A stretch of DNA of 64,000 nt, taken from positions 1-64,000 of the IMG/VR virus record IMGVR_UViG_3300035701_000016, one strand, 5' to 3'. Positions within the stretch are counted from its first letter, which is position 1, and every line of letters starts with the position of its first letter. The stretch is from a virus. Below the pieces are notes generated by a model, which saw only the letters and a list, made by a program, of their open reading frames with translations, was not told where the DNA came from and ran no database searches. Shown piece after piece: positions 1 to 64,000 of this stretch. The position numbers and the translations under genes were made by a program.

Positions 1-162
1 AAAGTTTGGAAACAGCAGGTAAACTCAATTATTGAGGATACTATAGGTCTCAGCTGTGATGACCTGGAAGATTGCTGTTACCGTGACTGGTTTGATGACG
101 GCGTGTCTCCCAAGACTGCTGCCAAGCGTGCCATTCAGAATTCAGGCGGTTCGGTAGCGTGA
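1..162 (+). CDS. Partial small phage protein (3' end), possibly DUF5419-like
   Basis: Frame 1 is open from the window edge: KVWKQQVNSIIEDTIGLSCDDLEDCCYRDWFDDGVSPKTAAKRAIQNSGGSVA*. Family resemblance is from memory only. Confidence 0.55.
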   Translation, partial: KVWKQQVNSIIEDTIGLSCDDLEDCCYRDWFDDGVSPKTAAKRAIQNSGGSVA

Positions 163-193
163 TAGCATTACCATATCAATTACCATCAAACAC

Positions 194-222
194 TTGTCAT
201 TACGCTTCATTCGTGCTACTAT
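194..222 (+). promoter_or_regulatory. Sigma70-type early promoter P1
   Basis: TTGTCA-17nt-TACTAT with extended TG; spacer TTCATTCGTGC is shared with other promoters. Confidence 0.75.
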
Positions 223-297
223 AAATGTAGCGGCAGCCTGCCGCGAAACGACTAGGGGTTTGAATACCCCGCCAGGACAAACCTAAAGGAGGTTTAC

Positions 298-759
298 ATG
301 TCCACACAAGCTCGGTGTTTAGTTTGTAAAAAGCCACTCACAAGTGGCGATATCGGAGGCACCTGCTCTGCTCACCAGGGCAAGATCCGCCTCTTCGCCA
401 ATACGGCGACCATTGTGCCTGAAGGGTTCCTCAAGATGTCCGTTGTTTGCCGTGCCTACGAGAAGGCTGGTTTCACCACCCGCCAGATCGTCAAAGCCTG
501 CGGCGGCGACGCCTGCACGGAGCAACCGTTCGGCGGAGAAGATCCCAAAGGGCTGTTCTACGTGACCTACGTTGGCAACCGGAAATACTTGGCTCCCGCC
601 ATTCTCACCACCGGCATGGAGCAGTTCAAGAAAGCAACTGCAGCTCCGGCCGAAGCTCCCAAGGCTTTGGTTTCCGGCAAAGACAACGGCAAGGAAGTCA
701 ACGCAATTGCCGTCGCCCTCCAGACCAAGGTTATCAAGGCTCCGGTCTCCGTCAAGTAG
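298..759 (+). CDS. Early protein, paralog of 5812-6330, possibly winged-helix DNA-binding
   Basis: SD AAGGAGG; shares PEG.L.M..VC....AG......A.GGD.C...P...F.V.YVG.RKY..P with 5812-6330. Confidence 0.75.
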   Translation: MSTQARCLVCKKPLTSGDIGGTCSAHQGKIRLFANTATIVPEGFLKMSVVCRAYEKAGFTTRQIVKACGGDACTEQPFGGEDPKGLFYVTYVGNRKYLAPAILTTGMEQFKKATAAPAEAPKALVSGKDNGKEVNAIAVALQTKVIKAPVSVK

Positions 760-761
760 CC

Positions 762-806
762 ATCCAGTATTAGTGAGGTGGGCAAGCGAATAGCCAGCCC
801 ACCTCA
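762..806 (+). ncRNA. Conserved downstream RNA element (ATCCwGTATTAGT + hairpin with GAATA loop), copy 1
   Basis: TGAGGTGGGC/GCCCACCTCA stem; second copy at 6347-6392. Confidence 0.55.
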
Positions 807-830
807 AACCATTTGTTCAAGGAGGTTATC

Positions 831-1031
831 ATGCCTTTGGATCCCAAAGTTTTAGCAGAGTTTGAAAACTCTTGCGACGAAGCAGATAACGATCTGCAAC
901 TCAAGTACGAAAAAATGACTCCTGAGCAACGACAAGGAGCCGACACCTTCCTCGCCTGGTACAAGATGTGGTTTGGGAAATGCACCTACACTCACATCGG
1001 CAAGCATCTCAAGGAGTTTAGGTTTCATTAA
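831..1031 (+). CDS. Hypothetical protein
   Basis: SD AAGGAGG before ATG at 831. Confidence 0.7.
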   Translation: MPLDPKVLAEFENSCDEADNDLQLKYEKMTPEQRQGADTFLAWYKMWFGKCTYTHIGKHLKEFRFH

Positions 1032-1230
1032 TTTGCAAGAAATCGGCGGACGCAGGGTGTCCTCCGCACCCTGAATCCGGATTTGGAGCCTACCGTCTTC
1101 CCCGCTGGCGGTAGGCTCTTCTAGTTTCCCTTTGCTGCGAGTCCCCGTCCTGCCACGAATATCCACTGGCAAGGATGCGAATTCCCAGGAGTGGGAAACA
1201 CCACTCACAATACCACAAAAGGAGGTGTTT

Positions 1231-1506
1231 ATGAGTCTTGAAGAATATAGTTCTTTTGATCTCTACCCCTGTCCAATATGCGGTCAACTGCATGACGAAT
1301 TCGAAGAGGCCTTGATCTGCTGGGATGACTACAATGATACCACCACGATGACTATTTATCTCTGGACTGAGTTTCCGTTCAAGATGGCAGAGTTTAGCAT
1401 GATCATGGCACAGGCCAGGGAAATTCGTGGAAGAGTCACGAGCTATACCACATGGGGATCCACAAATTTCTTGATAAGAACGTCAATTGTGGTAGAATCT
1501 AATTGA
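1231..1506 (+). CDS. Hypothetical protein with CxxC motif
   Basis: SD AAGGAGG before ATG at 1231; CPICG. Confidence 0.65.
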   Translation: MSLEEYSSFDLYPCPICGQLHDEFEEALICWDDYNDTTTMTIYLWTEFPFKMAEFSMIMAQAREIRGRVTSYTTWGSTNFLIRTSIVVESN

Positions 1507-1521
1507 CATGGTATCAAATAC

Positions 1522-1550
1522 TTGTCACAAAGGCTCATTTGTGCTACACT
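1522..1550 (+). promoter_or_regulatory. Sigma70-type early promoter P2
   Basis: TTGTCA-17nt-TACACT, extended TG, spacer CTCATTTGTGC. Confidence 0.75.
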
Positions 1551-1601
1551 ATAACTAGGTAGAACTATATCTGGAAACGATTACAAAGAAAGGAGGTTGC
1601 A

Positions 1602-1703
1602 ATGTTTCTTGAAGGACTTTGGTACGCATTCTGCTTATTTATTACGATAGCTTTGCTGGCATCTCTGTGGGCAGCCTTCAGCCAGCCCTATCATCGTAAA
1701 TGA
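1602..1703 (+). CDS. Small membrane peptide (33 aa)
   Basis: SD AAGGAGG; MFLEGLWYAFCFIITIALLASLWAAFSQPYHRK. Confidence 0.6.
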   Translation: MFLEGLWYAFCLFITIALLASLWAAFSQPYHRK

Positions 1704-1790
1704 TTCCTTGGTTGCATCCTACCCTAGTCCTCCTGGACTACGGTAGGCTAGAGCTAAGGAAGCTCTAAATTATCTAAAGGAGGTATCAAA

Positions 1791-3311
1791 ATGGAAAACC
1801 GAAAGGCAGAGGTTACGGTAGATCCGTCACTGTTCAGTATGGTTGCAAGAACCATGTACAGCTCAGATCCTACCATAATTGTTCCAAGAGAACTTCTGCA
1901 AAATTCTGTGGATGCTTGCAAGAGAGCGGGCGTCATACCAGAGATATCCATGATCATAGAAACTCACTGGTCTTCTACAGAAGGTGAGAGTTGGACATCC
2001 ATTGTTTGTGAAGACAATGGTTGTGGCATGGATCAGGATGAGCTGGTTGACAAATTCTTGAAGCTCGGTGCGTCTTCAAAACGTGGAGATAGCCAGTCTA
2101 CCGGAAAGTTCGGGATTGCTAAAGCGGCAATCATGTCCGGTAAGGATTGGTCTGTTGAAACTAACGAAATAGCCGTAAGTTTTGAAGATGTGCGAGAAGG
2201 CAATCTTGTAAGAGATCTTCCGGAACCCAGAGTAGGAACCAGAGTTTATGTGATGCTAGATAGATATTGCTACAGCAAACAGACAATTGTTCGTCTGATT
2301 GAATCCTCAGAAGTAGATATCAAACTTATCCTCACGGAACGCTCCGATACCTGCTACAATATTGAACACTGTGGGCTTCTGGTCAATCCTCAGAATGAAG
2401 TAGTTCTTGTAGAAGACAAGTTGTGGAAAGGTACATCCATAGAAAAGCTTCCGTCAAACGAAGCAGATGGATATACTTTTGTTCGCTTGAATGGATTGAC
2501 CCAGTTTGAATTAAAAGGCCACTGCTCGGAAAGAGAAACCAATCTTCTCATAGATATGTTTCCTTCTACCGCAGATCCTGGAAATGACGAGTATCCATTC
2601 ACAATGTCCAGAGAAAATCTTCGTGGATCTAGCAAAGACAAGATCGACTCCTGGGTTGACGAGTGCAACAGAAATCCGTACACTACCGATTCCTTGCGAG
2701 AGGATCTTACCAACCAGGAAAAGCAGAATTTCATTCCAGGATATTCTCTGAGGGGCAAACGATCCAGACTTCATGGTGGAACTGAAGAGCAGGATAATGA
2801 TCAAGATAACATTAGAGATTCGAAAATAGTAGATGCTCTAAGAAAGATCAAGAATTATCCCTACGGTACAGATGCCATGAAGTTTATTGACGAAAATGCC
2901 ATCTCTCCTATAATTCGTCTTGACAGATATACGGTAACAGATGAAACCTTCCCTCGTGATTCTAAGATCATGCAGGCATGGGCTATGATGCTAACGTATG
3001 TAGTTGACAATGAAATAAAGTTCGGAGTTGGTTTGATCGGTGCATCTCTAACGACATCTCAGTTAGACACATCTTCCGGAATGTATTTCTTCTCAATCAA
3101 TCCTGGCTTTGTCTGCTTTGAGAAAACTCCGTTCGGTAGAGCTTTGGCTATGTGGGGAATGGCTTCTCATGAAGCTTCTCATCTGCATATTCAAAACCAT
3201 AACGAAAGTTTCACGATGGCAGAGTTGATGGTTCAGCATGAATCTGCGGATGATATCTATCCAATAGTAGCTAAGGTTGCGAGAATTCTATCCGGACCTG
3301 AGTTCTTCTAG
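1791..3311 (+). CDS. GHKL (HSP90/rIIA-like) ATPase with C-terminal HExxH metallopeptidase-like motif
   Basis: RELLQNSVDA (N box), EDNGCGM (G1), GKFGIA (G2), GT (G3); C-terminal HEASHLHIQNHNESF. Confidence 0.8.
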   Translation: MENRKAEVTVDPSLFSMVARTMYSSDPTIIVPRELLQNSVDACKRAGVIPEISMIIETHWSSTEGESWTSIVCEDNGCGMDQDELVDKFLKLGASSKRGDSQSTGKFGIAKAAIMSGKDWSVETNEIAVSFEDVREGNLVRDLPEPRVGTRVYVMLDRYCYSKQTIVRLIESSEVDIKLILTERSDTCYNIEHCGLLVNPQNEVVLVEDKLWKGTSIEKLPSNEADGYTFVRLNGLTQFELKGHCSERETNLLIDMFPSTADPGNDEYPFTMSRENLRGSSKDKIDSWVDECNRNPYTTDSLREDLTNQEKQNFIPGYSLRGKRSRLHGGTEEQDNDQDNIRDSKIVDALRKIKNYPYGTDAMKFIDENAISPIIRLDRYTVTDETFPRDSKIMQAWAMMLTYVVDNEIKFGVGLIGASLTTSQLDTSSGMYFFSINPGFVCFEKTPFGRALAMWGMASHEASHLHIQNHNESFTMAELMVQHESADDIYPIVAKVARILSGPEFF

Positions 3312-3320
3312 GAGGGCAAG

Positions 3321-3416
3321 ATGAATACTAAGAACGATAGCAGATATGAGTTTATACTCATCATGCTGGCTTTGATTCTGTTGTGCTACATCGGCTGTCT
3401 GTCGGTGCATCCATGA
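3321..3416 (+). CDS. Small membrane peptide (31 aa)
   Basis: SD GGAGG; MNTKNDSRYEFILIMLALILLCYIGCLSVHP; ATGA-coupled to the next gene. Confidence 0.5.
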   Translation: MNTKNDSRYEFILIMLALILLCYIGCLSVHP

Positions 3417-3619
3417 ACGCATCAGACAAACCAGACCCAATTCTGCCAGCGGATCTGATCTACCGTGCCTTCAAGGACAAGCACACTGGATTGAACGGTA
3501 TGCCAGTCCCACTCTATAAGATCGGTCTTGAGACCATTACCAAGAGTGAATATTTCCGTAGGGTACTAGTCCTCAAAGTAGCGGCTAAACGAGCCGAACG
3601 AGAAAGAGGGATTCAATGA
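3413..3619 (+). CDS. Hypothetical protein
   Basis: ATGA-coupled on both sides. Confidence 0.6.
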   Translation: MNASDKPDPILPADLIYRAFKDKHTGLNGMPVPLYKIGLETITKSEYFRRVLVLKVAAKRAERERGIQ

Positions 3620-3825
3620 GCGGTGTAGCAGTCATAGCAATAAGAAAACAAGATCTCGAACTCCTTATAGAAAGTCTAATGATGGAATCTACGGCATTAG
3701 GTCACTTTGTAGATAATAAAGTGGGATCTGCAAAATCAATCACTGATGCCAAGGATAAATTTCGAAGAAGTATATTTCTACGGCAGGAGTTAGAGTCCCA
3801 AAGAAGATTGTGGTTTATTGACTAG
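3616..3825 (+). CDS. Hypothetical protein
   Basis: Coupled ORF with SD GAGGG. Confidence 0.6.
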   Translation: MSGVAVIAIRKQDLELLIESLMMESTALGHFVDNKVGSAKSITDAKDKFRRSIFLRQELESQRRLWFID

Positions 3826-3831
3826 ATATTC

Positions 3832-4250
3832 GGCCGGCGGAGTAGACGCAACGAGATTTTTACATCTCCTTTTTCGTAAGGACAGGGCAGGGCTGTCCTC
3901 GGCCACAATCCGGAATAAGCACGGAAGGGTAGCGTGCAGAAATCAGACTTCAATCTGGTTTTCTGACTTGATCAGTCATCTGGTTCAATTCCAGAATTCC
4001 GGTCTCGGTAGAACTGAAGACACGTGGAAATCGTAAGGTGTAACAGAGGTAGAAAAGCGGTATCCAATCCTGCTGAGTACATCGGCGACGGTAGGGATAT
4101 AAGAACCCTCAACGTGAGCGATCCACGATAAAGGACACCAGAAGGTTCTACCGGACTTGATGCGGAAGTCTCTGACTCCAAGGAGCGGAGTATGGTGCGG
4201 TCTCTGACGAGAGACTTTTACTTGATGGTGTAATTTGCACACCGCATCAA
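3832..4250 (+). ncRNA. Structured non-coding RNA block of four consecutive closed domains
   Basis: Closing helices GGCCGG/TCGGCC, CCGGAAT/ATTCCGG, CGGTAGAAC/GTTCTACCG and TTGATGC/GCATCAA; no credible ORF. Confidence 0.55.
3910..4003 (+). ncRNA. Atypical tRNA-like RNA with TCA in the anticodon-like loop
   Basis: Acceptor CCGGAAT/ATTCCGG; D stem GCACG/CGTGC; extended anticodon stem with 6-nt loop CTTCAA; variable arm TGACT/AGTCA; T arm TCTGG-TTCAATT-CCAGA. Confidence 0.65.
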
Positions 4251-4272
4251 TTATATAAGAGGAAAAAAAATT

Positions 4273-4494
4273 ATGTCCAAAAAGAAATCAAATTTGCGAA
4301 GAAAAGATCCACCATGTCTGGGATGTCTACATATGTCAGAATTAGTATGTGATATTTTAGGTATAGTGGATGAAGATTCACTGAAGATATGCAATAGAGC
4401 AGGTTACAAAGAAATTCGTAGTCTAAATAGTAGGACTGGACACTATCATGAGGGTGCTTACTGGACATCAAAAGATAGAGGATATGGACGTTAA
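4273..4494 (+). CDS. Small basic Cys-containing hypothetical protein
   Basis: SD GAGG; CxxC. Confidence 0.55.
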   Translation: MSKKKSNLRRKDPPCLGCLHMSELVCDILGIVDEDSLKICNRAGYKEIRSLNSRTGHYHEGAYWTSKDRGYGR

Positions 4495-4512
4495 ATCAAT
4501 TTATGTCGGGTA

Positions 4513-4541
4513 TTGTTCCGTCGGTTCATTTGTGCTATTAT
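4513..4541 (+). promoter_or_regulatory. Sigma70-type early promoter P3
   Basis: TTGTTC-17nt-TATTAT, spacer TTCATTTGTGC. Confidence 0.75.
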
Positions 4542-4590
4542 AAGTGTAGGCGCATAATGCCACGAAACGACTATACCAAAGGAGGTTACT

Positions 4591-4992
4591 ATGAATGATG
4601 ATCCGAGTAAAGCATGGGATCGCTACTGCCAGCAGCAAGAGGATATAGAGCTCTGGGAGAGTGTTGTAGACGTTGGTGTTGTCATGCAGGAGAGAGGTAT
4701 CGATTTCTCTCCCATAGATGCCAGTAACGACTTCATCTGGTTTATCAACGCCAAGATAACTGACTGCAAATTCTCCACCGACGTTATTACCGGAGAGCGT
4801 GTTTGCATCAACCACCCGACTCTCAAGGCTCCCTGGAACAGAAGTGATGGAGAGATTGACTTAGCTGCTACCGCTGATGCTGTTGTTGAAGCTATCTGTG
4901 TTGCTTCGGGACCTAAGACTCCACCTTTTCCTGAGAATTGGAGTTTACCTCAATCACTTCCGAATCCTCCAGATAACTACGATCCTGCCTAG
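4591..4992 (+). CDS. Hypothetical protein
   Basis: SD AAGGAGG. Confidence 0.75.
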   Translation: MNDDPSKAWDRYCQQQEDIELWESVVDVGVVMQERGIDFSPIDASNDFIWFINAKITDCKFSTDVITGERVCINHPTLKAPWNRSDGEIDLAATADAVVEAICVASGPKTPPFPENWSLPQSLPNPPDNYDPA

Positions 4993-5063
4993 ACTTCCAA
5001 TCTGTTACTGCTCCCCACCCCGAAAAGAGGTGGAGGGCAGGAAGGAGAAAGGAGGTAATTATA

Positions 5064-5441
5064 ATGTCAAGTGAAATAACCAAACTCGAGTCTTATGATG
5101 TAGGCCACCGTATCGTAGTTATGGATACAGATGGCAAGACTGTTCTGGTGATTATCAGAGTAGCTAGATTGAGCAATAGAGAGGTCAATTTGGATATTAG
5201 TTTCTCGGACGGTAGAACGGTGGAGTTTATCCAACAATGGGATAACGGTAGACCAAATCTATCTCAACTGGTGATTGAAGAGATTGTCTCCAGTGTTACT
5301 AACGGATCTCTTACCGTTCAGTCTTCAACTCCTAAGTTGAATAGTGTGATATATCAACAGGAAATTATAGACTCCGACCGAGATCAGAATAGACCTCAAT
5401 ATGGTAACGATGAAGAACGACTCTGTCCAGACTGTGACTGA
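5064..5441 (+). CDS. Hypothetical protein
   Basis: SD AAGGAGG. Confidence 0.7.
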   Translation: MSSEITKLESYDVGHRIVVMDTDGKTVLVIIRVARLSNREVNLDISFSDGRTVEFIQQWDNGRPNLSQLVIEEIVSSVTNGSLTVQSSTPKLNSVIYQQEIIDSDRDQNRPQYGNDEERLCPDCD

Positions 5442-5697
5442 CAGTCCTGGCTATGTAGGTCGTGATAAATTTGTCCAGCTCTGGGATCAGCCAGATGGCT
5501 ATGACTATCTCATGGATCCCAAGCGACGTCGTCGAGAAAGGAGATTTACATCACGGGAAGAAGCTTTACGATACCTTCGGGAAGAAATGTACTATGCGAC
5601 TGACGATATGCGATTCTTCTATTGGTTTCCATATTCTGATGACCTGCCATATCATATCTTAGACGGGTCGCCAGTCGAAAAATTGAAACCAAATTGA
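5410..5697 (+). CDS. Hypothetical protein
   Basis: Overlaps the previous ORF; start uncertain. Confidence 0.55.
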   Translation: MKNDSVQTVTDSPGYVGRDKFVQLWDQPDGYDYLMDPKRRRRERRFTSREEALRYLREEMYYATDDMRFFYWFPYSDDLPYHILDGSPVEKLKPN

Positions 5698-5710
5698 AGA
5701 AAAATAGGGC

Positions 5711-5739
5711 TTGCATTAGTCGTTCATTTGCTGTATAAT
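5711..5739 (+). promoter_or_regulatory. Sigma70-type early promoter P4
   Basis: TTGCAT-17nt-TATAAT, spacer TTCATTTG. Confidence 0.75.
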
Positions 5740-5811
5740 GTATATGTAACTGGGGAGCGACACATTCTAACCCCGACAAAAATCTTGGTTCAAAACGAAA
5801 GGAGTTTCAAA

Positions 5812-6330
5812 ATGGGTGACAATCCTGTTGTAACTGCTCCGGCTGTTGAGCAGAAAGTCGTAAAGGTAAAAGTGGCGAAACCGCCAAAAGAGGCCAAGCC
5901 GCCTCGCCTCGGTAAAGGTTGGACCGAGGAAAAATGGAAAGCACGTCTGGCCGAACTTACAGTCCCTGCAATTCCCGAGGGCTGGCTCAACATGGCCGAT
6001 GTCTGCAAAAAATTCAACGATGCTGGAGTTAAGATCTCCCGTGTGGTTTCGGCCAGCGGTGGTGATCGGTGTGCTAACGAACCCTGGGACGCTGTATTCC
6101 AGGTCAAGTACGTGGGTGGACGTAAGTATCAGTCGCCCGACGTCCTGGTGAAGGGTATGGCTCTTCTGAACGACCCCACATTCCATCCGGTCGTGAGAAT
6201 TGGTCGCAAGAAAGCCACCAACCCCGACGGTACGACCAAAGAACCTGCTCCTAAGGGAGTTAAGGTGAAGGTTGAAATGGACACTAATAAGTCCAAAGTT
6301 TGGGTTGCTCCGACCAGCGATAAGAAATAA
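5812..6330 (+). CDS. Lys-rich early protein, paralog of 298-759
   Basis: SD AAGGAG before ATG 5812; shared core domain; KVVKVKVAKPPK/KGVKVKV basic arms. Confidence 0.8.
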   Translation: MGDNPVVTAPAVEQKVVKVKVAKPPKEAKPPRLGKGWTEEKWKARLAELTVPAIPEGWLNMADVCKKFNDAGVKISRVVSASGGDRCANEPWDAVFQVKYVGGRKYQSPDVLVKGMALLNDPTFHPVVRIGRKKATNPDGTTKEPAPKGVKVKVEMDTNKSKVWVAPTSDKK

Positions 6331-6346
6331 CTGCTCCACCTGCGTG

Positions 6347-6392
6347 ATCCTGTATTAGTATCCCCACTAGCTGAATAAGCCGGTGGGGATAC
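6347..6392 (+). ncRNA. Conserved downstream RNA element, copy 2
   Basis: ATCCTGTATTAGT + GTATCCCCAC/GTGGGGATAC stem with GAATA apical loop. Confidence 0.55.
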
Positions 6393-6416
6393 GCCATTCT
6401 AGAGGAGAATGGGACT

Positions 6417-6701
6417 ATGATGGATAAAAAGACATCCAAGCATGATCTAATGGCAACCTACAATCTCTTAAAGGAAGAGGCCAAAACTAACTCCCACATT
6501 GAAGAAGGTAGGCTGAATAGGGCTTTGGGCATAGCCATGAGAAAAGAGTCGTATGAAAAATACTACACAACTTTTACAGGTTGCACATGTCCTGATCAAG
6601 CCAACAGATCTCAATTTATCTGCAAGCATCGCCTATCCTTCATGTTGGAGCATGGTGATGATATTAGCCTCATGCTATTTGAGGGAACTCCAATTTCTTA
6701 G
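6417..6701 (+). CDS. SWIM zinc-finger protein
   Basis: CTCPD...CKH motif. Confidence 0.75.
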   Translation: MMDKKTSKHDLMATYNLLKEEAKTNSHIEEGRLNRALGIAMRKESYEKYYTTFTGCTCPDQANRSQFICKHRLSFMLEHGDDISLMLFEGTPIS

Positions 6702-6709
6702 GAGGGATT

Positions 6710-6964
6710 ATGTTAATAAATGACGTTAAGAAAGGTATGAAGATCCGTACCAAGGATGGAATTACTGGTACGATGATGGATAATCAGAAGGGTATTATTA
6801 GAACTATACAGATTCCGATGATCTTTGATTCACGGCAGATGGATATAGGAAGCTGCTATGTTGATACCATCCGGTGGGTCATGGTGAAGAATGAATGGGA
6901 AAAAGTTGAGCTGTCTGAGGCTAATCGTAAACAGCTCTCCAAAATTCCATCAAGTTTTCGGTAG
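6710..6964 (+). CDS. Hypothetical protein (SH3-like beta fold suspected)
   Basis: SD GGAGG; DVKKGMKIRTKDGITG. Confidence 0.7.
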   Translation: MLINDVKKGMKIRTKDGITGTMMDNQKGIIRTIQIPMIFDSRQMDIGSCYVDTIRWVMVKNEWEKVELSEANRKQLSKIPSSFR

Positions 6965-7283
6965 GAATAACCGCAGATTCAGGATATACTTTTGGCTGAT
7001 TCTAATATTATGGGAAATAGTAATATGCTCAACCCCAAGGCAAGATGTCCGTACGGATCTGCCCCCTCCAAAAAGTACATTAGTCGCTACTGCCACGACT
7101 AATGACTGTCATAACAAACTGGATCCTCTCATATATAGTTTCCTAGCCGGTAATGGAGATAGAGGTATCTACGATGCGGCTCTTAGATGCAAGGATCCAG
7201 AAGTTGCGATAAAAGTAGAATGGGGGTTGGCGAAGAGAGATTATTTAGTTCTTCAGAGGTTGATAAAAAGACAGACTCCATGA
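6891..7283 (+). CDS. Hypothetical protein with hydrophobic segment
   Basis: Open frame; start uncertain; converges on 7183-7830. Confidence 0.4.
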   Translation: MNGKKLSCLRLIVNSSPKFHQVFGRNNRRFRIYFWLILILWEIVICSTPRQDVRTDLPPPKSTLVATATTNDCHNKLDPLIYSFLAGNGDRGIYDAALRCKDPEVAIKVEWGLAKRDYLVLQRLIKRQTP

Positions 7284-7830
7284 AATTTATGGAGTCTTTC
7301 TTTATTCTCTTGGCAAGACTTTCAATTGTCCCTTCTTCCAGACCTACGGTTTCATCAACACATGGGTCCAGAGATTGCAGATATCCATATGCGTGATCAC
7401 AACATATGTGTTCAGACTCTGTACAGTTGCGATAGTCAGGAGAAAGATCTCTTCTCCATAATCTTGAGTCACAGGGTCTACCGTTGTCTAAATCGAGTAA
7501 TGCTTGCAGTATCGTCTGGAATAGTATTTGTCTAAGAAATTCCCCATCACAATCAGTTTCTCGGCGTAAACCTGATGATGGACTTATTCCTCTCATCAAG
7601 TACCATAGATCTACTCCAAGGTTGGGACTACCGTAGAATGGAGAGATCAGATCTTGATCTTTGAGGTCATGCAGAATATCCAGGGGAGAATTCCAGCAGT
7701 TCACAAAGTTGGTTATATCTGTATGAAACGTTACTGTTCCTGCGGCAGCATTCACCATTCCTCTATTAGTTATTATCCAACAATGAAGATAGTTTAGCCT
7801 GACAGATCTCTTTTGTTTCCAGTTCAGCAT
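7183..7830 (-). CDS. Hypothetical protein
   Basis: SD AAGGAGG upstream on the minus strand; 215 aa. Confidence 0.65.
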   Translation of the reverse strand: MLNWKQKRSVRLNYLHCWIITNRGMVNAAAGTVTFHTDITNFVNCWNSPLDILHDLKDQDLISPFYGSPNLGVDLWYLMRGISPSSGLRRETDCDGEFLRQILFQTILQALLDLDNGRPCDSRLWRRDLSPDYRNCTESEHICCDHAYGYLQSLDPCVDETVGLEEGTIESLAKRIKKDSINFMESVFLSTSEELNNLSSPTPILLLSQLLDPCI

Positions 7831-7873
7831 AGTGTTTTCCTCCTTGACAATAGCCTAAAATTGGCGCACAACA

Positions 7874-7920
7874 GGCATTTCAAATGGCTACTACGAACTC
7901 TACAATGCCCCTACAACGCT
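7874..7920 (+). repeat. Phased ~10-bp CTAC(A/G)A element, copy C
   Basis: GGCATTTCAAATGGCTACTACGAACTCTACAATGCCCCTACAACG; related to 11845-11899 and 31215-31258. Confidence 0.5.
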
Positions 7921-7994
7921 TCATTTTGTATACTGGCACATAATGTACACCTAAAATACTTATCAGTTTAAACAGAATTTATATCCCAATAATT

Positions 7995-8477
7995 CTATTC
8001 ATCTTCATATCTGAAGTATATATCTTTTTCAGGATAATCTCTAAGAATCGGATCTCCAGTTTTACATGATCTGATTATTTCGGATCGATTTATTCCGGTA
8101 ATATCTGAGGCATTGTATACTGAGCTATAGATGTATCCAGTTTCCATATTTATAACCTTCTTATACTCAGTAAATCCCGATGATCTTCCTTTTCTGCTCA
8201 TATCCTGACCATTATCTTCATGAGTACCTTGAAATAGATGGGTAGGATTGACACACCAGGGATGATCACACTTATGACATACTAATAGAGTAGAATCAAA
8301 GCTCTGAATTGATAACTTGAAAGATAATACATGAGCTCTCACAACTCTTCCTTCATATCCGAAACATCCATATTCTTCCTTGAATGGTCCTATCCATTCC
8401 CAACAGTCATCAATTCCCTTTATGATAACTTTGGACCAGAATCTTTCTTCATCTTTCTCAGACAATGAAAATTTCAT
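7995..8477 (-). CDS. HNH homing endonuclease with NUMOD1-like C-terminus
   Basis: RFWSKV...CWEW...AH...VCHKCDHPWCVNPTHLFQGTHEDN; C-terminal ETGYIYSSVYNASDITG. Confidence 0.9.
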   Translation of the reverse strand: MKFSLSEKDEERFWSKVIIKGIDDCWEWIGPFKEEYGCFGYEGRVVRAHVLSFKLSIQSFDSTLLVCHKCDHPWCVNPTHLFQGTHEDNGQDMSRKGRSSGFTEYKKVINMETGYIYSSVYNASDITGINRSEIIRSCKTGDPILRDYPEKDIYFRYEDE

Positions 8478-9415
8478 TCGTACTCCACGAATCTAAAGTA
8501 CAAGAAATCCAAATCTGATATGATTCTAGGGTGGACAAATTCCACATCTCCGTAACACGACCATTTTACCCAACGTGGAGGAACTCCTGTGATCCTACCG
8601 GCAGCTTCAACACTGTCAAATATCCTGCCATTGTTGAGACATATTACAGGAAATCCTGTGTATATCAGAGATCTTACACGATAGGAAGCCTCGTCATCGT
8701 ATTTGATGACCTCTTCACGAGTTAATTCCACGGTAGGATAGAAGAATTTGCACTGAAGTTGCCAGCATGACTTTTTGGAATTGTAGACTTTTCTAAATTG
8801 AGCATTGAATAATCTTTCATATTTCATTGAATGAGATGCAATATGTTTAGATAATGACTTATTGTCCATAGTCCAGGGTTCATCGTTATACTCTTCGTGC
8901 TCTTTGTATTTATTTCCTACCACCAGATTTAGATAGTCAACTGGAATCCACAAATCAACTCCAATTTTATTTTCGTCCATCAATTCCTTGATCAGACAAG
9001 ATATGGTATACACTCTGGAAGACCACTCTAGCTTCGTTATGCCGCTATCCCGAAGATATTTTCTTTGAGACCATTCTTCAACTTTCAGTTTCTTTACGAC
9101 TATTACCTGCGGAATGGATGGAATTATTGGATTTTCAGTATTTTTCAAATAACTGCTATACCATTCAAATTCCATGTCACTACCACATTTCTTCAACCAT
9201 TTCTCGCAAACATTCACTATATCCATGTAGAATAGTTTAAGATCCAAGGAAGCACTATCAGGACCGAGATAAATTTTTCCGGTAGTAGTGCAGATAACTC
9301 TCCAGTCTCCGTCGGGTCTTCTCACCCATGATCGCGGATTGACTCTCTTGGAAAGTTTGTCTCCTCGTAACCACTCAGAGTAGTCATGACCTCTTTGGTT
9401 TCTTATCTTAGTCAT
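8474..9415 (-). CDS. Hypothetical protein with C-terminal NUMOD1-like DNA-binding motif
   Basis: VICLNNGRIFDSVEAAGRITGV...SC...FRF. Confidence 0.7.
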   Translation of the reverse strand: MTKIRNQRGHDYSEWLRGDKLSKRVNPRSWVRRPDGDWRVICTTTGKIYLGPDSASLDLKLFYMDIVNVCEKWLKKCGSDMEFEWYSSYLKNTENPIIPSIPQVIVVKKLKVEEWSQRKYLRDSGITKLEWSSRVYTISCLIKELMDENKIGVDLWIPVDYLNLVVGNKYKEHEEYNDEPWTMDNKSLSKHIASHSMKYERLFNAQFRKVYNSKKSCWQLQCKFFYPTVELTREEVIKYDDEASYRVRSLIYTGFPVICLNNGRIFDSVEAAGRITGVPPRWVKWSCYGDVEFVHPRIISDLDFLYFRFVEYE

Positions 9416-9478
9416 ACAACATCCTTCCCTCCCAAGGCACTACCCTGGGAGGGATTTGGAACCGGCTAGACCGTCACT

Positions 9479-9799
9479 CTATTTATTTTTGCTGGCGGCA
9501 GCTCTGGCCTTTTCTTCTTCCGTAATATGAGTTTTGCGGAAGTAGATGGTGGTTTCTTTGGCAGATGTCTGACACTCCAGGCGAATGCCCTGCTTGCGAT
9601 ACTTGGCCTGAGGTCCGTTCTTACCGTTGCGAATGTAGCGGGTGATGCGTTTGATTTCCGGACCGTCCAGGATTCCTCCCAGTTTGTACCATTTGTCAAA
9701 CGGCATGGGATCCAAGTACTCCCACAATTCATTGTACTCTCCATGTGGCCTGAGTTCAACAGGCGGAGCTTCAACCTCTTCAAATGTGAATTTTGGCAT
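9479..9799 (-). CDS. Hypothetical basic protein
   Basis: SD AAAGGA; promoter directly upstream. Confidence 0.75.
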   Translation of the reverse strand: MPKFTFEEVEAPPVELRPHGEYNELWEYLDPMPFDKWYKLGGILDGPEIKRITRYIRNGKNGPQAKYRKQGIRLECQTSAKETTIYFRKTHITEEEKARAAASKNK

Positions 9800-9842
9800 A
9801 TCGTTTAATCCTTTCTTTTCAATTATGGTTGCCCTACAATTT

Positions 9843-9871
9843 ATTATAGCACAGGCGAGCTACTTTTTAAT
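9843..9871 (-). promoter_or_regulatory. Extended -10 promoter
   Basis: Minus strand TGTGCTATAATAAATTGTAG; weak -35. Confidence 0.65.
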
Positions 9872-9875
9872 CATT

Positions 9876-10919
9876 TTATTTAGTCAGTTTAGTAAAGTGA
9901 TTGGTATTTTCCTCAAGATATTCTTCAACATGAGCCAGTCTATCCTCAACGGTAGGAACCCATCCGGAAGGAGACTCGGGAGATGGAGATGCTGATAAAG
10001 ATGGAGATGAAGATACTGAGGAGGATGGAGATGAAGATGGGGAAGATACGGTTGGTTCTTTGTAATTTATCCAAGAATACAGATCTTTCTTGGATAGGGT
10101 AGATATGTTCAAATCAAATCCATTATTGGGATATTTTCCGTTGGGAACTTTTATAGTTCCTCCCGAGAACTGCCAAAATACAGGATCTACAGTCATTCCC
10201 ATCCGGTTAGGTATTCCACTCGGTAGATATTTGGATCTAACTTCTTCCCATGATGCCACAACTGAAGGTGCGGTATAGCTGGCTAGATATGTTCTGACAT
10301 TGGCAGCTTGTAGATTAGGAGCCCACTGAGTAAACATATTAGTTCCATCCGTATTCATGTAAGAATTTATGAACCAAGGAGCAGAATAGACAAAGATCGG
10401 TACGGTACGAATTTCGTGAGCTTTCATTCCGGACCATAGATGCTCAACAAGCATCTTAAAGCTCGAGAATATCCAGTTGGAGGAAATGATCTCTACATTT
10501 TCCAATTTTCTATTTCCGTTGAGAAGTTCAAGATATTGGTTGTAATATCTCCAATATCGCTCAAGATCGAGAACTATACCATAGTAGAGTTTATTGCTGA
10601 GAACTTCTGCCAATTTCATATACTCTAGATCTTGTTTGGGTGGAAGATTTCTGAATCCATCCAGGGTATAATCTGCATGTAGTCCCCATGCTCCGCTATT
10701 GCAGAAGATATATGCTAGAGCCGGAATACCTGCTTTACACATTCCATCTACATTTCCTGCAAAAGTTTTATCATGCCATAAAGATGGGTCAACTTCTTCC
10801 AGAACTTCTGCACATTTGGCAATGCCAAATCTGCAATATTTGGATAAGTATTGCCAGTCAACGTCAGGTTGCCAGTGACTGACATCAGGTCCTATAGGAT
10901 TATCTCCATAAATTCCCAT
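9876..10919 (-). CDS. GH25 muramidase (endolysin) with Ser/Pro-rich C-terminal linker
   Basis: GPDVSHWQ, IAKCAE, LDLE (DxE), YSAPWF, FWQFS, FDLN; start placed at MGIYG (ORF extends to 11021). Confidence 0.8.
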   Translation of the reverse strand: MGIYGDNPIGPDVSHWQPDVDWQYLSKYCRFGIAKCAEVLEEVDPSLWHDKTFAGNVDGMCKAGIPALAYIFCNSGAWGLHADYTLDGFRNLPPKQDLEYMKLAEVLSNKLYYGIVLDLERYWRYYNQYLELLNGNRKLENVEIISSNWIFSSFKMLVEHLWSGMKAHEIRTVPIFVYSAPWFINSYMNTDGTNMFTQWAPNLQAANVRTYLASYTAPSVVASWEEVRSKYLPSGIPNRMGMTVDPVFWQFSGGTIKVPNGKYPNNGFDLNISTLSKKDLYSWINYKEPTVSSPSSSPSSSVSSSPSLSASPSPESPSGWVPTVEDRLAHVEEYLEENTNHFTKLTK

Positions 10920-10959
10920 AGCCTGTATTCTTCCCGAAAGTTTCGACAGAGGAGATTGA

Positions 10960-11223
10960 TTAGTTCTTCTCTGAACTTCCTGTCGATGAAGTTGGTACAT
11001 TTCTTGGCTCGTAAACATCATCTTTCTCCAATCTTATCATGAATAATATGGTAACTCCCTTGGCATCATTCTTTGCGAACAAGTTCATGATCATATCGTG
11101 CATAGCCACTTCGGATACCTTGGGAATCTCCACGATGCCGTTGCTGAATATGGTTCTACCATCTTTGGTGTTGATCAGGTAGGTTATGAAATATCTTCTC
11201 TTATCTCCGTTATTGCTGCTCAT
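10960..11223 (-). CDS. Hypothetical protein
   Basis: ATGA-coupled to the upstream gene. Confidence 0.6.
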   Translation of the reverse strand: MSSNNGDKRRYFITYLINTKDGRTIFSNGIVEIPKVSEVAMHDMIMNLFAKNDAKGVTILFMIRLEKDDVYEPRNVPTSSTGSSEKN

Positions 11224-11681
11224 GTTAGATCTATTTCTCCTGTTTTCTCCAAATATTCGATTATAAGATTCTCTGCTTCCAAAGCATTCTTTGGATACTT
11301 ATTTCCATTACCTACGGTACGACATTCGGCTAGAAGCTGCTTTACCTCCATCAGTACTTCCACTGAGGGATCCATCAAACCTGAACCAGGAGTCTTCAGC
11401 CACATTTTCCATTTGAGAGAAGATATCGGATCACCATCCTCGGCTACACCTGCCATGATCAACATCATGATCGCATCACCCAGTTCTTCTTGAAGTTTTT
11501 TATTATTTACTTCTTTGTGATCATCAGGATTGTTACGAACCCATCCGCCCATCTGAGCTAATTTTATCTCATAAGCTTCTGCAATCTCGGTATGAGCCCA
11601 CATCATAGCTTCCTGAAAATTGGGTTTCTTGAGTTGCCTCAACTCCCAGTACTTCTTAATCATTTCAGTTAAAGAATCCAT
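11220..11681 (-). CDS. MazG-like nucleotide pyrophosphohydrolase
   Basis: TEIAEAYE ... LQEELGD all-alpha NTP-PPase motifs. Confidence 0.7.
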   Translation of the reverse strand: MDSLTEMIKKYWELRQLKKPNFQEAMMWAHTEIAEAYEIKLAQMGGWVRNNPDDHKEVNNKKLQEELGDAIMMLIMAGVAEDGDPISSLKWKMWLKTPGSGLMDPSVEVLMEVKQLLAECRTVGNGNKYPKNALEAENLIIEYLEKTGEIDLT

Positions 11682-11793
11682 ATACTACTCCTATTAGCTT
11701 TACCACAGCCCAAACTATGAGAATGACTAATGCCCAAGATCCGATCAATCCGAATGACCAAACTAGACAAATATCCCAGCGAAAATTCTTCAT
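11665..11793 (-). CDS. Small membrane peptide (42 aa)
   Basis: MKNFRWDICLVWSFGLIGSWALVILIVWAVVKLIGVVYGFFN; SD-like AAGGTAGG. Confidence 0.5.
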   Translation of the reverse strand: MKNFRWDICLVWSFGLIGSWALVILIVWAVVKLIGVVYGFFN

Positions 11794-11844
11794 GAAAACC
11801 TACCTTGCACCAACTAACAAAACCGAAGCAAAATAGGGTACTGT

Positions 11845-11899
11845 GGCATTCTAAATGCCCCTACGAGGCACTACAACGTTCGACAACAAACGCCCTACG
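11845..11899 (+). repeat. Phased 10-bp CTAC/CGAC element, copy A
   Basis: CTAAA 11851, CTACG 11861, CTACA 11871, CGACA 11881, CTACG 11895. Confidence 0.55.
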
Positions 11900-11939
11900 T
11901 TTACCCATACTAGGTCGCCTTGGGCAAAGAATTACAGAA

Positions 11940-12260
11940 CTATAATAACCTTCTCATTTCCTTTGAAGACTTGATCTTAGACTTACTTTTCTTCTTGCCA
12001 GGATTTACGGGAATATGATGATAAGGATTGCAACAGACACTAGTCTCACAAGTATGCACAAGATCAAATCCATGAGGAATAGGTCCAACGGTAAGCTCAT
12101 AAGCGAGTCTGTTACCCGCCATGAGCTTACCGTTGACTGCTACCGAGCCTATTCTGGTATGACTTCCACTCCAGGATATCCAAGGCCAACACTTGTCCTT
12201 ATCCTGGACATAGATGTGTCTCCAAAATCTACGGATTTCCTGCTCGGTCATCTGGATCAT
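11940..12260 (-). CDS. HNH endonuclease (short, possibly degenerate)
   Basis: RFWRH...CWPW...RLAYELTVGPIP...LVHTCETSVCCNPYH. Confidence 0.8.
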   Translation of the reverse strand: MIQMTEQEIRRFWRHIYVQDKDKCWPWISWSGSHTRIGSVAVNGKLMAGNRLAYELTVGPIPHGFDLVHTCETSVCCNPYHHIPVNPGKKKSKSKIKSSKEMRRLL

Positions 12261-12499
12261 TTTGCTACGGGATTTACCTCGATCAAAAACTTTTCCATAG
12301 ATATTTCATCATATCCAGGCTTGGATCTATTCCACATGAAGATCCTTTCTCCTACCGAGAGGAAGACTGGAATTACCAAAGCATAATTCCAACCTTCGTT
12401 GTTGGCAACGACTTCGATATGCTGGAGAAGATCCAGTACGGGATCGACTACTTCAACAATCTTATAATCTTTCTTTTCAGGAACTGGTGAATGATTCAT
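12257..12499 (-). CDS. Hypothetical protein
   Basis: Coupled ORF. Confidence 0.6.
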   Translation of the reverse strand: MNHSPVPEKKDYKIVEVVDPVLDLLQHIEVVANNEGWNYALVIPVFLSVGERIFMWNRSKPGYDEISMEKFLIEVNPVAK

Positions 12500-12882
12500 T
12501 TCTTGTATCCTTTGGAGGAAAAATATCCTAGAATGATTATGAATATTACCATTAGACAGACTAATCCCAATGGTAGAAACCAGTCAGGAATGTAATACCA
12601 GATGTTGGGATTTCCACCGCCAGTATCTGGTAAAGTTTCTACAGCATTACCGGCATCATCACCTTTCGGACCAGCTTTTCCTCCCTTACGAGGAGGAACC
12701 TTAATGCCATCAATCACGGTAGGAGTGGTGACTGGTTCTACCGTATCCGTCGGAGATGGAGGAGAAACTGTATCTGTAGGAGGAATTGCTGTCTCTGTAG
12801 GTTCAGGTGGTGGAGGACAATTCACTACTGCCATGCCGAGCAAGGCTAAAACAAATATGAGTACAAATGAAACTCTTAACAT
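12496..12882 (-). CDS. Secreted Pro/Thr-rich protein with LPxTG-type sorting signal
   Basis: N-terminal hydrophobic signal, PTETAIPPTDT linker, LPDTG, C-terminal TM helix and basic tail KGYKK. Confidence 0.7.
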   Translation of the reverse strand: MLRVSFVLIFVLALLGMAVVNCPPPPEPTETAIPPTDTVSPPSPTDTVEPVTTPTVIDGIKVPPRKGGKAGPKGDDAGNAVETLPDTGGGNPNIWYYIPDWFLPLGLVCLMVIFIIILGYFSSKGYKK

Positions 12883-12883
12883 A

Positions 12884-13774
12884 TTACTTTCCCCATTCTG
12901 TGTGAAATACACACTCTTCTTTTCTTTTATCTTCTCTTAGCCAGCCACGTTTTTGATCAATGGCTGGATGACGTAAGGCTCCGGTAGAGAATCTTACCTT
13001 ACCGTAGACTTTCATTACACGACCCATGAGCTGATCACGATTTGCCCAGACCCAGGCTCTCAAACCATCATCAAATCCACCTCCTACAGTACAGACTGGT
13101 GTTAAAGAACCGTTGATATAAAGACCGCCAATGATGGATCCCAGGGTTCCGTCAAGTCTATTCTTGCCTTCGTTAAATCCAATTATAACATAGTCCATGT
13201 CGACTTCTTTCTTCATTCTACCGAGGGACATTCCTGGGGAAAGAAAGTCACTTTCCTTCTTCCAGACAATTCCTTCGAATCCATCCTCAATATTTACCAT
13301 GGAATTCCAGATCTCATCAAATTCCTCTAATTTCCAGTTGTTTATTGCCATAAAAATTTGACCGAGATTTTTGCCTTCTCTCTCAATGAAATCTGCTATC
13401 ATAATATTTCTAGCACTAAGACAGTGAATACTTACCACTATTCCATCAATCTCAAATGCATCAAATATTATAAATTTTCCTTTTCTACCAGGTTTCTGAG
13501 ACCAGTTTGTTCCGTACATCCATTCGCACAAGAACAGAGATGTACCCCTATAGTCAACATTCTGAGCAAGACGAATGTCACCACCTGAGGTCATTACTCT
13601 CATTATGCCATCGCAGAAATCAACAAGAGTAAACCAACCGTCATATTTGAGTTGAAATGTATCATAAGTAAGTGAGAGATGGATCAGATGCTGTATGGAT
13701 ACATCTGGTTCTATATCTTGCATAGACATCTTGTATGTCCCCAACAGTTCTCTTAACTGATCTTCAGTTCTCAT
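12884..13774 (-). CDS. lig: ATP-dependent DNA ligase
   Basis: LKYDG (motif I), FDAF, FEGIVWK, RMKK, OB-domain VGGGF, LRHP. Confidence 0.9.
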   Translation of the reverse strand: MRTEDQLRELLGTYKMSMQDIEPDVSIQHLIHLSLTYDTFQLKYDGWFTLVDFCDGIMRVMTSGGDIRLAQNVDYRGTSLFLCEWMYGTNWSQKPGRKGKFIIFDAFEIDGIVVSIHCLSARNIMIADFIEREGKNLGQIFMAINNWKLEEFDEIWNSMVNIEDGFEGIVWKKESDFLSPGMSLGRMKKEVDMDYVIIGFNEGKNRLDGTLGSIIGGLYINGSLTPVCTVGGGFDDGLRAWVWANRDQLMGRVMKVYGKVRFSTGALRHPAIDQKRGWLREDKRKEECVFHTEWGK

Positions 13775-14304
13775 TTTAGCATCTCCAGCATTCTCTTGAA
13801 TAACCTCATGGTAAGCATAGCATCAACATGAGCACCATGTAATTCATCTCTGCTATATTGTATTCTCAATGATTCGCAGGCATCTGATAGAGTTAACCAT
13901 CTCTTTGATCCAGTAACGTATTGAAGATACTGCATTACGTCGATGACCAGGACAGGAGCCAGATATCTCTTCAACTCTTTGAATCTGTAGGAGGATTGGT
14001 TCAATACCCTCAGATCAAAATGGACATTATATCCTAACACAATATTTTCTCCGACGAGCTTACCGGTTATATATGACCAGAAGTAGCGAATATCTCTGCA
14101 TCTTACCACCATCTCATCGGTTATGTGGTGGATATGAGAGACCTCTTCCGATATAGGATCTACCGGTTTTATCAACTCATTGAAGATAAGTCTCTCATCC
14201 CACGATACCACAGCCAATTGGATAACCTCAGCCTGAGAATCAATTCCGGTAGTCTCAGTGTCTATGAAAACTATTTTATCCGTATTGAGATAGAAAGGAA
14301 TCAT
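13771..14304 (-). CDS. DEDDh 3'-5' exonuclease (DnaQ-like)
   Basis: FIDTETTG, GYNVHFD, LHGAHVDA. Confidence 0.9.
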   Translation of the reverse strand: MIPFYLNTDKIVFIDTETTGIDSQAEVIQLAVVSWDERLIFNELIKPVDPISEEVSHIHHITDEMVVRCRDIRYFWSYITGKLVGENIVLGYNVHFDLRVLNQSSYRFKELKRYLAPVLVIDVMQYLQYVTGSKRWLTLSDACESLRIQYSRDELHGAHVDAMLTMRLFKRMLEMLK

Positions 14305-14456
14305 TTGCCCTCCTTGCTAGGCGGGGCATTCGCATAAAGTGCTTTCTGTTGATCTTGTGCATCCTTACGAGTAGGATGAGTTCCATAAACTTTTCCGGTA
14401 TCTGGATTATAGACTATCCATTTTCCTGTTTTTAATTTCTTAATATTATATGGCAT
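14301..14456 (-). CDS. Small hypothetical protein
   Basis: MPYNIKK...GTHPTRKDAQDQQKALYAN; SD GAGG. Confidence 0.65.
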   Translation of the reverse strand: MPYNIKKLKTGKWIVYNPDTGKVYGTHPTRKDAQDQQKALYANAPPSKEGK

Positions 14457-14469
14457 GATAATATCCTCG

Positions 14470-14970
14470 CTATAGGAATGAAAAATTATGAGGTGTGAGG
14501 TCAACTGATCTTATCCATTCTCCGGTATTGCAAGAATATGCAATCATAGATCGGTATAATCCTGTACTGGTAGAAGCTTCATTTATAGAATTGAATATAT
14601 CTCCTGTAACATTATCTAACACTTTCTTTCTTTTTCCTCCGTTATGATGAATTTTTCCTCTGGCTCTTCCTTTACTAACCATATCCTGACCATTATCTTT
14701 TTGGGTTCCCGGAAATAGGTGATTGGGATTAACACAACAAGGATTATCACATTTGTGAAGAATACCTTTTCTTTCTGGTATAATTCCTACATATATTTGA
14801 TATGATATTCTATGAGCATAATCTCTATAACCTCTGAAGTAGAATTGACCATATCCTGCTCTAGTTCTGCCACCAGACCATTCCCAGCACTCATCGTCAT
14901 CTTTCCTCACAAATTTTTGCTCGAAATTCAAAACGTCAATAACTAAAATATCATACATTTTATTAGTCAT
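14470..14970 (-). CDS. HNH homing endonuclease with NUMOD1-like C-terminus
   Basis: CWEW...AHRISY...LHKCDNPCCVNPNHLFPGTQKDN. Confidence 0.9.
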   Translation of the reverse strand: MTNKMYDILVIDVLNFEQKFVRKDDDECWEWSGGRTRAGYGQFYFRGYRDYAHRISYQIYVGIIPERKGILHKCDNPCCVNPNHLFPGTQKDNGQDMVSKGRARGKIHHNGGKRKKVLDNVTGDIFNSINEASTSTGLYRSMIAYSCNTGEWIRSVDLTPHNFSFL

Positions 14971-15325
14971 TTCCTCCTTTATTCCCCATGTTTAGAGTTA
15001 TCATTGCCGAGAACTGTTCAGATGCAGATGAATTTTCATTGAAAGCTTTCATGACTATAGCCTGAAGATTTTCTACAGCCTCTGCTATATATTTCTGATC
15101 TGGCAATTCGGCTAGAAACAGGGCTTGAGCTATCATAGAGGCAATACCGATCATACAGATATTGCCATAGCAGTTGTCGGAAAGAAGTTGTACTCTCTCC
15201 AGAAGTATTTCTCTGGACTCAATAAATATATTCATGGATTTTACCATGTCTTCAGGAGATATTCCGAAGGAAGCTCCTGCATCTACCCATTCTTGCTCTA
15301 GATTCTTTCTTTCGAATTCGTTCAT
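14963..15325 (-). CDS. Hypothetical protein
   Basis: SD AAGGAG. Confidence 0.7.
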   Translation of the reverse strand: MNEFERKNLEQEWVDAGASFGISPEDMVKSMNIFIESREILLERVQLLSDNCYGNICMIGIASMIAQALFLAELPDQKYIAEAVENLQAIVMKAFNENSSASEQFSAMITLNMGNKGGND

Positions 15326-15355
15326 TTTAACTCCTTACTAACAGATTTGTTACAG

Positions 15356-15429
15356 TGTCCCCGGTGAGACTCGAACTCACAACCTACAGATTAGAAGTCT
15401 GTTGATCTATCCAGTTGATCTACAAGGAC
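15356..15429 (-). tRNA. tRNA-Arg (anticodon TCT)
   Basis: Canonical cloverleaf: GTCCTTG/CGGGGAC, GATC/GATC D arm, ACAGA-CTTCTAA-TCTGT, GTGAG-TTCGAGT-CTCAC; CCA not encoded. Confidence 0.95.
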
Positions 15430-15488
15430 AAACCGGTTACTACGCACTTGACAGCCTATGCACCGGAAACAGTCAGTTGGGCATTAAC

Positions 15489-16076
15489 CTAAGTATTACA
15501 CTTAGGATTTAACGAGTTAGGGCAGGCATCTGGAAACATCTGTATGTTGATAGAGTCCAGTATTTCCTGATTGAGATCATTGACATCAGTTATCGGTAGA
15601 TAGAGAAGACTAATAAGACCAGGATTCTTGGTGACGGCAGCAAGACCTACAACTATAATCTTGTATCCATTTCCCGGAGATTGTAGAACCTCCTTGAATC
15701 TTTCTGCCAATTCATTGCTTACTCTGAAGGCATAACCTGAGGATCCTTCCTTTAGCAAATGTCCAGTGGAATTGGCAAACATTACCGTCTTCTGCCCCTG
15801 TCCAGACTCCCAGAAATAAGCCCATCTTCCTAGTACTTCGCTGCGCATGGCAAAGTTACCAGGAACTCCCGTTCTTATGGCTTCAACTGCTTGCTCAATT
15901 TCTGCCTGAGATACTGCTCCTCTGGACTCCAGAAGTGGCTTGATTATAGGAGCACCAGCTCTTTCGACTTGAGTAAGCCCCTGCGAGCTTTCCTGAATGG
16001 CGGCACAACCTGTCGAAAGTAACAGGGTGATTAGCAGAGCTAATCTGAATACAAATGACACGTATTGCTGAATCAT
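15489..16076 (-). CDS. Putative lipoprotein
   Basis: Signal peptide ending in lipobox-like LSTG-C; SD GGGAG. Confidence 0.65.
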   Translation of the reverse strand: MIQQYVSFVFRLALLITLLLSTGCAAIQESSQGLTQVERAGAPIIKPLLESRGAVSQAEIEQAVEAIRTGVPGNFAMRSEVLGRWAYFWESGQGQKTVMFANSTGHLLKEGSSGYAFRVSNELAERFKEVLQSPGNGYKIIVVGLAAVTKNPGLISLLYLPITDVNDLNQEILDSINIQMFPDACPNSLNPKCNT

Positions 16077-16077
16077 A

Positions 16078-16287
16078 TTAAGTCTCCCTTTTGTTGCTTG
16101 GAATTTTGAATACCCACCTTCGGAAATCATCAAGAGTTTCAAACCCATGTTGTTTTCCTTGGTATGATGCCACGAAATATCTTTTGCCGTCTTTTCCTGT
16201 AACTCGGACAGGGTTGAATAGAACTTCTATACTTTCACAATATCTTTCCAACTGACGTTTTCCCAACCTTTTCTTATGACTCTTCAT
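16078..16287 (-). CDS. Hypothetical basic protein
   Basis: SD GGAG; directly downstream of a promoter. Confidence 0.65.
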   Translation of the reverse strand: MKSHKKRLGKRQLERYCESIEVLFNPVRVTGKDGKRYFVASYQGKQHGFETLDDFRRWVFKIPSNKRET

Positions 16288-16350
16288 TATGTCTCCATAC
16301 CCTAGTCGTTTTTATCCGGTATTATTTCAAACCTGTTTGGCTACAATTTT

Positions 16351-16379
16351 AGTGTAGCACTAATGAAGGTATTTTGCAA
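16351..16379 (-). promoter_or_regulatory. Sigma70-type promoter of the same family as P1-P4
   Basis: TTGCAA-17nt-TACACT with spacer TTCATTAGTGC. Confidence 0.75.
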
Positions 16380-16388
16380 TCATTTGAG

Positions 16389-16850
16389 TTAATCAATTTT
16401 TGGTCGGTTTACATCTGGTCTCTTATCTTTATTTCTCATCATGAAACCTAGATATGAACTGCTAACTCCATACTTCTTTCCCAAAGTATAGTAACTAATT
16501 CCTCCCCTAGAATATTCTTCAAGAATTTTCTCCAGCAAATCTTTGGATAAGGTAATAGATCTAAATTTTCTGCTCATGTCATCCATGTTATCCTGGTCAG
16601 TTCCCTTAAATAGATGATTGGGATTACAGCAAGAGTGATTATCACATTTGTGAAGAACGCATAGATTATCATCTATATCCTCTACATACCATTCATATAC
16701 TATTCTATTGCATCTAGCCATTTTCCCGTTAACTCTGAATAATCCGTATCCGTCGGTATTAGTTCCTAACCAGTTCCAACAATCATCAATTCCCCTAATA
16801 TCTACTTTTCTCCAGAATCTATCCAGATCATTCTGAGTCATGTCTATCAT
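16389..16850 (-). CDS. HNH homing endonuclease with C-terminal HTH
   Basis: RFWRKV...CWNW...VLHKCDNHSCCNPNHLFKGTDQDN; SYYTLGKKYGVS. Confidence 0.9.
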   Translation of the reverse strand: MIDMTQNDLDRFWRKVDIRGIDDCWNWLGTNTDGYGLFRVNGKMARCNRIVYEWYVEDIDDNLCVLHKCDNHSCCNPNHLFKGTDQDNMDDMSRKFRSITLSKDLLEKILEEYSRGGISYYTLGKKYGVSSSYLGFMMRNKDKRPDVNRPKID

Positions 16851-16860
16851 ATCTAATCTC

Positions 16861-19350
16861 CTACATGCGTACTCTGAATCTAATTTTAGTCATATCTTTT
16901 CCAGTGCTGGCAGAGAACTTCTCATCGAATTCAGCGTTAAAATCCTGCTCGAGACGAGATCTGAGAGTAGATAGATGTCTACCGAGAGCAACTGCATTTC
17001 TCCATTTAAAGTCATTTCTTTGTGCAGATGCTATGCCTTGCAAGTATTGATATAATTCTTGATATGTATGCCATTGTTCTGCCTCATCTGGTCTTATTGA
17101 TATCCATTCCTCAAGAAAAGTTATTGCCTGAGAAGATTCCTTCAGCTGTCTTAGCTGAGCATCCACCATGCTAAGAAGTCCAAGATTTAGTTTCTCTCCA
17201 TCTACTGCGGTAGATGTTCTTATTCTGGCGCAGAATACATTAAAGTCAACCAACCTACTCTTGGTGGGAGGAAGAACTACTCTATTTTTCTTCAGATTAA
17301 CAATTACATCATTCAGTTTACGCATGATATCCGCCCAGATAGCCGGACCGAATTCTCGTATCTTTCTCTGTATGATATGTTCGGCTATGGGATTTTGTAG
17401 CTGTGCCATTTCAAGAACCAACAATCTGGAGAACAAAGTTTCATCACTGAATGGCATATTGACTGCGGTACATGCCACAAAACATCTAGGAATGATTGTG
17501 TGTTTGGCATTAGTCTTATATAGTTCTCTCAGCTCTATATTATTTCCCGTGGCTAGTTTATTAAGAATATCTACCATCCACCAGGACCCTGACTTCTCAA
17601 GATTGTCCAATACTAACAGTCTGTGAGATGCTATGCTGGCTCTGAAAGCATCCTGCTTATCGGTAGGAATACCCAATACATCGGCGTCGGGATTTTCAAA
17701 TATTCTAAGAACTCTTCGTATAGCTGTAGTCTTTCCGCTACCGGCAGCTCCTAACATGCTGAGAATAGGTTTCGTTGGCATCAATTCCTGGAAGAAGAAT
17801 GCTAGAAGCCATGCCTTCAATAACTCACGTTGCTCCTCAGGCTGAGACGGGGCTTCTATAGAGGATGTAAATGACAGATCATTAACTAGATAATCCCACG
17901 CATCTATACGAGGAGCTGTAAAATCTGGAACCATATACTTGCCATTTTCATTGGTTATGAACATATAACCACATTCACCGTTATGACTTATTTCTACCTC
18001 ATCTCCATCTAAAATATATACCTCAGGTCCTCCAAGATTTATGAATAATTTTGCACTCTCATCACTCCAGTAGGATCTATTCTGAACAGGAATTATGGGA
18101 GCTTCTCTGACTATTCTTAATCTCAATTCAGTAGTTACCAGTCTACTAAAACTATCGCACGGATTCATACCGAACATGCCGTTTAGAATAGATTTCCAGA
18201 ACTCTGTTCCTTCCTGAGTTACGGTAAAATCCTTAGAATTATACCAGTAAGCATCATTGAAGTCAGTCTGAAATAGTTTACTACCCTCATCATTAAGAAT
18301 ACTCCATATCGTATTGCTGGCTAATCTGGCATTATCCAGCGGAGACTTTCCTGACGTATATCTAATCTCATCTATTTGTGCTACCGTATCTGGAGTTCTC
18401 ATGCTGGAGGCTAACTCGGTTAATCTCTGCATGGCACTTACGGGAAGCATTTCTCCTAGACCCTGTCTACCTCTTACACTTTTTCCTTCGCTCAATTTCT
18501 GAAACGTAGAATTTACTGTTTCATCCCTATTGTAGGGATCATCATCTCCAGCGGCTACCACAATCTTAGCAACGAGTTCTCTTACAGCATCTACACCCCA
18601 TCCCTCGTGAGCAAGAAAACCGCTGAGAAACAATGCCATCTCATGGCGATTTCCTGATTTCCAGAATGGAGTAAGTAGCTGAATTAGTTGATCTGCTGCG
18701 GTAGGACCGGCTTCCGATACTACGGTAAGAGAATCCAAGGATGCACGAGACTGAAGAGATAATATGGGATCAAATTCAGGACCCTCTTCCCAACCATTGA
18801 AGGGATCTACGAACTTAGATCTTCTCTCAGTTCTAGCATGTATGCCCAGAGGAATCTTTAGAAGACTTCCCTTAGGACGAGCTTTGGATAGTTTGTCCTG
18901 TTTAGGAAAACATTCCACATGAGAGTCACCGATAGAAGAGTGACCCTCACGTTCTCGTATAGCATCAACTATCTTCTTAGCTTTGAAAGCTGGAACAGGT
19001 ATATCAAGAAATACCAGAACGTGATATCCTTTTCCTCCAGAGAATTCTACAGAATAAGGAACACGATCCAAATGCTTTATAATTGATAGAACTATGGCTC
19101 TTGCAACAGTTATATCTGTGCTATCTACATCCCAACCTATCCATTTTACTGCATCAGATCCCATCAGTAACTGGTAGGATCCTAGAATTATATTTCCCTC
19201 AAGATGATTATGTATGTCGTTTAGACTTAACGACACCTCAATGGGAGAGTAGTAAATATCTTTCTCATGCCTGTTGCATCGTGCATGATAAGGATTTCCT
19301 CCGAATATCTCGAGAAGTAACTCTTCAACCTTCTGTGTGTTGGTTATCAT
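16861..19350 (-). CDS. AEP primase(-polymerase) fused to P-loop helicase
   Basis: WDVD, FSGGKGYHV, LKIPLG; PriCT-like GNRHEMALFLSG; Walker A GAAGSGKTT. Confidence 0.85.
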   Translation of the reverse strand: MITNTQKVEELLLEIFGGNPYHARCNRHEKDIYYSPIEVSLSLNDIHNHLEGNIILGSYQLLMGSDAVKWIGWDVDSTDITVARAIVLSIIKHLDRVPYSVEFSGGKGYHVLVFLDIPVPAFKAKKIVDAIREREGHSSIGDSHVECFPKQDKLSKARPKGSLLKIPLGIHARTERRSKFVDPFNGWEEGPEFDPILSLQSRASLDSLTVVSEAGPTAADQLIQLLTPFWKSGNRHEMALFLSGFLAHEGWGVDAVRELVAKIVVAAGDDDPYNRDETVNSTFQKLSEGKSVRGRQGLGEMLPVSAMQRLTELASSMRTPDTVAQIDEIRYTSGKSPLDNARLASNTIWSILNDEGSKLFQTDFNDAYWYNSKDFTVTQEGTEFWKSILNGMFGMNPCDSFSRLVTTELRLRIVREAPIIPVQNRSYWSDESAKLFINLGGPEVYILDGDEVEISHNGECGYMFITNENGKYMVPDFTAPRIDAWDYLVNDLSFTSSIEAPSQPEEQRELLKAWLLAFFFQELMPTKPILSMLGAAGSGKTTAIRRVLRIFENPDADVLGIPTDKQDAFRASIASHRLLVLDNLEKSGSWWMVDILNKLATGNNIELRELYKTNAKHTIIPRCFVACTAVNMPFSDETLFSRLLVLEMAQLQNPIAEHIIQRKIREFGPAIWADIMRKLNDVIVNLKKNRVVLPPTKSRLVDFNVFCARIRTSTAVDGEKLNLGLLSMVDAQLRQLKESSQAITFLEEWISIRPDEAEQWHTYQELYQYLQGIASAQRNDFKWRNAVALGRHLSTLRSRLEQDFNAEFDEKFSASTGKDMTKIRFRVRM

Positions 19351-19507
19351 CAGGATCCTCTGCAATCCAGAAAAGAAAAGATGTTGGCATTTTCTCGAAA
19401 TACTCCCCGAGAGATATTATCTGCCCCTCCATCCCACAATAGGGGCATCGGTCATCGGTAGGAATAGTAACAAAGATGGAGAAACAGAAGGTGCAGATTA
19501 CCATCAT
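19325..19507 (-). CDS. Small zinc-ribbon protein
   Basis: CTFC...CPYC. Confidence 0.55.
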   Translation of the reverse strand: MMVICTFCFSIFVTIPTDDRCPYCGMEGQIISLGEYFEKMPTSFLFWIAEDPDDNQHTEG

Positions 19508-20124
19508 TCCTCCGAGTCTTCGTCGTCTATATCCTCAAATTCTGCATCTATGATATCATCTTTTTCTTCTGGCTCTTTCAGCCCTGCCTGTTCATCATGA
19601 ATGAATGCTTGGAGAGGAATCTCTTTATCCTCCAGCAATGACTCTTTTGGAATCTTAAACATTTCTCCGTAGGAAGGTCCAACCTTGGCATCAGTAGCGA
19701 ACGGTATACCCACCAGATCAGGAACCTGCATAATGGTAGATATATTCTTCGCATTGTAGATTATCTTATCCCAAGGAATTTCGGTAATAGTTTCGTCGTG
19801 TACAAGACTGACAAGAGATGATCCTGGACTGTTCCCTATAATCCAATCAGTAACTCGTATAGCCGCAATTGACAGAAGGTCTGCACAACCTCCCTGAATG
19901 AGAGCGTTACAACCCTTGTAGCAATCTATAGGATTATCCTCTCTCCATATACGACCACTCCAGTATTTGACATATCCATCCATCTTGCAAGAATTTATGA
20001 CCTCTGACATCCAGGGCTTTATTCTAGGAAACTGCGCCCAATATTGATCAGTTACCCTTGAAGCCTGCATTCTGTTCATATTCAATTTGTACATTAAACT
20101 ACCGATTGTCATTCCATATATTAG
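19504..20124 (-). CDS. polA: Family A DNA polymerase, exon 2
   Basis: LIYGM (end of motif B), NALIQGGCAD, LVHDET (motif C). Confidence 0.9.
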   Translation of the reverse strand, partial: LIYGMTIGSLMYKLNMNRMQASRVTDQYWAQFPRIKPWMSEVINSCKMDGYVKYWSGRIWREDNPIDCYKGCNALIQGGCADLLSIAAIRVTDWIIGNSPGSSLVSLVHDETITEIPWDKIIYNAKNISTIMQVPDLVGIPFATDAKVGPSYGEMFKIPKESLLEDKEIPLQAFIHDEQAGLKEPEEKDDIIDAEFEDIDDEDSEE

Positions 20125-20875
20125 CATGTTGTTCACATCTTTCGATGTGCATGGACTATACCTTCAATTTGGTAAATCTTCCACTAGAGTCTACGCAACT
20201 GTGATTAAGTTGATGACAACTTTTGCACAAGAGAGTAAGATTGGAGACGTCGTTATTTGCATGATCTCCATCCTCATGATGAACACACCATAAGTTAGTC
20301 ATCTCAGGATCTGCAATTATTTCAGTCAAATCCTTTCCACAATATTCGCAGTTGAACTTTTCCATGGAAGACAACTTTATTTCGCGGAACTTTGTTACTC
20401 CGCCTTTCCAGTTGTTGTTGAGTTCTCCTGACTGATATCTACCAGTCATTCCTGTATAGGAAGAATCCGTAATATATCGTGGAAGACTACAAGTTTTACA
20501 GATAACTTGCCAATATCTTACTGGTTTGAATTCATTTCCGCATCTTGAGCAAATAGCTGACTCGGGAGCTTTCTGATGGACTACTCTGCAGTTAGGACAA
20601 TTTTTCACAGTTTGATAAGAAGGTACGAACATCTTGCCACATTTTCTGCATGATATTTCAGGGAATTTTCCATCAGAATCTAGTTTCATAACTTACCTCA
20701 TGCTCGCTTGGTTATACCGATTGGTATCCCAGACCGTAACCGTTCTGGTTACGCTGTGAGTCTCTGAACCATTTATTCTCATTCCTGAGAATTCTGGCTG
20801 CTGATTGCCATGCGACTTGTCGTTTAGGTTTCCAGCAATTGAGCGAGTTTTATTTTGGCCTGACTTTACAGGTTG
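20125..20875 (-). mobile_element. Group I self-splicing intron (IA2-like) in the DNA polymerase gene
   Basis: P AATTGCTGGAAA, Q AATCAGCAG, R GTTCAGAGACT, S AAGGTATAGTCC, P1 TTTGGT/GCCAAA with U.G, P9 CACATC-GAAA-GATGTG, terminal G; splicing restores KTISFG|LIYG. Confidence 0.92.
20156..20689 (-). CDS. Intron-encoded HNH endonuclease with N-terminal Zn fingers
   Basis: CxxC repeats; NNNWKGG; CEYCG...VHHEDGDHANNDVSNLTLLCKSCHQLNH. Confidence 0.9.
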   Translation of the reverse strand: MKLDSDGKFPEISCRKCGKMFVPSYQTVKNCPNCRVVHQKAPESAICSRCGNEFKPVRYWQVICKTCSLPRYITDSSYTGMTGRYQSGELNNNWKGGVTKFREIKLSSMEKFNCEYCGKDLTEIIADPEMTNLWCVHHEDGDHANNDVSNLTLLCKSCHQLNHSCVDSSGRFTKLKV

Positions 20876-22279
20876 ACCAAAGCTTATCGTTTTAGACCAC
20901 TCTCTGTGAACTTGATTCATGTCATAACCACAATCACCCCAGACCTTCAATGCAATTTCCAGATGGACATCTTTACCTGCCAACAAAGCATCCAACATGA
21001 AGGGATCTCTGGATAGAACTCCAAACATTCTCATTTCCATCTGCTTGTAATCTATGCTTAGGAATAGCATACCCTTTCTTGGGATGATAGCCTTTCTCAT
21101 GTTATACTCATCGGTTCTTTTCACCGAGCCGGTATATACTGATTGAGTAAACCTACCGCGAACATTAGAGGCTACATTCTGCAGATTTGGTTTGGAGGAA
21201 CTTAGTCTACCGGTTCTTGTACCGGTGATATTGAAGCTGGTATGCAATACTTCATCGTCATCTATCTGATCTAACCATTTGAGATAATTACGTCTCAACT
21301 TATCCGCTTCTCTTAGTGCAGATATCAATTCACCAAGGGGATGATGGATTTTTTCGGTGAGAATAAATGTAGCTGTGCAAGTTGACTTATACTTGCCAGC
21401 ATCAGCAAATCTTGATCTATCCACACCATCTGCATCAGCAAATGGATTCTTGGGTTTGGGAATTCCTAGACCTGCATAGATTGCGTTACTAAGTTGCTGA
21501 GGACTACGCCAGTTGAACTCGTTACCGCACGAATCCCATAGGGTTTCCTCCATGGTTTGAATATGTTCATGCAATCTGTGCTCAGCCCAATCTGTAAAAT
21601 CTACGTCGAGACTAACTCCATGTTCCTCTGCATCGTACAGAGTTTTTATGTAGTTCATATCCTTCCAGAATAAATCTTCCAAACCTATTTTGCATAAGGT
21701 GGGAAAAAGTTTTTCGGCAAGTTGATAGGTGACCATACAGTCATTGGCGCAGTACGCACTTACTAGATGAAGAGGCCAGTCCCATATTTTGGTTCTTGCA
21801 GGTCCTTGATCAACAAAAGATCTCTTGGATGACGATCCCAGAAATCTTGTTTCAGCATCTTTCAGATTCTTCTTATATCTACTGTCTAACAGATGGATCA
21901 TAACGGTAGTATCCATTATAGTCCAGCCACCCGCACGAGGATCCATCTTCATGAAGTGAAGATCGAATTTGGAATTGTGCATGAGTATGGTGGTATCAGA
22001 TGATAGACTGTTTACTGCATTGATTACATCTATTCTGTCTTTGTCATCAAGAGTGGGAATATATCCTATCTTACCGTTGGATTTGCAGAAGAATCCAACT
22101 CCTATGATGTGATTTTGCCACGGATTGAGTCCCGTGGTTTCCGTATCCAGTGCAACCATTCTACCCTCACAGGACATCAAATCCTGGATGGTAGCAATAT
22201 AATTATGATCTACGCTTAGAACAGGATAATCGTCATCCTGTATTCGAGCCAGCTGAGTTATCGGGACAATTTCGTCCAT
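20876..22279 (-). CDS. polA: Family A DNA polymerase, exon 1 (3'-5' exonuclease + polymerase)
   Basis: LDTETTG, HNSKFD, YCAND, TRTGRLSS..PNLQN, DYKQMEMR (motif A); SD GGAGG before ATG 22279. Confidence 0.92.
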
Positions 22280-22721
22280 CTGTAGTTTCCTCCACATGAG
22301 TTATTATGACATCCACCTGAACTAATTTTGTTTCATGAAGTTCTATCTCACGACCACAATTTTCACAGGTGAATTGATGAAGTTTTCCTCCGCATATTAT
22401 ATGCTCGGAATCGCAATACCTACATTTCAAAACAATCATTATTTCGTCATCCTTTCTTAATCTGACATTATTCTTCAGCAGATTGTAGCTCATTTGCAAC
22501 ATTTTGACGGTCCATCCTAACTCATAATTTTCACGAGTATAGTCAGACAGTGCTTCTCTAACATTACCTATGGCGGATTCCAATTCTTTTATTTCCGTTT
22601 CTTTTCTATCAACCATATATATCAGATCTTGATAGGATTTTATAGCAGACTCAGGAATTTCTCTTCCGTCTGCCATCAATGCACAAGTATCGTGTATTGC
22701 TTCCTTCAGGTTTTCTTTCAT
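22233..22721 (-). CDS. Hypothetical coiled-coil + Zn-ribbon protein
   Basis: CRYC...CENC. Confidence 0.65.
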   Translation of the reverse strand: MKENLKEAIHDTCALMADGREIPESAIKSYQDLIYMVDRKETEIKELESAIGNVREALSDYTRENYELGWTVKMLQMSYNLLKNNVRLRKDDEIMIVLKCRYCDSEHIICGGKLHQFTCENCGREIELHETKLVQVDVIITHVEETTDGRNCPDNSAGSNTG

Positions 22722-23467
22722 TTCTTATTCTTCCATATACAGGGACGATCTGTTCTTGAATGATATCCACAATCCTCACCTCTTTCAAAAGGAGCTTCCA
22801 ATAAGACTACACCGTATTGATTGGTCAGTAGATCTTTTATTTTTTTCATCACTACCTGCCACTCTCCTCTTTGGGCTTCGCAGCACATACGTTGAGCATA
22901 CATTCTTTGAAGTGTGCTGAGAGCTGCTCCAAAGAATACACTGGTCATAATATTGGTAGGAAGAATTCCTCTTGCCTCTTCAGATGAAACTCCTGCGTAT
23001 AGCAATTCTTCATAGGCATCTATGGAGTCTATTACTGATTTTTTGTACTCTTCCAACCTTACCGGAATTGATGGGTCCAGGATTTCCTTCCCCACAAGAA
23101 CTCTGTAGACATCTTTAGATCCCAGAAATCTCATAGATTGTTGTACGAAAGATGCTCCTACCCTAGTACGAACCAGTTGATGAGTAAATGCTCTGCTAAC
23201 ATTGGATATCAGGAATACGAAATACTGCATCTCGAATGGAGTTTGTAATTTCGTTGAGTTGAGATCCTTGATAGCCATAACAACTTCTTCGTCGGTAATA
23301 TCGTCATTGGTGTAGATGCCACTATATCCACGAGTGACTTTACCGATGGTCTGTAGAGGTTGCATCGGTCCATCAATAAATTCAACGGTAGCACAAGGAT
23401 TAGAATGAAGTTCAATGATGAACTTATGCTGTCCAACCTTCCATTTGATCTCCTCTATACAAGTCAT
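22718..23467 (-). CDS. Divergent ThyX-like flavin-dependent enzyme
   Basis: TPFE, VSRAFTHQLVRTR-x-SFVQQSMRF, EEARGILP; RHR replaced by RTR. Confidence 0.8.
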   Translation of the reverse strand: MTCIEEIKWKVGQHKFIIELHSNPCATVEFIDGPMQPLQTIGKVTRGYSGIYTNDDITDEEVVMAIKDLNSTKLQTPFEMQYFVFLISNVSRAFTHQLVRTRVGASFVQQSMRFLGSKDVYRVLVGKEILDPSIPVRLEEYKKSVIDSIDAYEELLYAGVSSEEARGILPTNIMTSVFFGAALSTLQRMYAQRMCCEAQRGEWQVVMKKIKDLLTNQYGVVLLEAPFERGEDCGYHSRTDRPCIWKNKK

Positions 23468-23471
23468 AGTA

Positions 23472-23969
23472 TCATTCCTTATCTACGAATCTGAAGTTTG
23501 AAATATGTCCAAGAGTTACGTTATCTCTTCTGCACGACATGGAGATGGCGGTACAACTTACTCCAGTAATAATTGAGGCTTCCTTTACAGATTCGAATAT
23601 AATTCCGGTATTCATGTCAAGAACTCTCTTTGCTCTGTTAGATTTCTTTCCAAGATGAGAAATACTCATTCTTTCTCTTGAGTCATCTGATATAATTTTT
23701 CCTACCAACTCATTTCTTGTTTTTAAGGAATGATTAAAAGATATGAATCCTCCACTCTGAAGATTGAATCCATTCGGATGGAGTGAATTGTATTTTAATA
23801 TGTAGAGTCTTTCCATCTCATCAAGATGATCATAAAATCTTACATCCTTAGCTATTAGTATATTTCTCGATAGAAGAGTATGAATTCTATTGCTCAATTT
23901 TGCTTGAGTTTGACCGATGTAAGACTTTCCTGTGCTAGTATTGTAGAATCTATATATTATTCTAGTCAT
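23472..23969 (-). CDS. GIY-YIG-family homing endonuclease with NUMOD motifs
   Basis: IIY...YIGQT...R...E...I..YNS..PNGFN; NUMOD1-like C-terminus. Confidence 0.8.
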   Translation of the reverse strand: MTRIIYRFYNTSTGKSYIGQTQAKLSNRIHTLLSRNILIAKDVRFYDHLDEMERLYILKYNSLHPNGFNLQSGGFISFNHSLKTRNELVGKIISDDSRERMSISHLGKKSNRAKRVLDMNTGIIFESVKEASIITGVSCTAISMSCRRDNVTLGHISNFRFVDKE

Positions 23970-24751
23970 AATGTTCTTCCCCTACTGTCACTATATCCCA
24001 GAACTTTTCCAAATCTTTTGATCGGATATTGTATCATTTTATTCCAATCATATCGGGTCGTGAAGGTTCTATTGGAACTTCCCATCGTTATTGAAGTGAC
24101 GATATCACCATGAAGACTGGCAAACTCTACCAAAGCTTCATATAATCTTTCATCTCTACCGGACTTTTCTTGACCACCATCTGAGTTACCAGTACGAGCA
24201 ATAAATGGATTATGGGTCAAATTAATATCAATTTGAAGATTACCTATTGCATAACCCGACTTCCATAGTCTTGCTCCAAATTCCCTATCCTCCAGATATT
24301 CTAGAGTCCATGGACCTATTTCTGCCATGACTGCAGTACGAGCCGCCCAGAGCTGCGCTCCGCATGGAGAAAGAACAAAATTCTTAGTTGACTGTAATTT
24401 CTCTGACCAATGGAAATATGCTCGTGATGAGCTGGCAATTGTACCGAGAGTTTGATTGTCAACAACTTCCTTTACCATAGCCTCAACAATCTCAGGACGG
24501 TAAGCAAGATCATCATCACTTTGAATTATGATATCGAAGTCATGGACAATAGCATACTGAGCAATACAGTTTCTAGCCGGAACTAGACCATAATTTACAT
24601 TTCGCTCCAGTATCTTAACCTTGCTGGAGTTAGCATGAACTTCAGCACCCTGCGATACCACGATAACTTCATCGCAAACTTCAGCAAGAACGTCAGCAAT
24701 CTTACCGGATGTGTTACGCAGTCTGGTCGGTATACCGCCTAGAATTCTCAT
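23966..24751 (-). CDS. GT-A fold glycosyltransferase (candidate DNA/nucleotide-modifying)
   Basis: GLVPARN, QSDDD (DxD), LEDREFGARL; located in the replication region. Confidence 0.75.
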   Translation of the reverse strand: MRILGGIPTRLRNTSGKIADVLAEVCDEVIVVSQGAEVHANSSKVKILERNVNYGLVPARNCIAQYAIVHDFDIIIQSDDDLAYRPEIVEAMVKEVVDNQTLGTIASSSRAYFHWSEKLQSTKNFVLSPCGAQLWAARTAVMAEIGPWTLEYLEDREFGARLWKSGYAIGNLQIDINLTHNPFIARTGNSDGGQEKSGRDERLYEALVEFASLHGDIVTSITMGSSNRTFTTRYDWNKMIQYPIKRFGKVLGYSDSRGRTL

Positions 24752-25041
24752 TCACGATCCTTTCCCAACCAGTTTTCTTCTTCCATCATCATGAGAGCAA
24801 TATTCGCATAATTATGCACATCCACGAATAGATTTCGTAAACTCTTAGGATCAGCACCCTTACCGCCATCTCCGGTAGATAATACCATCTGCCTCAGTCT
24901 GGCTATTGCTCCTACTAACTCTACGCTGGCTCCTAGAACACCAGTCTCAACTATAGCATCTCCATATTCCTGATTCTTCTTGACGAATACTGCTGTTGCT
25001 CTACCGCATTCCATATTGAAGTGCATTCTTCTTTCGTCCAT
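24748..25041 (-). CDS. DUF1599-like nucleotide-modification-associated protein
   Basis: FVKKNQEYGD ... DVHNYANIA. Confidence 0.65.
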   Translation of the reverse strand: MDERRMHFNMECGRATAVFVKKNQEYGDAIVETGVLGASVELVGAIARLRQMVLSTGDGGKGADPKSLRNLFVDVHNYANIALMMMEEENWLGKDRE

Positions 25042-25043
25042 TT

Positions 25044-25979
25044 TTACTCCAGATATTTTTCCAGATCTATATCAGTGAATTTATTCACTATTTTCACATT
25101 GCCATTCACAATGTTTTGATTATAGTTATGTCTTCTAACGAAAACTCTGAATCCTGAATTGGCTCCTCTGAGAATCAAACCAGGATCGTCCTCGAGAAGT
25201 ATAATCTTTTGATTGCTACCTTTTCTTAGTTTATCAGCTAACAATAATCTTGGTTCTGCTGTTATGATTAATTTATCTATACAAAGTTTGTTATCCTCTA
25301 TCCATTCCCATGTGTCAAGCCATATTCTCTTATACTTGTCCGCAGGTCTAGCGGTAACTGCTATGATATAGGCGTCCAAATCCTTCAAACTTTCCAAGAG
25401 AAGTGCTGCGTCAGGATATACCGGAATATTACGATATCCTCCACTTCGTTCAAATTCATCTTTAAGCTCATAATAGTCTGGGAATCTCATGGAAAGATCC
25501 GTGTCCATCGCCAAAGAAGTTTCGGGAATTTCGGTAAGAGCCGTAACTCCTTTGTTCATAATGAAATTCATGAAAGCCCATCTCCAGTTTCCAACAGTTC
25601 CATCTAGATCAGTTATCACAACAGATCTATCTTTTGGAATCTCAGCAAATTCTTGATCATATCGTAATTTAAGAATGTCATTCTTTTGACCGACATAGAA
25701 TAGTAAATCCTCTGCAGTGAAACCCCACAATTCCCACAGAGAAAAAGCGTATTTTGTCAGATCGGCCAACTCCATTGCCATGGAAACTTTGTCGAATCTT
25801 CTTGGAATATCAGATTTACGATGACGTTTCCAATTTATTTCCCGAAGAACCTCATCAACTTCTGCTATCATTCCTAGAAGATATTTTTCAGTCCAGTGAT
25901 CCTTGTTCTCGAATCCTTTATTTCGTATTTCTTCATTGTACTCAATCTGCTCAGCAAAGATATCGTAGAGATTTTTCAT
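25044..25979 (-). CDS. All-alpha dNTP pyrophosphatase (dimeric dUTPase/MazG-like) fused to HAD 5'-nucleotidase
   Basis: AEVDEVLREINWKRH, MELAD; DLDGTV, VTAR, LLEDD. Confidence 0.8.
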   Translation of the reverse strand: MKNLYDIFAEQIEYNEEIRNKGFENKDHWTEKYLLGMIAEVDEVLREINWKRHRKSDIPRRFDKVSMAMELADLTKYAFSLWELWGFTAEDLLFYVGQKNDILKLRYDQEFAEIPKDRSVVITDLDGTVGNWRWAFMNFIMNKGVTALTEIPETSLAMDTDLSMRFPDYYELKDEFERSGGYRNIPVYPDAALLLESLKDLDAYIIAVTARPADKYKRIWLDTWEWIEDNKLCIDKLIITAEPRLLLADKLRKGSNQKIILLEDDPGLILRGANSGFRVFVRRHNYNQNIVNGNVKIVNKFTDIDLEKYLE

Positions 25980-26785
25980 AATTCCCTCAATATTTCTTCT
26001 ACCAGATAATAGGTATCATGAGCCAACACGGTACGATCAAACCTACCAAGTCTTCCTATAGGAATGATATTATAGGCAAGATATGGAACAGTATATGTAA
26101 GATTGGTAGGTTTAAGATCATCTATGTATACTACATTGTCATGTTTAGAAAATTTATTAGTTTTAGCATCCAAATCTTTAGAGTCCATATAGTGAGCTGA
26201 ATATTCTGTAGATTTCTTTCCGAAGAGATAGGATACCCTTACCACCATATCCTTTTCCCTACCGTTATAGATCACACGATTACCCTGTTTGACATCATAG
26301 GTTGATACTGATACGGGAATCTTCGCCATCATATATCCCAAATGTTTTCTACCTAATTCAGAAGGAAAAGAATGAAATACCAACTCAGCTTGTTTCGATC
26401 TAGTTATTATTTCCTTATCCGTTAAGTTACCACAAGGAAAGTGTTCGAAATCGCATTTGGACAGAATGTAGGGAATGGTATGTTGAGGATTGTAACCATA
26501 TTCTACATGCTCATATTCTGGAAATGATGACTTATATCCCCTAGGAAATTCTCCCCACTGTTTCTTGATGTAATTTTCTCTTTCCCCTACTCTGGTTACA
26601 ACTATTCTTTCCTGTTTTGATCCCTCAGCGAATCTTTCAGGTATTGAATGAAGCCACATGGCTCCGGGATTTAGATTGATACCAGAGGACAGAACGGTAG
26701 GAACTATACCGTAATCATTACAAGCGACTATGGCATATACAGCAGACGGACCGCCTCCAATTATGGTTACTCTTTTGAGGGGCAT
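25976..26785 (-). CDS. FAD-dependent oxidoreductase (UDP-galactopyranose-mutase-like architecture)
   Basis: IIGGGPSA dinucleotide-binding motif; C-terminal IGRLGRF. Confidence 0.65.
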   Translation of the reverse strand: MPLKRVTIIGGGPSAVYAIVACNDYGIVPTVLSSGINLNPGAMWLHSIPERFAEGSKQERIVVTRVGERENYIKKQWGEFPRGYKSSFPEYEHVEYGYNPQHTIPYILSKCDFEHFPCGNLTDKEIITRSKQAELVFHSFPSELGRKHLGYMMAKIPVSVSTYDVKQGNRVIYNGREKDMVVRVSYLFGKKSTEYSAHYMDSKDLDAKTNKFSKHDNVVYIDDLKPTNLTYTVPYLAYNIIPIGRLGRFDRTVLAHDTYYLVEEILREL

Positions 26786-27183
26786 AATAAATCCTTTTTC
26801 CAGGTTTTCCAAATATAATATCGTAATAAAAGATAGGCATCAGATTCATGAACGGTAGAGGCCTCTTTGAAACTCCATTCTCTTGCCTTAGCCACAGGTT
26901 TCCATTCAGAGGGAGCAACATATTTGAACTCAACACCTAGAACAGATATACTTATCAATATAGTTCTTTCAATAAGAACCATATCCTGACTTTTTTCTGC
27001 GGGAAGTCTCTCAAGAATTGCCAAATCACAGATAGTCAGTTCATCCGGAACTTTGAGTTCATGAGCTTTAACCGTTCTATGCGAGATGATATTTCCCGGA
27101 TAGAAATATTCAAGATCCTCCGGAAATATTTCCGCACTTACTATTCCTGTTAACCATCCGGTATCAAACGCTACAATATTCAT
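26767..27183 (-). CDS. RuvC-like Holliday junction resolvase
   Basis: IVAFDTG..TG, AILE, PSEWK, HESDA. Confidence 0.7.
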   Translation of the reverse strand: MNIVAFDTGWLTGIVSAEIFPEDLEYFYPGNIISHRTVKAHELKVPDELTICDLAILERLPAEKSQDMVLIERTILISISVLGVEFKYVAPSEWKPVAKAREWSFKEASTVHESDAYLLLRYYIWKTWKKDLLCPSKE

Positions 27184-27195
27184 ATCTACTCCAAC

Positions 27196-27230
27196 GACTT
27201 TAGTCCCCATATTGCTATGGGGACTAAAGT
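27196..27230. repeat. 15-bp perfect inverted repeat (RNA hairpin)
   Basis: ACTTTAGTCCCCATA-TTGC-TATGGGGACTAAAGT; no U tract. Confidence 0.7.
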
Positions 27231-27248
27231 AGTGTATTGAATACTATA

Positions 27249-27692
27249 CTAACCGCTGAAGGTTACTTTTCCTGGCTTGGAAGCATCAGCAGGAATACCA
27301 GTGTTTCCACCAGAAAGAGCAGGCTTCTGGGGAGCTTGAGCTCCTGGAGCAAGATAGCGATTGATTTCTGATCGTTCAGTTCCTTCGAACTGACCGGTGG
27401 TAACTACTCCTCGGAAGGTTGATCCGACGAACTTCTCACAACTCCACTCACCCTTGCGGGGCGCACCGATCGCGTCGAGAAGAGCATCAACCTTGAATCT
27501 TGCCTGGGGAGTAAGAGATACAAACATGGTAATTGTTCTTCCCTGATCCTCACCTGCATCCTGGCAAGTGGCGGTAAGAACATACATCTCGTTACCTGTT
27601 CCGCTCAACTGCTCCTTGGAGGCTGTAATCTTGAAGGTATGAGTTCCTTCTGATACCAAACCTGACGTTCTATTGAGATCTAACTTAGGCAT
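27249..27692 (-). CDS. Putative single-stranded DNA-binding protein (DUF669-like)
   Basis: EGTH.F.I...S.TGNEM; follows the Sak4-like gene. Confidence 0.7.
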   Translation of the reverse strand: MPKLDLNRTSGLVSEGTHTFKITASKEQLSGTGNEMYVLTATCQDAGEDQGRTITMFVSLTPQARFKVDALLDAIGAPRKGEWSCEKFVGSTFRGVVTTGQFEGTERSEINRYLAPGAQAPQKPALSGGNTGIPADASKPGKVTFSG

Positions 27693-27695
27693 AGT

Positions 27696-28445
27696 CTAAC
27701 TCCTTATAGATGACTGACTCCAATACTTGTAGAGTTCCTCATAAGTCGGATCCTCTACGATTGGTGGAAGTAACCAAGAACGATCCTTGGTCACGTGGTT
27801 CACTGCATCAAATGTCATAAATCTTGTCTTGCTGTTGTTTCCTCCTTCCGAACTATCCTTCTTGTCAAGATAGCCAATTTCATCCATCATTCGACTCAGA
27901 TTACGAGCTGTCTGCTTACCTGTGAGTTGAGGTTGTACGGGATCAGTTTCGTATGCTCTGGGAGCAACCTGAGCAATTAAGATGACATTCAAGGGAAGAC
28001 TCTTCAAATCTCTTATCTTCTTCTCAAAGTCATCCATCATCTTCCCATAATCGGCCAAAGCTGGTAAACTATCATATGGTCTTCTAACCTGGAAGGTATT
28101 CACCACATGTCTCATGGTAAGATACTGTAACTCATTAAGAGAATCCAACACAACAGTTTTAAACGGATGCTGTCCTGACATCAACCAATCTAAAGACTGA
28201 AGAAGAGATTCCCAAGAATCTATATCCAATCTGTGTACTGTTCTTCTTACCGAGGCCATACCATGATCTATATCCAGAAATACAGGCGTAGGCCATGTTG
28301 ATGCGAATACTGTTTTACCCACACCACTTTCTCCATACACTAGGAATTTAACTTGCTCAGGATTGAATTTTCCTTCCATAACTGAGAACTTCTCTTCCAG
28401 AGAAACTGGAATTTCAAACGGATCCATCATATTAGGTTCTGCCAT
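27696..28445 (-). CDS. Sak4-like AAA_24 ATPase / single-strand annealing protein
   Basis: YGESGVGKT, LDIDHG, TVVLDS, TKDR. Confidence 0.85.
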   Translation of the reverse strand: MAEPNMMDPFEIPVSLEEKFSVMEGKFNPEQVKFLVYGESGVGKTVFASTWPTPVFLDIDHGMASVRRTVHRLDIDSWESLLQSLDWLMSGQHPFKTVVLDSLNELQYLTMRHVVNTFQVRRPYDSLPALADYGKMMDDFEKKIRDLKSLPLNVILIAQVAPRAYETDPVQPQLTGKQTARNLSRMMDEIGYLDKKDSSEGGNNSKTRFMTFDAVNHVTKDRSWLLPPIVEDPTYEELYKYWSQSSIRS

Positions 28446-28447
28446 AG

Positions 28448-29290
28448 TTACTCCTCTGCCTTCTCTTGAATAGGCTCTTCCACTCTAGGAATTATTGGAA
28501 ACTGCCTCAAAACAGGTTCCGGATTACCGTCATCATTTATTGCCAGACACGCTCCGTAGAAGGGACAATCCCAACTGCAATCCTTGGTTTCGTTACGGTA
28601 GATGAAACCTCCATTGGTATGAAAGTTTGCCATTTCAGTAACCTGATTGGCTACTTCTCTTTCTATAGCAACCAGACCCTCTTGATTGCGATATACCTTG
28701 GTTCTCACTACCGGCTCTGTTGCAGCTATCCCACCTTCAGCAACCCTGATTACATTGAACAAAACTCCCCTGACGTCTATTCCCAACTTGTAGGCTGCCA
28801 ACAGATACAGGCTCATTTGGGGATCCAGATCTATATGACCCAGGGAGACACGTTTATTGAACTTATGTTCCATAAGCCACAATGACTCGCCTACTCTGAC
28901 GACACCATCAATGTAGCCTATGACTCGTTGACCACCGATTTCAACTTCGAATTTCTGCTCGAGAGATATAATCTCTTCAATACTCTCGTGCATCCTTGCC
29001 CAGTCAAAGTATCTTCGAATGATCAGCTCGGTAAGTTCCCAGTAATCGGAACAATCGTCTCCCGTATTTATTTCGTACTGATTGTAAACCTCAGCAGCAG
29101 ATTTCATGGCAAGTTCGTCTGCTTCCTCGGTACAACCATTCCCGTACCAGGTCGCCAAAGCCGCATGACCGGCTGATCCACGATTCTGTCCAGGTCCTGA
29201 GAAGGGTGCATAGTTATCTACATACTGAAGCTTGTACTTATATCTGCAACGTCTCCATGTGTACATGGAAGAGTGCGAGAATGCTCTCAT
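28448..29290 (-). CDS. Cas4-like PD-(D/E)XK exonuclease
   Basis: SHS...C; GSAGH; GYIDG..EHK; QMSLY; CSWDCPF..C. Confidence 0.85.
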   Translation of the reverse strand: MRAFSHSSMYTWRRCRYKYKLQYVDNYAPFSGPGQNRGSAGHAALATWYGNGCTEEADELAMKSAAEVYNQYEINTGDDCSDYWELTELIIRRYFDWARMHESIEEIISLEQKFEVEIGGQRVIGYIDGVVRVGESLWLMEHKFNKRVSLGHIDLDPQMSLYLLAAYKLGIDVRGVLFNVIRVAEGGIAATEPVVRTKVYRNQEGLVAIEREVANQVTEMANFHTNGGFIYRNETKDCSWDCPFYGACLAINDDGNPEPVLRQFPIIPRVEEPIQEKAEE

Positions 29291-29601
29291 TAGATATTCT
29301 CCAATTCTATAAATTGATATTTTTCGTTACCGTATATTCCTACGGTTACTCCAATACTAGGAAACATTTTTCCAAGAACTACTCCGGTTACGAATGATAC
29401 CACAACTTTTCCCATAGGAATTATGGCATCACATGCCGGATCAAAGTCAGCTAAGGACTTGACTATAGTTTCCTCTATATCCTCAGATCTTTCGTCCCCT
29501 CTGGTTATCAACTTAATCTCTGACGTATGCTGTTTCAACTTTGACACGTCATGAGAAGGGTCGATCACAAATATTCTTCTGAACTGATCTACTCTATCCA
29601 T
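29290..29601 (-). CDS. Hypothetical protein
   Basis: SD GGAGG; coupled. Confidence 0.7.
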   Translation of the reverse strand: MDRVDQFRRIFVIDPSHDVSKLKQHTSEIKLITRGDERSEDIEETIVKSLADFDPACDAIIPMGKVVVSFVTGVVLGKMFPSIGVTVGIYGNEKYQFIELENI

Positions 29602-31510
29602 TTAGACCTCCTTTCTTTAGGACTTCTCTAACCAGAGAGGAAGTAATCTGAATCGCACTTTCTCTTCTGTAATCTAACACTTGATGAATTACATGATCTA
29701 TAGTCTGTCCGCCATCTTCTCTGCAAGCCAGCAAGTGAATTACAGTTGGCGATTGAGTAGTACCTATTCTACGAATACGGTAGAGACTCTGATAATAGTC
29801 ATCTCCGTTGAATGAGCGTTCAAGATAGACTGCAGTCCTTGCTTTTGTTAGCGTAAGACCGAACTTGCCTACTCCAGGATGTGCTACGATAACACTAAGC
29901 TCACCATTCTGAAACATGTCCACTATGGTCTGTCTATCATCTGTTGAAGTGCTTCCGGTAAGAGCAGCCACCTTTATATTCTTTTCCTCAAGAATGGCAG
30001 CTATGTAGTGTGCAGTCTTGATAAAGTTTGTCCATATTATGATGGGAAATTCTACCCACTGTAGCATTTCCTCCAAAGCCTTCCATTTAGCTCCATCGTT
30101 AGCTCCACCTATAAGAATGGGATTGCTGGCAATCTGTACCAACCTTAGCATCTGACTCAACACATTAGGAGAAAGAACTTCATCTCCATCTGGTAGGGAC
30201 GCTACAAATTCTCTTTCCATCTGAGCGTACAGTTCATCCTGTCCATTACCCATCTGTATTTCTATGTCCTGGAATATCCAGGGTGGAAGATCTAAGTCCT
30301 CCTCCCCAGGAATAGTAAAGTAGATATCCCTAAAGTTTTCCATGATGCGGCTATACGCATCTGGTTGATTTCCTACTACAGCTGTCCCCCACTGATTAGT
30401 TTCCAAAGAGCAATAGGATCTGGCAAATTTCCAGTAGGATGAAAATCTGCCGTGATCCAATATGTTGAGCTGAGCCCACATGTCGTCATAGAATTTGGTT
30501 ATGGGACTACCGGATAGAAACCATACATATCTGGGATTCTTGCATACTTTCTTAATCTGCTTTACTCTGCTCGTATCCCTATTCTTGAGCAGAACAGATT
30601 CATCGCATATTACTACATCAAAATTTTGATTGATGATATCTTCATAGTTATTGACAACTGTATTATAGTTCGTTACTACCCATCTGTCATATGAGTCCCA
30701 GGTATTAACAGATCCATGCCAAATCACGGCTGGCCTACCGCACCACTTATTGATTTCTTTCTTCCAGTTGAGACAGAGAGAAAGAGGACAGATTACCAGG
30801 ATTCTTTGAGCCTGTAAATCTTCTGCTGCCAGAATAGCTGCCGCTGATTTACCCCTTCCTGGTTTCAATCCGACTAATACTCTCTCGTAATGGGTCATGA
30901 AGGCTGAGCCTTTCTTTTGAAAGGCATATAATGGACTTTCCGCAACCACATCTGATAACTCCAACGGTTTTGATAGTGTGGCTAGATATTCATCCACGGT
31001 AGGATCTGCCATCAAGTCGGAAAACATAGCCTTAACTCCGGATATATTCTCCAATGAGATCTTTCCTATCCAACCTACATCGTTTCCTCCCCATGTAAAT
31101 CCTAACGTTTTTATCTGGGCAGATGGATAAACGTTAGGTTTGAAAAGTAACTTTCCATGTGCTACCCGCAACGTTCCAGAGCTCTTTGGTGCGGCATGAC
31201 CAATGCCCACTACCCGTAGGTCGTTTAATGTCGAATGTTGTAGGGGTTCGTATGGGGCTAAAGACTCTAGTTGGGATTTATATTTAATCAAAACTTGCTT
31301 TGCTACCCCCACCTGTTTCATGGTGATAAAATTCTTCTCAAGAATTTGTTCCGCGATACTGGACATGAATGGAGCATCAACAGCATTGAACCCAACTCCG
31401 TTCAATTCCCTAGTCGTTTCTGTATACTTTTCATCCTGGGTTTGTAGACCATAGAGGGTGAGAATCTTGAGTGCTACTTCTTTGGCATTTTCCAAATCGT
31501 CTTCTTGCAT
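29594..31510 (-). CDS. SNF2-family SF2 helicase
   Basis: LYAFQ, PGRGKS, ICP, DES, LSGSP, GLTLT, QSLYRIRRIG. Confidence 0.88.
   Translation of the reverse strand: MQEDDLENAKEVALKILTLYGLQTQDEKYTETTRELNGVGFNAVDAPFMSSIAEQILEKNFITMKQVGVAKQVLIKYKSQLESLAPYEPLQHSTLNDLRVVGIGHAAPKSSGTLRVAHGKLLFKPNVYPSAQIKTLGFTWGGNDVGWIGKISLENISGVKAMFSDLMADPTVDEYLATLSKPLELSDVVAESPLYAFQKKGSAFMTHYERVLVGLKPGRGKSAAAILAAEDLQAQRILVICPLSLCLNWKKEINKWCGRPAVIWHGSVNTWDSYDRWVVTNYNTVVNNYEDIINQNFDVVICDESVLLKNRDTSRVKQIKKVCKNPRYVWFLSGSPITKFYDDMWAQLNILDHGRFSSYWKFARSYCSLETNQWGTAVVGNQPDAYSRIMENFRDIYFTIPGEEDLDLPPWIFQDIEIQMGNGQDELYAQMEREFVASLPDGDEVLSPNVLSQMLRLVQIASNPILIGGANDGAKWKALEEMLQWVEFPIIIWTNFIKTAHYIAAILEEKNIKVAALTGSTSTDDRQTIVDMFQNGELSVIVAHPGVGKFGLTLTKARTAVYLERSFNGDDYYQSLYRIRRIGTTQSPTVIHLLACREDGGQTIDHVIHQVLDYRRESAIQITSSLVREVLKKGGLNG
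31215..31258 (-). repeat. Phased 10-bp element, copy B (inside the helicase ORF)
   Basis: Minus strand GCCCCATACGAACCCCTACAACATTCGACATTAAACGACCTACG aligns with copy A. Confidence 0.55.
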
Positions 31511-31540
31511 TCTTTAATCCTTATTTTAGGTTGTAATTTT

Positions 31541-31569
31541 ATTATAGCACAACGGAACCAATTGAACAA
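31541..31569 (-). promoter_or_regulatory. Promoter of the replication operon
   Basis: TTGTTC-17nt-TATAAT with TGTGC extension. Confidence 0.75.
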
Positions 31570-31600
31570 CAGCCAATATGTATCAATTTACTTCCAGATG

Positions 31601-31630
31601 AAAGTAGGCGGAGGTTCGGCTCCGCCTACT
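31601..31630 (-). terminator. Putative terminator of the structural operon
   Basis: AGTAGGCGGAG/CTCCGCCTACT hairpin followed by a short T run. Confidence 0.6.
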
Positions 31631-31660
31631 CAGGCTCTGTTGTTACCGATAAACTGAAAT

Positions 31661-32035
31661 CTATTTGAGAGCCTGCTTCCTAAGAGCCAGGGCTTTATCG
31701 TATGAAAATGATTTACCTACCATAGGAATACCCTTAACGGCGAAATGCGTTACCTTAGAAACGAGCAGTTGGCTCACATAGGCAAGAATAAAGGTCGCTA
31801 CGGTAGCAGCCTCAGCTGCGATAGGATTTAGGGTAGTGAAGTCAAACTCAGGTTTGAAAATCCGGAGTCCGTACATTACCAGAATACAAATCAAGTTGGC
31901 ACCTCCAACCCAGAGCGGAGCTTGATCTTCTTTCACCAGATTGAAAATTTTGAGAATATTCACGACTACCGCAATAAGAGCGGAAAACCCTGCGAGGGCT
32001 GCGAACTGAGCAACAACATCTAGAAACATGGTCAT
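31661..32035 (-). CDS. Holin-like membrane protein
   Basis: About 3 TM helices, basic C-terminus, at the end of the tail module. Confidence 0.55.
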   Translation of the reverse strand: MTMFLDVVAQFAALAGFSALIAVVVNILKIFNLVKEDQAPLWVGGANLICILVMYGLRIFKPEFDFTTLNPIAAEAATVATFILAYVSQLLVSKVTHFAVKGIPMVGKSFSYDKALALRKQALK

Positions 32036-32451
32036 TCTCCTTTTAAGGGAGTTGTTATCTCCCCATCAACTAAAATCTGCTGAATTTTGGATTTTAGATT
32101 CCAGTCAGCAGCTAAACATTCGGAACATCCAGGAATATTATGAAGTTTTACCTGTCTTTCCTTAAGATAGTCGTCAATGGCTTTCACCAGTTGAGTTTGT
32201 CTATTAGAATAAATTCTTAATTCTAATTTAGATCTTCCCAGTTCTAATCTTAGAGGATCCATCAATTCTTTTGCAGCATTCACAATGGAATCCATATCGG
32301 ATCTACCGGAGTTTTTATTCTCCAATCTCAATCTTTCTTTATTCAAAATATCTTCATTCTTTCTGGCTTCTCTGGTGTTGACATATACAAGATATCCAAG
32401 AATAAATGACGATACTATAGAAACTATAGCCGTTATTCCTGACCAGTCCAT
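32032..32451 (-). CDS. Membrane-anchored coiled-coil protein (lysis accessory?)
   Basis: N-terminal TM then coiled coil; SD AAAGGTGG. Confidence 0.55.
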   Translation of the reverse strand: MDWSGITAIVSIVSSFILGYLVYVNTREARKNEDILNKERLRLENKNSGRSDMDSIVNAAKELMDPLRLELGRSKLELRIYSNRQTQLVKAIDDYLKERQVKLHNIPGCSECLAADWNLKSKIQQILVDGEITTPLKGE

Positions 32452-32452
32452 T

Positions 32453-32773
32453 TTAGTGTATTCCACCTTTTGGTCCAAAGTATATGATCCATGCTCTAGA
32501 AGCACTAAGAACAGAATAGAGTAATACAATAGGTCTTCCAAGAATTCTTCCGATATCTGGAGGTGCGACGAAAGAATTTATTTGAGGTTGGAAAAATATA
32601 TAGATATAAACAATCATGGTGGCAAGATTTACTACGGTAGAAGCCACATAGAGAAAATTCCAATTATTGGGATAGGAGTTTCTTTTCATGATCATTGCGT
32701 ATATTATCGTAGATAGTGTAGAGAAGAATAATATCATTATAGTTATGATCGTACCAAGAATAGAATCTATCAT
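32453..32773 (-). CDS. Membrane protein (3 TM)
   Basis: Hydrophobic segments. Confidence 0.6.
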   Translation of the reverse strand: MIDSILGTIITIMILFFSTLSTIIYAMIMKRNSYPNNWNFLYVASTVVNLATMIVYIYIFFQPQINSFVAPPDIGRILGRPIVLLYSVLSASRAWIIYFGPKGGIH

Positions 32774-33852
32774 TTTGCTACTCCTGCTACCGTTCTTATG
32801 TCAGATGTCATATCCTCTTCCATAATATTGTGAATATCCGTAGATAAATACCAGTCTACATCAGAGACCTTTTTTATTATTCCTCCCCTTAATCCCGTAT
32901 ATAATCTTCCGTTACGATAATCTATAACTACAAATTCTCCTGAAGCACTCATATCACAACCTCTCCAGGCTAGATCAATATTTCCAGCCGGTTGTGTTTC
33001 ATACCAATTAGATCCAGAATCTTCTGAGTAGTGAACTCTTCCACTATATATAGCATGGATTAAATTTACTCCCAACGCATCGCAACATATTATCTGATGA
33101 TTCTCATCCTGAAATATACCCGTAGGAGCAATCTCTGTCCAATTAGCTCCTGAATCTGTAGATTTCCATGCTCTTCCTTGACTGGCAACTGCGAACATTT
33201 TACTTCCATCTGCACTGACTGCAGCCTCTATCCAGTAACAATCTGTATCTCCAGCAGGTTGTCTTTCAGTCCAATTTGCTCCCGAATTAGATGAGGTATA
33301 TAATCTTCCAGATCCTGCAGATATACCATATTCACCTACTATGAGATTAGTTCCTGTAGAATCACATGCCAATAGAGACCAATTTCTCTCAACATTTCCT
33401 GCAGGTTGAGTTTCTGACCAGTTAGCTCCAGAATCAGTAGTAAGATATAGTCTAGCCAAAGCAGGAAGAATACGCTTGGCGATAGCCATCATGAAACTTG
33501 CATCACTATCACAACATACTCCTACCCAGTCAAAAGTGGATCCCCATCCTGACGGATCAATTTGAGTCCATCCTGCTCCATAATTGCTTGATACATACAG
33601 TTTTCCCTGAGCTAGAGTATTCTGTTCTCCCAATATTATAAAAGATCCACTATCGGTACAATCTACCTGGAATGATCTATGATCTGCCGCAGGTTCTATT
33701 CCACCCCAGTTAGCTCCTGAATTTACCGATATCTGTAAATCACTTCCAGGAACCGTAGCAACTATAGTAGATCCATCGTAATCGCAACATGGATGTTCCC
33801 ATGCTTTGTTTATATCTCCAAATGGTCTTCTCTCAGTCCAATAGTAACCCAT
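32770..33852 (-). CDS. BNR/Asp-box beta-propeller protein (tail-associated)
   Basis: Repeated S/TxDSGANWxExQPAG blades. Confidence 0.75.
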   Translation of the reverse strand: MGYYWTERRPFGDINKAWEHPCCDYDGSTIVATVPGSDLQISVNSGANWGGIEPAADHRSFQVDCTDSGSFIILGEQNTLAQGKLYVSSNYGAGWTQIDPSGWGSTFDWVGVCCDSDASFMMAIAKRILPALARLYLTTDSGANWSETQPAGNVERNWSLLACDSTGTNLIVGEYGISAGSGRLYTSSNSGANWTERQPAGDTDCYWIEAAVSADGSKMFAVASQGRAWKSTDSGANWTEIAPTGIFQDENHQIICCDALGVNLIHAIYSGRVHYSEDSGSNWYETQPAGNIDLAWRGCDMSASGEFVVIDYRNGRLYTGLRGGIIKKVSDVDWYLSTDIHNIMEEDMTSDIRTVAGVAK

Positions 33853-34766
33853 TATACATGCTCCACTTGGACTAGTTGAGGATTCCAGAATATTCTGGTA
33901 ACATCTATGGCAACCCCAAGAATTTGAATAACATCATCCGTACCTGAAGGTCTAACCTGGGTGAGAGTATTTCCTGTAGTTCCCACTACAGATAGATAGA
34001 TCAAACCTCCTACAGTCCATGACCAACCAGAATCTCTAGCAAATCCATACAATAGATACAATCCAGGAGTGTCATGATCTATAGATTCCAATGCCAATCC
34101 AAAAGAACTGGAGGTAGCAATACCATTAGCATCAGCTATTGCCATCTCACCAGTAGAATTTATTCTGCAAGCATCTCCGAACCCTTGTACATCGTGAGCT
34201 GTAAAAGTTGCCGAGAGCCCACTGTAATCATGATCTGCAGGAGATGGATTCAATTCGATCTGATCTCCACCGACACCACCTGCGATTGTTACGACAGTCT
34301 CTCCAGCACCTCCATCATCAGTAACAGCTACCCCGGAACCTTCAAAATGAATAATGGCCTCATAAGGCATTAACGATCCACCTTCATCATAAATATCGTG
34401 AGGAGGAAGAATATCAACCGTAGTAAGAGTATTACCAGGATCATCAGCAACAGTAACTCCTGATCCACTAAAATTCAAAATGGGTTGTTGAGGAAAAGGA
34501 ACATAATTTCCCTCTATTATGTGACCTCCGCTAGAAGCATCAGCCCATTCTACTCCATTCGGAAGTGAAGAATTAACGGTAAGAACCTGAGCGTCTATAC
34601 CCAACGGAAGAACTACAGCCGTATTAAGACCAGTACCTACCGCAGTATCTCCCTTATTCTTCCAAATAAGATCATTGGCAATAGTAACTCTCGGAAGAGC
34701 CTCTATTGTTCTTATCCTTTTGGAAATAGCAACTAATGTTTCGGCAAGTTCTAGGAGAATATTCAT
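33852..34766 (-). CDS. Tail fibre-like protein
   Basis: KGD...LPLGIDAQVLTVNS; repeated NFSGSGVTVADD/FEGSGVAVTDD; position in the tail module. Confidence 0.65.
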   Translation of the reverse strand: MNILLELAETLVAISKRIRTIEALPRVTIANDLIWKNKGDTAVGTGLNTAVVLPLGIDAQVLTVNSSLPNGVEWADASSGGHIIEGNYVPFPQQPILNFSGSGVTVADDPGNTLTTVDILPPHDIYDEGGSLMPYEAIIHFEGSGVAVTDDGGAGETVVTIAGGVGGDQIELNPSPADHDYSGLSATFTAHDVQGFGDACRINSTGEMAIADANGIATSSSFGLALESIDHDTPGLYLLYGFARDSGWSWTVGGLIYLSVVGTTGNTLTQVRPSGTDDVIQILGVAIDVTRIFWNPQLVQVEHV

Positions 34767-35644
34767 TATGATGGACCGATTGCTAACCAACTGACTAATC
34801 TAGCTATTCTTATTCCAGATCCTGCTGGAGTAGATTCCCAACCCCAGACCTCCAATTCATTACCAGGAGTAAGGTCATGTCTTACCATTAGAAAACTATT
34901 GTAGTCATCACTCAGTATATCGTAGTCTCCGGTTATAAAACACAGAGGATCTCCGGAAAAATGCTCAGAAAATGCTGCATACGCATGAGTATACATATCT
35001 CCTGAACCCCCCTCATTGGTAACAAAATATCCGCACTGAATTTTCATTCCAGAAGGAGTATATGTAGTAACTCCGGTAGAACGCCAATCTGTAGAACTTC
35101 CTCCCTGTCTCTTTTCTACGAAGGATTTAAATGCAGCTATTGCTCCACTACTAATTGGAATCTGTCCCTCAGATCCTGCAGGTTTTATATCCTCAGCTTT
35201 TGGACGATTGGAAAACTTACAGAATGTTCTCAGATCGGTTACGGTAGCAACTCCAGCAGCTACGGTAACAGAAGCTAACAAAACTTCCCATGTAACTCCT
35301 GGAGTTTGAACCAACGGTAGAGCATGAGCGGTTGCAGTAATAGTTTTTCCTGCATAATCTATTTTCAATACCACGATATAATTATTCAATACAGCTACAG
35401 GTTTTGATGCGGTATTGATGTATAATCTTCCATTCACCAGAGCTGATCCTGTATCTACCAGAACTTCAGATGAGGCTATTCCTCGGTCAGTTACAATAAG
35501 CTCATTGGCTTTTCCAGTAAGAACGGAATCAAGAGTTATGTCATTGTTGAGAAGTCTAGCCATATTCTCAGCAAATGTATTGCTGTGATAACTACCGTGA
35601 TCTCCATGAGTAACTCCTCCCCAGAAGAATGAAATTTCTGTCAT
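34766..35644 (-). CDS. Minor tail/baseplate protein, paralog B
   Basis: Paralog of 35648-36511; IQCG...WLAIG C-terminal domain. Confidence 0.75.
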   Translation of the reverse strand: MTEISFFWGGVTHGDHGSYHSNTFAENMARLLNNDITLDSVLTGKANELIVTDRGIASSEVLVDTGSALVNGRLYINTASKPVAVLNNYIVVLKIDYAGKTITATAHALPLVQTPGVTWEVLLASVTVAAGVATVTDLRTFCKFSNRPKAEDIKPAGSEGQIPISSGAIAAFKSFVEKRQGGSSTDWRSTGVTTYTPSGMKIQCGYFVTNEGGSGDMYTHAYAAFSEHFSGDPLCFITGDYDILSDDYNSFLMVRHDLTPGNELEVWGWESTPAGSGIRIARLVSWLAIGPS

Positions 35645-35647
35645 AAT

Positions 35648-36511
35648 TTACCTCGGACCGATAGCCATCCAGAATACGACTCTGTCAGTATCCACTGACT
35701 GTTTGATATCAATTACAAATGTAGTCGTAGTTATAGTATTCACTCCGAAAGAAACATGAGTAACGTCAGACGAAGCAAAATTTCCCACCGTAATCAAAAC
35801 AATGGGAGCAAAAGCAAATGCCTCCGGAAATGTTACAGTAGCAGTTCCCAAATGAGTTCCGTTATCTACAACAACTGCCTTGGATCCGCATTGAATTAGG
35901 CATCCTACAGGAGTGTAGTCAGTATCTCCTTCAGTACTCCAAACGGTAGCAGATCCACCCTGTCTCTTGTCAATTATAGGAGCCCATGCAGAAGCTAAGC
36001 CGTCAGATTTTATGATCTGACCATTGGATCCTACGGGGCTTATATCTCCTACGGATACCTCGGTTGAGAAATTGCAGAAATCTCGAGCGTCTAGAGTCAA
36101 GGCACGAACTCCGGCAGCAGTCACAGTAGCTCTAGCAATCTCAATCTCCCAAGTTGCTCCAGGAGTATGCGTAGTGGCTACATATCCTGCGGCATTCGTG
36201 AGAAGAGCGGCTCTTACCGTTTGAGTTCCAAAATCTTTTCTCAGAACTACTGTATGATAATATATTCCTACTGCCGGAGTAGTAAGAGCTACAGATAGAG
36301 GAGCATCATTCACATAGATCTTTCCGTCAACTAGAGCAACTCCACTCTGTATTACTATATTGGATCCTACCAGAGATGGTGCTAATTCATTTAGTTGACC
36401 TACAAGAACTCCTTCTGTATCGAGATCTCGTTGAAACAGATATCTGAAGATATCTGAGAATTGATCGTCACTGTAAGCGGGTCCATTCCAATAGTATGAT
36501 AACTCAGCCAT
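35648..36511 (-). CDS. Minor tail/baseplate protein, paralog A
   Basis: GVALVDG..YVND; VTFPEAF..AP.V; WMAIG. Confidence 0.75.
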   Translation of the reverse strand: MAELSYYWNGPAYSDDQFSDIFRYLFQRDLDTEGVLVGQLNELAPSLVGSNIVIQSGVALVDGKIYVNDAPLSVALTTPAVGIYYHTVVLRKDFGTQTVRAALLTNAAGYVATTHTPGATWEIEIARATVTAAGVRALTLDARDFCNFSTEVSVGDISPVGSNGQIIKSDGLASAWAPIIDKRQGGSATVWSTEGDTDYTPVGCLIQCGSKAVVVDNGTHLGTATVTFPEAFAFAPIVLITVGNFASSDVTHVSFGVNTITTTTFVIDIKQSVDTDRVVFWMAIGPR

Positions 36512-36520
36512 AATAATCTC

Positions 36521-37666
36521 CTACGTATTCATATCCGAGAATGTAACGGATAAACTATCAATAGATGATTTCACATCGTTACCGATCTCAACTACTCTCA
36601 TGGTAACAGATTCTTCGTCATCTATCATAGTAATTTTATCTCCGAGAAAGAAATGTTTGCCATAACAACATGAAGGTTGCATAAGAGGAGTAAAAGTAAC
36701 TTTCTTCTTCGGAGACTCCTCATTCAGGACACCATCTCCAAATGTTTCCATTTCTGATTCAAACCCATCCTGAGATCTAGATATTTCTATTCTATTCCAC
36801 GGAGAGTCCAGTACAGAAGGTTTGTATCTTGCAATCTTTTCTCTGGTAGATTCATCCCCACTTCCCAGAACAGTAATGACATTATGTTCAGATATTCTGT
36901 CATATGTATTGTTAAGATCAGAGATATTTCCTCTGTCAAGAGAGAATATGACAGGAAAATTTCCTGCCGTATTCAAACCAGTGGTATGATCTAATCCTGA
37001 AGTAGTTCTATTTTCACCCAATTGATCTGTATAGGTTTGAAATACAAATTCGTTGGAAGTCCAATCGAAGTATACTGCAAAATCTATAGATGAGAAGTCG
37101 GCTATTTCTGACACTACATCAAGCAGATTAGCGTAGGCTCTGTCACCTTCCCATACAATTCCAAGTCCGGTAGTAGGTTCTACACGAAAGTTAGGAAGAA
37201 CACCCGATATCACTCTACCATTTGCTACAGTAGCTGAAGGACCGCAGTTTTCTTCCACATACTCCTTCATAGCGGTCTCAGAATACTGGTATTTATAAGA
37301 TCTAATGGTAGCGGCAGGATAATTTATAATTGTTCTAGCTAGTAAATCATTCAATCCTACCCCGGAACTCTCGAATGTAACCACTCCAGTACTACTCACA
37401 TCTCTTGATCTTTTTCTATGGAATCCTAGAAATTCTTCGTAGAAATCAATACCAAGTCCCGGAAGAGATCTTAGTACTTGAATAGTACCATCTAGTTCGA
37501 ATAGAAATCTTCTCTGATCATCTCCGGATATTTTGAAGGAATATGATCCAACGCCATTTACCTGCTTCTTGTACGAAAGATATTCCCAGGAATCAAATAC
37601 AGCCACTACATTAAAGGACTGATTCCTGAGAACAACTTTGCATTTTGAAGCAATAGAATCCATCAT
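36521..37666 (-). CDS. Siphovirus Gp37-like minor tail (hub) protein
   Basis: NGVGSY, VIFSLDRGNI, YGKHFFLGDKIT; follows the distal tail gene. Confidence 0.75.
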   Translation of the reverse strand: MMDSIASKCKVVLRNQSFNVVAVFDSWEYLSYKKQVNGVGSYSFKISGDDQRRFLFELDGTIQVLRSLPGLGIDFYEEFLGFHRKRSRDVSSTGVVTFESSGVGLNDLLARTIINYPAATIRSYKYQYSETAMKEYVEENCGPSATVANGRVISGVLPNFRVEPTTGLGIVWEGDRAYANLLDVVSEIADFSSIDFAVYFDWTSNEFVFQTYTDQLGENRTTSGLDHTTGLNTAGNFPVIFSLDRGNISDLNNTYDRISEHNVITVLGSGDESTREKIARYKPSVLDSPWNRIEISRSQDGFESEMETFGDGVLNEESPKKKVTFTPLMQPSCCYGKHFFLGDKITMIDDEESVTMRVVEIGNDVKSSIDSLSVTFSDMNT

Positions 37667-38607
37667 ATTCCTATGTATCTAACGTAGTATTCAAGAGTGA
37701 CGGTAGAAGTAATGGTTGTACCGGAACCCGATATGGTAAAATCGTTACGACCACCGGTAGAAGCTGGTAGTGGAGCCTCCGGATCCGGAGCTATGTGGAA
37801 AGTGGTTATACTACTTTCCTCAGTTATAGATCCCATAAGATTTATGCCGAGATCATTGACGACCGATTTGTTACCGTAGGGTAGATCAATATAAATAGTC
37901 TCTCCAGACATAATAGCATAATTCAACTCAATAAATTCACCTGTGGTAACGTTAGTGATCTTGAATCCAGTCATAGGTCCTGTGATTATTATCTTGGGAT
38001 AAGATAACCAGGATCCAGGATATATCACGTATTTTGAGTCAGAGTATGATTCTTCTGACAGAGTAAATGAGAAGGTGAAAGGAAGAATCCAGAATGATGA
38101 CAATGCCGGATCGTATAGTAATGACCATGACAGTCGGTCAATATCCGGATCAAAGAATACGGGATCATGAGCTACAAATCTTAGAGTCTCCGCATAACCG
38201 AACTCATCCCATCGATCAAGATTTCTTGCATTGAATATTGGACCCTGCTCTATGAAAACATAAATATCTCTCATGGAACCGTCAGGAAATTTCTTTCTGA
38301 GAACTCCTGTATTCATCTTATGGATAAGATTTCTGTTGGGTCTGATGGCGTTAAGTAGAGCAGTTCTATTGATCCAGAACTCATCTCGTGAACAACTATT
38401 CTGTCTTACCAGCATTTGTATTGTTCTCTTACCAAGTCTATAGTCTAGAACAGTTTCTCCATGCTGATATGGACCCTGTTGAGTAATATACTCAATAGGT
38501 GGCATTCCCAAACCCTCTTCGGTAAGAAGGAATCTGGTACTGGTATCGAAGTGGTACTCCTTGCCGTCAGGAGATATGTATGAGGTAAATTCTAATACAT
38601 CTGTCAT
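37663..38607 (-). CDS. Distal tail protein (Dit)
   Basis: GLGMPP...GP.QHG, DPVFF, YPKIIITGP; directly after the tape measure gene. Confidence 0.8.
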   Translation of the reverse strand: MTDVLEFTSYISPDGKEYHFDTSTRFLLTEEGLGMPPIEYITQQGPYQHGETVLDYRLGKRTIQMLVRQNSCSRDEFWINRTALLNAIRPNRNLIHKMNTGVLRKKFPDGSMRDIYVFIEQGPIFNARNLDRWDEFGYAETLRFVAHDPVFFDPDIDRLSWSLLYDPALSSFWILPFTFSFTLSEESYSDSKYVIYPGSWLSYPKIIITGPMTGFKITNVTTGEFIELNYAIMSGETIYIDLPYGNKSVVNDLGINLMGSITEESSITTFHIAPDPEAPLPASTGGRNDFTISGSGTTITSTVTLEYYVRYIGI

Positions 38608-41600
38608 TAAGACCTCGCTAATGCCAAAGCCGCTCTAACGTCATAATATACAGATGATGGAGATTGCATATTTTCGTAGTTGGCATTCATGCTGACAAAT
38701 GTTCTATTGTCATTACTCACATTGGTGATCTGAGACATCACTCCACCTATGGCAGATATCGGAGAATAAGCATTGTCTCTAATTCCCTGATACATTCCTT
38801 CCATTATGTTAGCACCTATGTCGTAGAATACTCTAGATGGAGATCCCATGTCTAGGATCTTATTTACTTGAGCTATAATTCCATGCCAGAAATCTGAAAG
38901 ATTGGTAACAATCCAATCTTTAGCGGACAGTACTCCATCCCATAATCCATGAACCATATTCGCACCAGCATCAAAGAAACCTTTGATCCAGGTGGATATC
39001 GTACCTTTATCTCCGAATAGATAATTAACAAATCCATCTATTACTAAACGTAATCCACCTTTTTCACCAAATAGGAAATCCCAATTTTCCCTGAATGTTT
39101 TTACAAATTCCTCTACTTTCCACTTCAACTTATCAAACTCCATATACATAATTCCTCCCATATCCATTATGGTTCTCCACGCCTGAGGTCCTGCATTCTT
39201 AATGGTATATACTAGAAGAATTATAGCTCCAACTAATGCTAGAACCTCGAAGGCAGCTCCGGCAATGAGCAAAACCCAAGGATTCATAGACAGGATTAAT
39301 GCTGTGAAATCTATTCCAACGAATCCGCTCAAGAAATTCATGATGGATACAAATATGGTAGACTTTCCTATTATTTCAAATGCTTTCACAACGATCATAA
39401 TCAAACCTGCAGTCTTCAGCATATCTCCGAATAACTTTCCTGCAGCTCCGAACAATGACTGAAGACCTCCGATGGCAAGAATAACTCCTATTATGGTGGG
39501 AGCATTTTTTACGATATATCCTAGAAAATCCATGAGTGGAGGAATTGCTTTTATAACCAGATCCATGATGGCAGGAATCAACTTTTCAGTTACATTAGTT
39601 ATGACTCCTTTTATCATGGGAAAGAAATCCTCAGAGAAGAAATTTGTAATGGAATCAATAACAGAAACTATTCCATCCTTATTCTTACTCAGAGTTTCCC
39701 CGAAGGTTACGAATCCTTCAGCTAACAACTGAATCACACTTTTATCTCCCGGTTTAGTAAGAAACAAATTTTCAACTATAGTTCCTATTACTGCTCCAAC
39801 TGATTTAGCTATCCTACTTCCATCTTCCTCCCAGAATTTTCTGAGCTGAAGCATACCTTTTCCGATGGTATCTTTTAGAAGATCCCAGGAATACTGTAGT
39901 TTTGGAGTAAGATTTTTGAATGAATTTACGAGATTATCCCACAAACCTTTGAGAGGAGAAAATTTATCTCCTAACTGACCCCAGAATTCCTTAGCCTTAT
40001 CAAGAACGTTATCCCATAGATCCTGCATGGCTTTCTGAATCTCTCCGGTCTTGTCCTTGATACCTTGAGTTATTCCGGTAACAATACTTTTTCCAGCCTT
40101 AACACCATAGTCTTCAAATCCCAGAGCTGACGCAGTAAGATCCTCATTGGCTCCAGCAGCTTTCTTGGCTTCCTTCTCTGCATCAGCTTTGGCTTTGTCG
40201 GCCAGATCTTTCTGTCTCTTTAGTTCATTATTCATGTCAATTTGAGCCTGCAAAGTCTGCTTCAACGCTTCTGCCTGAGCTTTAGCAGCATCTGCATTAG
40301 CCTGAGCAATCTCTTTTATCTGTTGTTTCTCTAACTCAACTCTTTCCTTCAGAGCCTTTTGTTCCTCTTGATATCCTTCTATCTTAGCCTTTATCATATC
40401 CAAAGCAGCTTCTTTTTCTAATTCTTTATCCCTAATCTGCCTCTCAACCATGATTTGGGCTCTTTCATTTATTAATCTTTCCTTTTCCTTCTCTGTAAGA
40501 ATCTTAGTAGCCAAAGCATTATCTATATCCTGAACTCTAGTCATGTCAACTTGCTGATCTTTCAACTTTGTTAGTTGACCATTAAGTAGTCCAAGAATTG
40601 CATCATACATGCTCATAGTACGATTCAATTCTGCCTGAGCAGCAGCAAGTTTCTTGTCAACGGCAGCCAGACGAAGAGAATCAGAGGCATAATTGGATAT
40701 TAAATTGGATAGACCACCAAACATAGAAGCTATATTTTTGATATCTCCGAATGATGATATTCCTTTTCCAAATACATTCACAGATCCGGAACCTGAGAAT
40801 TTCAGCATGGAATTAACAGCCTCTAGGATATTGGCTGCTTTAGTGTACTGAACGGTAGCAAGTATGAAATTACTCATTTCCTGGGATGCGAATCCAGCGG
40901 CATTCATAATGCCATTTATTGCTTCTACCGTTATGTTTCCGAAATGAGAAAACTGATCAACAGCTTGAGCTATAAGTTTTTCAGTTTTTATAATTCTACC
41001 GGAAATTTCTACATCGGTAAGAATGCTTCCCCATGATTTTATAGCTTTAGACATCATGTCAGATATATCAGTAAATACAGAGAAGTCCTGAACTTTCCAT
41101 CCTTCCATGTAAGATGCCATAGCCTGCGTTCCCCATAAGGTAAGTTCAGGTAGAATCTTCGGAGGACTTCCTGCTTGAAGCCAATAAGTAATAGTATCAG
41201 CTACTGATGTAAGAGCATCAACTACGAATATTAACGCATTAGCCATTCCATCGGCAAAAGCTAGAATAATATTCTCTCCCCAGGTGAACATATTCGTCGT
41301 AAGATCAGTAAAGGAAGTTCCGAAGAATCCTAGGACATCTCCTATGAACTGGGTTACTCCGGACAATCCTGCGGATGCATTTTCTGCCAGAAGCTTTATG
41401 TTAGCCGCAAGAGTTAGAACAACCTTGGAGACATCATAGGTGGTAGGTCTACCTATACCTATCATAGCAAAAAATTCACCGAAGGCTGGAACTACTACGG
41501 ATTGAACGGTAGCAGCCAATTTGTCGAATCCGAATAGCAGAGTCTGCCCCAAATTTCCGGCTATTGCATAGTTTTCCGGAGTTAAGACAGATTGCAACAT

Positions 41601-42533
41601 ATCCTGCATTGTTCCAGCAATTCTATCCGCTATAGGACCTAGAACTTCGTATCCTAACAAGGACTGGATTAGATCTTTGATATTATTCTGAACTGCTAGA
41701 AATGTTCTTGACATTCTAGTCATAGCATTGGGAAAATCTTCGTCAACCATTTTCACGAATTCTGCCACGAATGCCTTCGCAGAAATCTTTCCGGTAGAGA
41801 ACATTTTGAGAATTTCTGCTCTTGCGACTCCCATTTGTTTTCCAAATCTGTCGGCAATAGTTCCTATTGGAACGAAACTGTTGGACAGGTCACGCAACTC
41901 ACGACCGGTTGGCTTTCCCTGAGCTACCATCTGACCCATATTATAGATAATTCTTCTAAGAACCTCATCTCCTAGACCCATAGCCGCAGTGAAGTTACCT
42001 ACAGATTCAGTAAGTTTCTTAGATTCAGGAACAGTAAATCCATATGCTTGTGCAAGAGCCAGAACATGACCTACATCCTCTACGGAGAAAGGAGTAGTGA
42101 CAGCTAATTGCCTGACCCAATACAGTAAGTCCTGAGCTTGACCTGCCGTTTCTCTTAGAGCAGTTGCGATGGGAACTCCGAATTGTCTGGCATAGTCTCT
42201 AGCTGCAAGAGTATCAAACTGAATTTTCATAGTTTGAAATACAGATACAGCAGCAACAGCCTCGTTCGCAACTCCTACTATAGCTTTCTCTATATCTCTA
42301 AAAGTATCAGCCACTAGAATACTGAAAGTTACGTCACGAATTCTCTTCAGAGCAGAATCGAGACCTCCCATACTAGCTCCGGCATTCGTCATGCCTTTAG
42401 ACACGGAGTCAGCAAAGGATTTGGTTACAGTGTACATTCCAGATAGTATAGAATTATAGTTCTTAGAATTTTGCTGGACATTAGTTATGTCCATCATAGC
42501 TTTAAGAACGGTTGCTACTTCCTCAATAGCCAT
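38607..42533 (-). CDS. Tape measure protein
   Basis: 1308 aa, helical; LAVTTPF..., GQMVAQGK tape-measure domain; GSPSRVF near the C-terminus. Confidence 0.92.
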   Translation of the reverse strand: MAIEEVATVLKAMMDITNVQQNSKNYNSILSGMYTVTKSFADSVSKGMTNAGASMGGLDSALKRIRDVTFSILVADTFRDIEKAIVGVANEAVAAVSVFQTMKIQFDTLAARDYARQFGVPIATALRETAGQAQDLLYWVRQLAVTTPFSVEDVGHVLALAQAYGFTVPESKKLTESVGNFTAAMGLGDEVLRRIIYNMGQMVAQGKPTGRELRDLSNSFVPIGTIADRFGKQMGVARAEILKMFSTGKISAKAFVAEFVKMVDEDFPNAMTRMSRTFLAVQNNIKDLIQSLLGYEVLGPIADRIAGTMQDMLQSVLTPENYAIAGNLGQTLLFGFDKLAATVQSVVVPAFGEFFAMIGIGRPTTYDVSKVVLTLAANIKLLAENASAGLSGVTQFIGDVLGFFGTSFTDLTTNMFTWGENIILAFADGMANALIFVVDALTSVADTITYWLQAGSPPKILPELTLWGTQAMASYMEGWKVQDFSVFTDISDMMSKAIKSWGSILTDVEISGRIIKTEKLIAQAVDQFSHFGNITVEAINGIMNAAGFASQEMSNFILATVQYTKAANILEAVNSMLKFSGSGSVNVFGKGISSFGDIKNIASMFGGLSNLISNYASDSLRLAAVDKKLAAAQAELNRTMSMYDAILGLLNGQLTKLKDQQVDMTRVQDIDNALATKILTEKEKERLINERAQIMVERQIRDKELEKEAALDMIKAKIEGYQEEQKALKERVELEKQQIKEIAQANADAAKAQAEALKQTLQAQIDMNNELKRQKDLADKAKADAEKEAKKAAGANEDLTASALGFEDYGVKAGKSIVTGITQGIKDKTGEIQKAMQDLWDNVLDKAKEFWGQLGDKFSPLKGLWDNLVNSFKNLTPKLQYSWDLLKDTIGKGMLQLRKFWEEDGSRIAKSVGAVIGTIVENLFLTKPGDKSVIQLLAEGFVTFGETLSKNKDGIVSVIDSITNFFSEDFFPMIKGVITNVTEKLIPAIMDLVIKAIPPLMDFLGYIVKNAPTIIGVILAIGGLQSLFGAAGKLFGDMLKTAGLIMIVVKAFEIIGKSTIFVSIMNFLSGFVGIDFTALILSMNPWVLLIAGAAFEVLALVGAIILLVYTIKNAGPQAWRTIMDMGGIMYMEFDKLKWKVEEFVKTFRENWDFLFGEKGGLRLVIDGFVNYLFGDKGTISTWIKGFFDAGANMVHGLWDGVLSAKDWIVTNLSDFWHGIIAQVNKILDMGSPSRVFYDIGANIMEGMYQGIRDNAYSPISAIGGVMSQITNVSNDNRTFVSMNANYENMQSPSSVYYDVRAALALARS

Positions 42534-42539
42534 ATAATC

Positions 42540-42780
42540 CTACTTCTTTACTTCCATCTCAAAACCTTGCATCATTCCTGATGCTTCAGTCTCAGCTATA
42601 AGAAGTTCCCTGAAGAACTTCGGAAGATTCCAAAACATTCTCGGGTCATGTATTCCCCAAGATTTCATAACCTCGAGATCCCTGAATAGTTCAGAGTATT
42701 CCCAGGATCCATTCTTTATCTTCAAATTTTCTAACTTAGTTCCCTTACCAGCCTGATGCTCAGGATTCCATTCTATCCTG
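42540..42780 (-). CDS. Tail assembly chaperone C-terminal extension (frameshift product)
   Basis: Open +1 frame from the end of 42760-43320 to 42540; WGIHDPRMFWNLP. Confidence 0.65.
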
Positions 42781-43320
42781 AAAGGAGTTCTTAATCTTGT
42801 TCAGATCCTCCCGATTAACTCCGGTAAGACCTAAAACCAACTCCATTATCTTTGCCATGTCATCAGGATTGCCCAGAAGTTCAGTTTTCTTATACATGAG
42901 AAGTCTATCCTCTGGATCCTCGGGAACGGTGATACCCATCAGGGACATCTTTTTGAGCCATCTATTCTCGTCAGGAATCTCAACATCAACTCCATCAATG
43001 AGAACGATGGTCATAAGTTGTTCCGATGCTTTTGAAGCGGCAGCGTTTACCTTCTCCGTATATTCAATCCACGTAGCCTGCTCCTCCGGAGAGGATTGAG
43101 CTATAGACGCTTCGTCATGCTTATGAACCTCTATGCCTCCACCCTCGGTTTGTACGGTATAGGTAGGAGGCTCGGGCATTTCAAATGACGATGATGTCAT
43201 CTGGATCAAATAGGGAGGAATTGGTCTTAACTTGATCTCAATTCCTCTTGATGTGATATAGGTACTGTTTGAACTTCCATCAATTCTTCGATGAAGTTCA
43301 TCGACATCTTTTCTAGACAT
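42760..43320 (-). CDS. Tail assembly chaperone
   Basis: Between the major tail and tape measure genes. Confidence 0.75.
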   Translation of the reverse strand: MSRKDVDELHRRIDGSSNSTYITSRGIEIKLRPIPPYLIQMTSSSFEMPEPPTYTVQTEGGGIEVHKHDEASIAQSSPEEQATWIEYTEKVNAAASKASEQLMTIVLIDGVDVEIPDENRWLKKMSLMGITVPEDPEDRLLMYKKTELLGNPDDMAKIMELVLGLTGVNREDLNKIKNSFQDRMES

Positions 43321-43334
43321 AACTAATCTCCCCG

Positions 43335-43388
43335 AGTCTCGAATTCATGGGGGATCGGGGAGTAATCCTTATCCATGAATTCGAGACT
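43335..43388 (-). promoter_or_regulatory. 16-bp inverted repeat with anti-SD loop upstream of the chaperone gene
   Basis: AGTCTCGAATTCATGG/CCATGAATTCGAGACT; loop CTCCCCGA is complementary to TCGGGGAG. Confidence 0.6.
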
Positions 43389-43415
43389 ATTGAAATGTTT
43401 AAAAGATCTCCCCAA

Positions 43416-44879
43416 TTAGGATACTGGTTGGACTTTCCCAATGAAGCCAGTACCGCCAGAAATTTTTCCGACAACATAAGCCAGTTTGGATGAAACTACC
43501 TTGACGTCCAGAAATCCTGCATTAGTAATGGCAGGAAGAGCCATCCAGGAATATCCACCATCAATGGTCATCCAGATAGGAGCACTAGCTGCTGAACCAG
43601 CCGCAACTCCGAATAACTCTCCGTAGAAATCTATAGCAGCTACCACATTGGAGTTACGTTTTGTCCAGACGTCACCACCGTCCAGAGTGCAGAACATTCC
43701 ATCCGTACCCACCACGAAGGCATCCAACGAGGAGGTCATCTTGACATCCATAGCAACTGCGGAACCGGAAACAGCTCCGGCAGCTGACCAGGAAGTTCCA
43801 TCCGAGGTTACAGCAACCTGACCACCGGTATAGACAGCCATACCGTTGTATTCGTCATACATGCTGATGCCCTTGATAGCTGTCGCTGAGATAACTGCGG
43901 CTTCTTGCAAAGTCCAGGTTTCTCCAGCATCAGACGAGAAGTAAATCCTTCCCATATTGCTTCCGACCCAGATATGATAGCGATCAAGAGCAAACAAGGA
44001 ATGAGCTGACGAAACAAATTCCGTATTAACACTTCCAACAGCTACAAGACTCCAGGTTACTCCACCATTGTCTGAATAGGCAATATCCAGAGGACCAGCA
44101 TCGGTAGTACCACGAGCTACGATGATTCGGGTATCGTCTCTGCTCAACTTAAAGCAGACAACACCCTGAATATCCATGGCAGCAGCAAATGGATCAGCAG
44201 CAGCAGAAGCCCATGCACCTTCGTACAAGGAACGAAGAACATTGGCTTTGTTAGACGTGCTGCCTACCAGGAACTTGGATGAAGCCCACAAAGAATCTTC
44301 AGGACTCTGCTCTGCACCGCAGGAACCTTCGCAACGATCCTCTCCGCAGGTGGAGATACCCGTGATGTCTTCCGTATCCGAAATGGAGATTCTGGAGCAC
44401 TCCATGTTGAATACACGAAGAACTTCCTGGACAGATACTGCAAAGGACTGGGTTGATTCGCCCTCATCGGTAGGATTGCGGGATGCAAGTTTCGCAAGAG
44501 TGGCGGTAGTAATTTCAACACCGCCGAGCACGAAGGACCGATCAAAGTTGGTAAACACATCTCTACGACCGCAACTTACCTTGTGTACGAACAAGGTAAA
44601 CGGACACCCCTTGGCAGCAAGATCCTCGAGGTAGTCTGCGGTTGCACGAAGGTCGGTTTCAATGGTGGTTGTGATAGTTCCCGGAGCTCCCTTGAAGCTG
44701 TTCTTGACCTTGAACTTGCCTACCTGGGAAGGATCGGGACAATATAGGAGAGTTGAATCTCCCTTGGGTTCAGCAATATCGGCAACACTGTGACAGCCTA
44801 GATACCGAGTAATAGAGTTAGGACCGTTAGGCTGAACCCATAAAGACGCTTGACCTGCTAAGAAATTAACATCGGACAT
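43416..44879 (-). CDS. Major tail protein fused to BNR beta-propeller
   Basis: Position; N-terminal tube-like domain; SDNGGVTW, SSDAGETW, TLDGGDVW, TIDGGYSW. Confidence 0.7.
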   Translation of the reverse strand: MSDVNFLAGQASLWVQPNGPNSITRYLGCHSVADIAEPKGDSTLLYCPDPSQVGKFKVKNSFKGAPGTITTTIETDLRATADYLEDLAAKGCPFTLFVHKVSCGRRDVFTNFDRSFVLGGVEITTATLAKLASRNPTDEGESTQSFAVSVQEVLRVFNMECSRISISDTEDITGISTCGEDRCEGSCGAEQSPEDSLWASSKFLVGSTSNKANVLRSLYEGAWASAAADPFAAAMDIQGVVCFKLSRDDTRIIVARGTTDAGPLDIAYSDNGGVTWSLVAVGSVNTEFVSSAHSLFALDRYHIWVGSNMGRIYFSSDAGETWTLQEAAVISATAIKGISMYDEYNGMAVYTGGQVAVTSDGTSWSAAGAVSGSAVAMDVKMTSSLDAFVVGTDGMFCTLDGGDVWTKRNSNVVAAIDFYGELFGVAAGSAASAPIWMTIDGGYSWMALPAITNAGFLDVKVVSSKLAYVVGKISGGTGFIGKVQPVS

Positions 44880-44881
44880 GG

Positions 44882-45271
44882 TTATTTCTCCTTCTTGCTG
44901 AACTCGTTAGCCAAAGCAAGTAAATCAGATAAAGATATTCCAAAAGCTGACATTAAAGAGGATATTACAGCTTGCTGATTCCTCAGTATATCCTCTGAAA
45001 TCCATATACCATTTCTATGAAGAGCATTGGCAACATCCATGGGAGTTACCGTATGCTCTCTCAATCTATACTCAAAAGGAATACCATAAGATATTCCCAG
45101 TTCAAAATCTGAGAGTGAAATTTTTGCTCTGGTATCATCACCATACGGGATAACAGATTCGGTAGGAACTGACTTACGAACAGGATTTCCCTCCGGATCT
45201 GTGAACTCCACGAGAGTTGCAGAACCTTTTCCAAATATGATTGACACGTCTATAAGATTGGATTTTGCCAT
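44882..45271 (-). CDS. Hypothetical protein (tail/neck region)
   Basis: SD GAGG; in operon. Confidence 0.7.
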   Translation of the reverse strand: MAKSNLIDVSIIFGKGSATLVEFTDPEGNPVRKSVPTESVIPYGDDTRAKISLSDFELGISYGIPFEYRLREHTVTPMDVANALHRNGIWISEDILRNQQAVISSLMSAFGISLSDLLALANEFSKKEK

Positions 45272-45280
45272 AATTTCCTC

Positions 45281-45874
45281 TTAACTGAAGAACTTTAGAG
45301 TCTGACTGTCTTCAGCTTTCTTTAATTCCTCATTAATCTGATCTGCAAGAGATTTTTCTTCCTCTAGTTTAGTTTGTATTGACGTAGAAAAATCTCTAGC
45401 TTCAATTCCCGGCCAGTTTATATCCTGATTGAGGCTAAGATAGAACTCTCTAAATTTACTCTGCGAAGAAACCACCGTCAAAGAACCAGGACTGGATCCA
45501 GCTTTGAATGAGGCGTCTATACCATGCTTGAATTTCCATTGCGTTCCAGATTTCCTGGCATCTGCTCTCATCTTACCAGTAACGAAAGGTTTCTTAGACT
45601 TTATTACGTGTGCTGGAACACCTTTGTCAACATAATGAAATACAGGATCTTCCGTTCTTACTGTTACCATTACATATTCAGATCCTGCTCCAGTTCCCGA
45701 TAATTCAAAAGTAAATTGAGGTTTGTTTGTTGTATTCCAAGGTTTTACAATCTTTTCAAATTCTCTAACGGAACGAACTCCATACTTTCTCATTCCCTGA
45801 AGCATATAGAGTCTTCCATTCTCGATCTTAAAGCTAGGAGGTTTGTATGATATGAAACTAATAAGGGAAGCCAT
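45281..45874 (-). CDS. Putative neck/tail-completion protein
   Basis: YVDKGVPAHVI..K, WPGIEARDF; position. Confidence 0.6.
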   Translation of the reverse strand: MASLISFISYKPPSFKIENGRLYMLQGMRKYGVRSVREFEKIVKPWNTTNKPQFTFELSGTGAGSEYVMVTVRTEDPVFHYVDKGVPAHVIKSKKPFVTGKMRADARKSGTQWKFKHGIDASFKAGSSPGSLTVVSSQSKFREFYLSLNQDINWPGIEARDFSTSIQTKLEEEKSLADQINEELKKAEDSQTLKFFS

Positions 45875-46907
45875 GATAAGGTCCTATCAGAGCAGACATT
45901 CTAACCAGAGCCATGCCACAAGCCCACTTCCAAGCAATCCATGCTCCGTCAGATAAACCAAACGGACAATTCAATCTCTCAGCTGTAAGTATCTGAGGAG
46001 TAGTGTTGTCTCTTCTCCACATACTCTTAACAATATCACAACCACATGGTTCAGACGGCATCTTGGTATGAGCCAATCTTACTATGGTCATTTCAGCCTG
46101 TCGGGTCAATTTAGTTAGTCCCGAGTAATAATTCAATAACGAATGAGAATAATTTCTGCAACACGAACTAGAATTTGAATGAATTCCCACTTTTCCAATC
46201 TCTGCATCTTCTATTCTGATACAACCTGAATCATAGTCCGTGAGACAAAAGGATGTACAGTTATCTGAATTGAAATACACAAATTTTGCCTGAACAGAAT
46301 CATCATTGTGAATCCAGTGAACATCCACGGTATCCTGGAAGTTGGCATTATCACTGTAGTCTAAACCTTCTGGAGGATTATCCTGTAGCAGATAGTCTAC
46401 CAATCTACACTTAGGAATTGTGATCACAAGATTACCGCCAGCATAGGTTATATTCTTTACCGTAATCTCCTGATCAGTACCAGGATAGAATACATGAACT
46501 TCGCTCAAATCTGAAGGTACGGAGGCGGTAGCGATAGTAATTGTGCAGGGATCAGTAGCAAGACTGACGGCAGCACCATTTGAGATCACCTCCTCTTTCT
46601 GAACTCCGGCAGATATAAGTTTGCCCCACTTCGTAATAGCTGGAAAATTCAAACCTGATTGTTCATCAGTTGTCCACCTGGGCTTCAGAAAATATCCTAG
46701 AATTTCTTCAATTTCATCCTGAGCCTCAGAAAGATAATACTGAGCATCATCTCTTTGCTTCTTAGTCCATATTTCTCTACAGGCATACTGAATATTGGAG
46801 GGGTGAGAAACGCCGAAGAAGGCACACTCAGTATATCCTATGATCTGAGAATACCTTACTAATGATACAGCACCAGAAATTACTTCCTCACCAAATATAT
46901 CAGTCAT
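45858..46907 (-). CDS. Putative head-tail adaptor
   Basis: LSEAQDEIEEILGYF; YYSG; position after the capsid gene. Confidence 0.6.
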   Translation of the reverse strand: MTDIFGEEVISGAVSLVRYSQIIGYTECAFFGVSHPSNIQYACREIWTKKQRDDAQYYLSEAQDEIEEILGYFLKPRWTTDEQSGLNFPAITKWGKLISAGVQKEEVISNGAAVSLATDPCTITIATASVPSDLSEVHVFYPGTDQEITVKNITYAGGNLVITIPKCRLVDYLLQDNPPEGLDYSDNANFQDTVDVHWIHNDDSVQAKFVYFNSDNCTSFCLTDYDSGCIRIEDAEIGKVGIHSNSSSCCRNYSHSLLNYYSGLTKLTRQAEMTIVRLAHTKMPSEPCGCDIVKSMWRRDNTTPQILTAERLNCPFGLSDGAWIAWKWACGMALVRMSALIGPYHGFPY

Positions 46908-47220
46908 TTCTATTACCTGATCTTGACTCCAAAAAGCACTGAATCCCAGTTATTGCAAAGAATCCTAGGATCACATCTCCAACAACAGAAGGTACAAACA
47001 CTAGATAACATAACGGTATCGCAAACCATATTCCCAAGCAGAATGGACAGTTTATAAGTTTTGCGAAACTTACGATGAATCTGTTATCACTAACAGATGC
47101 ATGTCTTCCAGATACTATCCTGAGATTACTGAATATGTCAATCGGTCCTTCATCCAAACTTATCAACTCAGCCAAACGGTAGCAAGCGAGACCAGCAAGA
47201 ATTATTCTTACTATATCCAT
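46900..47220 (-). CDS. DUF1360-like membrane protein
   Basis: LACYRLAELISLD, LINCPFCLGIW. Confidence 0.7.
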   Translation of the reverse strand: MDIVRIILAGLACYRLAELISLDEGPIDIFSNLRIVSGRHASVSDNRFIVSFAKLINCPFCLGIWFAIPLCYLVFVPSVVGDVILGFFAITGIQCFLESRSGNRND

Positions 47221-47221
47221 T

Positions 47222-48523
47222 CTACTCTGTTAATGCCTTCTTTATATCCTCAATCTTGGACTCGGTCATGCCAGTAGTAACGGATAGAAATAAATTATCG
47301 GTTGACATGAATTTCTCCCAGGTATCAATTCCTGTAAATTTCAACTTATCAACTGATTTCTTTCCTACTCCTTCTACATCACCTGGATTAATCGGATGAG
47401 CCACAATATCTTCCACCGGTTTTTCTACAGGTTTCAGAGGAGTCTCCTTGACATTGGATTGAGCAGGAACAGGAACAGGAGCGGGACTCGACATATGTCT
47501 TTCCTGAATCTCAAATAAAGGTTTCTGATACTGCATAAGATCCATGATTCCTGTGTTCTTGTTTGTACTCAGATCCCTGTTGTCAATATTTCCTAGATTC
47601 TTGCTCTTACTGAATGTATAAGCAGCTCCGGTAACAGCACCGAAGAAAGTTTGCTTTCCGTCATTCTCTCCCATGTATCTTACAAGAGTCATTCCCTGAG
47701 ATCCGGCTAACCTCATAGGAGAATTCGCATCATACGATGACGGATTGCTACCGGAACTATTTCTGCTTCTTGCTCTACCACCACAGCAACTCATACTAAA
47801 CCTCCCCGAATAAAGATCAGGAAATTCCTCACGCATTAGAAGATGAAATCTTTCCTGCCATTCTGGCGATGTGTTCGTCAGAGTTCTATTCTGTTTCTCT
47901 CTACGGTAGAGATAACCCGCACCTTCTATGTGCAAACCACAGCAACCGACTGATCCTAGTGCTACATTGAATGACCAGTCATCTCTACCAATTCCAAACT
48001 TTTCTCGATAACCGCCACAAAGTTCCCATGCTTTTCTGGGAAACATTATTCCTGAATGTATTATATTTCTCTCCAAAAGCATGTAAAAGTCATAGTCATG
48101 AAATTTCCATTCCTTCTCTACTCTTGCTCCATCATGAAATACTCTCATGTTGTCATAGATTAGATTGGTAGGATTTTTTGACTGTTCCTCATACATCCTT
48201 TCAAGAGACCACCATTCTCTCATGTCATCTGCATCTATTCTGGCTATAAATTCACATTGTGTATTCTGTATCGCCAGATTGCAGGCGGCAGCAGATCCCG
48301 AGTTTACTGGAGTTCTCAGATATTTTACTGAAGAATATTTCTTGACTATTTCCTCAGTATTGTCAGTTGAACAGTCGTCAACAACTATGACTTCCGTGGG
48401 TAACAGATTTTGTACCGGAAGATCACCCAGGGAAGATACCCCACCAAACAATGATGCAAACAAATCTGGAAGATAGATTGCATGATTGTATGACGGAACT
48501 ATAACGGCTAGGGACACATCCAT
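47222..48523 (-). CDS. GT2 glycosyltransferase fused to a C-terminal domain with HhH-like end
   Basis: VIVPSYN, VVDDCSTD, RIDADD, DDW; internal SD+ATG at 47794. Confidence 0.85.
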   Translation of the reverse strand: MDVSLAVIVPSYNHAIYLPDLFASLFGGVSSLGDLPVQNLLPTEVIVVDDCSTDNTEEIVKKYSSVKYLRTPVNSGSAAACNLAIQNTQCEFIARIDADDMREWWSLERMYEEQSKNPTNLIYDNMRVFHDGARVEKEWKFHDYDFYMLLERNIIHSGIMFPRKAWELCGGYREKFGIGRDDWSFNVALGSVGCCGLHIEGAGYLYRREKQNRTLTNTSPEWQERFHLLMREEFPDLYSGRFSMSCCGGRARSRNSSGSNPSSYDANSPMRLAGSQGMTLVRYMGENDGKQTFFGAVTGAAYTFSKSKNLGNIDNRDLSTNKNTGIMDLMQYQKPLFEIQERHMSSPAPVPVPAQSNVKETPLKPVEKPVEDIVAHPINPGDVEGVGKKSVDKLKFTGIDTWEKFMSTDNLFLSVTTGMTESKIEDIKKALTE

Positions 48524-48538
48524 GAGAAATTCCACCTT

Positions 48539-48567
48539 ATGAGTGGGATAACTAATATCCCACTCAT
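48539..48567. repeat. Inverted repeat after the capsid gene
   Basis: ATGAGTGGGATA-ACTAA-TATCCCACTCAT, extendable into the SD of the next gene. Confidence 0.65.
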
Positions 48568-48589
48568 ATAAGGAGGAGACTATGGAACT

Positions 48590-49951
48590 CTATGATCCTA
48601 ATCCGGCATAGTGATAATCCGGAGAATCTTCATCACACGTAATTGTGCAGAAGCTGGTCTCTGGATAGAAGCTGGTAGCCCAAGGATCAGGGCTCAGAAT
48701 CTTTCCGATAACATCGCAACCAACGTCCATAAATCTTGCTTGAGCCCAAGGAGCCCACATCAAGAGACGAGGTTGCATTTCAACTTCTCGGGAAACGCAG
48801 GTCTGAGTTCTGTTGAGCCAGGTGAGCAGACGACCGCCATCAGTATATGAGTACGCAGCTTCCGGATAACTGGCCGGAACACCGGTAAGATCAAGATACT
48901 GACCGGAGATGGTTTTGACGTTGCCAACTCTACCGGTAAGGACATATAGATCGCCATGTCCAGTGACGGCATTGATCATATTCCACTCATATGCTACGAG
49001 AGGAATTTCAAAACCGTCGATGAAGATCTTTCCGTCTCCAAACATACCGCCCATGATGGAGTCACGGAATCGACGACCTTCGTACGAATTCAGAGTAACG
49101 AGAAGATTACCGCTGCTGAAATCTCCAGGACAAACACTCCAGCAGGTGTAAGCATCCAAGAGGCATCGCAGAAGATGCTGAGGAGCCATAATGATGATAT
49201 CACCAACTGACAGAGGCTGTGCAGCCAGAGCAGGAGCCATGCGAATTCTGTCTTTAATCTGACGAACAACCGCGATCAGAACATCAACAAAACCGTAAGT
49301 ATTTCCTACCGGCTTACCGTTCCAAGTAATACCAGCACCGCCAGAAAAATCACGATCATTCCAGTCAATGACGATTGAATCCATTGACCGACAGTGATGT
49401 CCCTTTGAACTATGGTATCCAGTCTTTACCAGAGCCTGGAGTCCGTCGAATTGACCGGTAGTTAGAATACTACCATCAATTAGTTCACGTTTCAGATCCT
49501 GAAGAATGGCTTCGGTAGCAAGCCGCATATCAAACTCAACATCGCTGACGATGGGAGTACCGTCAAGACGATAACGAGGCTGGATCTCACAGAGTTTCAA
49601 ACCTGATCCGGTTCTGGTGGCATTTCGTTCTGGACCGTGACGCCTCAGAAGACCGAAGTCCTCCAGAGTAAAGTCGCAGAAACCCCACTCTACACCATTG
49701 GATTCACCGCACGGATCTGCAATATAGCCGTGTGAACGACCATGCTGAGCAGTTTCCTCTGGCCGGATCCAGGTAATGAAATTCTTTTTGATGATACAAA
49801 CGTTGGTTCTTTCCCATCCTATCCAGTCCATAAACTTGCTGGTTCCCTCGAATGAGAGACTCATCAGGTCCTGGTCTGAGCAGAGATCGAAAAGACCGCA
49901 GCAACCATAGATGGTTGGCAGGGTAGATAAGGTGGTGATTTCGTCGGTCAT
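48590..49951 (-). CDS. Major capsid protein
   Basis: Follows protease/scaffold; GQFDGL motif; SD AGAGGAG before ATG 49951. Confidence 0.75.
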   Translation of the reverse strand: MTDEITTLSTLPTIYGCCGLFDLCSDQDLMSLSFEGTSKFMDWIGWERTNVCIIKKNFITWIRPEETAQHGRSHGYIADPCGESNGVEWGFCDFTLEDFGLLRRHGPERNATRTGSGLKLCEIQPRYRLDGTPIVSDVEFDMRLATEAILQDLKRELIDGSILTTGQFDGLQALVKTGYHSSKGHHCRSMDSIVIDWNDRDFSGGAGITWNGKPVGNTYGFVDVLIAVVRQIKDRIRMAPALAAQPLSVGDIIIMAPQHLLRCLLDAYTCWSVCPGDFSSGNLLVTLNSYEGRRFRDSIMGGMFGDGKIFIDGFEIPLVAYEWNMINAVTGHGDLYVLTGRVGNVKTISGQYLDLTGVPASYPEAAYSYTDGGRLLTWLNRTQTCVSREVEMQPRLLMWAPWAQARFMDVGCDVIGKILSPDPWATSFYPETSFCTITCDEDSPDYHYAGLGS

Positions 49952-50003
49952 TGGTTCTCCTCTACTATTTAAATAAGCACGATTAATTGGTTTCATAGCA
50001 AAC

Positions 50004-51389
50004 CTACTTTATTCTTGACAGGGTATCTTCTGCAATATCATTAAGAGCAGGTTTCTCACCATCATCAGATGTCAATACTGCCGTTCCTGTTTGACGAGGA
50101 CGATACTGAACTCTGGTAACGGGACGACGTGGCATATCATTTTCTACTTCTTTCTTATCCTGTTCCTGAGTTTTCTTGATCTGATCAACAGTTTCGTTGA
50201 ACTTGTTACTAGCAGCTTGACTGGCAGCTCTGAAATCATTGAACTCTTGGTGAAGATCATTCATCATCTTGAGTGCATCATTGAACTGCTCAATCAACGG
50301 AGCAAGTGCCGCAGTAATCTTTCCAGTAACGTCAGCTTTCTCAACTACAGCTGAAACTACTTCCTCATCAATAATCACCGAGTGTTCTTCTTGAACCGGT
50401 TCTACAACCTGCTCAACAATAGGTTCGGTGGGAGGAGTAACGGATTCGATAGCAGCAGGAGCCGGTGTCTCTGTGGCAGTCCTTCTCACCATATCCTGCT
50501 GGATAATCTCATCATTGACTCCGTCGGCCAGGGCAATGAATCGATCAGCCAATTCCGTGTCATCTCCTGCTAACTTTTTGATTGCATCCTTTACTCTTTG
50601 ATCCATATTGATAATCCTCTCTTTTGACTGAAGTGCAGTCAATATACAACAAGCGATTTCTTTCGGAGCTATAGTTATTTCTTCAAATTCTCCATCTGTA
50701 TAGACGGGAACTACCACATCTTTAGCAATTTCTTCCATATGACCTTCAAGAGGCCAGAATGAAATGGAAGCTCCCCAATAATTAGGATCTGCAGCATAAG
50801 CTCTCTGCATGGCATCTCCTAACTCTGAATTATCATACATACCAGATGCTAACAGAACGAATCCATCCCTGGCAACCCAATCAACCGTTCCCATCTTCAG
50901 ATTGTGTTGATGACAGAAGGCAAGATAGGGAAGTTTTTTATCTTCTTCTGTATGACGAATTAGGTTATCATACAACTGAGTAGAGTCAATTGCCCCGTTT
51001 CTGTTAATCACGGCAGTAGATGAAATCATGAACCATCTTGAGCTGCCGTCTTCCATACGTTTGACCATGAATCTGTTTGCCACTGGTTGGAAGACCTCTT
51101 GTACCTGAATAAATGCCCCTATCGTTATTCCAGACGGATCGACAAGGACATCTGCTTTGTACAGAAGACCATCTTTGGCTACTACGCAGTATATCTGCTT
51201 AGTAGAATCATCAACGTAGGCATCAATCAACCAATACCATTCATCCATTTCTTGAAGTTTGGATGAAATTTGCTGATAAATCATGGGCATACTGATTTGT
51301 TCCTGAGGACGAATACTTTTCCAGATCTCGTTGAGAGATCTTTTTATGAACAAACTAAGCTTCGTAAATATTTCCATGTCCTTATCCAT
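50004..51389 (-). CDS. Prohead protease-scaffold fusion
   Basis: NRNGAID, FCHQH..MG, GASISF, EEITI; acidic coiled-coil C-terminus. Confidence 0.7.
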   Translation of the reverse strand: MDKDMEIFTKLSLFIKRSLNEIWKSIRPQEQISMPMIYQQISSKLQEMDEWYWLIDAYVDDSTKQIYCVVAKDGLLYKADVLVDPSGITIGAFIQVQEVFQPVANRFMVKRMEDGSSRWFMISSTAVINRNGAIDSTQLYDNLIRHTEEDKKLPYLAFCHQHNLKMGTVDWVARDGFVLLASGMYDNSELGDAMQRAYAADPNYWGASISFWPLEGHMEEIAKDVVVPVYTDGEFEEITIAPKEIACCILTALQSKERIINMDQRVKDAIKKLAGDDTELADRFIALADGVNDEIIQQDMVRRTATETPAPAAIESVTPPTEPIVEQVVEPVQEEHSVIIDEEVVSAVVEKADVTGKITAALAPLIEQFNDALKMMNDLHQEFNDFRAASQAASNKFNETVDQIKKTQEQDKKEVENDMPRRPVTRVQYRPRQTGTAVLTSDDGEKPALNDIAEDTLSRIK

Positions 51390-51412
51390 AGTTTACTCCT
51401 ATTTATACCTAC

Positions 51413-51441
51413 ATTATACCACTTCAGTATGATACAGACTA
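51413..51441 (-). promoter_or_regulatory. Promoter upstream of the head/tail operon
   Basis: TAGTCT-17nt-TATAAT with extended TG. Confidence 0.55.
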
Positions 51442-51443
51442 GC

Positions 51444-53156
51444 TCAACTTTTTTCCTTTTTGTATTCGTCTATCATGATCTGAAGTTCCTCGACCCTTCT
51501 CTTGAAGGAATGATTATCATCCGTAAATCTTTTTCCTTGTCTTGCTATTATTTCTCGCTCTCTTTCTTTGGGAAGCCACTCTCTGATCTTTTCACCCAGA
51601 TCATCAAAATCTTCCCATACTACCAGATGAACTCCATCTTCAAAACCCATGAAATATTCCATTCCTTCTATCTTTTGTTGGAATACAAAAGCTCCTGCAT
51701 GAAGCATTTGGAATAATCTATTAGACACATAACCTATCGATTTTGGAAATAAATTGTCACCTATAGCAATCTTGGAAGAACGGTAGAGAACGTCTCCTGC
51801 AGAGAAGTCATATATGGTATTTCCGTCTGATCCTATATGAGAAGGCCACTGACCGAATAGACCTACCTTCAGATCCTTTTGTCTTCTCAACAATTCAGCC
51901 ATCTTCTGTCTTCTAGGGTCATAACAATTCCCTAAAAATACAATGTCATATCTGTTCTTATTTATTTCTGAATCGGGAACCCTATTGTAATCCTCATATC
52001 CTATCTGCCAGTATTTATAGTTGATGCCATAATCGACATAATCTTTGGCTATGTCGCCTATGGCAAATGATGCAAGATCGAACATTTTGCATATTTCTTT
52101 GTACTCTTTAGATCCATGAACATTCTCATGATAATCACCGCTCCATGACATGAATATTGTATTCTTATATTCATCTTTCATTCTCATCATGAAGTCATAA
52201 GTAAATATCTTGGGATGTTGGAATTGAACCAAGCAAATATCAGGATTGAAATTATCAATATCATATTCCAATAAATCCAAATGACCCTGATAATTTATTT
52301 CAGATACCAAATATTTCTCTGACAAAGCTTTTCTCAATCCAATCTTGGTTTTTAGCTGATGAGGAAATACTTTATCTTCGTACAGTGGAGCATAGGTAAT
52401 TCTTGGAATTCTTTTGCATGGATTGGTAACGGTAGGAGAAAACTTGATGACTGGACCCAGAACACCATTCCTTGTCCATTTATTTCTCCACTTAGCAGAA
52501 TCAGGATGACCTCCGGTAAGATGGTCAACAGGATTATTTAATTTTCTAAGGTCGTCATCTATCTGGAAATCATTAATACAAGCGCAAGGAATTCCTTCAA
52601 CCTTAAATCCCATCTCTAGAACCTGACAGCTTAAATCTGAATCTCCACCATAGGATACATAATCATTCCATCCGCCACATTTTGTGAGTAACCATCTTGG
52701 AATGATACATACTTGACCATATACTGTAGAAACCTTCTTACCGTTCCTAATAGCTGGCATACTGTCAAGGGTATATTCAGCAGAATGTCTATTTTGATAG
52801 AAACAACCAATTCCTACATCCAGATGATCGTCCATGTAGGCTATGGCAAGTCTTATCCCCTCAAATCTGAACTCAACATCGTCATTCGGCATAATGACAT
52901 ATTTGCCCCTTGACCTATTGAATCCAACATTATATGCCTGAATTAGTCCTAACAAAGCACCCTGCTCTATTAGAACTATGTCATCTTGTTCTCTCATCCA
53001 CTCCAAACTTCCGTCATTGCTTCCACCATCTACCATAACAATCTCGTACGGTATTCCTATACCGACGGATGATCTAACACTATAGATCATTCTCTTAAGA
53101 GATTCAAATCTGTTATATGTTCCTGATACTATTGACACGTATGGATTTTCAATCAT
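51444..53156 (-). CDS. Bifunctional glycosyltransferase (GT2 + GT-B CgeB/Glyco_trans_1_2-like)
   Basis: VDGGSNDGS, NDD, GDSDL; YDIVFLGN, YRSSKIAIG, SNRLFQ. Confidence 0.88.
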   Translation of the reverse strand: MIENPYVSIVSGTYNRFESLKRMIYSVRSSVGIGIPYEIVMVDGGSNDGSLEWMREQDDIVLIEQGALLGLIQAYNVGFNRSRGKYVIMPNDDVEFRFEGIRLAIAYMDDHLDVGIGCFYQNRHSAEYTLDSMPAIRNGKKVSTVYGQVCIIPRWLLTKCGGWNDYVSYGGDSDLSCQVLEMGFKVEGIPCACINDFQIDDDLRKLNNPVDHLTGGHPDSAKWRNKWTRNGVLGPVIKFSPTVTNPCKRIPRITYAPLYEDKVFPHQLKTKIGLRKALSEKYLVSEINYQGHLDLLEYDIDNFNPDICLVQFQHPKIFTYDFMMRMKDEYKNTIFMSWSGDYHENVHGSKEYKEICKMFDLASFAIGDIAKDYVDYGINYKYWQIGYEDYNRVPDSEINKNRYDIVFLGNCYDPRRQKMAELLRRQKDLKVGLFGQWPSHIGSDGNTIYDFSAGDVLYRSSKIAIGDNLFPKSIGYVSNRLFQMLHAGAFVFQQKIEGMEYFMGFEDGVHLVVWEDFDDLGEKIREWLPKEREREIIARQGKRFTDDNHSFKRRVEELQIMIDEYKKEKS

Positions 53157-53926
53157 GGAAGCTCCCTCTCTTCATCATGCTTAGGTCCGGTAAGAAAATC
53201 ACGATATCTTGTAGTAAGAATTGGAATATTTTTGACCCAACTTTCCTGTGCTATATTCCCACTATTGGTTCTGTGAGAAGTACCCCACTCCCATCTTGAG
53301 AAATTTGGAAGACAATACAAACCTGACAACCAACCATGATTAATATATCCCTTTATGCACAAATCAACTTCCTCAGTATTTAGTGGAGCATATATCTCGT
53401 CAAAATAACCCAAAGTTTCCACCATGCTATGTCTCCACATCAAAGGTCCACGATTTACTGCATCTTTTATGTAGAATATATTTCTCTCGGCATCTTGTCT
53501 TTCAATCAATGATTTTCTCCATCCTATCATACCGTTATCTTCCAAATAGAAATTGAAACATGCCTGAGCAGATACGGCAAGAACTTCACTCCATCTAATG
53601 AATGGTTTAAGTAATCTTTCATCAAAATTTTCCTCCACAGCAATCATATCATCTTGCATGTTGAGTATGAACGGTTCTCTGCATACCCTGTATCCAAGAT
53701 TGCACGCTTTATTCTCGAAAACTCCGTTGGATACTAAGATATTGTAATTGAATTTCTTTTCCGTAGATTCTATGAATTCCCCGGTAATTTCCTGAGATCT
53801 ATCCGTACATCCGTCAAATACTATAACTAATTCTTTAACCAATGGAGAACAGTTATAGTATATTCCATTAAGAACATTTAAAATAATGTCCTCATGATTG
53901 AAAACTGTTAGAACAATGCTAATCAT
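53153..53926 (-). CDS. GT2 glycosyltransferase
   Basis: ISIVLTVFN, FDGCTDRS, MQDD, GYFDE, EEVDL. Confidence 0.88.
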   Translation of the reverse strand: MISIVLTVFNHEDIILNVLNGIYYNCSPLVKELVIVFDGCTDRSQEITGEFIESTEKKFNYNILVSNGVFENKACNLGYRVCREPFILNMQDDMIAVEENFDERLLKPFIRWSEVLAVSAQACFNFYLEDNGMIGWRKSLIERQDAERNIFYIKDAVNRGPLMWRHSMVETLGYFDEIYAPLNTEEVDLCIKGYINHGWLSGLYCLPNFSRWEWGTSHRTNSGNIAQESWVKNIPILTTRYRDFLTGPKHDEERELP

Positions 53927-54554
53927 AGATAGTGTTTGCCAAGAGAGCATCTCCGCAGACGCCCCCAGGATAGTCCTCTACCACTCTAAATGACGGTAGT
54001 AGCTCAAGAATTCTAGGGAGGGTACAGAATCCTTTGTATAGCTCAACATTCTCATATTCCGTGAAGAAACCCTTTACCTTGGTTCTGAATATCTCGAGAC
54101 CTCCCATAATCATACGTTCTTCAGCCCCTTGTATGTCAGACCATACAAAGTCTATCACGTCAATTCTATGCAAAGCACAAAATGTGTCCAATCGTATAGT
54201 TGGAACTACATATTCTTCAACAAATGGAATCTGATCGAATACAGTTTTATGCAGCATGGGAACTTGAATAGATCCGGAAGCATCTCCATATCTATTAGGA
54301 TTGGAAGATAATCCACCTGCAACATAAAAAGTAGCTTCACCATCCTCATCAGATATTGCTCCCTCGAATAGTGTAGCTTTAAGATTTAGAGCTCTAATCT
54401 TTTTTATGTTCTCTCTATCAGGCTCGAATAGATACAAATGAACATTAGGCCACATAAGGGAGAAATGTTGTGAATCCTCACCATAATGAGAACCAGCTTC
54501 TACTATGGTAGGATCTGATCTCTTTACAAATTGACGAATCAAATCTTTGTTCAT
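53919..54554 (-). CDS. FkbM-family methyltransferase
   Basis: IVEAGSHYG, FEP, RLDTF, DIQGAE. Confidence 0.88.
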   Translation of the reverse strand: MNKDLIRQFVKRSDPTIVEAGSHYGEDSQHFSLMWPNVHLYLFEPDRENIKKIRALNLKATLFEGAISDEDGEATFYVAGGLSSNPNRYGDASGSIQVPMLHKTVFDQIPFVEEYVVPTIRLDTFCALHRIDVIDFVWSDIQGAEERMIMGGLEIFRTKVKGFFTEYENVELYKGFCTLPRILELLPSFRVVEDYPGGVCGDALLANTIYD

Positions 54555-55192
54555 AGTTTATCCGTTATGTAGATGGCATTCACTCCATCATTTTGAATCA
54601 TATCGTACAAATGAGATTTAGTCCAATTTGTAATCCAATCAAAATTGAATGCAGATTCAATGATCATCATCTTTGGTCTCCAGATATCTGCATTGAATCC
54701 CGAAAGAACAGAAGGTTCACCACCCTCAACATCTATAACGATTAGATCCAGATTGGCTGGAACTTTATGCTGACAAAGTATGGTATCCAATTTCATACCA
54801 TAAGCCTCTATAAATTTTTCTGGAGAATATTTCCAACCCCATCCTCTGGCAAGTTCATTGGCAGCTATACTTTCATTCAGAGTGCAAGCATCATAGAAAT
54901 CTGCGTCACTAAGCCAGAGTTTCACCATTCCTTCGTGATCGGTAGCGGCACATTCAAGAACGATAACTTTATTATTCTTGTGCATTTCTTTGCAATCTTC
55001 CGCCAACTGATGTATGGGCTCAATATAGATACCGTTCCAACCAGCCTCAGCCAATCCCCAAGTATTAGACCAGTTGAAACCATTATGAGCTCCGATCTCC
55101 ACGAAATATCCATCAACCTTATCATTGAAATATTTCGTGTAGAGTTCAAAAAGATTCGTTATCTGACAATCTTTGGCAGATTTATAGCTCAT
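54551..55192 (-). CDS. FkbM-family methyltransferase
   Basis: FVEIGAHNG...SNT, GWNGIYIEP, IDVEGGE. Confidence 0.88.
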   Translation of the reverse strand: MSYKSAKDCQITNLFELYTKYFNDKVDGYFVEIGAHNGFNWSNTWGLAEAGWNGIYIEPIHQLAEDCKEMHKNNKVIVLECAATDHEGMVKLWLSDADFYDACTLNESIAANELARGWGWKYSPEKFIEAYGMKLDTILCQHKVPANLDLIVIDVEGGEPSVLSGFNADIWRPKMMIIESAFNFDWITNWTKSHLYDMIQNDGVNAIYITDKL

Positions 55193-55722
55193 AGCAGATC
55201 CTCACGGTAGGCAACAAATAGATCTCTGGGCTCGGCATGTTCGTTATTCTCCAGAATAATTTTGAACAGTGGATCGATTTCATGGACAGCTTCTATGATA
55301 TCGTCTACCGTAACATCTACCCAATGTTGAAATCCCATCAGACGCATATCATCTGCAAGAATTGTTACTGGAAATCTATGGAGATCTCTGATTGCTCCTA
55401 TCTCTTCAAGTATAGGAGTACCGGCAGTCCAATGTCCCTCATGAGCATCTAACCAGAACATAGTAGGATACTCTAGATAAGGAATTAGCTCCATTAGAAC
55501 TGAAACAGAATCTCCGGTCAGAAGAGTTACCTGGGGATAATCTTTCAATCTATCCAGGGCAAATTGATGCCATTCTGTACTGATATCGATAGAGTAGATT
55601 GTGTCAAATCCTGCATCAACGGCGGTTTGTACCGTATTTCCGGTCTCTGTTCCAGTTTCCACAAAAATCTTGGACTGCCCTTTATATTTCAACAAAATAT
55701 CCAGAGGAAGACTTGCTGACAT
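55189..55722 (-). CDS. Class I SAM-dependent methyltransferase-like protein
   Basis: FVETGTETG, GDS, FWLDAH, ADDMR. Confidence 0.78.
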   Translation of the reverse strand: MSASLPLDILLKYKGQSKIFVETGTETGNTVQTAVDAGFDTIYSIDISTEWHQFALDRLKDYPQVTLLTGDSVSVLMELIPYLEYPTMFWLDAHEGHWTAGTPILEEIGAIRDLHRFPVTILADDMRLMGFQHWVDVTVDDIIEAVHEIDPLFKIILENNEHAEPRDLFVAYREDLL

Positions 55723-55734
55723 TTTATTTCTCCC

Positions 55735-55767
55735 CGTACTGGTCGGCCTGGATAGACCGACCAGTAC
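55735..55767. repeat. 11-bp inverted repeat
   Basis: GTACTGGTCGG/CCGACCAGTAC. Confidence 0.6.
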
Positions 55768-55778
55768 ATATATCCCGA

Positions 55779-56105
55779 CTAAACCGGAGGTTCCACCGGA
55801 GGAGGAACAGGATTGGCTAAAACAGCAGCCTGAATAGCGGCACTTTTCTTATCCAGATCGTCAGCAAGTTTCAGCATCAAGATAGGATCGTAGGCATTGT
55901 TCTTGATGTAAATTGACAGATCTGTAACGAGAGTGATGATACTATCAGCAGCACCCTCAATTGCCGTAACACGAGTAACTAGAAGATCTACTTCACCAGC
56001 CATTTTTCTAATCTCCTTTGCCATAAAAGAAATATTGGTTTCAATTCGATCCAATTCATTGAGGATCTTACGAATCTTTTCGTACAACCATATTTTCATC
56101 ATCAC
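55779..56105 (-). CDS. Hypothetical coiled-coil protein
   Basis: SD GGAGG; second possible start at 56003. Confidence 0.7.
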   Translation of the reverse strand: MMMKIWLYEKIRKILNELDRIETNISFMAKEIRKMAGEVDLLVTRVTAIEGAADSIITLVTDLSIYIKNNAYDPILMLKLADDLDKKSAAIQAAVLANPVPPPVEPPV

Positions 56106-56112
56106 CTCCTGT

Positions 56113-56229
56113 TCAATCAGGTTCTACATTATCATCCTCAAACTGATCATCACCACAGTAATCATCATTCTCGGAGTCTACGGTAGAACACTCGTCAAGA
56201 TCAGTCTGGGAAGAATCATTCGGACCCAT
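56113..56229 (-). CDS. Small highly acidic peptide (38 aa)
   Basis: SD GGAG; MGPNDSSQTDLDECSTVDSENDDYCGDDQFEDDNVEPD; fills the gap in the operon. Confidence 0.55.
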   Translation of the reverse strand: MGPNDSSQTDLDECSTVDSENDDYCGDDQFEDDNVEPD

Positions 56230-56231
56230 AG

Positions 56232-59198
56232 CTACTCCCATAAATTTGCCGAGATTAGTAATACTTCTTCATCATCATTTCTTCTCTTCTTCTTCTCCCA
56301 CCAGAATGGTTCCGCATGTCCAGGAGTTACTGCTACGATAGGAGCAGAAGGTGAAGGAGATGCGCTCATGGAAGAAGATATGGACGGTGATGCACTGACA
56401 CTAGCAGAGATGGATGAACTTATCGATGGAGATGCACTTACCGAAGCACTCTTAGAAGAAGATATGGATGGAGAGGCAGAAATTGAAGCACTAATGGAAG
56501 CACTAACAGAAGCACTCTTAGAGGCACTAATTGATACACTTACAGAAGCACTAATAGAAGCACTCAGAGAAGCACTGACAGAAGCACTTATGCTAGGTGA
56601 GGCAGATATTGAGGCAGACATGCTAGCTGATTTGGAAGCACTTATCGATGCACTTACAGAAACAGAAATGCTAGCAGAAATACTAGAAGAAATACTTTCA
56701 GAAATACTAGGTGAAGCACTAACAGATGCAGAAATAGAAGGACTAGCTGAAATTGAAGAAGATAAACTAGCTGAAACAGAGGCTGAAATAGATGGACTAG
56801 CAGATATACTCGCAGATATACTTGCACTTATTGATACTGAAACTGAAGCTGACTCTGATGCTGATACACTAGCACTAATAGATGCACTTTCACTGGTGGA
56901 TACAGAAGCAGAAACCGATGCGGAAATAGAAGCACTAATTGAGGGTGATGCAGAAATTGAAGCCGATTCACTAGACGATACACTGGCTGAGACACTAGCA
57001 CCAATACTAGGTGAAGAACTAACACTAGAAGAAATACTAGGAGAAGCAGATACACTAGCAGAAATAGAGGCACTTATACTCGCAGATACCGAAGCACTAA
57101 TACTTGGTGAAGCCGAGATAGATGCTGAAACAGAAGCACTTACAGAAGCTGAAATACTAAGACTCGCACTAACTGATGAAGATACACTGGCACTAACACT
57201 AGCAGACTTAGATGATGATACAGAAGAGGATATTGAGGGAGAAGCACTAAGTGAAGCACTTAGTGATGCTGATACGGAAGCTGATATACTAAGACTAGCT
57301 GAAACAGAAGAAGAAATAGAAGCGCTTACTGAAGCACTTATACTCAGACTTGCAGAGATAGATGTACTGACCGAAGCGGATATACTAGCACTTATACTGG
57401 GAGAAGCGGATATACTAGCACTAAGAGAAGCACTAACAGAAGAGGATATAGAAGGAGATGATGATACTGATGAACTAACAGAGGAACTCACACTAGCAGA
57501 AATAGAGGGTGAGGCTGATACGGAAGCACTAACACTAGCACTTGTGGAAGCACTTATTGATGGAGAAGCTGAAACTGATCCAGAAACAGACGATGAAATA
57601 CTAGCTGATAAAGATGCAGATACAGATGCACTGATTGAAGGAGATGCAGATACTGATGCACTAATTGATGGACTTGCACTGATACTTGCACTGATGCTAG
57701 GACTAGCTGAAATACTTGCACTCTCAGAAGCACTTTCGGAAGCTGAGATAGAAGGAGATGCACTGATACTAGCAGAGACGGATGCAGATATGGAAGCAGA
57801 TATACTAGCACTTTTCGAAGCTGATATAGAAGCCGAAATTGAAGCACTTTCTGATGCACTGATTGATGGGGAAGCCGAAATAGATGCGCTCTCACTTGCT
57901 GATACTGAAGCGGATATACTGGGACTAGCACTTATTGATGCGCTTTCACTTGCAGATATAGAAGAACTTATACTAGGACTTGCTGACACTGAAGCTGAGA
58001 TGGAAGCACTTACTGAGGCGCTTATACTTGGAGATGCTGAGATACTGGCGCTTTCAGAAGCAGAAATAGAAGCACTAATTGAAAGTGAAGCAGAAATACT
58101 GGCCGAGACTGATGCACTTACGCTGGACGAGATACTTGGGCTGGCACTGATACTTGCAGAAATAGATGCACTAATACTTGCACTTATAGATAGACTAGCA
58201 CTAACACTAGCAGATACTGACGCTGATATTGAAGCACTTATACTAGCCGAAATACTCGGACTTGCCGATACACTAGCACTCACTGAAGCACTAACTGACG
58301 CCGAGATGGAAGGACTTGCACTTACTGACGCCGATTTCGAAGAAGAAACTGAGGAAGATATACTAGGAGAAGCAGAAATTGAAGAGGATACCGAAGAACT
58401 TATTGAAGGTGATGAAGATACAGATGATGAAACTGAAGCACTAATACTAGGAGATGCACTTACGGATTTACTTTCACTTGCTGATACTGAAGATGATGCA
58501 CTTCCCACCACTCCCTTGAATGACTTCTTCATCATGTGGGGGAAGAATATCCTAGGATGGCTGGCAATCGGAACAGTCCCCTGCTCAACCATCTTAGCCC
58601 CGTTCATCAGATCGGGTTCATCCCCACTACTATCCCCACGAATTAGGGGATAGTAGGCGACCAGACTTTCGGGTTTGACAAATAGCGGAGAGTAACCTAC
58701 TGCTAGTTGCTTAATATCCGCCAAGGTTAAAGCCACATTCCAGAAACCGACTTCGGCCAAAATCGCTTCTGCCGCCACTTTCCAATGAGAAGAGGTCGAA
58801 TACAACATAGTACCAAGTGTAGTTCTGCTTACAGTTGTGGCCGGAACTCGACTGGTAGTTTCATCCCCACCGCCTACTCCATTTGTATAACCAGTTCGTA
58901 AAGTAGCAGAGCTAAATACTGCGGCTGCATGATTCCACGCATTAACATTTGTAGCAGGCCCATAAGACGAACTGCTCGCACCTGCCGCCCAAGTTGTCGC
59001 TCCTACTGTTCCCGTTGTTGTTATAAGTCTAAGGCCAAACCCATCAGGGGCAGCATTTGTCGAAGTCAGATATACCAAGGACTGTTCTTGTGTGAATCCT
59101 GATGGATATACCCAACACGCCATAGTCAGCGGCGTGGCTGTAATTAAGCCAGTCGCATTAAGAAAATAATTCGAGGTACTATGAACACCTCGTGCCAT
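56232..59198 (-). CDS. LamG/concanavalin-like domain + ~720-aa serine-rich repeat protein
   Basis: [34 protein letters not shown]; then (S-x) dipeptide repeats [13 protein letters not shown]. Confidence 0.85.
56345..58500 (-). repeat. Degenerate Ser-X coding repeat
   Basis: Continuous SAS[I/V/P/E/K/L] units with diversified codons. Confidence 0.9.
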
Positions 59199-59698
59199 TA
59201 TGTTTCCTTGACTTCTACTGCAAGCAATTCGGCATCCGTAGTTACGTCATCCGTACCTGCTGACCCATCCGCATCCCGGCGAACTTTCAGGCGGAACATT
59301 TCACCAGCCGCCAAACTATCCATTTGTGCCCCATTGGTGAATGTGATTGTTACGAGAGTTGTAACTCCACTTGTTCCGTTTGGATTACCTGCCGCACTCT
59401 GAACTGCGGCAAAACTATCCGCATCCATATCCAGAGAAGCATCATCCATACGCTCAATAGATACCGACCAATAGGCGCTGCCCGATGTGGCCGATGAGAA
59501 CATGACATGCAAGTAGACTGTCAGTCCTCCACCCGCATAATTACGTGGCAGGATACCGGAGAAAACCGCTTCTTCGTCCGCCGCACCATCAAAGTCAAGA
59601 ACTGGATGATAGTTACGTAAATCCAGTGTGGCATAGATAGTTGCCGGAGGTTCATTACAATAAGGATTAAATACTGCTAAAGTATCACCGCTTGCCAT
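59198..59698 (-). CDS. Hypothetical beta-rich protein (virion-associated?)
   Basis: TAATG-coupled; [18 protein letters not shown]. Confidence 0.7.
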
Positions 59699-59985
59699 TA
59701 GTCTACCTCCCCGAATACCTGTTTGAGGATATTCAGATTAAAACGCATGAGAATTACCGCTACCAACAACAGCGACTTTTGAGAAGTAGTTGCAACGGTA
59801 CGAAATGGGGTTGGAAGAGTGTTATTATAACTGACTGAGTTGGCATCCACCCAGGCATCCGCCGCCACAATCGCCGCCGTGAATTGGGTCTTTGTAAATG
59901 CTCCAGTCTGTTCGCGCAGGTTGGACCAATAACGTGAAAGACCTCGTTTTATTCTATCAATATCCACAGTTGATAATGTTGCCAT
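59698..59985 (-). CDS. Hypothetical protein
   Basis: SD GGAG before ATG 59985. Confidence 0.7.
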   Translation of the reverse strand: MATLSTVDIDRIKRGLSRYWSNLREQTGAFTKTQFTAAIVAADAWVDANSVSYNNTLPTPFRTVATTSQKSLLLVAVILMRFNLNILKQVFGEVD

Positions 59986-60127
59986 TGTATCATCTCCATA
60001 TGCTGATTGAACGACTTCTTGAAGTGTGTCTCCACGAGTATGACAATCCAAGTATAAGATATTAATTACCGATGTTTGTTCTGGACGATAATATCCAGTT
60101 TTCCAATAATGATCCCAACTGAACCTC

Positions 60128-61042
60128 CTATGGAATAGATTCCCATCCAGGAACAGGCCAGAACTTCTCTACCAACCATGATAGAGAATGAATTTGTTTA
60201 TCCCATTTTCCTTCGAAAAATAATTCTCTACATTGTTTCTTCGAGCGATTTACCTGTTTCTGCGACATATCGTACGGAAAACTGAAGTCTCCACCTTGAG
60301 TTCTAAACAGATGAGCATAATATGTTTTGTGATCAACCATGACCCTTCCACCACTAAGCCACGTCTTAGCAGCTACTTCTATGCCCTGAGATCCCCATGA
60401 TCCAAAACCTTCATCACATATATTCAAATCAAACCACTTATCTTTTGTCAACATAAAACATGATCCCTGAAGAGACATGGTCTCGGTAAGATCTCCTTGT
60501 CCCTCAGGTCTCTTTTTAAAATCATTAAAGTACTGGAAATGCGGTTCTGAATCGAAACAATACGAAGTAGACTGAGGATTCTCTTTAGCCTTCCAAATAA
60601 TCTTTCTGTAAAGATTTGTACCACCACAAACTTCACACTTCTCAGGGGTAGGACCCTGATATGTTCTTTTTCCACATTTCCTACACTTCCAGTCGAAAGC
60701 CCATAAGTTACGCATGATCGGAACTATTGTCCAATCATCCTGTATATCCTCTAACAATACTCTATCAAAACCCTGGGCAAACGAGCAATGAGCATCAGCT
60801 TTCATGATATATTTGGAATCAGCCAACTTAACTCCATCGTTACAGGCTGCTCTCTGTCCTATAGATACGGGATGAAAGAGTACGGTAACATCAGCATTCT
60901 GATCGATAGGAGGATCCGCCCATTGTCCATCCAGAACTACTATCACTTCAGTATTGGCTTCCTTGTGCTGAAGGATATCCTGAACAGTTTTAGCCACAAA
61001 CATTTCGTTTCTGGACGGAATAACTACACTCAAATCATGCAT
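60128..61042 (-). CDS. GT2 glycosyltransferase (ppGalNAc-T-like motifs) with Zn-ribbon insert
   Basis: LSVVIPSRNE, DAHC (DxH), WGSQGIE, AHLFR; CRKC...CEVC. Confidence 0.85.
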   Translation of the reverse strand: MHDLSVVIPSRNEMFVAKTVQDILQHKEANTEVIVVLDGQWADPPIDQNADVTVLFHPVSIGQRAACNDGVKLADSKYIMKADAHCSFAQGFDRVLLEDIQDDWTIVPIMRNLWAFDWKCRKCGKRTYQGPTPEKCEVCGGTNLYRKIIWKAKENPQSTSYCFDSEPHFQYFNDFKKRPEGQGDLTETMSLQGSCFMLTKDKWFDLNICDEGFGSWGSQGIEVAAKTWLSGGRVMVDHKTYYAHLFRTQGGDFSFPYDMSQKQVNRSKKQCRELFFEGKWDKQIHSLSWLVEKFWPVPGWESIP

Positions 61043-61640
61043 CTTTCCTCAGTTTGGAAATGATAACTTTTCCGGGATAATCTTCTGTAACATAATTTGT
61101 GAATTTTTCGAATAACGGATCAATAAGCGTAGCATGTCTACTCCATATGAAAAACATACCTCCTGAGATGGGAGATATATTCCATCTATGTTCATTAGCA
61201 TAGTTATGAAGTTTACCGTTATCTACATAGTGTCTAAGATATATCCAACCTCCAACTTTGCAAACTCTATACATTTCTCTAATAGCCAGAAGAGGATTTC
61301 CACAATGATCCAGAGAATTTACGCAATGAACTATGTCAAATTGTTCATTATCATACGTCAATAGTCTCATATCCTGCTTCTCTATCCTAATCTCAGGAAT
61401 AACTCCCTTTTCAACCAGCATAGAATTATATTCATCTGCTAGAAGATCGGATGGATACAGATGAATTTCTGTCTCAGGCCAAGTTGATCCAGTAGTAGAA
61501 AACATACCAGCTCCAAGATCAGCAATATCTACTATCTTCTTATTTCCTATCATCTCCCCGAAATAATAGTCCAACTGAAATATTTTATTGAATTGCTTCT
61601 CTTTGTAAGGAAGCTTATTTCTGTAGAATCTTAAGGTCAT
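61035..61640 (-). CDS. Class I SAM-dependent methyltransferase
   Basis: IADLGAG, FDIVHCVNSLDH, EMYRVCKVGG. Confidence 0.85.
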   Translation of the reverse strand: MTLRFYRNKLPYKEKQFNKIFQLDYYFGEMIGNKKIVDIADLGAGMFSTTGSTWPETEIHLYPSDLLADEYNSMLVEKGVIPEIRIEKQDMRLLTYDNEQFDIVHCVNSLDHCGNPLLAIREMYRVCKVGGWIYLRHYVDNGKLHNYANEHRWNISPISGGMFFIWSRHATLIDPLFEKFTNYVTEDYPGKVIISKLRKDA

Positions 61641-62124
61641 TCAAGAACTCCAGAGAACACATCTTACTTATGACAGTGGTATGAGGATTGAATATATTAT
61701 AGTCAAATCTATATTTAAATCTTGAGTATATTCCGGAATAATGATAGAAATTATCTTCCTTAGGATTGGAATCATGCAGAACTATGTAATCTACCAAGTC
61801 TTCTATCCTTACAGCTAGATAGGATCTAAATTCCATAGGATTTACATCTATAATTCCTATATCAAAATGTCTACTAAGATCAATAGTTGTCCAATCAGCG
61901 ATTAAATGAGTTTCATGATGAGTATTATTATTTTTTCCGAATAAATTTAAGTATTTCTCATAATTCTCATATGAAACCAAATCCCTATCCTGAGAAACAC
62001 AAGCCCAGAATAGAAGTGGTGTACTATATAATCCCATACCTAATTCAAGAACATTTCCAGTAGTATGCTCTAGAAGTTTTAAAAGAACGGGTATGTGAGA
62101 ACCCCACCTCATTGTAATTTTCAT
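61615..62124 (-). CDS. Methyltransferase-like protein
   Basis: VLELGMGLYST, IVLHDS. Confidence 0.72.
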   Translation of the reverse strand: MKITMRWGSHIPVLLKLLEHTTGNVLELGMGLYSTPLLFWACVSQDRDLVSYENYEKYLNLFGKNNNTHHETHLIADWTTIDLSRHFDIGIIDVNPMEFRSYLAVRIEDLVDYIVLHDSNPKEDNFYHYSGIYSRFKYRFDYNIFNPHTTVISKMCSLEFLNDLKILQK

Positions 62125-62771
62125 ACTAGACCTAACTTTGTTCTAACAACTCTGGTCGTGCCCCAATACGGTAGGGATCTGGTGGTTTCACCCGCGATAG
62201 TCAGAGTATTGGCTCGCAATCCCAGTCCAGTCTTTATACTCACTACGGGAATATCCGTACCATACCAATTCCAATTCTGATTCAAATTCCTGAAAGGATT
62301 GGTAGGATAATGTCCATTCAACCACAGAGGCTTTCCTTCCAATTCCTTTTCCAACAGATCCAAATAGTATTCTCTGCCTATAATTTGAGCTCCTTCACAC
62401 CATCTCTTCTTGAAGAAGTATCCTCTATGATGCTTCAGAATCCAAACATTACTATATCTATATATTGAATCTAGTTTGCTTGGTTCTATGTCAAAATAGT
62501 CTCTGGGATAAAGATTGTCTGCCTCTGCTGATATAACAAATGGAGTAAATATACTTTGACAGGCTATCTGAATTTGTCTGTATAGATTATGATCATTGGC
62601 TCCAACATCTCCCACACAGATATTTTCTCCGAAATCAATCTGTTTCTGAGATACTGACAGAATAGGAAATCCGGGATTCATTCTCATGAGAACTTTTTGT
62701 ATTTTTTTCTCGAAATTTTCATCCTCTCTGTTGGATGTATAGTAGATAATAGTTGCGTCGTTCTTATTCAT
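62121..62771 (-). CDS. GT-A-like glycosyltransferase (putative), paralog of 62768-63526
   Basis: TIIYYTSN, DFGENICVGDVG, AEAD.LYP. Confidence 0.62.
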   Translation of the reverse strand: MNKNDATIIYYTSNREDENFEKKIQKVLMRMNPGFPILSVSQKQIDFGENICVGDVGANDHNLYRQIQIACQSIFTPFVISAEADNLYPRDYFDIEPSKLDSIYRYSNVWILKHHRGYFFKKRWCEGAQIIGREYYLDLLEKELEGKPLWLNGHYPTNPFRNLNQNWNWYGTDIPVVSIKTGLGLRANTLTIAGETTRSLPYWGTTRVVRTKLGLV

Positions 62772-63526
62772 ATAGAGTGACCGCAATAAGGACACTGATT
62801 GACCATATGATTTTCATCATATAATTTCATAACCTGATCAGCTGTACCCCACGGAACCAACTCAGTTCCTCTCAACGGACCGAGAGCCTTATTTTCACCA
62901 ACCGGATGCTCTCTACCTACCGGAGTAGATACATATCCAAGAGCAAGTGGATGAGAGAAGACAACCATTGGTCGTCCACCCCAACCTTCCTCGGTAGAAA
63001 TTGGTTTCAATCCTAACTTTCTATCGTATCGTCCTGGTTCTCCACAGAATTGGGTGTCATAGGCAGGAAATTTTTCAAGACGTTCAGTTAGAGATCTTAC
63101 CAAAAGATCTCTGGTACATATTAGACTAAATATTATCATTCTGTGTCGCCATGAGAATACCATAGGTTTTGACCATGTGAATATACTCCACTTATTCATA
63201 TCGTACCATAAAGTATCGTCACTGATTGGTCTTCCCTGAAAATGCTGTCTAGGATATAGAACATCATCTTCAGCCATAGCCACATATTTCGTTTTTGCAG
63301 CAATCGCACCTGTAAGGATCTGCCAGTAGATATTGCGATTGGATCTACCGATATCTCCTACGCAGATGTTTTCTCCGAAATCCATAGGTTTATGAGATAC
63401 AGATATCAAAGGAGTATCCTGTATAGCTTCCTTTAGAACCCTTTTAGTATTATCTACAAAGTAGGGATTGTGTTCATCCAGATAATTACTGGTATAATAT
63501 ATGATTGTTAGATCAGTATGTATCAT
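62768..63526 (-). CDS. GT-A-like glycosyltransferase (putative)
   Basis: TIIYYTSN, DFGENICVGDIG, AEDDVLYP. Confidence 0.65.
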   Translation of the reverse strand: MIHTDLTIIYYTSNYLDEHNPYFVDNTKRVLKEAIQDTPLISVSHKPMDFGENICVGDIGRSNRNIYWQILTGAIAAKTKYVAMAEDDVLYPRQHFQGRPISDDTLWYDMNKWSIFTWSKPMVFSWRHRMIIFSLICTRDLLVRSLTERLEKFPAYDTQFCGEPGRYDRKLGLKPISTEEGWGGRPMVVFSHPLALGYVSTPVGREHPVGENKALGPLRGTELVPWGTADQVMKLYDENHMVNQCPYCGHSI

Positions 63527-63999
63527 AATTTAATCCAGAACCAACTTGGAACTCTTTCCTTCGTAAGATACCAGGGATCAATTCTGTGTTCCTTGACATA
63601 GGCATCCACAGCAGTTATTACTCCAAATTCCTGTCTATTGAAGTAGTCATGTCCAGACACTATTCCACCAGATCTTACTTTCCTATTCCATTGAATGATA
63701 TCTGTAACAGCATAGTCAAACGTATGATTGGCATCTATGTAAACAAAATCTAAACTACCATCCTCAAACTCAGGAATGGCATCCATGCTACTACATTTCA
63801 TGAAAGTAACGTTATGATGTCTAAGTAACTTCCTAGCCTGATGAAAATGCTCATCATGAAAACCACTGTAGTCCCAGGGATCATTTTCGTCATCTTCCCA
63901 CAAATCTATACAATACAATTTAACTCCTGGTACACTATCGCAAATATATCGTGAGAATTTACCTTTGGCTACACCAATCTCAACTCCAGTCTTGTATCC
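63523..63999 (-). CDS. Class I SAM methyltransferase (Methyltransf_24-like), 5' end outside the window
   Basis: Frame open to the edge: GVEIGVAKG ... LDFVYIDANH ... GGIVSGHDY. Confidence 0.85.
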   Translation of the reverse strand, partial: GYKTGVEIGVAKGKFSRYICDSVPGVKLYCIDLWEDDENDPWDYSGFHDEHFHQARKLLRHHNVTFMKCSSMDAIPEFEDGSLDFVYIDANHTFDYAVTDIIQWNRKVRSGGIVSGHDYFNRQEFGVITAVDAYVKEHRIDPWYLTKERVPSWFWIKL

Positions 64000-64000
64000 C

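Follow-up and report, generated by a model that had tools for sequence, protein, structure and literature searches.

The locus considered here raises the question of whether a tRNA-shaped sequence in an uncultured phage encodes a working tRNA and, if it does not, what such an RNA could be. The sequence lies in a window of 64,000 nucleotides, which is the whole stretch of DNA that was analysed and covers positions 1-64000 of a virus record that is complete at 75,103 bp and carries direct terminal repeats. Reads holding the phage sequence trace to sediment metagenomes. The gene content of the phage includes a family A DNA polymerase, an AEP primase, an SNF2 helicase, a tape-measure protein and several HNH endonucleases, among which are homing-endonuclease ORFs. 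No CCA-adding enzyme, tRNA repair enzyme or other recognisable tRNA-related protein was found among the phage's products.

The element is present as a single copy in the phage genome. It is located in a 447-nt intergenic gap (3826-4272), approximately 85 nt past the final ORF of an early operon on the + strand and approximately 200 nt before a terminator-like site, and the next ORF starts at 4273. Further non-coding gaps of 200-440 nt are present elsewhere in the genome. The genes that precede the element are as follows.

1791-3311, + strand: RIIA-like GHKL ATPase, an early gene upstream of the element and on the same strand
3383-3619 and 3616-3825, + strand: two small overlapping ORFs upstream of the element, without a family match

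Searches of Pfam and PHROG families gave no match to the small ORFs neighbouring the element, nor did the neighbouring ORFs show any toxin-antitoxin family. Overlapping ORFs at 3818-4036 (+ strand) and 3985-4242 (- strand) specify products that look low in complexity and have no ribosome-binding site; judged by these features, both are probably non-coding.

A cloverleaf with a lengthened anticodon-type arm

When positions 3910-4003 are folded with RNAfold, the same cloverleaf is obtained as both the minimum free energy (MFE) and the centroid structure, with an energy of -33.9 kcal/mol and a z of -3.84; of 200 shuffled sequences, not one folds as well. The cloverleaf is kept when the whole 447-nt intergenic region is folded, and all 31 of its 31 pairs are Watson-Crick or G-U. 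Its parts are listed here.

3910-4003, + strand: tRNA-shaped RNA gene of class II layout, 94 nt including the discriminator U4003, with a 7/5 acceptor/T arrangement
3910-3916, + strand: 5' strand of the 7-bp acceptor, pairing with 3996-4002; first pair C1-G72, with U at -1; pair probabilities 0.88-1.0
3919-3937, + strand: D arm, with a 5-bp stem and the 9-nt loop GAAGGGUAG, which contains GG (RNAfold)
3939-3962, + strand: anticodon-type arm, with a 9-bp stem (3939-3947 / 3954-3962) and the 6-nt loop CUUCAA (3948-3953) (RNAfold)
3964-3978, + strand: variable arm, with a 5-bp stem and a 5-nt loop; pair probabilities 0.59-0.84
3979-3995, + strand: T arm, with a 5-bp stem and the loop UUCAAUU, G53-C61 being present (sequence and fold)

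A reading made from the sequence alone had proposed a tRNA-like cloverleaf at this position, with a 7-bp acceptor, a good T arm, a 5-bp D stem, a variable arm and no encoded CCA, and each of these parts is present. The same reading described an anticodon stem of approximately 10 bp closed by the 6-nt loop CTTCAA. The loop is as described, and the stem is 9 bp in the fold.

Several details of the element depart from those of ordinary tRNAs. The acceptor is followed by A8 A9, with A8 in place of U8, and the D loop begins with G, such that A14 is absent. A single linker base stands on either side of the anticodon-type arm. The four extra pairs of its stem have pair probabilities of 0.58-0.91. The A-U pair that closes the loop has a probability of 0.86, and opening it, at a cost of approximately 1.1 kcal/mol, yields an 8-nt loop; a 7-nt anticodon loop is found in no register of the element. 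We also considered the variable arm as a spare anticodon arm and rejected this idea, since its loop has 5 nt and not 7. The discriminator is a U (U73) followed by CUC, and hence no CCA is encoded.

An assembly error could in principle produce a loop that is one base short. A contig from a second sediment sample, collected in a different study, covers 3743-4044 with zero differences. Because the same sequence was thus recovered in another study, we reject assembly error as the source of the 6-nt loop.

Distinction from chance and from known tRNA families

The tRNA frame of the element is real and far beyond chance. Our custom test looked for a canonical T arm (five perfect pairs around GTTCRANYC) with an adjoining perfect 7-bp acceptor whose 5' 7-mer lies 44-79 nt upstream. 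This combination occurs 0.007 times per dinucleotide-shuffled genome, and once a GG-containing D arm is added, none of 300 shuffled genomes contains it. Exactly two such frames are present in the real genome, one of which is the element and the other a canonical tRNA gene.

15355-15429, - strand: tRNA-Arg(UCU), anticodon TCT in the DNA, the phage's only canonical tRNA, with no encoded CCA (ARAGORN; Rfam 66.3 bits)

Because this canonical tRNA also lacks an encoded CCA, the absence of CCA from the element is not a defect.

Established tRNA detection methods separate the two frames. ARAGORN with default settings calls only the tRNA-Arg(TCT) gene, and an Rfam search at gathering thresholds agrees with it. 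With the relaxed -ps90 setting, ARAGORN does call the locus of the element, with a wrong anticodon arm; the same setting gives approximately two calls in each shuffled genome, so the relaxed call is not above chance. The Rfam tRNA family (RF00005, threshold 29 bits) does not match the element even at E<=10. The best Rfam match in E-value mode is tRNA-Sec (RF01852), at 17.9 bits and E 1.4 against a threshold of 47. Neither the tmRNA mode of ARAGORN nor Rfam finds a tmRNA at the element.

The features of canonical tRNAs that the element possesses are the 7-bp acceptor stacked on a 5-bp T stem, a T loop conforming to GTTCRANYC, and G18 G19. Those that it lacks are the 5-bp anticodon stem with a 7-nt loop and the U8-A14 tertiary pair. 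The sequence-only reading had named ARAGORN and Infernal scores as a check on non-canonical status, and had proposed that the element is not a normal decoder. The absence of a default ARAGORN call and the sub-threshold values of all Rfam scores agree with this proposal, as do a loop of 6 or 8 nt, an anticodon stem that is 4 bp too long and an A in place of U8. The 6-nt loop and the lengthened helices exclude normal decoding in the A site. The element is a real, non-canonical and apparently unique tRNA-shaped gene.

Resemblance to tRNA-Leu and to an insert in Paceibacterota 23S rRNA

From its sequence features, the scaffold of the element looks like a class II, tRNA-Leu-type body with lengthened helices and shortened loops. 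The two share a long variable arm, a D loop of the form GAA-GG-UAG, the 7/5 arrangement and a canonical T loop, as well as AGA/UCU pairs that close an anticodon loop beginning CUU. The D loop GAAGGGUAG is similar to the tRNA-Leu D loop GAAU(U)GGUAGA, as judged against Paceibacterota tRNA-Leu genes. The element differs from tRNA-Leu in having U73 for A73, A8 for U8, a D stem of 5 bp versus 3 bp, an anticodon stem of 9 bp versus 5 bp and an anticodon loop of 6 nt versus 7 nt. Moreover, unlike in tRNA-Leu, its variable arm is followed directly by the T arm with no unpaired base separating them, and it fails the Rfam tRNA threshold.

We scanned 185,579 species genomes for the 6-nt loop of the element with its three closing pairs, together with a T loop. 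Three matches were found, one of which is a tRNA-shaped gene in a Paceibacterota metagenome-assembled genome (L165). ARAGORN calls this gene by default with a two-base "anticodon", corresponding to a 6-nt loop, and its Rfam tRNA score is 40.8 bits. This tRNA-Leu-like element makes up most of an insertion of approximately 130 nt, located at the helix-45 IVS site (named in PMC4990558) of a Paceibacterota 23S rRNA gene. Only a processing role seems plausible for it in that place.

A covariance model built on the L165 gene (R2) retrieves tRNA-Leu(CAA/UAA/UAG) in 143 of 151 genomes of the same order, and scores the phage element at 21.4 bits (E 3.5e-4). Conversely, the model built on the phage element (R1) gives no match to the L165 gene. 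Because of this mismatch, and because the scan itself demanded a 6-nt loop, we regard the L165 gene as analogous to the element rather than as a proven homologue. Its anticodon arm is not derived from the tRNA-Arg(UCU) of its own genome.

An arm shared with the phage's tRNA-Arg(UCU)

With U36 left out, the anticodon stem-loop of the tRNA-Arg(UCU) that the phage itself encodes, CAGACUUCUAAUCUG, is identical at 14 of 14 bases to the core of the anticodon-type arm, CAGACUUC-AAUCUG (3944-3957). The stem-loop in tRNA-Arg(UCU), at 15387-15401, is accordingly a 7-nt-loop twin of the arm in the element. The gapped pattern of this arm has exactly two sites in the window, namely the element and tRNA-Arg(UCU), where 0.00 were expected (100 shuffles). 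Outside the anticodon arm, the element and tRNA-Arg(UCU) are unrelated. The match comprises four stem pairs plus common loop bases, and the AGA/UCU end of the stem is also found in Paceibacterota tRNA-Leu(UAA). By our estimate from these sequences, the chance that the arm match is a coincidence is perhaps about 1-5%, which is too high to neglect.

AGA accounts for 549 of the 903 Arg codons (61%) in the large ORFs of the phage. Judged by this share of codons, tRNA-Arg(UCU) is the phage's most critical tRNA.

Flanking RNA domains

The intergenic gap consists of four separately closed RNA domains, each of which folds better than its shuffles. In addition to the element, these are the following.

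3832-3904, + strand: upstream closed domain with three hairpins (z -2.65)
4006-4154, + strand: downstream closed domain with a 10-bp terminal helix (z -2.51)
4157-4250, + strand: downstream domain with a four-way junction (z -3.27)

The upstream domain includes a weak hairpin with a U-run (approximately 3853-3876) and a GC-rich hairpin (3879-3898). Inside the 4157-4250 domain is the sole + strand terminator-like site in positions 1-7300, in which a stem (4199-4216) is followed by a U-run. No + strand promoter is recognisable directly upstream of the element. On its 3' side, the early operon probably ends in this array of domains.

Distribution

Ten IMG/VR records share the phage polymerase at 28-64% identity, and two of the ten also carry the RIIA-like gene. 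Seven of the polymerase-related records, including the two with a syntenic RIIA-like gene, were covered in full, and blastn, R1, ARAGORN and a custom cloverleaf scan revealed no counterpart of the element in the syntenic regions or in these seven. Canonical tRNAs among the relatives are limited to a tRNA-Arg(TCT) in one record and a tRNA-Met in one more distant record. The RIIA-like protein has 26 homologues, none of which exceeds 45% identity among 5.8 billion proteins.

Wider searches gave similar results. The element has no blastn match in the GenBank phage collection, and pattern scans of IMG/VR, exact and degenerate, and of JGI metagenomes retrieved only unrelated sequences; one locus that matched a pattern three times (L061) proved to be an unrelated repeat. 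The best score of R1 on 80 metagenome loci is 14.5 bits (E 1.3). No internal repeats of the element were found in the phage genome. As far as these sequence data show, the element is lineage-specific. Among the public runs listed as holding its sequence, none is of RNA.

A putative processed tRNA mimic

The reading that we favour, and to which we give about an even chance, takes the element for a tRNA mimic that does not decode; lying where the early operon has its 3' end, it could act as a decoy or as a processing or stability element. The element retains the features by which tRNA-handling enzymes recognise the tRNA shape, namely an acceptor/T minihelix of 12 bp, a T loop of canonical form, G18 G19 and a U at -1, and it has lost those that the ribosome requires. 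On a class II body, two helices would have been lengthened, the D stem from 3-4 to 5 bp and the anticodon stem from 5 to 9 bp. Host RNase P, together with RNase Z or an exonuclease, could then cut the operon transcript at the cloverleaf. Such cuts would release a very stable 94-nt mimic, possibly CCA-tailed, and would separate the flanking RNAs from each other. The released RNA would then serve as a decoy and not as an adaptor. Its arm would display the tRNA-Arg(UCU) anticodon stem-loop, one base short, and might occupy a host factor that binds or cuts this stem-loop, for instance a modification enzyme or an anticodon nuclease. The sequence-only reading had likewise suggested, as possibilities, a decoy against host anticodon nucleases or a processing tag. 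The identity of the arm with that of the phage's tRNA-Arg(UCU) lends the decoy idea some colour, if indirectly.

We favour a mimic over decay because no pair of the cloverleaf is broken and because both strands of two helices have been extended by complementary bases. Also counted in support are the persistence of the fold in the 447-nt context, the tRNA frame beyond chance, the arm shared with tRNA-Arg(UCU) together with the 61% share of AGA, the position of the only + strand terminator-like site in 1-7300, just downstream of the element, and the Paceibacterota 23S insert, which has the same 6-nt loop and is a possible analogue. Counted against a mimic is the lack of a homologue, which means that there is neither covariation nor evidence of purifying selection. 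The lack of a recognisable upstream promoter, and of a tRNA-related phage protein that would point to a tRNA-centred conflict, also count against it. Finally, the perfection and extension of hairpins can arise neutrally, by template switching in quasi-palindromes.

Other readings of the element

The most serious competitor to the mimic is an inactive relic, which we consider a real possibility but the less probable of the two. In this case a class II tRNA, tRNA-Leu-like or formerly a suppressor, would have been acquired by the lineage, would have suffered a recent one-base deletion in its anticodon loop and would have no present function, and its perfect helices would reflect youth or the neutral correction of a quasi-palindrome. 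The absence of the element from seven of seven relatives fits this history, as does the fact that nothing shows selection on the element or its expression. Several departures from consensus occur together (A8, U73 on a Leu-like body, and the 6-nt loop), and Rfam scores are below threshold. The genome evidently tolerates non-coding DNA, in view of its other gaps of 200-440 nt. In addition, tRNA-like genes with 6-nt loops are sporadic on unrelated scaffolds (L165, L130), as occasional deletions predict. However, decay yields mismatches, yet 31 of 31 pairs are intact. The four additional pairs of the anticodon stem and the one or two additional pairs of the D stem require coordinated changes on two strands, and the probability of the four extra pairs by chance is approximately 2%. 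The element is also situated within a run of four well-folded domains, with z from -2.5 to -3.8. Its identity across two samples of different studies likewise speaks against a relic, weakly, in that the whole region is identical.

A narrower version of the decoy idea is that the element is dedicated to presenting its anticodon arm. A hyper-stable, non-decoding RNA body made early by the phage would trap or jam a host factor that attacks or modifies tRNA-Arg(UCU), an Arg-directed anticodon nuclease being one example. We judge this idea unlikely.

Decoding of an unorthodox kind is less probable still, and we regard it as quite improbable. The candidates are an opal suppressor, a +1 frameshifter using the 8-nt loop, and a doublet or -1 reader using the 6-nt loop, which would alter what some phage genes produce. 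The loop does contain a U33-like U, UCA and then a purine, and the 8-nt form is just approximately 1.1 kcal/mol above the 6-nt form. The combination of U73, UCA and a long variable arm also recalls selC* tRNA-Cys (PMC5389517). The sequence-only reading had accordingly labelled the loop as UCA of the Sec/opal type. This label is not supported, given that TGA is a normal stop codon in the phage, that the acceptor/T arrangement is 7/5 and not 8/5 or 9/4, and that the tRNA-Sec score is 17.9 versus the 47 bits of the family threshold. Nor is "UCA" a secure reading of the loop, which can be viewed as UCU minus U36, or as UAA with a substitution at position 35 and the loss of one A. The label is weakened because the loop is equally derivable from the phage's own tRNA-Arg(UCU) loop or from a tRNA-Leu(UAA) loop.

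The architecture of bacterial tRNA-Sec (RF01852) consists of an 8/5 branch of 13 bp, a D stem of 6 bp closed by a 4-nt loop, a 7-nt anticodon loop containing UCA, and G73. The element instead has a 7/5 branch, a 5-bp D stem with a 9-nt loop, a 6-nt loop and U73. Its 9-bp stem would place the loop approximately 4 bp too far from the elbow to serve the decoding and peptidyl-transferase centres. A8 and the absent A14 remove core tertiary pairs, and the thresholds of both the tRNA and the tRNA-Sec families are missed.

Codon usage gives no sign of recoding either. The phage uses code 11, and the 77 non-overlapping ORFs of at least 100 amino acids end in TAA (27), TGA (25) and TAG (25). Reading TGA as sense neither increases coding density nor lengthens any gene, the tails added by readthrough being 0-33 codons long. 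Stop-separated pairs of ORFs that share a frame on the gene strand are divided by TGA in one case, by TAG in four and by TAA in three, and TGA is therefore not enriched. The DNA polymerase (PolA) is split, and we considered and rejected an interruption by UGA, as the break consists of a TAA stop followed by an HNH ORF. Most favourable to readthrough is the ORF at 5401-5697, whose terminal TGA shares its frame with the 210 codons that follow. However, this stop is followed by a strong promoter, a Shine-Dalgarno sequence and an ATG at 5813, and we conclude that the region contains two separate genes and reject the TGA at 5697 as a readthrough site. Because no TGA recoding is evident, the phage has no need of a suppressor. 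The absence of recoding, the architecture and the Rfam score together lead us to reject a Sec or opal suppressor.

Least credible of all is a tRNA-derived attP core or mobile-element target that is no RNA gene: tRNA genes, selC especially, are classic integration sites and the phage has HNH homing-endonuclease ORFs, but the complete 75-kb genome has no tyrosine integrase (PF00589), is bounded by direct terminal repeats, encodes replication genes of its own, and carries a full cloverleaf and not a 3' half alone, and no near-identical bacterial tRNA was found in the scan of species genomes.

Comparison with known systems

Cloverleaves that are not adaptors exist in the mascRNA of MALAT1 and in the tRNA-miRNA (TMER) transcripts of murid herpesvirus 68. 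These are embedded in longer transcripts, provide cut sites for RNase P and RNase Z and are not aminoacylated. Like the element, they have intact acceptor/T and D/T-loop features, a crippled anticodon region and adjacent hairpins. However, they belong to eukaryotic or eukaryotic-virus systems and have no sequence relationship to the element, whose processing is putative.

The frameshift-suppressor tRNAs SufJ and sufD have 8-nt loops but retain an ordinary body with a 5-bp stem, and their action is confined to defined shifty sites. They resemble the element in having a loop whose size is not 7, and the 8-nt form of the element has its extra base on the 5' side, as in SufJ. No shifty sites of the kind used by SufJ and sufD are evident in the phage genes.

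Of the kinds already described, the nearest are irregular, tRNA-Sec-like tRNAs of the allo-tRNA/selC* tRNA-Cys type, known from soil and sediment metagenomes; they are defined by 8/4 or 9/3 acceptor/T arrangements and have 7-nt loops (Mukai et al. 2017, PMC5389517). Some members are inactive in translation and have been proposed to be regulatory RNAs (PMC5389517). A long variable arm, a lengthened anticodon stem, and occurrence in sediment and in phages are common to these RNAs and the element. In selC*, U73 accompanies a UCA or GCA anticodon; the element also has U73, but its UCA is in a 6-nt loop. The element further differs in its 7/5 arrangement, 6-nt loop and 9-bp stem, and an eighth acceptor pair would be A-A.

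Phage T4 repairs tRNA-Lys cut by PrrC, and the tRNAs of T5 neutralise PARIS (PMC11455837). The element shares with these anti-defence tRNAs that it is a tRNA-type molecule of a phage, which would be directed at a host attack on a single anticodon arm, and its arm copies that of tRNA-Arg(UCU). The T4 and T5 cases are replacement tRNAs that decode, whereas the element would need to act as a decoy or inhibitor. In the open-access papers searched, no phage tRNA-like gene that combines a 9-bp anticodon stem with a 6-nt loop is described, and a search on the TOTE primase system gave nothing of relevance.

Implications

Phage tRNA genes are now viewed as weapons against host defences that cleave tRNAs. 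To our knowledge, all known anti-defence phage tRNAs are working tRNAs. If the element is a dead tRNA, it is an ordinary finding, and a single sequence without relatives carries limited weight. If it acts as a decoy, it would add an RNA-decoy strategy to this contest: the known cases are replacement tRNAs, and the element would be the first RNA to inhibit a tRNA-targeting defence as a decoy. It would then protect the tRNA that serves 61% of the phage's Arg codons and would offer a handle on the matching host nuclease. If instead its role is in processing or stability, the element would be the equivalent, in a bacterial virus, of the tRNA-like cut sites of the mascRNA/TMER type, and the insert in Paceibacterota 23S rRNA hints that non-decoding cloverleaves may be more widely used as RNA processing sites.

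tRNA-shaped RNAs with six-nucleotide loops in other genomes

Two loci outside the phage carry tRNA-shaped genes with the CUUCAA loop of six nucleotides.

L165:6290-6421 (-), tRNA-Leu-like insertion in the 23S rRNA gene of a Candidatus Paceibacterota MAG (contig JALOQM010000001.1)
L130:1403-1492 (-), 90-nt tRNA called by ARAGORN at default settings on a metagenome contig of 2791 nt

The 23S rRNA gene of L165 occupies positions 3934-7747, and its length of 3814 nt compares with 2925 positions in the model. An insertion of ~130 nt lies directly after model position 1205, which is the helix-45 IVS site (PMC4990558), and consists essentially of an 84-nt tRNA-Leu-like cloverleaf that has the CUUCAA loop and scores 40.8 bits with the Rfam tRNA model. 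This cloverleaf could be a processing site of the RNase P/Z type, at which the rRNA is fragmented. A literature search found no paper on the insertion.

The same six-nucleotide loop recurs in the L130 tRNA, which combines a long variable region with an 8/5 acceptor/T branch resembling that of bacterial tRNA-Sec. This RNA has no Rfam match at E<=0.1, and its neighborhood contains nothing but small ORFs.

Marine elements with a T loop at fixed spacing

In loci L021 and L022, as in roughly twelve marine metagenome loci that include L026, L029, L030, L040, L044 and L054, 18 nt separate the anticodon-type motif used in the search from a T loop on a stem of 5-6 bp. The sequence was read in two of these loci, where the elements are AT-rich.

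L021:6986-7059, 74-nt element
L022:2987-3060, 74-nt element

Both elements have a perfect T arm and a 7-bp acceptor stem, and neither has a recognizable anticodon hairpin. ARAGORN called the 18-nt-spacing element in none of these loci, and Rfam searches of L021 and L030, the two loci run, returned no match.

Structured intergenic region of the phage

The intergenic gap at window 3832-4250 comprises four well-folded RNA domains in series, each closed separately and joined by linkers of 1-5 nt; a terminator-like hairpin sits within the last. None of the four matches an Rfam family. On the minus strand, positions 4250-4279 match a sigma-70 promoter at 11 of 12 positions. This match overlaps the ribosome-binding site of the plus-strand gene at 4273 and faces antisense into the structured region, and may be due to chance.

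Coding features and promoter use

AGA accounts for 549 of 903 arginine codons (61%), and the only canonical tRNA of the phage is tRNA-Arg(UCU) at window 15355-15429 (-). One relative, phage record G002, retains a tRNA-Arg(TCT) whose anticodon stem differs.

Long open-frame pairs split by a single in-frame stop on the gene strand are separated by TAG (four pairs), TAA (three) or TGA (one). The TAG-separated pairs, with sizes such as 472 + 455 and 449 + 715 codons, are as follows.

Window 27249-28484 (-)
Window 35648-37678 (-)
Window 47222-50008 (-)
Genome 65478-68975 (-)

These are probably adjacent genes that share a frame by chance; no tRNA(CUA) was found.

At window 20156-22297 (-), the ORF for the family A DNA polymerase encodes 534 amino acids before a TAA, and a Cys-rich HNH-type ORF of 177 amino acids begins in frame one codon beyond this stop. 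The polymerase Pfam match spans only positions 1-216 of the 381 in the profile, so a homing-endonuclease insertion appears to have split the gene.

A near-consensus sigma-70-type promoter at window 5700-5815 (+), missing from the list of a simple scan, consists of CTTGCA, a spacer of ~17 nt ending in TG, and TATAAT; downstream of it come AAAGGAG and, at 5813, an ATG. From this sequence, the host RNA polymerase probably recognizes E. coli-like promoters.

Follow-up and report, generated by a model that had tools for sequence, protein, structure and literature searches.

A candidate array of abutting structured RNA domains, one of them tRNA-shaped, in the early region of an uncultured sediment phage

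Stable RNAs of phages T5 and T4 and the comparison with the array

In the T5 record AY543070, tRNA-His, RNAIII (106 nt), RNAI (107 nt) and RNA1 (144 nt) are contiguous, with 0–4 nt between them, and RNA2, RNAIV and RNA2H are annotated as well. RNA1 and RNA2 are labelled there as 'tRNA-like stable RNA with unknown functions'. These abutting, self-closed RNA genes of 100–170 nt lie within a large canonical tRNA cluster, and their products were experimentally observed as stable.

Two small stable RNAs are likewise annotated in T4, rnaC (species 1, 139 nt) and rnaD (species 2, 119 nt). They follow one another in the order tRNA-Arg, rnaD, rnaC at distances of 1–6 nt and close a tRNA cluster. Maturation of the T4 species RNAs depends on the enzymes that process tRNA. 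When folded, the stable RNAs of both phages form self-closed multi-hairpin domains.

According to two articles, phages use real tRNAs to evade tRNA-cutting defences (PMC10264068, PMC11555353). In the literature on phage tRNAs as counter-defence, nothing was found on mimics with a sealed anticodon or on non-decoding decoys.

In the DNA analysed here, four self-closed domains, designated D1 to D4, follow one another at positions 3832–4250 of the + strand. Their folds are of the same type as those of the T4 and T5 stable RNAs, and their close packing falls within the spacing of 0–6 nt seen in those phages. A tRNA frame combined with an unusable anticodon arm, as in the stable RNAs, was found in D2, marginally in D1, and in neither D3 nor D4. 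In contrast to the RNAs of T5 and T4, which belong to tRNA clusters, the array occurs by itself, flanked by early protein genes, with no canonical tRNA within 11 kb. Sequence similarity was detected neither to T5 (blastn) nor to T4, and the array is known here from sequence alone, whereas the T5 RNAs were observed as molecules.

Judged by this analogy, the array is most likely of the same kind as the T4 and T5 stable RNAs, that is, a head-to-tail series with at least one non-decoding tRNA frame. The full proposition, that the gap described below codes for a polycistron of small structured RNAs which do not decode and belong to the 'stable RNA' kind, is about evenly balanced in our judgement. 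Observations that count against it include the low model scores of D1 and D2, the non-canonical T-position loops of D1 and D4, the absence of tRNA features from D3 and D4, the distance to the only canonical tRNA, and the failure to find a CCA-adding enzyme, Ro60 or RtcB in the phage; the lack of homologues and the moderate folding statistics, described below, also weigh against it.

An earlier sequence-only reading of this DNA had offered two alternatives, an undescribed multi-domain phage RNA or a polycistron of tRNA mimics. The word 'undescribed' proved too strong, as T4 and T5 annotate abutting tRNA-like stable RNAs. The second alternative is the better fit of the two and is partly supported: D2, more weakly D1, and the tight spacing agree with it, whereas D3 and D4 show no similarity to tRNA.

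Genomic setting and fold of the array

The record is a 75,103-bp IMG/VR virus with direct terminal repeats, and the window, i.e., the whole stretch of DNA analysed, is its first 64 kb (64,000 nt). With genes for an AEP primase-helicase, a DNA polymerase of family A and a tape-measure protein, it is a siphovirus-type phage. In public reads, the phage sequence was present in two sediment metagenomes, and the sequence of the array was identical in both. These were DNA runs, and no RNA run was among the matches listed.

Genes are located on the + strand from about position 200 to 7300 and on the − strand in the remainder. The whole array is contained in a 447-nt gap of the early operon (3826–4272, + strand), situated between the ORFs 3616–3825 and 4273–4494 and holding no credible gene. 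ORFs cover 92% of the genome (code 11), and this gap is one of few long ORF-poor stretches.

The sole neighbour of the array with a protein family was a GHKL-ATPase (1791–3311) with a weak rIIA-like match. No family assignment was found for the other neighbouring proteins, and the protein atlas gave no result for the downstream 73-aa protein. According to sequence and translation, the ribosome-binding site of this downstream gene, together with its start codon, occupies positions 4257–4275 (+ strand) and begins 7 nt past D4. The site itself, AAGAGGA, sits 9 nt 5′ of the ATG of ORF 4273–4494 and is not sequestered by the array.

For the array itself, neither a promoter nor a terminator could be identified with conviction. 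The only canonical tRNA detected by default ARAGORN and Rfam was tRNA-Arg at 15355–15429, located on the other strand 11 kb away. Neither a CCA-adding enzyme nor Ro60 (TROVE) nor RtcB was found encoded by the phage, the whole 75-kb genome having been searched for TROVE.

Four ORFs overlap the array, one of 72 aa on the + strand and three of 43, 69 and 85 aa on the − strand, with TTG or GTG as start codons. None of the four matched a PHROGs family, and for the 85-aa ORF no shared words or candidate homologue were found among 5.8 billion proteins. By codon-usage score, these ORFs were not separable from real small genes.

The MFE fold of 3832–4250 (−142.4 kcal/mol) consists of four self-closed domains with 2–6 unpaired bases between them. 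This is the division into abutting domains that had been proposed from the sequence, and the helices named in that proposal were located where it had put them. In the ensemble computed for a 447-nt transcript, pair probabilities were mostly 0.8–1.0 for the closing helices and for all five helices of D2.

After a one-base discriminator, the spacers measure 4, 2 and 2 nt between D1 and D2, D2 and D3, and D3 and D4, respectively. The 3′ strand of both D1 and D2 forms a continuous 12-nt run, shared by a pair of stacked helices of 5+7 bp in D1 and 7+5 bp in D2. A run of 12 nt equals the length of the acceptor/T minihelix, the element of a tRNA that is measured by RNase P, RNase Z and the CCA-adding enzyme.

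The array folded better than its shuffles, and each domain better than dinucleotide-shuffled controls; a fold no better than such controls had been named in the earlier reading as refuting it. For 3832–4250, the z value was −2.94, with 0 of 100 shuffles as good, and −3.2 in the comparison of 419-nt windows. Folded singly, the domains reached −2.66 (D1), −3.84 (D2), −2.78 (D3) and −4.03 (D4), with borders that were chosen after the fact to fit the fold.

Against the background of the genome, the values were less prominent. Unaligned 150-nt windows across 38 kb had a mean z of −0.62 (sd 1.34); those covering the array ranged from −0.3 to −2.9 and stood outside the top 25, which were mostly long perfect hairpins. 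When 419-nt windows were compared, 2 of 50 others matched the z value of the array (background mean −0.97, sd 1.40). Folding energy alone thus provides moderate support, placing the array in about the top 4% of the genome.

A different statistic was obtained from closing helices. Perfect closers of at least 9 bp with a span of 60–170 nt occur 43 times in the 64-kb window. Only once do two of them abut, in D3 and D4, while shuffles yield 0.05 such pairs per 64 kb. This statistic is stronger than the folding energy, and the specific anatomy of the domains also weighs more than the folding energy does.

Anatomy of the four domains

D2 (3910–4003, + strand) is a tRNA-shaped RNA. Its acceptor stem (3910–3916/3996–4002) has 7 bp, CCGGAAU/AUUCCGG, and is followed by a D arm of 5 bp (3919–3923/3933–3937) with a 9-nt, Leu-type loop, GAAGGGUAG, that contains GG. 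A variable hairpin of 5 bp lies at 3964–3968/3974–3978, and the T arm (3979–3983/3991–3995) is of the CUGG type, with the canonical loop UUCAAUU and a G-C closing pair. The discriminator is U4003, and CCA is not encoded. All base pairs of the domain are intact (31/31).

In the anticodon position, D2 carries a perfect 9-bp rod (3939–3947/3954–3962) with a 6-nt loop, CUUCAA. With the last A-U pair open, the loop has 8 nt and a C at the place of U33; a loop of 7 nt is never formed. In the modelled fold, D2 cannot show a normal 7-nt anticodon loop and hence would not decode in the normal manner. Of the UCA cloverleaf that had been read at 3910–4003, the cloverleaf frame was retained (16.1 bits), whereas a role as a UCA decoder is not supported, given the 9-bp stem and 6-nt loop.

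The frame of D2 was compared with a covariance model built from three tRNA-Leu genes, taken from T5, T4 and a Leptonemataceae MAG. D2 was aligned end to end at 16.1 bits, with an E-value of 3.5e-4 in 701 nt and filters off; scaled to the whole window, the E-value is roughly 0.03 by estimate, and under default filters D2 was lost. The alignment places the anticodon region of D2 as an insertion. The genuine tRNA-Leu(UAA) of the Leptonemataceae MAG has the same D-loop and T-loop words as D2.

Compared with class II tRNA-Leu (RF00005), D2 shares the 7-bp acceptor, the D loop, the variable hairpin and the T arm GG-UUCAAUU-CC. It differs in its 9-bp anticodon arm with a 6-nt loop, its 5-bp D stem, an A in place of U8, and a discriminator U instead of A. 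An acceptor and T arm as in canonical tRNA (UUCRANY, G53-C61) were found in D2 only. The canonical anticodon arm, with 5 bp and a 7-nt loop carrying U33 and a purine at 37, was present in neither D2 (9 bp/6 nt) nor D1 (5 bp/6 nt).

D2 remained below the default ARAGORN threshold and the Rfam gathering threshold. For ARAGORN to accept it, either the threshold had to be set at 90%, which gave a forced fold, or 10 nt had to be treated as an intron. This behaviour indicates that the frame of D2 is tRNA-like and that the deviation resides in the anticodon arm.

Among the described stable RNAs, T5 RNA1 resembles D2 in that its D arm is of the Leu type and its T arm canonical, with a foreign insert between them, and it scored 32.9 bits with the tRNA-Leu model. 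The insert of RNA1 is structured, whereas D2 has a plain rod and retains its variable arm. In T4 rnaC, which scored 16.0 bits with the same model as against 16.1 for D2, the closing stem adjoins a canonical T arm. Positions 24000–44010 of phage SPP1 were also examined with a tRNA-Leu model, and no match was obtained there.

D1 (3832–3905, + strand) is a degenerate cloverleaf of 73 nt plus the discriminator A3905, with pair probabilities of 0.86–0.99. Its closing stem (3832–3836/3900–3904) encloses a D-like arm of 3 bp (3837–3839/3847–3849) with the loop GAGUAGA, a 5-bp arm (3853–3857/3864–3868) with a 6-nt loop, UUUUAC, and a 7-bp arm in the T position (3879–3885/3893–3899), whose loop, GGCAGGG, is non-canonical. 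The match of D1 to the tRNA-Leu model was full-length but weak (7.9 bits, E 0.06), and its D arm lined up with those of tRNA-Leu and T5 RNA1. The degenerate tRNA-like fold that had been suspected here was accordingly recovered as a weak cloverleaf.

D3 (4006–4154, + strand), with 148 nt plus one base, is an inverted repeat with a branched interior. Both helices previously claimed for it exist with high pair probability: a perfect 9-bp closure (4006–4014/4145–4153, 0.97–1.0) and the inner CGTGGA/TCCACG helix (4023–4028/4122–4127), mostly at about 0.9 and 0.69 at one end. A 3′ segment of 16–17 unpaired nt holds ACACC, which is complementary to GGUGU at 4037–4041. A GGTGT/ACACC pseudoknot could form on the basis of this complementarity. 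No T-type arm was present in D3.

D4 (4157–4250, + strand) is a four-way junction of 94 nt, in which a perfect 9-bp closure (4157–4165/4242–4250) surrounds three hairpins, with pair probabilities of 0.68–1.0. In their long closure and three hairpins, T5 RNAIII and RNAIV are similar. One of the hairpins of D4, GGUCUCU-GACG-AGAGACU, is located at 4199–4216 and coincides with a terminator-like match. The domain also carries the direct repeat GTCTCTGAC twice, as well as an SD-like AAGGAG followed by an ATG.

Two pairings proposed earlier for D4 were disfavoured. An acceptor/T-arm geometry of 7+5 bp, with a GGTGT/ACACC 5-bp arm, lay 3.1 kcal/mol above the MFE and had an ensemble probability near 0, the 9-bp closure being favoured; the 7-nt loop at the T position is in addition non-canonical. 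The helix AAGTCTCT/AGAGACTT was likewise near 0 in probability, and the local hairpin 4199–4216 was favoured in its place.

With the tRNA-Leu model, no tRNA similarity was found in D3 or D4. Rfam had been suggested as a means of classifying the array, and no family reached its gathering score; at E ≤ 10, only chance-level matches were returned. Self-cleaving ribozyme, riboswitch, T-box and leader families of Rfam gave no match. No tmRNA was detected by ARAGORN even at an 80% threshold, and G3-U70 occurs in none of the domains. A YrlA-type bacterial Y RNA was considered and rejected, as neither a TROVE domain in the 75-kb genome nor an Rfam match was found.

Relatives, proposed processing and competing explanations

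The earlier reading had also suggested collecting homologues, and none of the array was found. When 50,697 phage records were searched by blastn, neither a 901-nt query nor D2 by itself gave a real match, and the matches to a 15-mer in IMG/VR were all chance occurrences in unrelated coding genes. There were no matches for the combined D-loop/T-loop pattern in IMG/VR, for a 23-mer in JGI metagenomes or for a 21-mer in GTDB genomes. A looser pattern matched GTDB genomes seven times, with six chance matches and one real tRNA-Leu.

Relatives of the neighbouring proteins were used to reach comparable loci. Those of the GHKL protein (1791–3311) had at most 45% identity, and in four full-length GHKL loci of IMG/VR no array was present, the gaps there resembling small genes. 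With ORF 5728–6330 as query, no close relative was obtained. The best primase relatives (53–67% identity) share homologues of 5728–6330, 6417–6701 and 7183–7830; upstream of these shared genes, they carry tightly packed small ORFs in the sequence compared. In two of these primase relatives, G002 and the contig at 67% identity (L146), the sequence compared contained no array, no 400-nt gap and no GHKL gene.

From these comparisons, the array appears to be an orphan in a fast-changing early region. All functional readings have their weakest point here, as no homologue was found from which covariation could be assessed.

The array is probably co-transcribed with the early operon, because nothing convincing as a promoter or terminator of its own was found. 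Host RNase P, together with RNase Z or 3′ exonucleases, would then cut at the 2–4-nt spacers, and CCA would be added. Four stable RNAs would thereby be freed and the upstream and downstream mRNAs separated, the latter with its 5′ end some 20 nt upstream of the start codon.

Host proteins whose usual ligand is tRNA might be bound by the freed look-alikes. With its anticodon sealed and its elbow intact, D2 has the look of a mimic by which tRNA-binding proteins would be occupied. The leading guess for the role of such RNAs, and the weakest step of the scheme, is a decoy or competitor function directed at tRNA-cutting defence nucleases or at tRNA-processing enzymes. Our confidence in the function is much lower than in the kind of RNA. 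The most specific form of the proposal, in which all four domains are deliberate early effector RNAs cut by RNase P and RNase Z, and D2 and its neighbours decoy or inhibit a host tRNA-directed defence nuclease or tRNA-handling enzyme, is regarded as unlikely.

If that proposal were true, it would represent a counter-defence made of RNA rather than protein and would suggest a possible role for the stable RNAs of T4 and T5. The locus displays the design of those RNAs in an unrelated, uncultured siphophage from sediment: a tRNA body with no usable anticodon, in head-to-tail order with other self-closed RNAs. Here it lies in an early operon instead of a tRNA cluster. Processing as proposed would, in addition, amount to tRNA-type punctuation of a phage mRNA. 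The practical value is limited, since this orphan adds one more instance.

Among the alternatives, the strongest is that the domains are functionless, drifting relics of a former tRNA cluster, with D1 and D2 as pseudo-tRNAs and D3 and D4 as unrelated leftover hairpins. The degenerate state of D1 (7.9 bits), the lack of an adjoining canonical tRNA or any sign of conservation, and the absence of the array from the nearest relatives in the sequence compared are all in keeping with it. However, neutral decay breaks stems, and those of the array are perfect: D2 has 31 of 31 pairs, and the closures of D3 and D4 have 9 of 9. A change from a 5-bp arm with a 7-nt loop to a perfect 9-bp rod takes several coordinated steps, and because the rod demands more paired bases than a tRNA does, it argues for selection rather than decay. 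A dead spacer of 447 nt would also be unusual where ORFs cover 92% of the genome. We consider relics unlikely.

Less likely again is a cis-acting leader, in which D4, perhaps with D3, attenuates the downstream genes. A mini-ORF of 13 codons starts with the ATG at 4191 and extends to 4232; the SD-like AAGGAG lies 6 nt before it, which is ideal spacing, and it crosses the terminator-like site 4199–4216, which is followed by UUUU. The duplicated 9-mer GUCUCUGAC offers an alternative 8-bp partner for the 3′ strand of the hairpin, and the array stops 7 nt short of the ribosome-binding site of the next gene. Against this, the run of U residues (UUUUAC) is a poor one, the alternative helix is close to 0 in ensemble probability, the downstream ribosome-binding site is unsequestered, and no riboswitch, T-box or leader family matched. 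An SD plus ATG is expected by chance at roughly 2–3% per 420 nt (estimate) and was noticed post hoc, and D1 and D2 would be left unexplained.

The + strand RNA array proposed here was further weighed against readings based on the − strand or on the DNA itself, which we judge very unlikely. These would invoke either an antisense RNA from a promoter-like site (4279→4250) or inverted repeats acting as protein-binding or recombination sites. The promoter-like site, TGGACA-18-TATAAT, matches at 11 of 12 positions, and transcription from it would begin where D4 ends on the + strand. Its words, however, fall in the AT-rich ribosome-binding region of a + strand gene. An inverted repeat can fold on either strand, and D1, D2 and D4 have low z values on the − strand too. 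All four domains are nonetheless 2–8 kcal/mol more stable on the + strand, the z value of D3 on the − strand is not significant (−1.33), and it is only on the + strand that D2 shows its canonical T loop and GG-containing D loop in the correct sense. As for a DNA element, no target-site duplications flanking the repeats were present in the sequence.

It is more improbable still that D2 is a working recoding tRNA, whether an opal (UGA) suppressor, a selenocysteine-like tRNA or a four-base decoder acting through the 8-nt loop ACUUCAAU. D2 resembles tRNA-Sec (RF01852) in its UCA within CUUCAA (compare the tRNA-Sec loop CUUCAAA), its extended D stem and its long variable arm, and tRNA-Sec was its best Rfam match. 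This match was weak, at 17.9 bits and E 1.6 against a cut-off of 47 bits. The acceptor/T stack of D2 is 7/5 and not 8/5, and its D arm has a 5-bp stem and 9-nt loop versus 6 bp and 4 nt in tRNA-Sec. The anticodon loop has 6 or 8 nt and never 7, with C at the U33 place, and its stem has 9 bp.

Stop-codon use in the genome also bears on recoding. TGA terminates 21 of 58 long ORFs, and TGA, TAG and TAA are used about equally. When any one stop codon was read as sense, ORF coverage rose only from 92% to 95%, and long ORFs were not meaningfully lengthened. TGA thus behaves as a normal stop, and a UCA suppressor would have no visible job.

Equally improbable is an ordinary intergenic spacer that merely folds well, a view in line with the two comparable 419-nt windows and the lack of conservation evidence, but chance is hardly expected to supply a full cloverleaf in which perfect stems are combined with a canonical T loop and a D loop of Leu type, or the two abutting perfect 9-bp closers that exactly tile a rare ORF-poor gap.

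Gene content of the early region among relatives

The early region (window 1-7300) was compared with stretches of two relatives found through primase, L146:19400-22499 (from the 67%-identity contig) and L145:9500-15412. Homologues of 5728-6330, 6417-6701 and 7183-7830 were retained in these relatives. Both compared stretches lacked the GHKL-ATPase gene (1791-3311), the genes spanning 4273-5697 and also the RNA array (3832-4250). Early-region gene content turns over rapidly among relatives.

Features within and downstream of the fourth array domain

Within the fourth domain of the array, D4 (4157-4250, plus strand), the segment 4179-4232 on the plus strand carried an SD-like AAGGAG followed, after a 6-nt spacer, by a mini-ORF of 13 codons (ATG at 4191, TAA at 4230-4232), which traverses a terminator-like hairpin at 4199-4216. 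The 9-mer GTCTCTGAC occurred twice, at 4168 and 4200.

On the minus strand, a promoter-like site, TGGACA-18-TATAAT (4250-4279; 11 of 12 consensus matches), overlaps the AT-rich ribosome-binding site of the plus-strand gene. Antisense transcription from this site would begin at D4's 3' edge and run into the array.

In the protein encoded by that gene (4273-4494), the N-terminus is basic and a CxxC motif is present; no family could be assigned. The copy of this protein in the protein atlas begins at residue 21, equivalent to a start at 4333; a later ATG was therefore chosen by some gene callers. The better ribosome-binding site was that of the 4273 start, compared with 4333.

Other tRNA-like calls and folded segments

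In a primase relative of about 62% identity, relaxed ARAGORN called a tRNA-like gene of 96 nt (L118:5218-5313, L147:13218-13313), whose anticodon loop (uggg) is 8 nt long; tRNA-Arg(UCU) is located 6 nt downstream of it. No tRNA-like call resembling this gene neighbored the tRNA-Arg(UCU) of the window (15355-15429). The "tRNA-Thr(ggt)" called at 5241-5327 (relaxed ARAGORN, 88% threshold), within ORF 5064-5441, is probably a false positive.

In a scan of the first 38 kb, the top-folding 150-nt windows were 12076-12225, containing a long near-perfect hairpin at approximately 12086-12135 (z of -5.7 and -7.1 on the plus and minus strands, respectively), and 1051-1200, a GC-rich hairpin set in the early region (z of -5.1).

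Follow-up and report, generated by a model that had tools for sequence, protein, structure and literature searches.

Several phage lineages replace or decorate the pyrimidines of their DNA. In SPO1/SP8/phi-e, PhiW-14, SP10, ViI and M6 phages, pre-replicative thymine replacement and hypermodification depend on a dUMP hydroxymethylase of the ThyA family, on enzymes degrading dTTP, dUTP or dTMP, and on post-replicative decoration of 5-hmdU through a P-loop 5-hmdU DNA kinase and aGPT-Pplase transferases (PMC5889632, PMC8989533). A pool-level hmdUMP synthase followed by sequence-specific conversion of 5-hmdU in DNA to T or to a hypermodified base has precedent, and sequence-specific partial decoration after pool-level synthesis is also displayed by these phages (PMC5889632). 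In the glycosylated 5-hydroxycytosine pathways of RB69, DLP3 and Rhizobium phage RL38J1 (PMC13326640), ThyA homologs acting on dCMP create a hydroxyl handle at the mononucleotide stage, DNA glycosyltransferases then add sugars, and RL38J1 adds a full-length phage UDP-galactopyranose mutase (UGM). A ThyX-family protein has also been proposed, as an untested hypothesis, to be a hydroxymethyl-dUMP synthase in Bacillus phage SP-15, whose thymine carries a sugar-bearing hypermodification (Thy1-family proteins gp9 and gp130; Kropinski et al. 2018, PMC5977210). More recently, virion DNA of Pbunavirus F8 and 14-1 was shown to carry thymidine derivatives of 362 and 390 Da (sugar-alcohol and pentose type) at about a quarter of T, and the authors noted that such phages lack genes previously implicated (Yee et al. 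2025 preprint, PMC12191111), while Wifcevirus phages are broadly resistant to restriction-modification (PMC11990801).

In this study, we analyzed a 64,000-nucleotide stretch (the window, positions 1 to 64,000 of IMGVR_UViG_3300035701_000016) of the 75-kb genome of an uncultured sediment phage, in which a tightly packed set of enzyme genes built around an unusual, phage-only variant of the thymidylate synthase ThyX lies just upstream of the DNA polymerase gene. This set may make and sugar-decorate a non-standard thymine-like DNA base, but it could still be a specialised thymine-supply unit, and both readings are inferred from sequence and predicted structure rather than from chemistry. The relevant features are as follows.

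25976-26785, minus strand: small virus-specific flavoprotein (269 aa) with a predicted amine-oxidase/UGM superfamily fold and without the UDP-binding helical domain, a conserved partner of ThyX-like
25044-25979, minus strand: fusion of a MazG/dimeric-dUTPase-like NTP pyrophosphatase (about residues 1-105) and an NT5C-type HAD 5'-deoxynucleotidase (about residues 115-300)
24748-25041, minus strand: 97-aa DUF1599-like protein (Pfam name: nucleotide modification associated domain 1)
23966-24751, minus strand: GT-A (GT2-like) glycosyltransferase, 261 aa
23472-23969, minus strand: GIY-YIG homing endonuclease ORF
22718-23467, minus strand: ThyX-like flavin-dependent thymidylate synthase homolog
22233-22721: 162-aa zinc-ribbon ORF between the ThyX-like gene and polA
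19504-22297, minus strand: family A DNA polymerase, split by a group I intron carrying an HNH endonuclease ORF

The sequence-only reading of this region had named five contiguous genes upstream of polA (an FAD oxidoreductase/UGM-like gene, a dNTP pyrophosphatase-HAD nucleotidase fusion, a DUF1599-like gene, a GT-A glycosyltransferase and a divergent ThyX), and this observation was confirmed, since all five are present, co-oriented on the minus strand and tightly packed. It had overlooked the GIY-YIG gene, which lies between the glycosyltransferase and the ThyX-like gene, and the zinc-ribbon ORF. Four junctions are 4-nt overlaps (22718/22721, 23966/23969, 24748/24751 and 25976/25979) and two are gaps of 2 and 4 nt. 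The arrangement is not chance, as the order flavoprotein, MazG-HAD, DUF1599-like, [glycosyltransferase], ThyX, polA is kept in about 20 IMG/VR contigs at 25-70% protein identity.

The ThyX-like protein matched Pfam Thy1 (PF02511) at E=1.8e-27 and 96.8 bits, against a cut-off of 24.8, and a profile match to T. maritima ThyX gave E of about 1e-17. The strings LQTPFE and RTR, which the sequence-only reading had pointed out in place of the N-terminal HxSxFE motif and the RHR signature, are in the translation. However, RTR was not supported as a diagnostic signature, because the middle residue is Q in 40, H in 22, Y in 15, T in 10 and S in 4 of 91 members of a large phage-only ThyX clade. What defines this clade is the loss of the His53/Asn85/Tyr91 triad together with three near-invariant cysteines: His53 is L/I in 91 of 91 members, Asn85 is never N and Tyr91 is never Y, whereas C195 is present in 90 of 91, C233 in 89 and C243 in 85. 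In T. maritima ThyX the triad stacks on the folate and on the reduced flavin and gates the folate site (PMC11940539), and it is replaced here by Leu/Val/Phe. In contrast, the residues that contact dUMP and the flavin ring in characterised ThyX enzymes are kept, with R78, R80, R90, R174 and Q75 retained in 91 of 91 members, R147 in 89 and S88 in 83. Compared with characterised ThyX of T. maritima, M. tuberculosis and PBCV-1, the fold and family are the same, but the triad is replaced, the middle His of RHR is variable, the three cysteines and a C-terminal CxxxxxxxxxC extension are added, and the enzyme is always accompanied by extra enzymes. SP-15 gp9 and gp130 lacked the cysteines and motifs of this clade in our alignment.

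For the flavoprotein, the ATG at 26785 fits the starts of its homologs, and a GxGxxA Rossmann motif and 19 invariant residues appeared in a 16-sequence alignment, although no Pfam family was matched. Its AF2 model was confident (pLDDT 89), and structural comparison (Foldseek and VIA) placed UGM first among solved structures at Z 15.7, only about 2 Z above generic amine-oxidase and PPO flavoproteins (11-13.6). D-amino-acid oxidase and the MnmC oxidoreductase domain were also among its structural neighbours at TM 0.66-0.68, close to UGM at 0.70. Profile-profile alignment (hhalign) to gp78 of Mycobacterium phage Aikoy, annotated as oxidoreductase, gave a probability of 98% (E=1.3e-13). Profile searches of 80 viral loci, all fetched through their ThyX-like gene, found the flavoprotein family upstream of ThyX-like on the same strand in most of them, often with the HAD nucleotidase contiguous. 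Many of the loci without it have little sequence upstream of ThyX, but at least eight with a full flank (for example those numbered L047, L050, L051, L063, L066, L069 and L074 in our set) also lack it. In addition, all five actinophages tested (Hawkeye, Rooney, Aikoy, GOATification and Cybele) have both proteins, and record counts by host genus were identical for the two families (Gordonia 46, Microbacterium 36, Mycobacterium 32). The cassette sits beside PolA here but beside DnaE-like polymerases in actinophages, so it occurs with two different types of replicase.

The fusion protein itself scored just below the cut-off for dUTPase_2 (19.8 against 22.9 bits, E=1.1e-3), but across its 17-member family dUTPase_2 matched 12 members, MazG 7 and NT5C 8. 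The EXXE...EXXD and DxD motifs are conserved (E40xxE43...E70xxD73, D124xD126, T209 and D264). The HAD half matched actinophage genes annotated as nucleotidase/phosphatase, and Aikoy gp80 matched NT5C at E=1.5e-8. The 97-aa protein is conserved in all relatives, but its DUF1599 assignment is only weakly supported, as Pfam DUF1599 matched 1 of 17 family members, at E=2e-3; phrog_1485 matched at E=4.8e-6, and, as a lead, 22 of the 30 nearest ESM Atlas clusters carry PF07659, with a structural TM of 0.80.

The glycosyltransferase matched Glycos_transf_2 (PF00535) at 28.7 bits against a cut-off of 23.3, with an invariant DDD motif and invariant D79-D81, E154-D155 and H180. Its AF2 model (pLDDT 89) predicted a GT-A fold, for which heparosan synthase (Z 16.8), GalNAc-T1 (16.0) and GlfT2 (15.8) were tied as best matches. 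Only about half of the relatives have this gene, placed before or after ThyX; it is a lineage-specific add-on, and its place as a core part of the cassette was not supported. The family has 34 members, all from this phage lineage and none in cultured phages, and it was found always next to ThyX-like. Contigs of several particular sizes (for example 2144, 3337 and 4093 bp) recur in the ThyX and glycosyltransferase hit lists, suggesting, without showing, that the two genes share those short contigs. As the association comes from one lineage, these cases are not independent.

The interpretation offered by the sequence-only reading, that the ThyX-like enzyme makes a hydroxylated or hydroxymethylated pyrimidine that is then glycosylated, perhaps with a furanose sugar, was partly supported. 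A conserved, translationally coupled nucleotide-enzyme operon in the replication module, centred on a ThyX that departs from characterised enzymes, was supported; a pyrophosphatase-nucleotidase fusion fits a pool-purging role; and a glycosyltransferase family is found only beside this ThyX. The flavoprotein as a sugar mutase feeding the glycosyltransferase was not supported, since it lacks the helical UDP-binding domain of UGM, present in the full-length mutase of RL38J1, and travels with ThyX-like and the nucleotidase in many phages that have no such glycosyltransferase. The furanose idea is therefore unsupported.

We read the operon as one lineage's version of a widespread, uncharacterised phage cassette that tailors a pyrimidine deoxynucleotide, with the ThyX-like enzyme, the flavoprotein, the NT5C-type deoxynucleotidase (here fused to the pyrophosphatase) and the DUF1599-like protein as its core. 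In this view, the ThyX-like enzyme would still bind dUMP but release a C5-substituted product, most probably 5-hydroxymethyl-dUMP, instead of or beside dTMP, with the flavoprotein serving it as a redox or covalent-flavin partner; the fusion would remove the competing canonical nucleotide (dUTP/dTTP to dNMP to nucleoside); host kinases and the phage PolA would put the modified nucleotide into DNA; and, in this lineage, the adjacent GT-A enzyme would add a sugar to the new hydroxyl on the DNA. The genes, their order, the family and fold matches and the residue patterns come directly from our analysis, while every step of this scheme, including each catalytic activity, is inferred, and we tentatively put its probability at about 0.4. 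The loss of the triad in every clade member argues in its favor. In addition, NT5C-type enzymes are pyrimidine deoxynucleotidases according to the Pfam description, and a conserved dUMP/dTMP-degrading enzyme would work against a true dTMP synthase beside it, whereas it makes sense if thymidylate is being excluded, as in hmU and U phages such as SP8, phi-e and PBS2. The logic resembles that of the SPO1-type phages, namely a thymidylate-synthase homolog beside a nucleotide-pool hydrolase in the replication module, with an enzyme that could decorate the new hydroxyl; here, however, the synthase homolog is ThyX-type and comes with a virus-specific flavoprotein. No ThyA-family and no TET/JBP gene was found in the genome of this phage, PB1, WFC, Aikoy or Hawkeye, and ThyX-like is therefore the only recognisable pyrimidine-C5 enzyme among the families searched.

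Cultured carriers of the clade also count in favor of this scheme. Pbunavirus PB1 gp61 and Wifcevirus WFC gp068 belong to the same clade and also read RTR, with a hydrophobic residue at His53 and conserved cysteines, and the sugar or sugar-alcohol adduct on Pbunavirus thymidine matches a hydroxymethyl-plus-glycosyl scheme by mass. Nevertheless, Pbunavirus and Wifcevirus lack the flavoprotein partner and the glycosyltransferase family of the window; next to ThyX they carry a PNK-like gene, and WFC also a FabG-like gene. Most of their T is canonical, and no gene, ThyX included, has been tied to their modification.

A plain thymidylate-supply and pool-sanitising unit is equally likely in our view. 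ThyX-like would then be a genuine flavin-dependent dTMP synthase with a lineage-specific way of binding folate and reductant, the flavoprotein its dedicated reductase or flavin supplier, the MazG/dUTPase-like domain a source of dUMP from dUTP that keeps uracil out of DNA, the HAD nucleotidase a recycler of nucleotides from degraded host DNA, as T5 Dmp is, and the GT-A enzyme an unrelated accessory that glycosylates a protein or a cell-surface target. The strong Thy1 match and the retained dUMP- and flavin-contact residues fit this reading, so that true dTMP synthesis remains fully possible. Depositors of hundreds of phage genomes annotate these genes as thymidylate synthase, oxidoreductase and nucleotidase; the glycosyltransferase is optional, and the genome has many other glycosyltransferases, noted in the head module by the sequence-only reading, so this one could serve another target. 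Moreover, the evidence for this phage consists of contigs, assembled normally from a shotgun metagenome, which do not show that the DNA is modified. No dNMP kinase, 5-hmdU DNA kinase or aGPT-Pplase-type gene, nor other known hypermodification gene, was found in the 37 ORFs of the replication and early regions that were scanned; about three quarters of T in Pbunavirus is canonical, and T5 carries both a nucleotidase and a thymidylate synthase yet has canonical DNA. On the other hand, this reading has to accommodate the loss of the folate/flavin-stacking triad in 91 of 91 members, the metabolically odd strict linkage of a pyrimidine deoxynucleotidase to a dTMP synthase, a glycosyltransferase family seen only beside this ThyX, and cultured carriers of the clade that show hypermodified T or broad restriction resistance with no other gene assigned.

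A different chemistry or target is possible but unlikely. A flavin/O2-dependent C5-hydroxylation might give 5-hydroxy-dUMP or 5-hydroxy-dCMP that is then glycosylated, as in the RB69/DLP3 5hoC pathway, or the cassette might act on something other than DNA precursors, such as ribonucleotides, tRNA or a nucleotide-derived small molecule, with the flavoprotein as an amine-oxidase or MnmC1-like enzyme on a C5 side chain. Thymidylate-synthase homologs that bind flavin and make 5-hydroxy-dCMP, followed by arabinosylation, are documented, though in the ThyA family (PMC13326640); the loss of the folate-stacking His could mean that no folate is used; the structural neighbours of the flavoprotein include the MnmC domain; and PaMx11 uses an MnmC1-like flavoenzyme in thymidine hypermodification (PMC8989533). 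However, the Arg equivalent to R174 and the other uracil and phosphate contacts are kept, which by inference favors dUMP over dCMP, the operon sits in the replication module beside the polymerase, no aminotransferase or amino-acid transferase partner was seen, and nothing points to RNA.

The region also carries mobile elements that are not part of the pathway. The GIY-YIG ORF matched phrog_314 (homing endonuclease) at E=2e-14 and is absent from all related loci, and it is a selfish insert. Directly downstream, the polymerase, which is context and not part of the pathway, matched DNA_pol_A at E=3.4e-40 together with the 3'-5' exonuclease domain; Rfam Intron_gpI covers 20133-20903 at E=1.8e-6 and 34 bits, below its gathering score of 50, and the HNH ORF lies at 20156-20689.

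The viral record is 75,103 bp long and its two ends (positions 1-127 and 74977-75103) repeat each other over 127 bp, so the genome is complete, with terminal repeats or circular permutation, or as a circular assembly. It derives from a sediment metagenome; only two sediment metagenomes were found to hold the stretch, both as contigs, and no cultured phage resembles the region at the DNA level. Most genes run on the minus strand. From 26785 down to 22718 on that strand lie six ORFs that either overlap by 4 nt or are separated by 2-4 nt, in the following order:
a 269-aa flavoprotein
a 311-aa pyrophosphatase-HAD fusion
a 97-aa protein
a 261-aa GT-A glycosyltransferase
a 165-aa GIY-YIG homing endonuclease (phrog_314)
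a 249-aa ThyX homolog (Thy1, 96.8 bits)

These are followed by a 162-aa zinc-ribbon ORF and then by a family A polymerase. The gene set recognized by a sequence-only reading of this DNA was therefore real, and the strings LQTPFE and RTR that it had read in the ThyX homolog were recovered as such, although the GIY-YIG gene was absent from its list. Its interpretation, a ThyX-centered pathway that makes and glycosylates a modified DNA base, was only partly supported, for the reasons given below. Directly upstream of the flavoprotein, a 147-aa ORF (26767-27210, minus strand) overlaps its start by 19 nt; this ORF is conserved in most relatives but has no Pfam or PHROG family.

The arrangement is conserved among metagenomic viruses. 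About 80 metagenomic proteins are 41-63% identical to the ThyX-like protein, several of them on contigs of 70-79 kb, and in about 20 IMG/VR loci the order is SNF2 helicase, exonuclease, Sak4, SSB-like, 147-aa ORF, flavoprotein, MazG-HAD, 97-aa ORF, ThyX, PolA and primase-helicase. The glycosyltransferase is present in roughly half of these loci, where it sits either between the 97-aa gene and ThyX or just after ThyX, while the GIY-YIG gene is unique to the window. The glycosyltransferase family has 34 members, all of them close relatives from this lineage, and has no match in cultured phages. Several contigs of equal size occur in both its hit list and the ThyX hit list, which suggests that the two genes share short contigs.

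The ThyX-like protein belongs to the flavin-dependent thymidylate synthase family PF02511, as it matched the Thy1 domain at 96.8 bits against a curated cut-off of 24.8 (E=1.8e-27), and a profile match to T. maritima ThyX chains gave E about 1e-17 to 1e-18. However, it departs from characterized members at several positions. Alignment to T. maritima ThyX mapped His53 to L74, Asn85 to V108, Tyr91 to F114 and His79 to T101; a 2025 structural study shows that His53 stacks on the folate pterin and on the reduced flavin, and is held in place by Tyr91 and Asn85 (PMC11940539). The ThyX motif RHRxxSxxxxSxR with its central His is not kept, since the window reads R100-T101-R102...S111-x-R113. We tabulated 91 ThyX-like proteins from the fetched viral loci and from cultured phages, a set that is biased toward this clade by the way it was fetched. 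Position 53 was Leu or Ile in all 91, and neither Asn85 nor Tyr91 ever occurred, whereas the middle residue of RHR was Q in 40, H in 22, Y in 15, T in 10 and S in 4. RTR, which the sequence-only reading had singled out, is therefore not a signature, and the clade is defined by the lost triad together with three near-universal cysteines, namely C195, two residues after the R174 equivalent, and C233 and C243 in a C-terminal extension. In contrast, the residues that contact dUMP and the flavin are all present in the window protein; equivalents of R78, R80, R90, R174 and Q75 were invariant across the clade, and R147 and S88 were kept in 89 and 83 of 91 members, respectively.

The flavoprotein matched no Pfam family at E<=0.01, and a profile search against PDB returned UDP-galactopyranose mutase (UGM; GLF, PF03275) only at E=0.18-0.3. 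Its AlphaFold model is confident (pLDDT 89). UGM was the best solved match to this predicted fold (Foldseek E about 2e-9; VIA Z 15.7), but amine oxidases, protoporphyrinogen oxidases and group A monooxygenases followed at Z 11-13.6, and in the ESM Atlas the TM was 0.70 for UGM against 0.68 for DAO and 0.66 for MnmC. Only the FAD and beta-sheet domains of UGM aligned, 263 residues of a 473-residue chain. At 269 aa, compared with about 365-480 aa for full-length UGM, and with only alternating strand and helix elements and no helical bundle in the model, the protein lacks the helical domain 2 that binds the UDP moiety. On this domain content we rejected its identification as a mutase, although the sequence-only reading had called it UGM-like. 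It belongs to a large virus-only set of clusters.

The fusion protein carries the MazG metal motif EXXE(12-28)EXXD in its N-terminal half, conserved as E40xxE43...E70xxD73, and the HAD motifs in its C-terminal half, with the DxD nucleophile motif, Thr/Ser motif II and acidic motif IV, where D124, D126, T209 and D264 are invariant. Across its 17-member family, dUTPase_2 (PF08761) matched 12 members (best E=1.1e-6), MazG (PF03819) 7 and NT5C (PF06941) 8 (best E=3e-7), although the window member alone remained below the dUTPase_2 cut-off (19.8 against 22.9 bits). The homologous gp80 of Mycobacterium phage Aikoy matched NT5C at E=1.5e-8, above the cut-off. These results place the two halves among the all-alpha NTP pyrophosphatases, which include dimeric dUTPase, and the HAD-type 5'(3')-deoxyribonucleotidases. 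For the 97-aa protein, the similarity to DUF1599 (nucleotide modification associated domain 1, PF07659) is weak: one of 17 members matched at E=2e-3, the window genome had no match, and the feature and structure neighbors in the Atlas were mostly PF07659 clusters, which is a lead only. Aikoy gp79 is not related to this protein. The glycosyltransferase is a GT-A enzyme by family match (GT2, PF00535, 28.7 bits against a cut-off of 23.3), by an invariant DDD motif and by predicted fold, with Z of 14-16.8 to many GT-A enzymes. The fold search gave only generic GT-A matches with no clear donor or acceptor; GlfT2 was among three tied top hits, which we do not take as evidence for the furanose sugar that the sequence-only reading had suggested.

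A profile of the flavoprotein found a homolog upstream of ThyX-like, on the same strand, in most of the 80 viral loci, which were fetched through their ThyX-like gene. Many of the loci without one have a truncated upstream flank, but at least eight with a full flank also lack it. In many distant loci the flavoprotein, a stand-alone NT5C-type HAD and ThyX-like are contiguous. Among cultured phages, the gp78 'oxidoreductase' of Aikoy is a homolog of the flavoprotein (hhalign probability 98%), and Hawkeye, Rooney, Aikoy, GOATification and Cybele all have both proteins, usually with the nucleotidase next to the flavoprotein. GOATification gp75, also annotated 'oxidoreductase', is an SDR unrelated to the flavoprotein, and the true homolog lies elsewhere in that genome. 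Counts of cultured records by host genus were identical for ThyX-like and the flavoprotein (Gordonia 46, Microbacterium 36, Mycobacterium 32), which, on genus counts rather than full record lists, suggests one-to-one co-occurrence in actinophages. In these actinophages the polymerase is DnaE-like, whereas here it is PolA, and the cassette therefore occurs with two different types of replicase.

PB1 gp61 and Wifcevirus WFC gp068 fall in the same ThyX-like clade and also read RTR, but neither PB1 nor WFC has a flavoprotein homolog at E<=0.1. In both phages ThyX-like is followed by a gene annotated polynucleotide kinase/phosphorylase, and in WFC a FabG-like reductase comes next; since Hawkeye also has a FabG-like gene in its cassette and GOATification has an SDR (PF13561), a short-chain reductase may be a further recurrent part. 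A 2025 preprint reported that virion DNA of Pbunavirus F8 and 14-1 has thymidine derivatives of 362 and 390 Da, interpreted as sugar-alcohol and cyclised pentose adducts, which occupy about a quarter of T in TG context, and its authors noted that such phages lack genes previously tied to hypermodification (PMC12191111). By our arithmetic, the masses equal 5-hmdU plus a tetritol or a pentose, each minus water. It might be objected that a pool enzyme cannot explain motif-specific marking, but the PhiW-14/SP10 precedent answers this, since there 5-hmdU is incorporated and then converted in situ, sequence-specifically, to thymidine or to the hypermodified base (PMC5889632). Searches with PF00303 and PF12851 detected no ThyA-family or TET/JBP gene in the whole 75-kb window genome, nor in PB1, WFC, Aikoy or Hawkeye, while the PF00303 control was positive in 10 of 14 named control genomes. 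Pfam and PHROG scans of 37 ORFs in the replication and early regions, which are not all ORFs of the genome, found no dNMP kinase, 5-hmdU kinase, aGPT-Pplase or HhH transferase. The genome thus lacks the ThyA-type dUMP hydroxymethylase of the known 5-hmdU hypermodification systems, and their kinase and transferase were not seen among the ORFs scanned. Literature searches found no paper assigning a function to this ThyX-like clade. That a ThyX-family protein might be a hydroxymethyl-dUMP synthase was already proposed, as an untested hypothesis, for phage SP-15 (PMC5977210), but SP-15 gp9 and gp130 do not belong to the clade.

Two readings of the cassette are about equally likely on present evidence. 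We put the probability of a C5-modified thymidine pathway at about 0.40, and a specialized dTMP-supply unit is possible to the same degree, while other chemistry or another target appears unlikely. The gene content and order, the residue patterns of the clade, and the co-occurrence of the families come from the analysis itself, whereas any conversion of dUMP, to dTMP or to another product, the action of the glycosyltransferase on DNA, for which gene position beside ThyX-like is the only evidence, and the role of each partner are inferred. A modified base is favored by the regular company of a pyrimidine deoxynucleotidase and an extra flavoprotein, the clade-wide loss of the folate-stacking triad, a glycosyltransferase family seen only beside this ThyX, and the phenotype of cultured carriers. 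However, all dUMP contacts are kept, no kinase or known transferase was found among the scanned ORFs, the glycosyltransferase is optional, Pbunavirus lacks the flavoprotein, and the reading is supported by no chemistry for any carrier of the full set.

In its boldest form, which is not excluded but remains somewhat more doubtful, the phage-only 'three-cysteine, no-His53' ThyX clade, together with its virus-specific flavoprotein and NT5C-type nucleotidase, would be a so far unrecognized ThyX-based route to a C5-modified thymidine precursor such as 5-hmdUMP. It would be present in hundreds of cultured phages, including SEA-PHAGES actinophages with the full set and therapy-relevant Pbunavirus and Wifcevirus with the ThyX-like enzyme, would be the missing genetic basis of their sugar-type thymidine hypermodification, and in the window's lineage a dedicated GT-A enzyme would glycosylate the base. 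If a modified base is indeed made, a second, structurally unrelated thymidylate-synthase scaffold, ThyX working with a new flavoprotein, has been recruited for DNA base hypermodification; this would also assign genes to the thymidine modification just found in Pbunavirus therapy phages, and could account for the restriction resistance of Wifcevirus. As the cassette occurs in at least 126 cultured actinophage records and the ThyX-like enzyme in about 290 Pseudomonas phage records, the question is directly testable with existing strains; cultured carriers of the full set include Mycobacterium phages Hawkeye, Gumball and Aikoy, Microbacterium phages Krampus and Cybele, and Gordonia phage GOATification. 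If the cassette only supplies dTMP, it still defines a large ThyX clade that works without the conserved folate-stacking histidine and needs a partner flavoprotein, which matters for ThyX mechanism and for inhibitor work.

The surrounding replication and early regions carry further features:
20125-20875, minus strand, putative group I intron splitting the family A DNA polymerase gene, with an HNH endonuclease ORF at 20156-20689
7995-8477, 14470-14970 and 16389-16850, minus strand, three HNH_3-type homing endonuclease ORFs
12884-14304, minus strand, ATP-dependent DNA ligase-like ORF (phrog_114, E=8e-20) followed by a DnaQ/RNase_T-type exonuclease (E=2e-20), in the same module
1791-3311, plus strand, 506-aa GHKL-type ATPase (HATPase_c_3, E=1.6e-11) in the divergently transcribed early region

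In the split polymerase gene, exon 1 ends in ...KTISFG and exon 2 begins LIYGMT, with the splice points inferred from protein continuity. The intervening ~750 nt match the Rfam group I intron RF00028 over the whole model, although at 34 bits (E=1.8e-6) the match is below the gathering score of 50. Together with the GIY-YIG gene and the intron HNH ORF, the three HNH_3-type ORFs of the replication module make five selfish endonuclease genes in about 20 kb.

Follow-up and report, generated by a model that had tools for sequence, protein, structure and literature searches.

A candidate O-glycosylation and methylation cassette beside a Ser-X repeat protein among the particle genes of an uncultured phage

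Results

The window analysed here is a stretch of 64,000 nucleotides and forms part of a complete phage genome of 75,103 bp with terminal repeats. The phage is uncultured and its genome is known from IMG/VR sequence alone. Every gene from ~8000 to 69000, including all those described below, is carried on the minus strand, and the genes between 47222 and 65478 are tightly packed, with overlaps of 1–32 bases and gaps of at most 126 bases. The interval from the terminase to the tape measure contains seven glycosyltransferase (GT) genes, seven methyltransferase (MT) genes and the gene for one 988-aa protein with a Laminin_G_3 (LamG) domain and a Ser-X repeat. The array of GT-like and MT-like genes around a Ser-rich protein described in an earlier note is thus real, as judged from Pfam and structural identities, and has grown to 7 GT and 7 MT genes. 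These genes are co-oriented and coupled among particle genes, a feature common to virion glycosylation of the mycobacteriophage type. A promoter scan of the real sequence gave the same result as scans of shuffles, and no convincing terminator was found around the fibre gene.

The same note had placed the array in a head module. This label holds for part of the region: the large terminase (67626–68966; phrog_3717, PF04466), the tape measure and a Sipho_Gp37 tail protein could be identified, while the portal-like (65478–67616) and capsid-like (48590–49996) proteins are assigned only by position and conservation and the scaffold- or protease-like protein (50004–51389) by position. Apart from a weak coiled-coil Pfam match of the latter, none of the three matched an entry of PHROG, Pfam or the PDB; a PDB search with the portal-like protein likewise gave no relative. 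For the capsid-like protein, an AF2 model from a 6-sequence alignment reached a pLDDT of 30, profiles of 6 and 26 members retrieved nothing from the PDB, and an hhalign comparison with the confirmed capsids of 40-kb phages stayed below significance; a single one of the 26 family members matched a 'major head protein' PHROG, at E 0.0065. Among cellular sequences, the capsid family matched only one 3-kb contig, from a Chloroflexota MAG, which is too short to be trusted for the host.

The giant Ser-rich repeat protein that had been claimed was confirmed. The 988-aa fibre-like protein (56232–59198) consists of a Laminin_G_3 domain (residues 9–163, E 7.7e-11), a Ser-X tract (residues 233–951) and a charged C-terminal tail of 37 residues. 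The tract comprises 719 residues, 385 of them Ser, with mainly A, I, V or P as X; Ser occupies alternate positions in 250 and 109 Ser-X dipeptides (359 in total), separated by one register shift. Since repeats at the DNA level are weak, the Ser-X pattern appears to be kept at the protein level. Pfam also returned weak Bactofilin and beta-barrel matches, and a Ser-X decoration N-domain had no informative PDB match. An acidic motif in the C-terminal tail is common only to the homologue in genome G001; a C-terminal anchor motif shared among Ser-X proteins was considered and rejected, as a related pattern occurred in only 1 of 118 others.

The fibre gene is coupled to the gene for a 166-aa protein, u166 (59198–59698), which is 39% identical (E 1e-27) to the product of the gene immediately upstream of a LamG-SerX-Gp37 protein in locus L144. 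Homologues of u166 also occur in L110 and L131, and it is a conserved companion of LamG and Ser-X proteins. A 117-aa protein (59698–60051) is its upstream partner in the fibre module, an order that recurs among the homologues in L141, L142 and L144. On the other side of the fibre gene lies a 108-aa protein (55779–56105) that looks helical by eye; all its Pfam matches are below threshold (E >= 0.05), including the coiled-coil family DUF7310 (E 0.2).

Upstream of the fibre module, two GT2 paralogues show their greatest likeness to the eukaryotic polypeptide GalNAc-transferases of CAZy family GT27, the initiators of mucin-type O-glycosylation. They are GT2b (60128–61042; PF00535), a 304-aa protein with a four-Cys insert, and GT2a (64576–65478, beyond the window; PF00535 E 5.2e-15). 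As a single sequence, 60128 matched GalNAc-T1 in the PDB with E 1.7e-7, and with the family profile the E value was 1.5e-10. The 15 best PDB matches were all GT27 polypeptide GalNAc-transferases, which are also the sole solved relatives of the family at E<=1e-4 (E 1.5e-10 to 8.6e-5 with the profile); these are 30–45 bit matches confined to the catalytic core. Within this core, DAHC of 60128 aligns with LDAHCE of GalNAc-T1 (DxH motif) and WGSQGIE...AHLFR with WGGENLE...GHVFR, the Gal/GalNAc-T motif followed by a third His (H244), which we take to correspond to the third Mn ligand in GalNAc-T1. Among 17 family members D83, H85, W216, G217, Q219, G220 and H244 are invariant, and the paralogue at 64576 keeps DAHC and the third His. 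No further Pfam domain, hydrophobic segment, ricin-type lectin domain or membrane anchor was found in 60128. Longer relatives bear a second GT-A-like half in place of the lectin domain, and in ~40-kb phages one fusion protein combines halves of the 60128 and 62768 types. The suggestion that the DxH enzyme at 60128 initiates protein O-glycosylation gains support from these solved relatives, and 60128 is the best candidate for this function.

Two further GT genes in this segment are without a Pfam match. The family of GTA (62768–63526) has more than 426 homologues and an AF2 model with a GT-A fold (pLDDT 90.7), for which Foldseek retrieved K4CP, SpsA, WrtF and PBCV-1 A64R (probability 1.0, TM ~0.45). 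In its E-D-D motif E86 and D88 never vary, and D87 hardly does. The neighbouring protein (62121–62795), 33% identical to GTA and with E-A-D replacing E-D-D, is a paralogue within the same large GT-A-fold family. Four MT genes accompany them: a Methyltransf_24 gene (63523–64056, cut by the window end at 64000; PF13578 E 1.2e-19), a second copy of it (64053–64601, beyond the window), a Methyltransf_11 gene (61035–61640; PF08241 E 8.9e-10) and u169 (61615–62124). The latter lacks a Pfam match but has a GxG motif and an Atlas model of class I fold with TM 0.73–0.82 to Methyltransf_3/24 clusters, i.e. it is O-methyltransferase-like. Of 67 loci seeded on GTA, 34 contain u169 and 15 a gene of the Methyltransf_11 type.

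On the far side of the fibre gene, the GT2 enzyme GT2c (53153–53950; PF00535 E 3.4e-9) lies beside two FkbM-family MTs, 53919–54554 (PF05050 E 4.4e-14) and 54551–55192 (PF05050 E 2.7e-14). Both exceed the curated cut-offs of PF05050 and TIGR01444, with 53.4 and 68.3 bits for 53919 and 54.1 and 46.1 bits for 54551, and NCBIfam offered no specific names beyond FkbM. An FkbM pair likewise adjoins the cassette in L051 and L052, and the trio 53153–55192 probably belongs with it. Next to the pair lies a weakly MT-like protein (55189–55722; PF13578 E 0.11, along its full length); its probable homologues in G005 and G006, recognised by position and length, match Methyltransf_24 with E 4e-4 to 1e-3. 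Alignments of u169 and 55189 with the Methyltransf_24 family by hhalign were topologically sensible and non-significant, and the Methyltransf_24 profile had no informative match in the PDB. No membrane segment was predicted in any GT or MT of the array.

A role of these GTs and MTs in modifying phage DNA was considered. It could draw on the label 'DNA methyltransferase' of phrog_2675 and on two weak matches below cut-off, one to N6_N4_Mtase (E 0.0078) and one of GT 47222 to HhH (E 0.0032). The MT folds, however, are those of Methyltransf_24, O-MT-like and FkbM enzymes, the genes belong to the particle module and show linkage to Ser-X proteins, and a separate putative nucleotide-tailoring operon with its own GT2 is present at ~22.7–26.8 kb. 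We regard DNA as a highly improbable target.

The remaining enzymes have a different distribution. In 43 loci of the capsid family, homologues of the capsid-like protein (36–70% identity) and of the scaffold- or protease-like protein are present throughout (43/43 each). The GT2 gene directly after the capsid-like gene (47222–48535; PF00535 E 6.3e-24) occurs in 36 of them, and in distant relatives its slot is taken by a frame of 600–1100 aa with two GT2 domains. Coupled to it is the small membrane protein DUF1360 (46900–47220; PF07098 E 1.5e-9), found in 30/43 loci, with one long hydrophobic stretch (residues 48–97) wide enough for two membrane spans. The two-domain GT at 51444–53156, with a GT2 and a Glyco_trans_1_2 domain by Pfam, is present in nine capsid-family loci, most of them without a Ser-X gene, and 55189 in eight, adjoining the portal-like gene in close relatives. 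The array comprises two layers, a core of the capsid family (47222 with DUF1360, 51444 and 55189) and a mobile cassette (60128–65478). Since 47222, 51444 and 55189 are conserved in relatives without a Ser-rich gene, these three presumably act on something else, and the view that all enzymes form one pathway is not borne out.

With GTs next to a membrane protein, the array could instead make or alter a host envelope glycan (surface conversion, phage exclusion or release), with the repeat protein being unrelated. PHROG labels 47222 and 51444 'GtrB-like O-antigen conversion', NCBIfam gave weak matches to exopolysaccharide and teichuronic-acid GTs, and DUF1360 is coupled to 47222. These PHROG and NCBIfam matches nevertheless reflect generic GT2 similarity below curated cut-offs, the GTs are without membrane segments, and Pfam revealed no flippase, polymerase or Gtr-type partner in the module. 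Moreover, the genes lie within a late particle operon, and the likeness to GT27 suggests that the acceptors are proteins. An envelope target is quite unlikely for the array, and it is live for the 47222/DUF1360 pair only.

Cassette enzymes track Ser-X proteins, in contrast to the core enzymes, for which GT genes independent of any Ser-rich gene were indeed found. With the 62768 family as seed, a same-strand Ser-X protein is present at 58 of 67 viral loci (60/67 with a looser Ser/Thr-rich filter); with the 60128 family as seed, the figure is 44 of 50 among loci of >=12 kb. In the control, the phage's own capsid-family loci, the count is 2/43 (Fisher p ~1e-17 to 1e-19), although sampled loci of one collection are kin and the counts overstate independence. 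The six to nine loci per sample without a Ser-X gene are mostly short contigs. Of the 50 loci seeded on 60128, 18 lack the 62768 family, and 17 of these have a Ser-X protein. When backbones were crudely sorted into 29 groups, the pairing turned up in at least 18. This genome and G001 are the only members of the capsid family that carry the cassette together with a Ser-rich protein, in the same slot, and the complete relative G002 has neither. The cassette appears to be mobile, as it is present in IMG/VR viral contigs of many different backbones. The co-occurrence of Ser-repeat genes with GT/MT arrays, for which a search had been suggested, therefore exists far above controls, and the Ser-X repeat protein is the likely acceptor.

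Alternatively, the Ser-X stalk may be an unglycosylated structural spacer and the enzymes may glycosylate other virion proteins (capsid, tail tube), as those of mycobacteriophages do. In relatives without a Ser-X protein, 47222 and 51444 of the core still adjoin the capsid-like gene. The X positions are chiefly A, I or V, which fits beta strands, and the weak Bactofilin and beta-barrel matches also speak for this reading; a sugar-free amphipathic beta structure is conceivable and counts against a glycosylated stalk. The cassette enzymes differ from those of the core in being gained and lost jointly with Ser-X genes, and a scan of capsid-like, tube-like and other module proteins, which would miss single glycosylation sites, found no Ser/Thr-rich tail (maximal S+T 0.33 per 30 residues). 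On balance we consider a bare spacer unlikely, though less so than an envelope target.

Discussion

We propose that the cassette builds methylated O-glycans on the Ser-X stalk of a LamG-tipped fibre and that the core acts on another target, and we hold this to be probable. The enzymes would act in the cytoplasm of the infected cell on the 719-residue stalk (56232–59198). The soluble GT27-like paralogues 60128 and 64576 would attach the first sugar to Ser, the GT-A enzymes 62768 and 62121, and probably also the GT2 at 53153, would extend the chain, and 63523, 64053, 61615, 61035 and the FkbM pair 53919/54551 would O-methylate the sugars. The product could be a bottle-brush fibre, long and resistant to proteases, that ends in a lectin-like tip and by rough estimate measures up to ~200 nm if extended, which we infer to be joined to the particle via its C-terminal end. 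The older core, 47222 with DUF1360, 51444 and the MT-like 55189, would belong to the capsid family and serve a different target.

The 988-aa protein may sit on the head or on the tail of the particle: its gene adjoins head genes here, but in the relative L144 the LamG and Ser-X design forms part of a tail baseplate protein (Sipho_Gp37) whose gene lies behind the tape measure. It may even be glycosylated but not part of the virion, being set free when the cell lyses to serve as decoy, adhesive or matrix. No signal peptide or membrane segment was found in it, nor was an anchor domain recognised beyond the 37-residue tail, which would suit such a fate. In relatives, however, Ser-X tracts are carried by proteins with virion domains (tail-protein PHROG, Sipho_Gp37). 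In L065, a ~40-kb phage, the cassette lies between a Ser-X protein whose gene immediately follows the major capsid gene and a tail-domain Ser-X protein, and includes the nucleotide-sugar enzymes DegT, RmlD-like and UDP-sugar dehydrogenase-like. We consider a non-virion product quite unlikely and favour a glycosylated fibre on the particle.

The 60128 family occurs in 384 viral contigs of IMG/VR and has more than 3,800 relatives in the protein collection, while the 62768 and 60128 proteins matched none of 50,697 GenBank phage records and full-text literature searches returned no description of a Ser-X and GT27-like pairing in phages. We see about an even chance that hundreds of uncultured phages share an undescribed, mucin-type-like cytoplasmic O-glycosylation with GT27-relative initiators and encoded Ser-X acceptors, here yielding a methylated, sugar-coated, lectin-tipped whisker. 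To our knowledge, glycosylation of phage particles is documented solely in a few actinobacteriophages. If the proposal is true, many environmental phages make mucin-like glycoprotein fibres via a widespread kit, with possible consequences for adsorption, particle stability and dealings with hosts and grazers. The 60128 family would then represent relatives, prokaryotic or viral, of the enzymes that start mucin glycosylation in animals, and Ser at each second residue a simple acceptor code that could serve glyco-engineering. With its seven MTs, this array is among the largest, and close relatives with and without the cassette offer a natural comparison, the core GT layer being independent of the repeat.

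The GT-A core, the DxH motif, the Gal/GalNAc-T-type motif and the third His are common to GT27 enzymes and 60128, and long Ser-rich tracts are acted on by the former as predicted for the latter. The animal enzymes have a ricin-type lectin domain and a type II membrane anchor, whereas the phage enzymes are soluble, ~300 aa long or GT-A-fused, and 60128 has its four-Cys insert. The mycobacteriophages Che8 and those of cluster O (e.g. Corndog) are reported to modify their own particle proteins by phage-encoded GTs, to which cluster O adds an O-methyltransferase; a few GTs there target capsid and tail-tube subunits at their C-termini (PMC12619734, PMC11600133). The likeness lies in phage-encoded GTs and an MT among particle genes; the present phage, uncultured and described from its genes, differs by a dedicated 719-residue Ser-X fibre, GT27-like initiators and 7 GT and 7 MT genes.

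Long Ser-X repeats as in the 988-aa protein are also typical of the SRRPs GspB, Fap1 and SraP and of the SD-repeat proteins with SdgA/SdgB. In the SRRP and Sdr proteins of Gram-positive bacteria, dedicated GTs that are encoded nearby and act in the cytoplasm attach O-glycans to the Ser-X dipeptide repeats. In SRRPs a folded binding domain adjoins the repeat, just as Laminin_G_3 precedes the 359 Ser-X dipeptides. The phage GTs, by contrast, are GT-A types in a late operon, and a Pfam search of the module found no SecA2/SecY2 and no GtfA/GtfB-type GT4 pair, which are features of SRRP systems; nor does the 988-aa protein have their signal peptide and LPxTG anchor, its N-terminus not being hydrophobic. 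Chlorovirus PBCV-1 (A064R and partners) likewise encodes soluble GT-A enzymes, and the methyltransferase domain of A064R methylates capsid glycans. It is a eukaryotic virus with atypical N-linked glycans on its major capsid protein and without a Ser-X acceptor, unlike this phage; the 62768 model matches the GT domain of PBCV-1 A64R with a Foldseek E of ~2e-5.

Late gene block and enzyme array

The virus record (75,103 bp, direct terminal repeats of 127 bp), of which the window covers bases 1-64000, is rated complete in IMG/VR, and its genes, from ∼8 kb to 69 kb, all lie on the minus strand. The late block begins with the large terminase (67626-68966, outside the window; phrog_3717 and PF04466) and proceeds through a portal-like gene (65478-67616), the enzyme array, a scaffold-like gene (50004-51389) and a capsid-like gene (48590-49996) to the tape measure (38607-42533; PF20155 and several PHROGs) and a Sipho_Gp37 tail protein encoded by a separate gene (36521-37666). 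The earlier note had called this region a head module; terminase and tape measure are now identified, while the portal, scaffold and capsid roles are assigned by position and conservation only. These three proteins had no match in Pfam, PHROGs or PDB profile searches, and modelling of the capsid-like protein with AF2 gave no usable fold. The latter protein is Cys-rich, and several of its Cys residues (C96, C285, C289 and C400) are invariant across 26 relatives. In the tail module, a conserved 487-aa protein (43416-44879) has a Ycf48/BNR-like beta-propeller at its C-terminus (PDB profile E 1.5e-13), which is unusual for the tube/sheath slot ahead of a 186-aa protein and the tape measure.

The array comprises seven glycosyltransferase (GT) genes with eight GT domains, and six firm and one weak methyltransferase (MT) genes, within 18.3 kb. 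Neighbours mostly overlap or are at most 126 bases apart, and no membrane segment was found in any of the GT or MT enzymes. With genes named by their start, Pfam identifies GT2 domains in 47222, 53153, 60128 and 64576 (the last just past the window end), GT2 and Glyco_trans_1_2 domains within one protein in 51444, FkbM methyltransferases in 53919 and 54551, Methyltransf_11 in 61035 and Methyltransf_24 in 63523 and 64053. The GT or MT calls made previously for 62768, 62121, 61615 and 55189 had no Pfam support. 62768 and 62121 are paralogues from a family with more than 426 members, all unnamed, whose AF2 model (20 members, pLDDT 90.7) adopts a GT-A fold, with Foldseek matches including K4CP, SpsA, WrtF and the PBCV-1 capsid-glycosylating A64R. 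The Atlas's own model of 61615 resembles O-methyltransferase clusters (TM 0.73-0.82), and 55189 shows a weak Methyltransf_24 likeness.

A mobile cassette and a capsid-linked core

Using the capsid-like protein as query, we recovered 43 viral loci at 36-70% identity. Capsid-like and scaffold-like genes were present in 43/43, a 47222-type GT directly after the capsid gene in 36/43 and a DUF1360 membrane protein in 30/43; the two-domain GT 51444 (9/43) and the MT-like 55189 (8/43) were confined to the closest relatives. A protein with serine at every second residue (Ser-X) was found in only two. One of these, G001, has this cassette too, at the equivalent position between portal and 55189, in the order 64576-type GT (GT2a), Methyltransf_24, 60128-type GT (GT2b) and 62768-type GT, followed by a protein of 1,213 aa that contains three Ser-X tracts and shares an acidic C-terminal tail with the 988-aa Ser-X protein of this phage. 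In G002, a complete relative, the portal gene is directly followed by the 55189 homologue, with neither cassette nor Ser-rich gene. The earlier note had proposed one pathway tied to the Ser-rich gene, to be refuted by GT arrays that occur independently of it; by this test the array splits into two layers, since the core GTs are kept in relatives without such a gene and the cassette (60128-65478) is not.

In G001 (95% complete) the capsid-like gene has TAG codons in frame at two sites separated by 30 bases (L003:10124 and L003:10154), which align to a Ser and a Trp of the capsid-like protein in the window. TAG is also the codon at which this gene really stops. Either a variant of the assembly or population or a disrupted gene could explain them; recoding is not indicated. 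A distant capsid-family contig (L039; 26% complete) encodes two Ser-rich proteins (13937-18785) downstream of its capsid gene, while the 19 kb of available sequence contain neither a GT2 nor any cassette gene.

Co-occurrence of cassette enzymes and Ser-X genes was assessed in two samples of viral contigs, seeded with the 62768 and 60128 families, with the capsid-family loci as control; the criterion was a same-strand protein in which every second residue is serine. Such a protein accompanied 58/67 loci of the 62768 family, most others being short contigs (60/67 with a looser filter, Ser+Thr ≥40% in a 100-residue window). For the 60128 family, sampled as the best 80 of 384 matching contigs, the count was 44/50 among loci of at least 12 kb, and 17/18 among those without the 62768 family, compared to 2/43 in the control. 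Fisher p values against the control were ∼1e-17 to 1e-19, although the loci are mutually related and raw counts therefore overstate independence; by crude backbone, 29 groups were distinguished and 18 of them had Ser-X genes. The usual cassette order is GT2a, (Methyltransf_24), 62768-type GT, 61615-type MT, (Methyltransf_11), GT2b, with the GT2a and GT2b pair as its most constant members. The few source names available are those of MAGs with CPR labels, Candidatus Woesebacteria and Candidatus Levybacteria.

The commonest backbone is that of ∼40-kb phages, in which the cassette comes after a major capsid gene whose profile matches PDB 8e16 gp6 (E 2.4e-10) and phrog_267. Directly behind this capsid gene lies a ∼300-aa protein composed of a conserved 110-residue N-domain and a Ser-X tail. 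GT2b of these phages has ∼550 aa with 62768-type motifs in its second half, hence the two enzyme types are fused. In L065, the example of this backbone that was analysed in detail, the cassette is followed by a Ser-X protein that bears a tail-protein domain. There, the fused 60128/62768-type enzyme precedes genes for nucleotide-sugar enzymes (DegT aminotransferase, RmlD-like and UDP-sugar dehydrogenase-like; L065:11255-15405), located between cassette and Ser-X gene, which suggests amino or acidic sugars in this version of the putative glycan.

The Ser-X protein as candidate acceptor

The giant Ser-rich repeat protein noticed from the sequence is real. The 988-aa protein (56232-59198) consists of a Laminin_G_3 domain, a Ser-X region and a short charged tail. 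Residues 233-951 hold serine at every second position (250 + 109, i.e. 359 dipeptides), with 385 Ser and A (128), I (80), V (58) and P (32) at the X positions. Tandem repeats in the DNA of this gene are short, with a match of only 70-80%, and serine is encoded by six different codons, so that the periodicity is kept at the protein level. A 906-aa open frame on the plus strand (55933-58653) is an antisense reading of the repeat and most likely not a gene. The sole other Ser-X tract in the genome is a 22-residue Ser-Pro/Ser-X linker near the C-terminus of a 381-aa ORF (9876-11021), whose similarity to GH25 lysozyme is weak and sub-threshold (E 0.0019).

In the phage L144, which has homologous tail genes, the tape measure and a Dit-like protein are followed by GT2a, a GT2 that matches Glyco_transf_7C, GT2b, homologues of the 117-aa and 166-aa proteins encoded just before our Ser-X gene (59698 and 59198; the latter 39% identical) and a 909-aa protein. 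This protein combines Laminin_G_3, a Ser-X tract and Sipho_Gp37, so that the design is anchored there C-terminally on a tail baseplate domain. In this phage the protein ends in a 37-residue tail and Sipho_Gp37 is on another gene; by analogy, its C-terminus may be the anchor, on either head or tail, and the LamG domain the free tip of a fibre.

Candidate initiating enzymes and proposed pathway

The proposal that the DxH enzyme 60128 is a candidate starter of protein O-glycosylation gained support. As a single sequence against all PDB sequences it matched GalNAc-T1 (E 1.7e-7), and the profile of its family (17 members) reached E 1.5e-10, the 15 best matches all being polypeptide GalNAc-transferases (T1, T2, T4, T7, T9, T10 and 8uhv, a 'Glycosyl transferase' entry that we take to be the Toxoplasma gondii enzyme). 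DAHC aligns with LDAHCE and WGSQGIE...AHLFR with WGGENLE...GHVFR, and the family shows no variation at D83, H85, W216, G217 and H244. Judged by its domains, 60128 falls short of full GT27 membership, as it has neither the lectin domain nor the membrane anchor of those enzymes. Its paralogue 64576 (32% identity, E 9e-50) keeps DAHC and the third His and lacks the four-Cys insert.

The enzymes are soluble, carry GT27-like motifs and are gained and lost jointly with Ser-X tracts. We propose that, late in infection, GT2a and GT2b place the first sugar on stalk serines in the cytoplasm, while the GT-A enzymes and GT2 53153 would extend it and the Methyltransf_24, O-MT-like, Methyltransf_11 and FkbM enzymes would methylate sugar hydroxyls. 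The glycosylated stalk could then form an extended, protease-resistant spacer presenting the lectin-like tip.

Ser-X repeats of Gram-positive SRRPs are likewise glycosylated by dedicated cytoplasmic GTs, but those systems use GT4 enzymes and an export system, neither of which Pfam detected in this module. For mycobacteriophages, the passages of PMC12619734 and PMC11600133 citing Freeman 2023 describe phage-encoded particle glycosylation, with an O-MT in cluster O and the C-termini of capsid and tail-tube proteins as acceptors. The 62768 and 60128 proteins had no match among 50,697 GenBank phage records, and no description of a GT27-like and Ser-X pairing was found in the literature searched.

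The core pair 47222/DUF1360 and GT 51444 would act on a separate target, for which a particle protein is likelier than a membrane-linked glycan. The GT2 and DUF1360 pair (46900-48535) is kept down to 36% capsid identity, and in distant capsid-family relatives the capsid-adjacent GT is replaced by a longer frame of 600-1100 aa that contains two GT2 domains.
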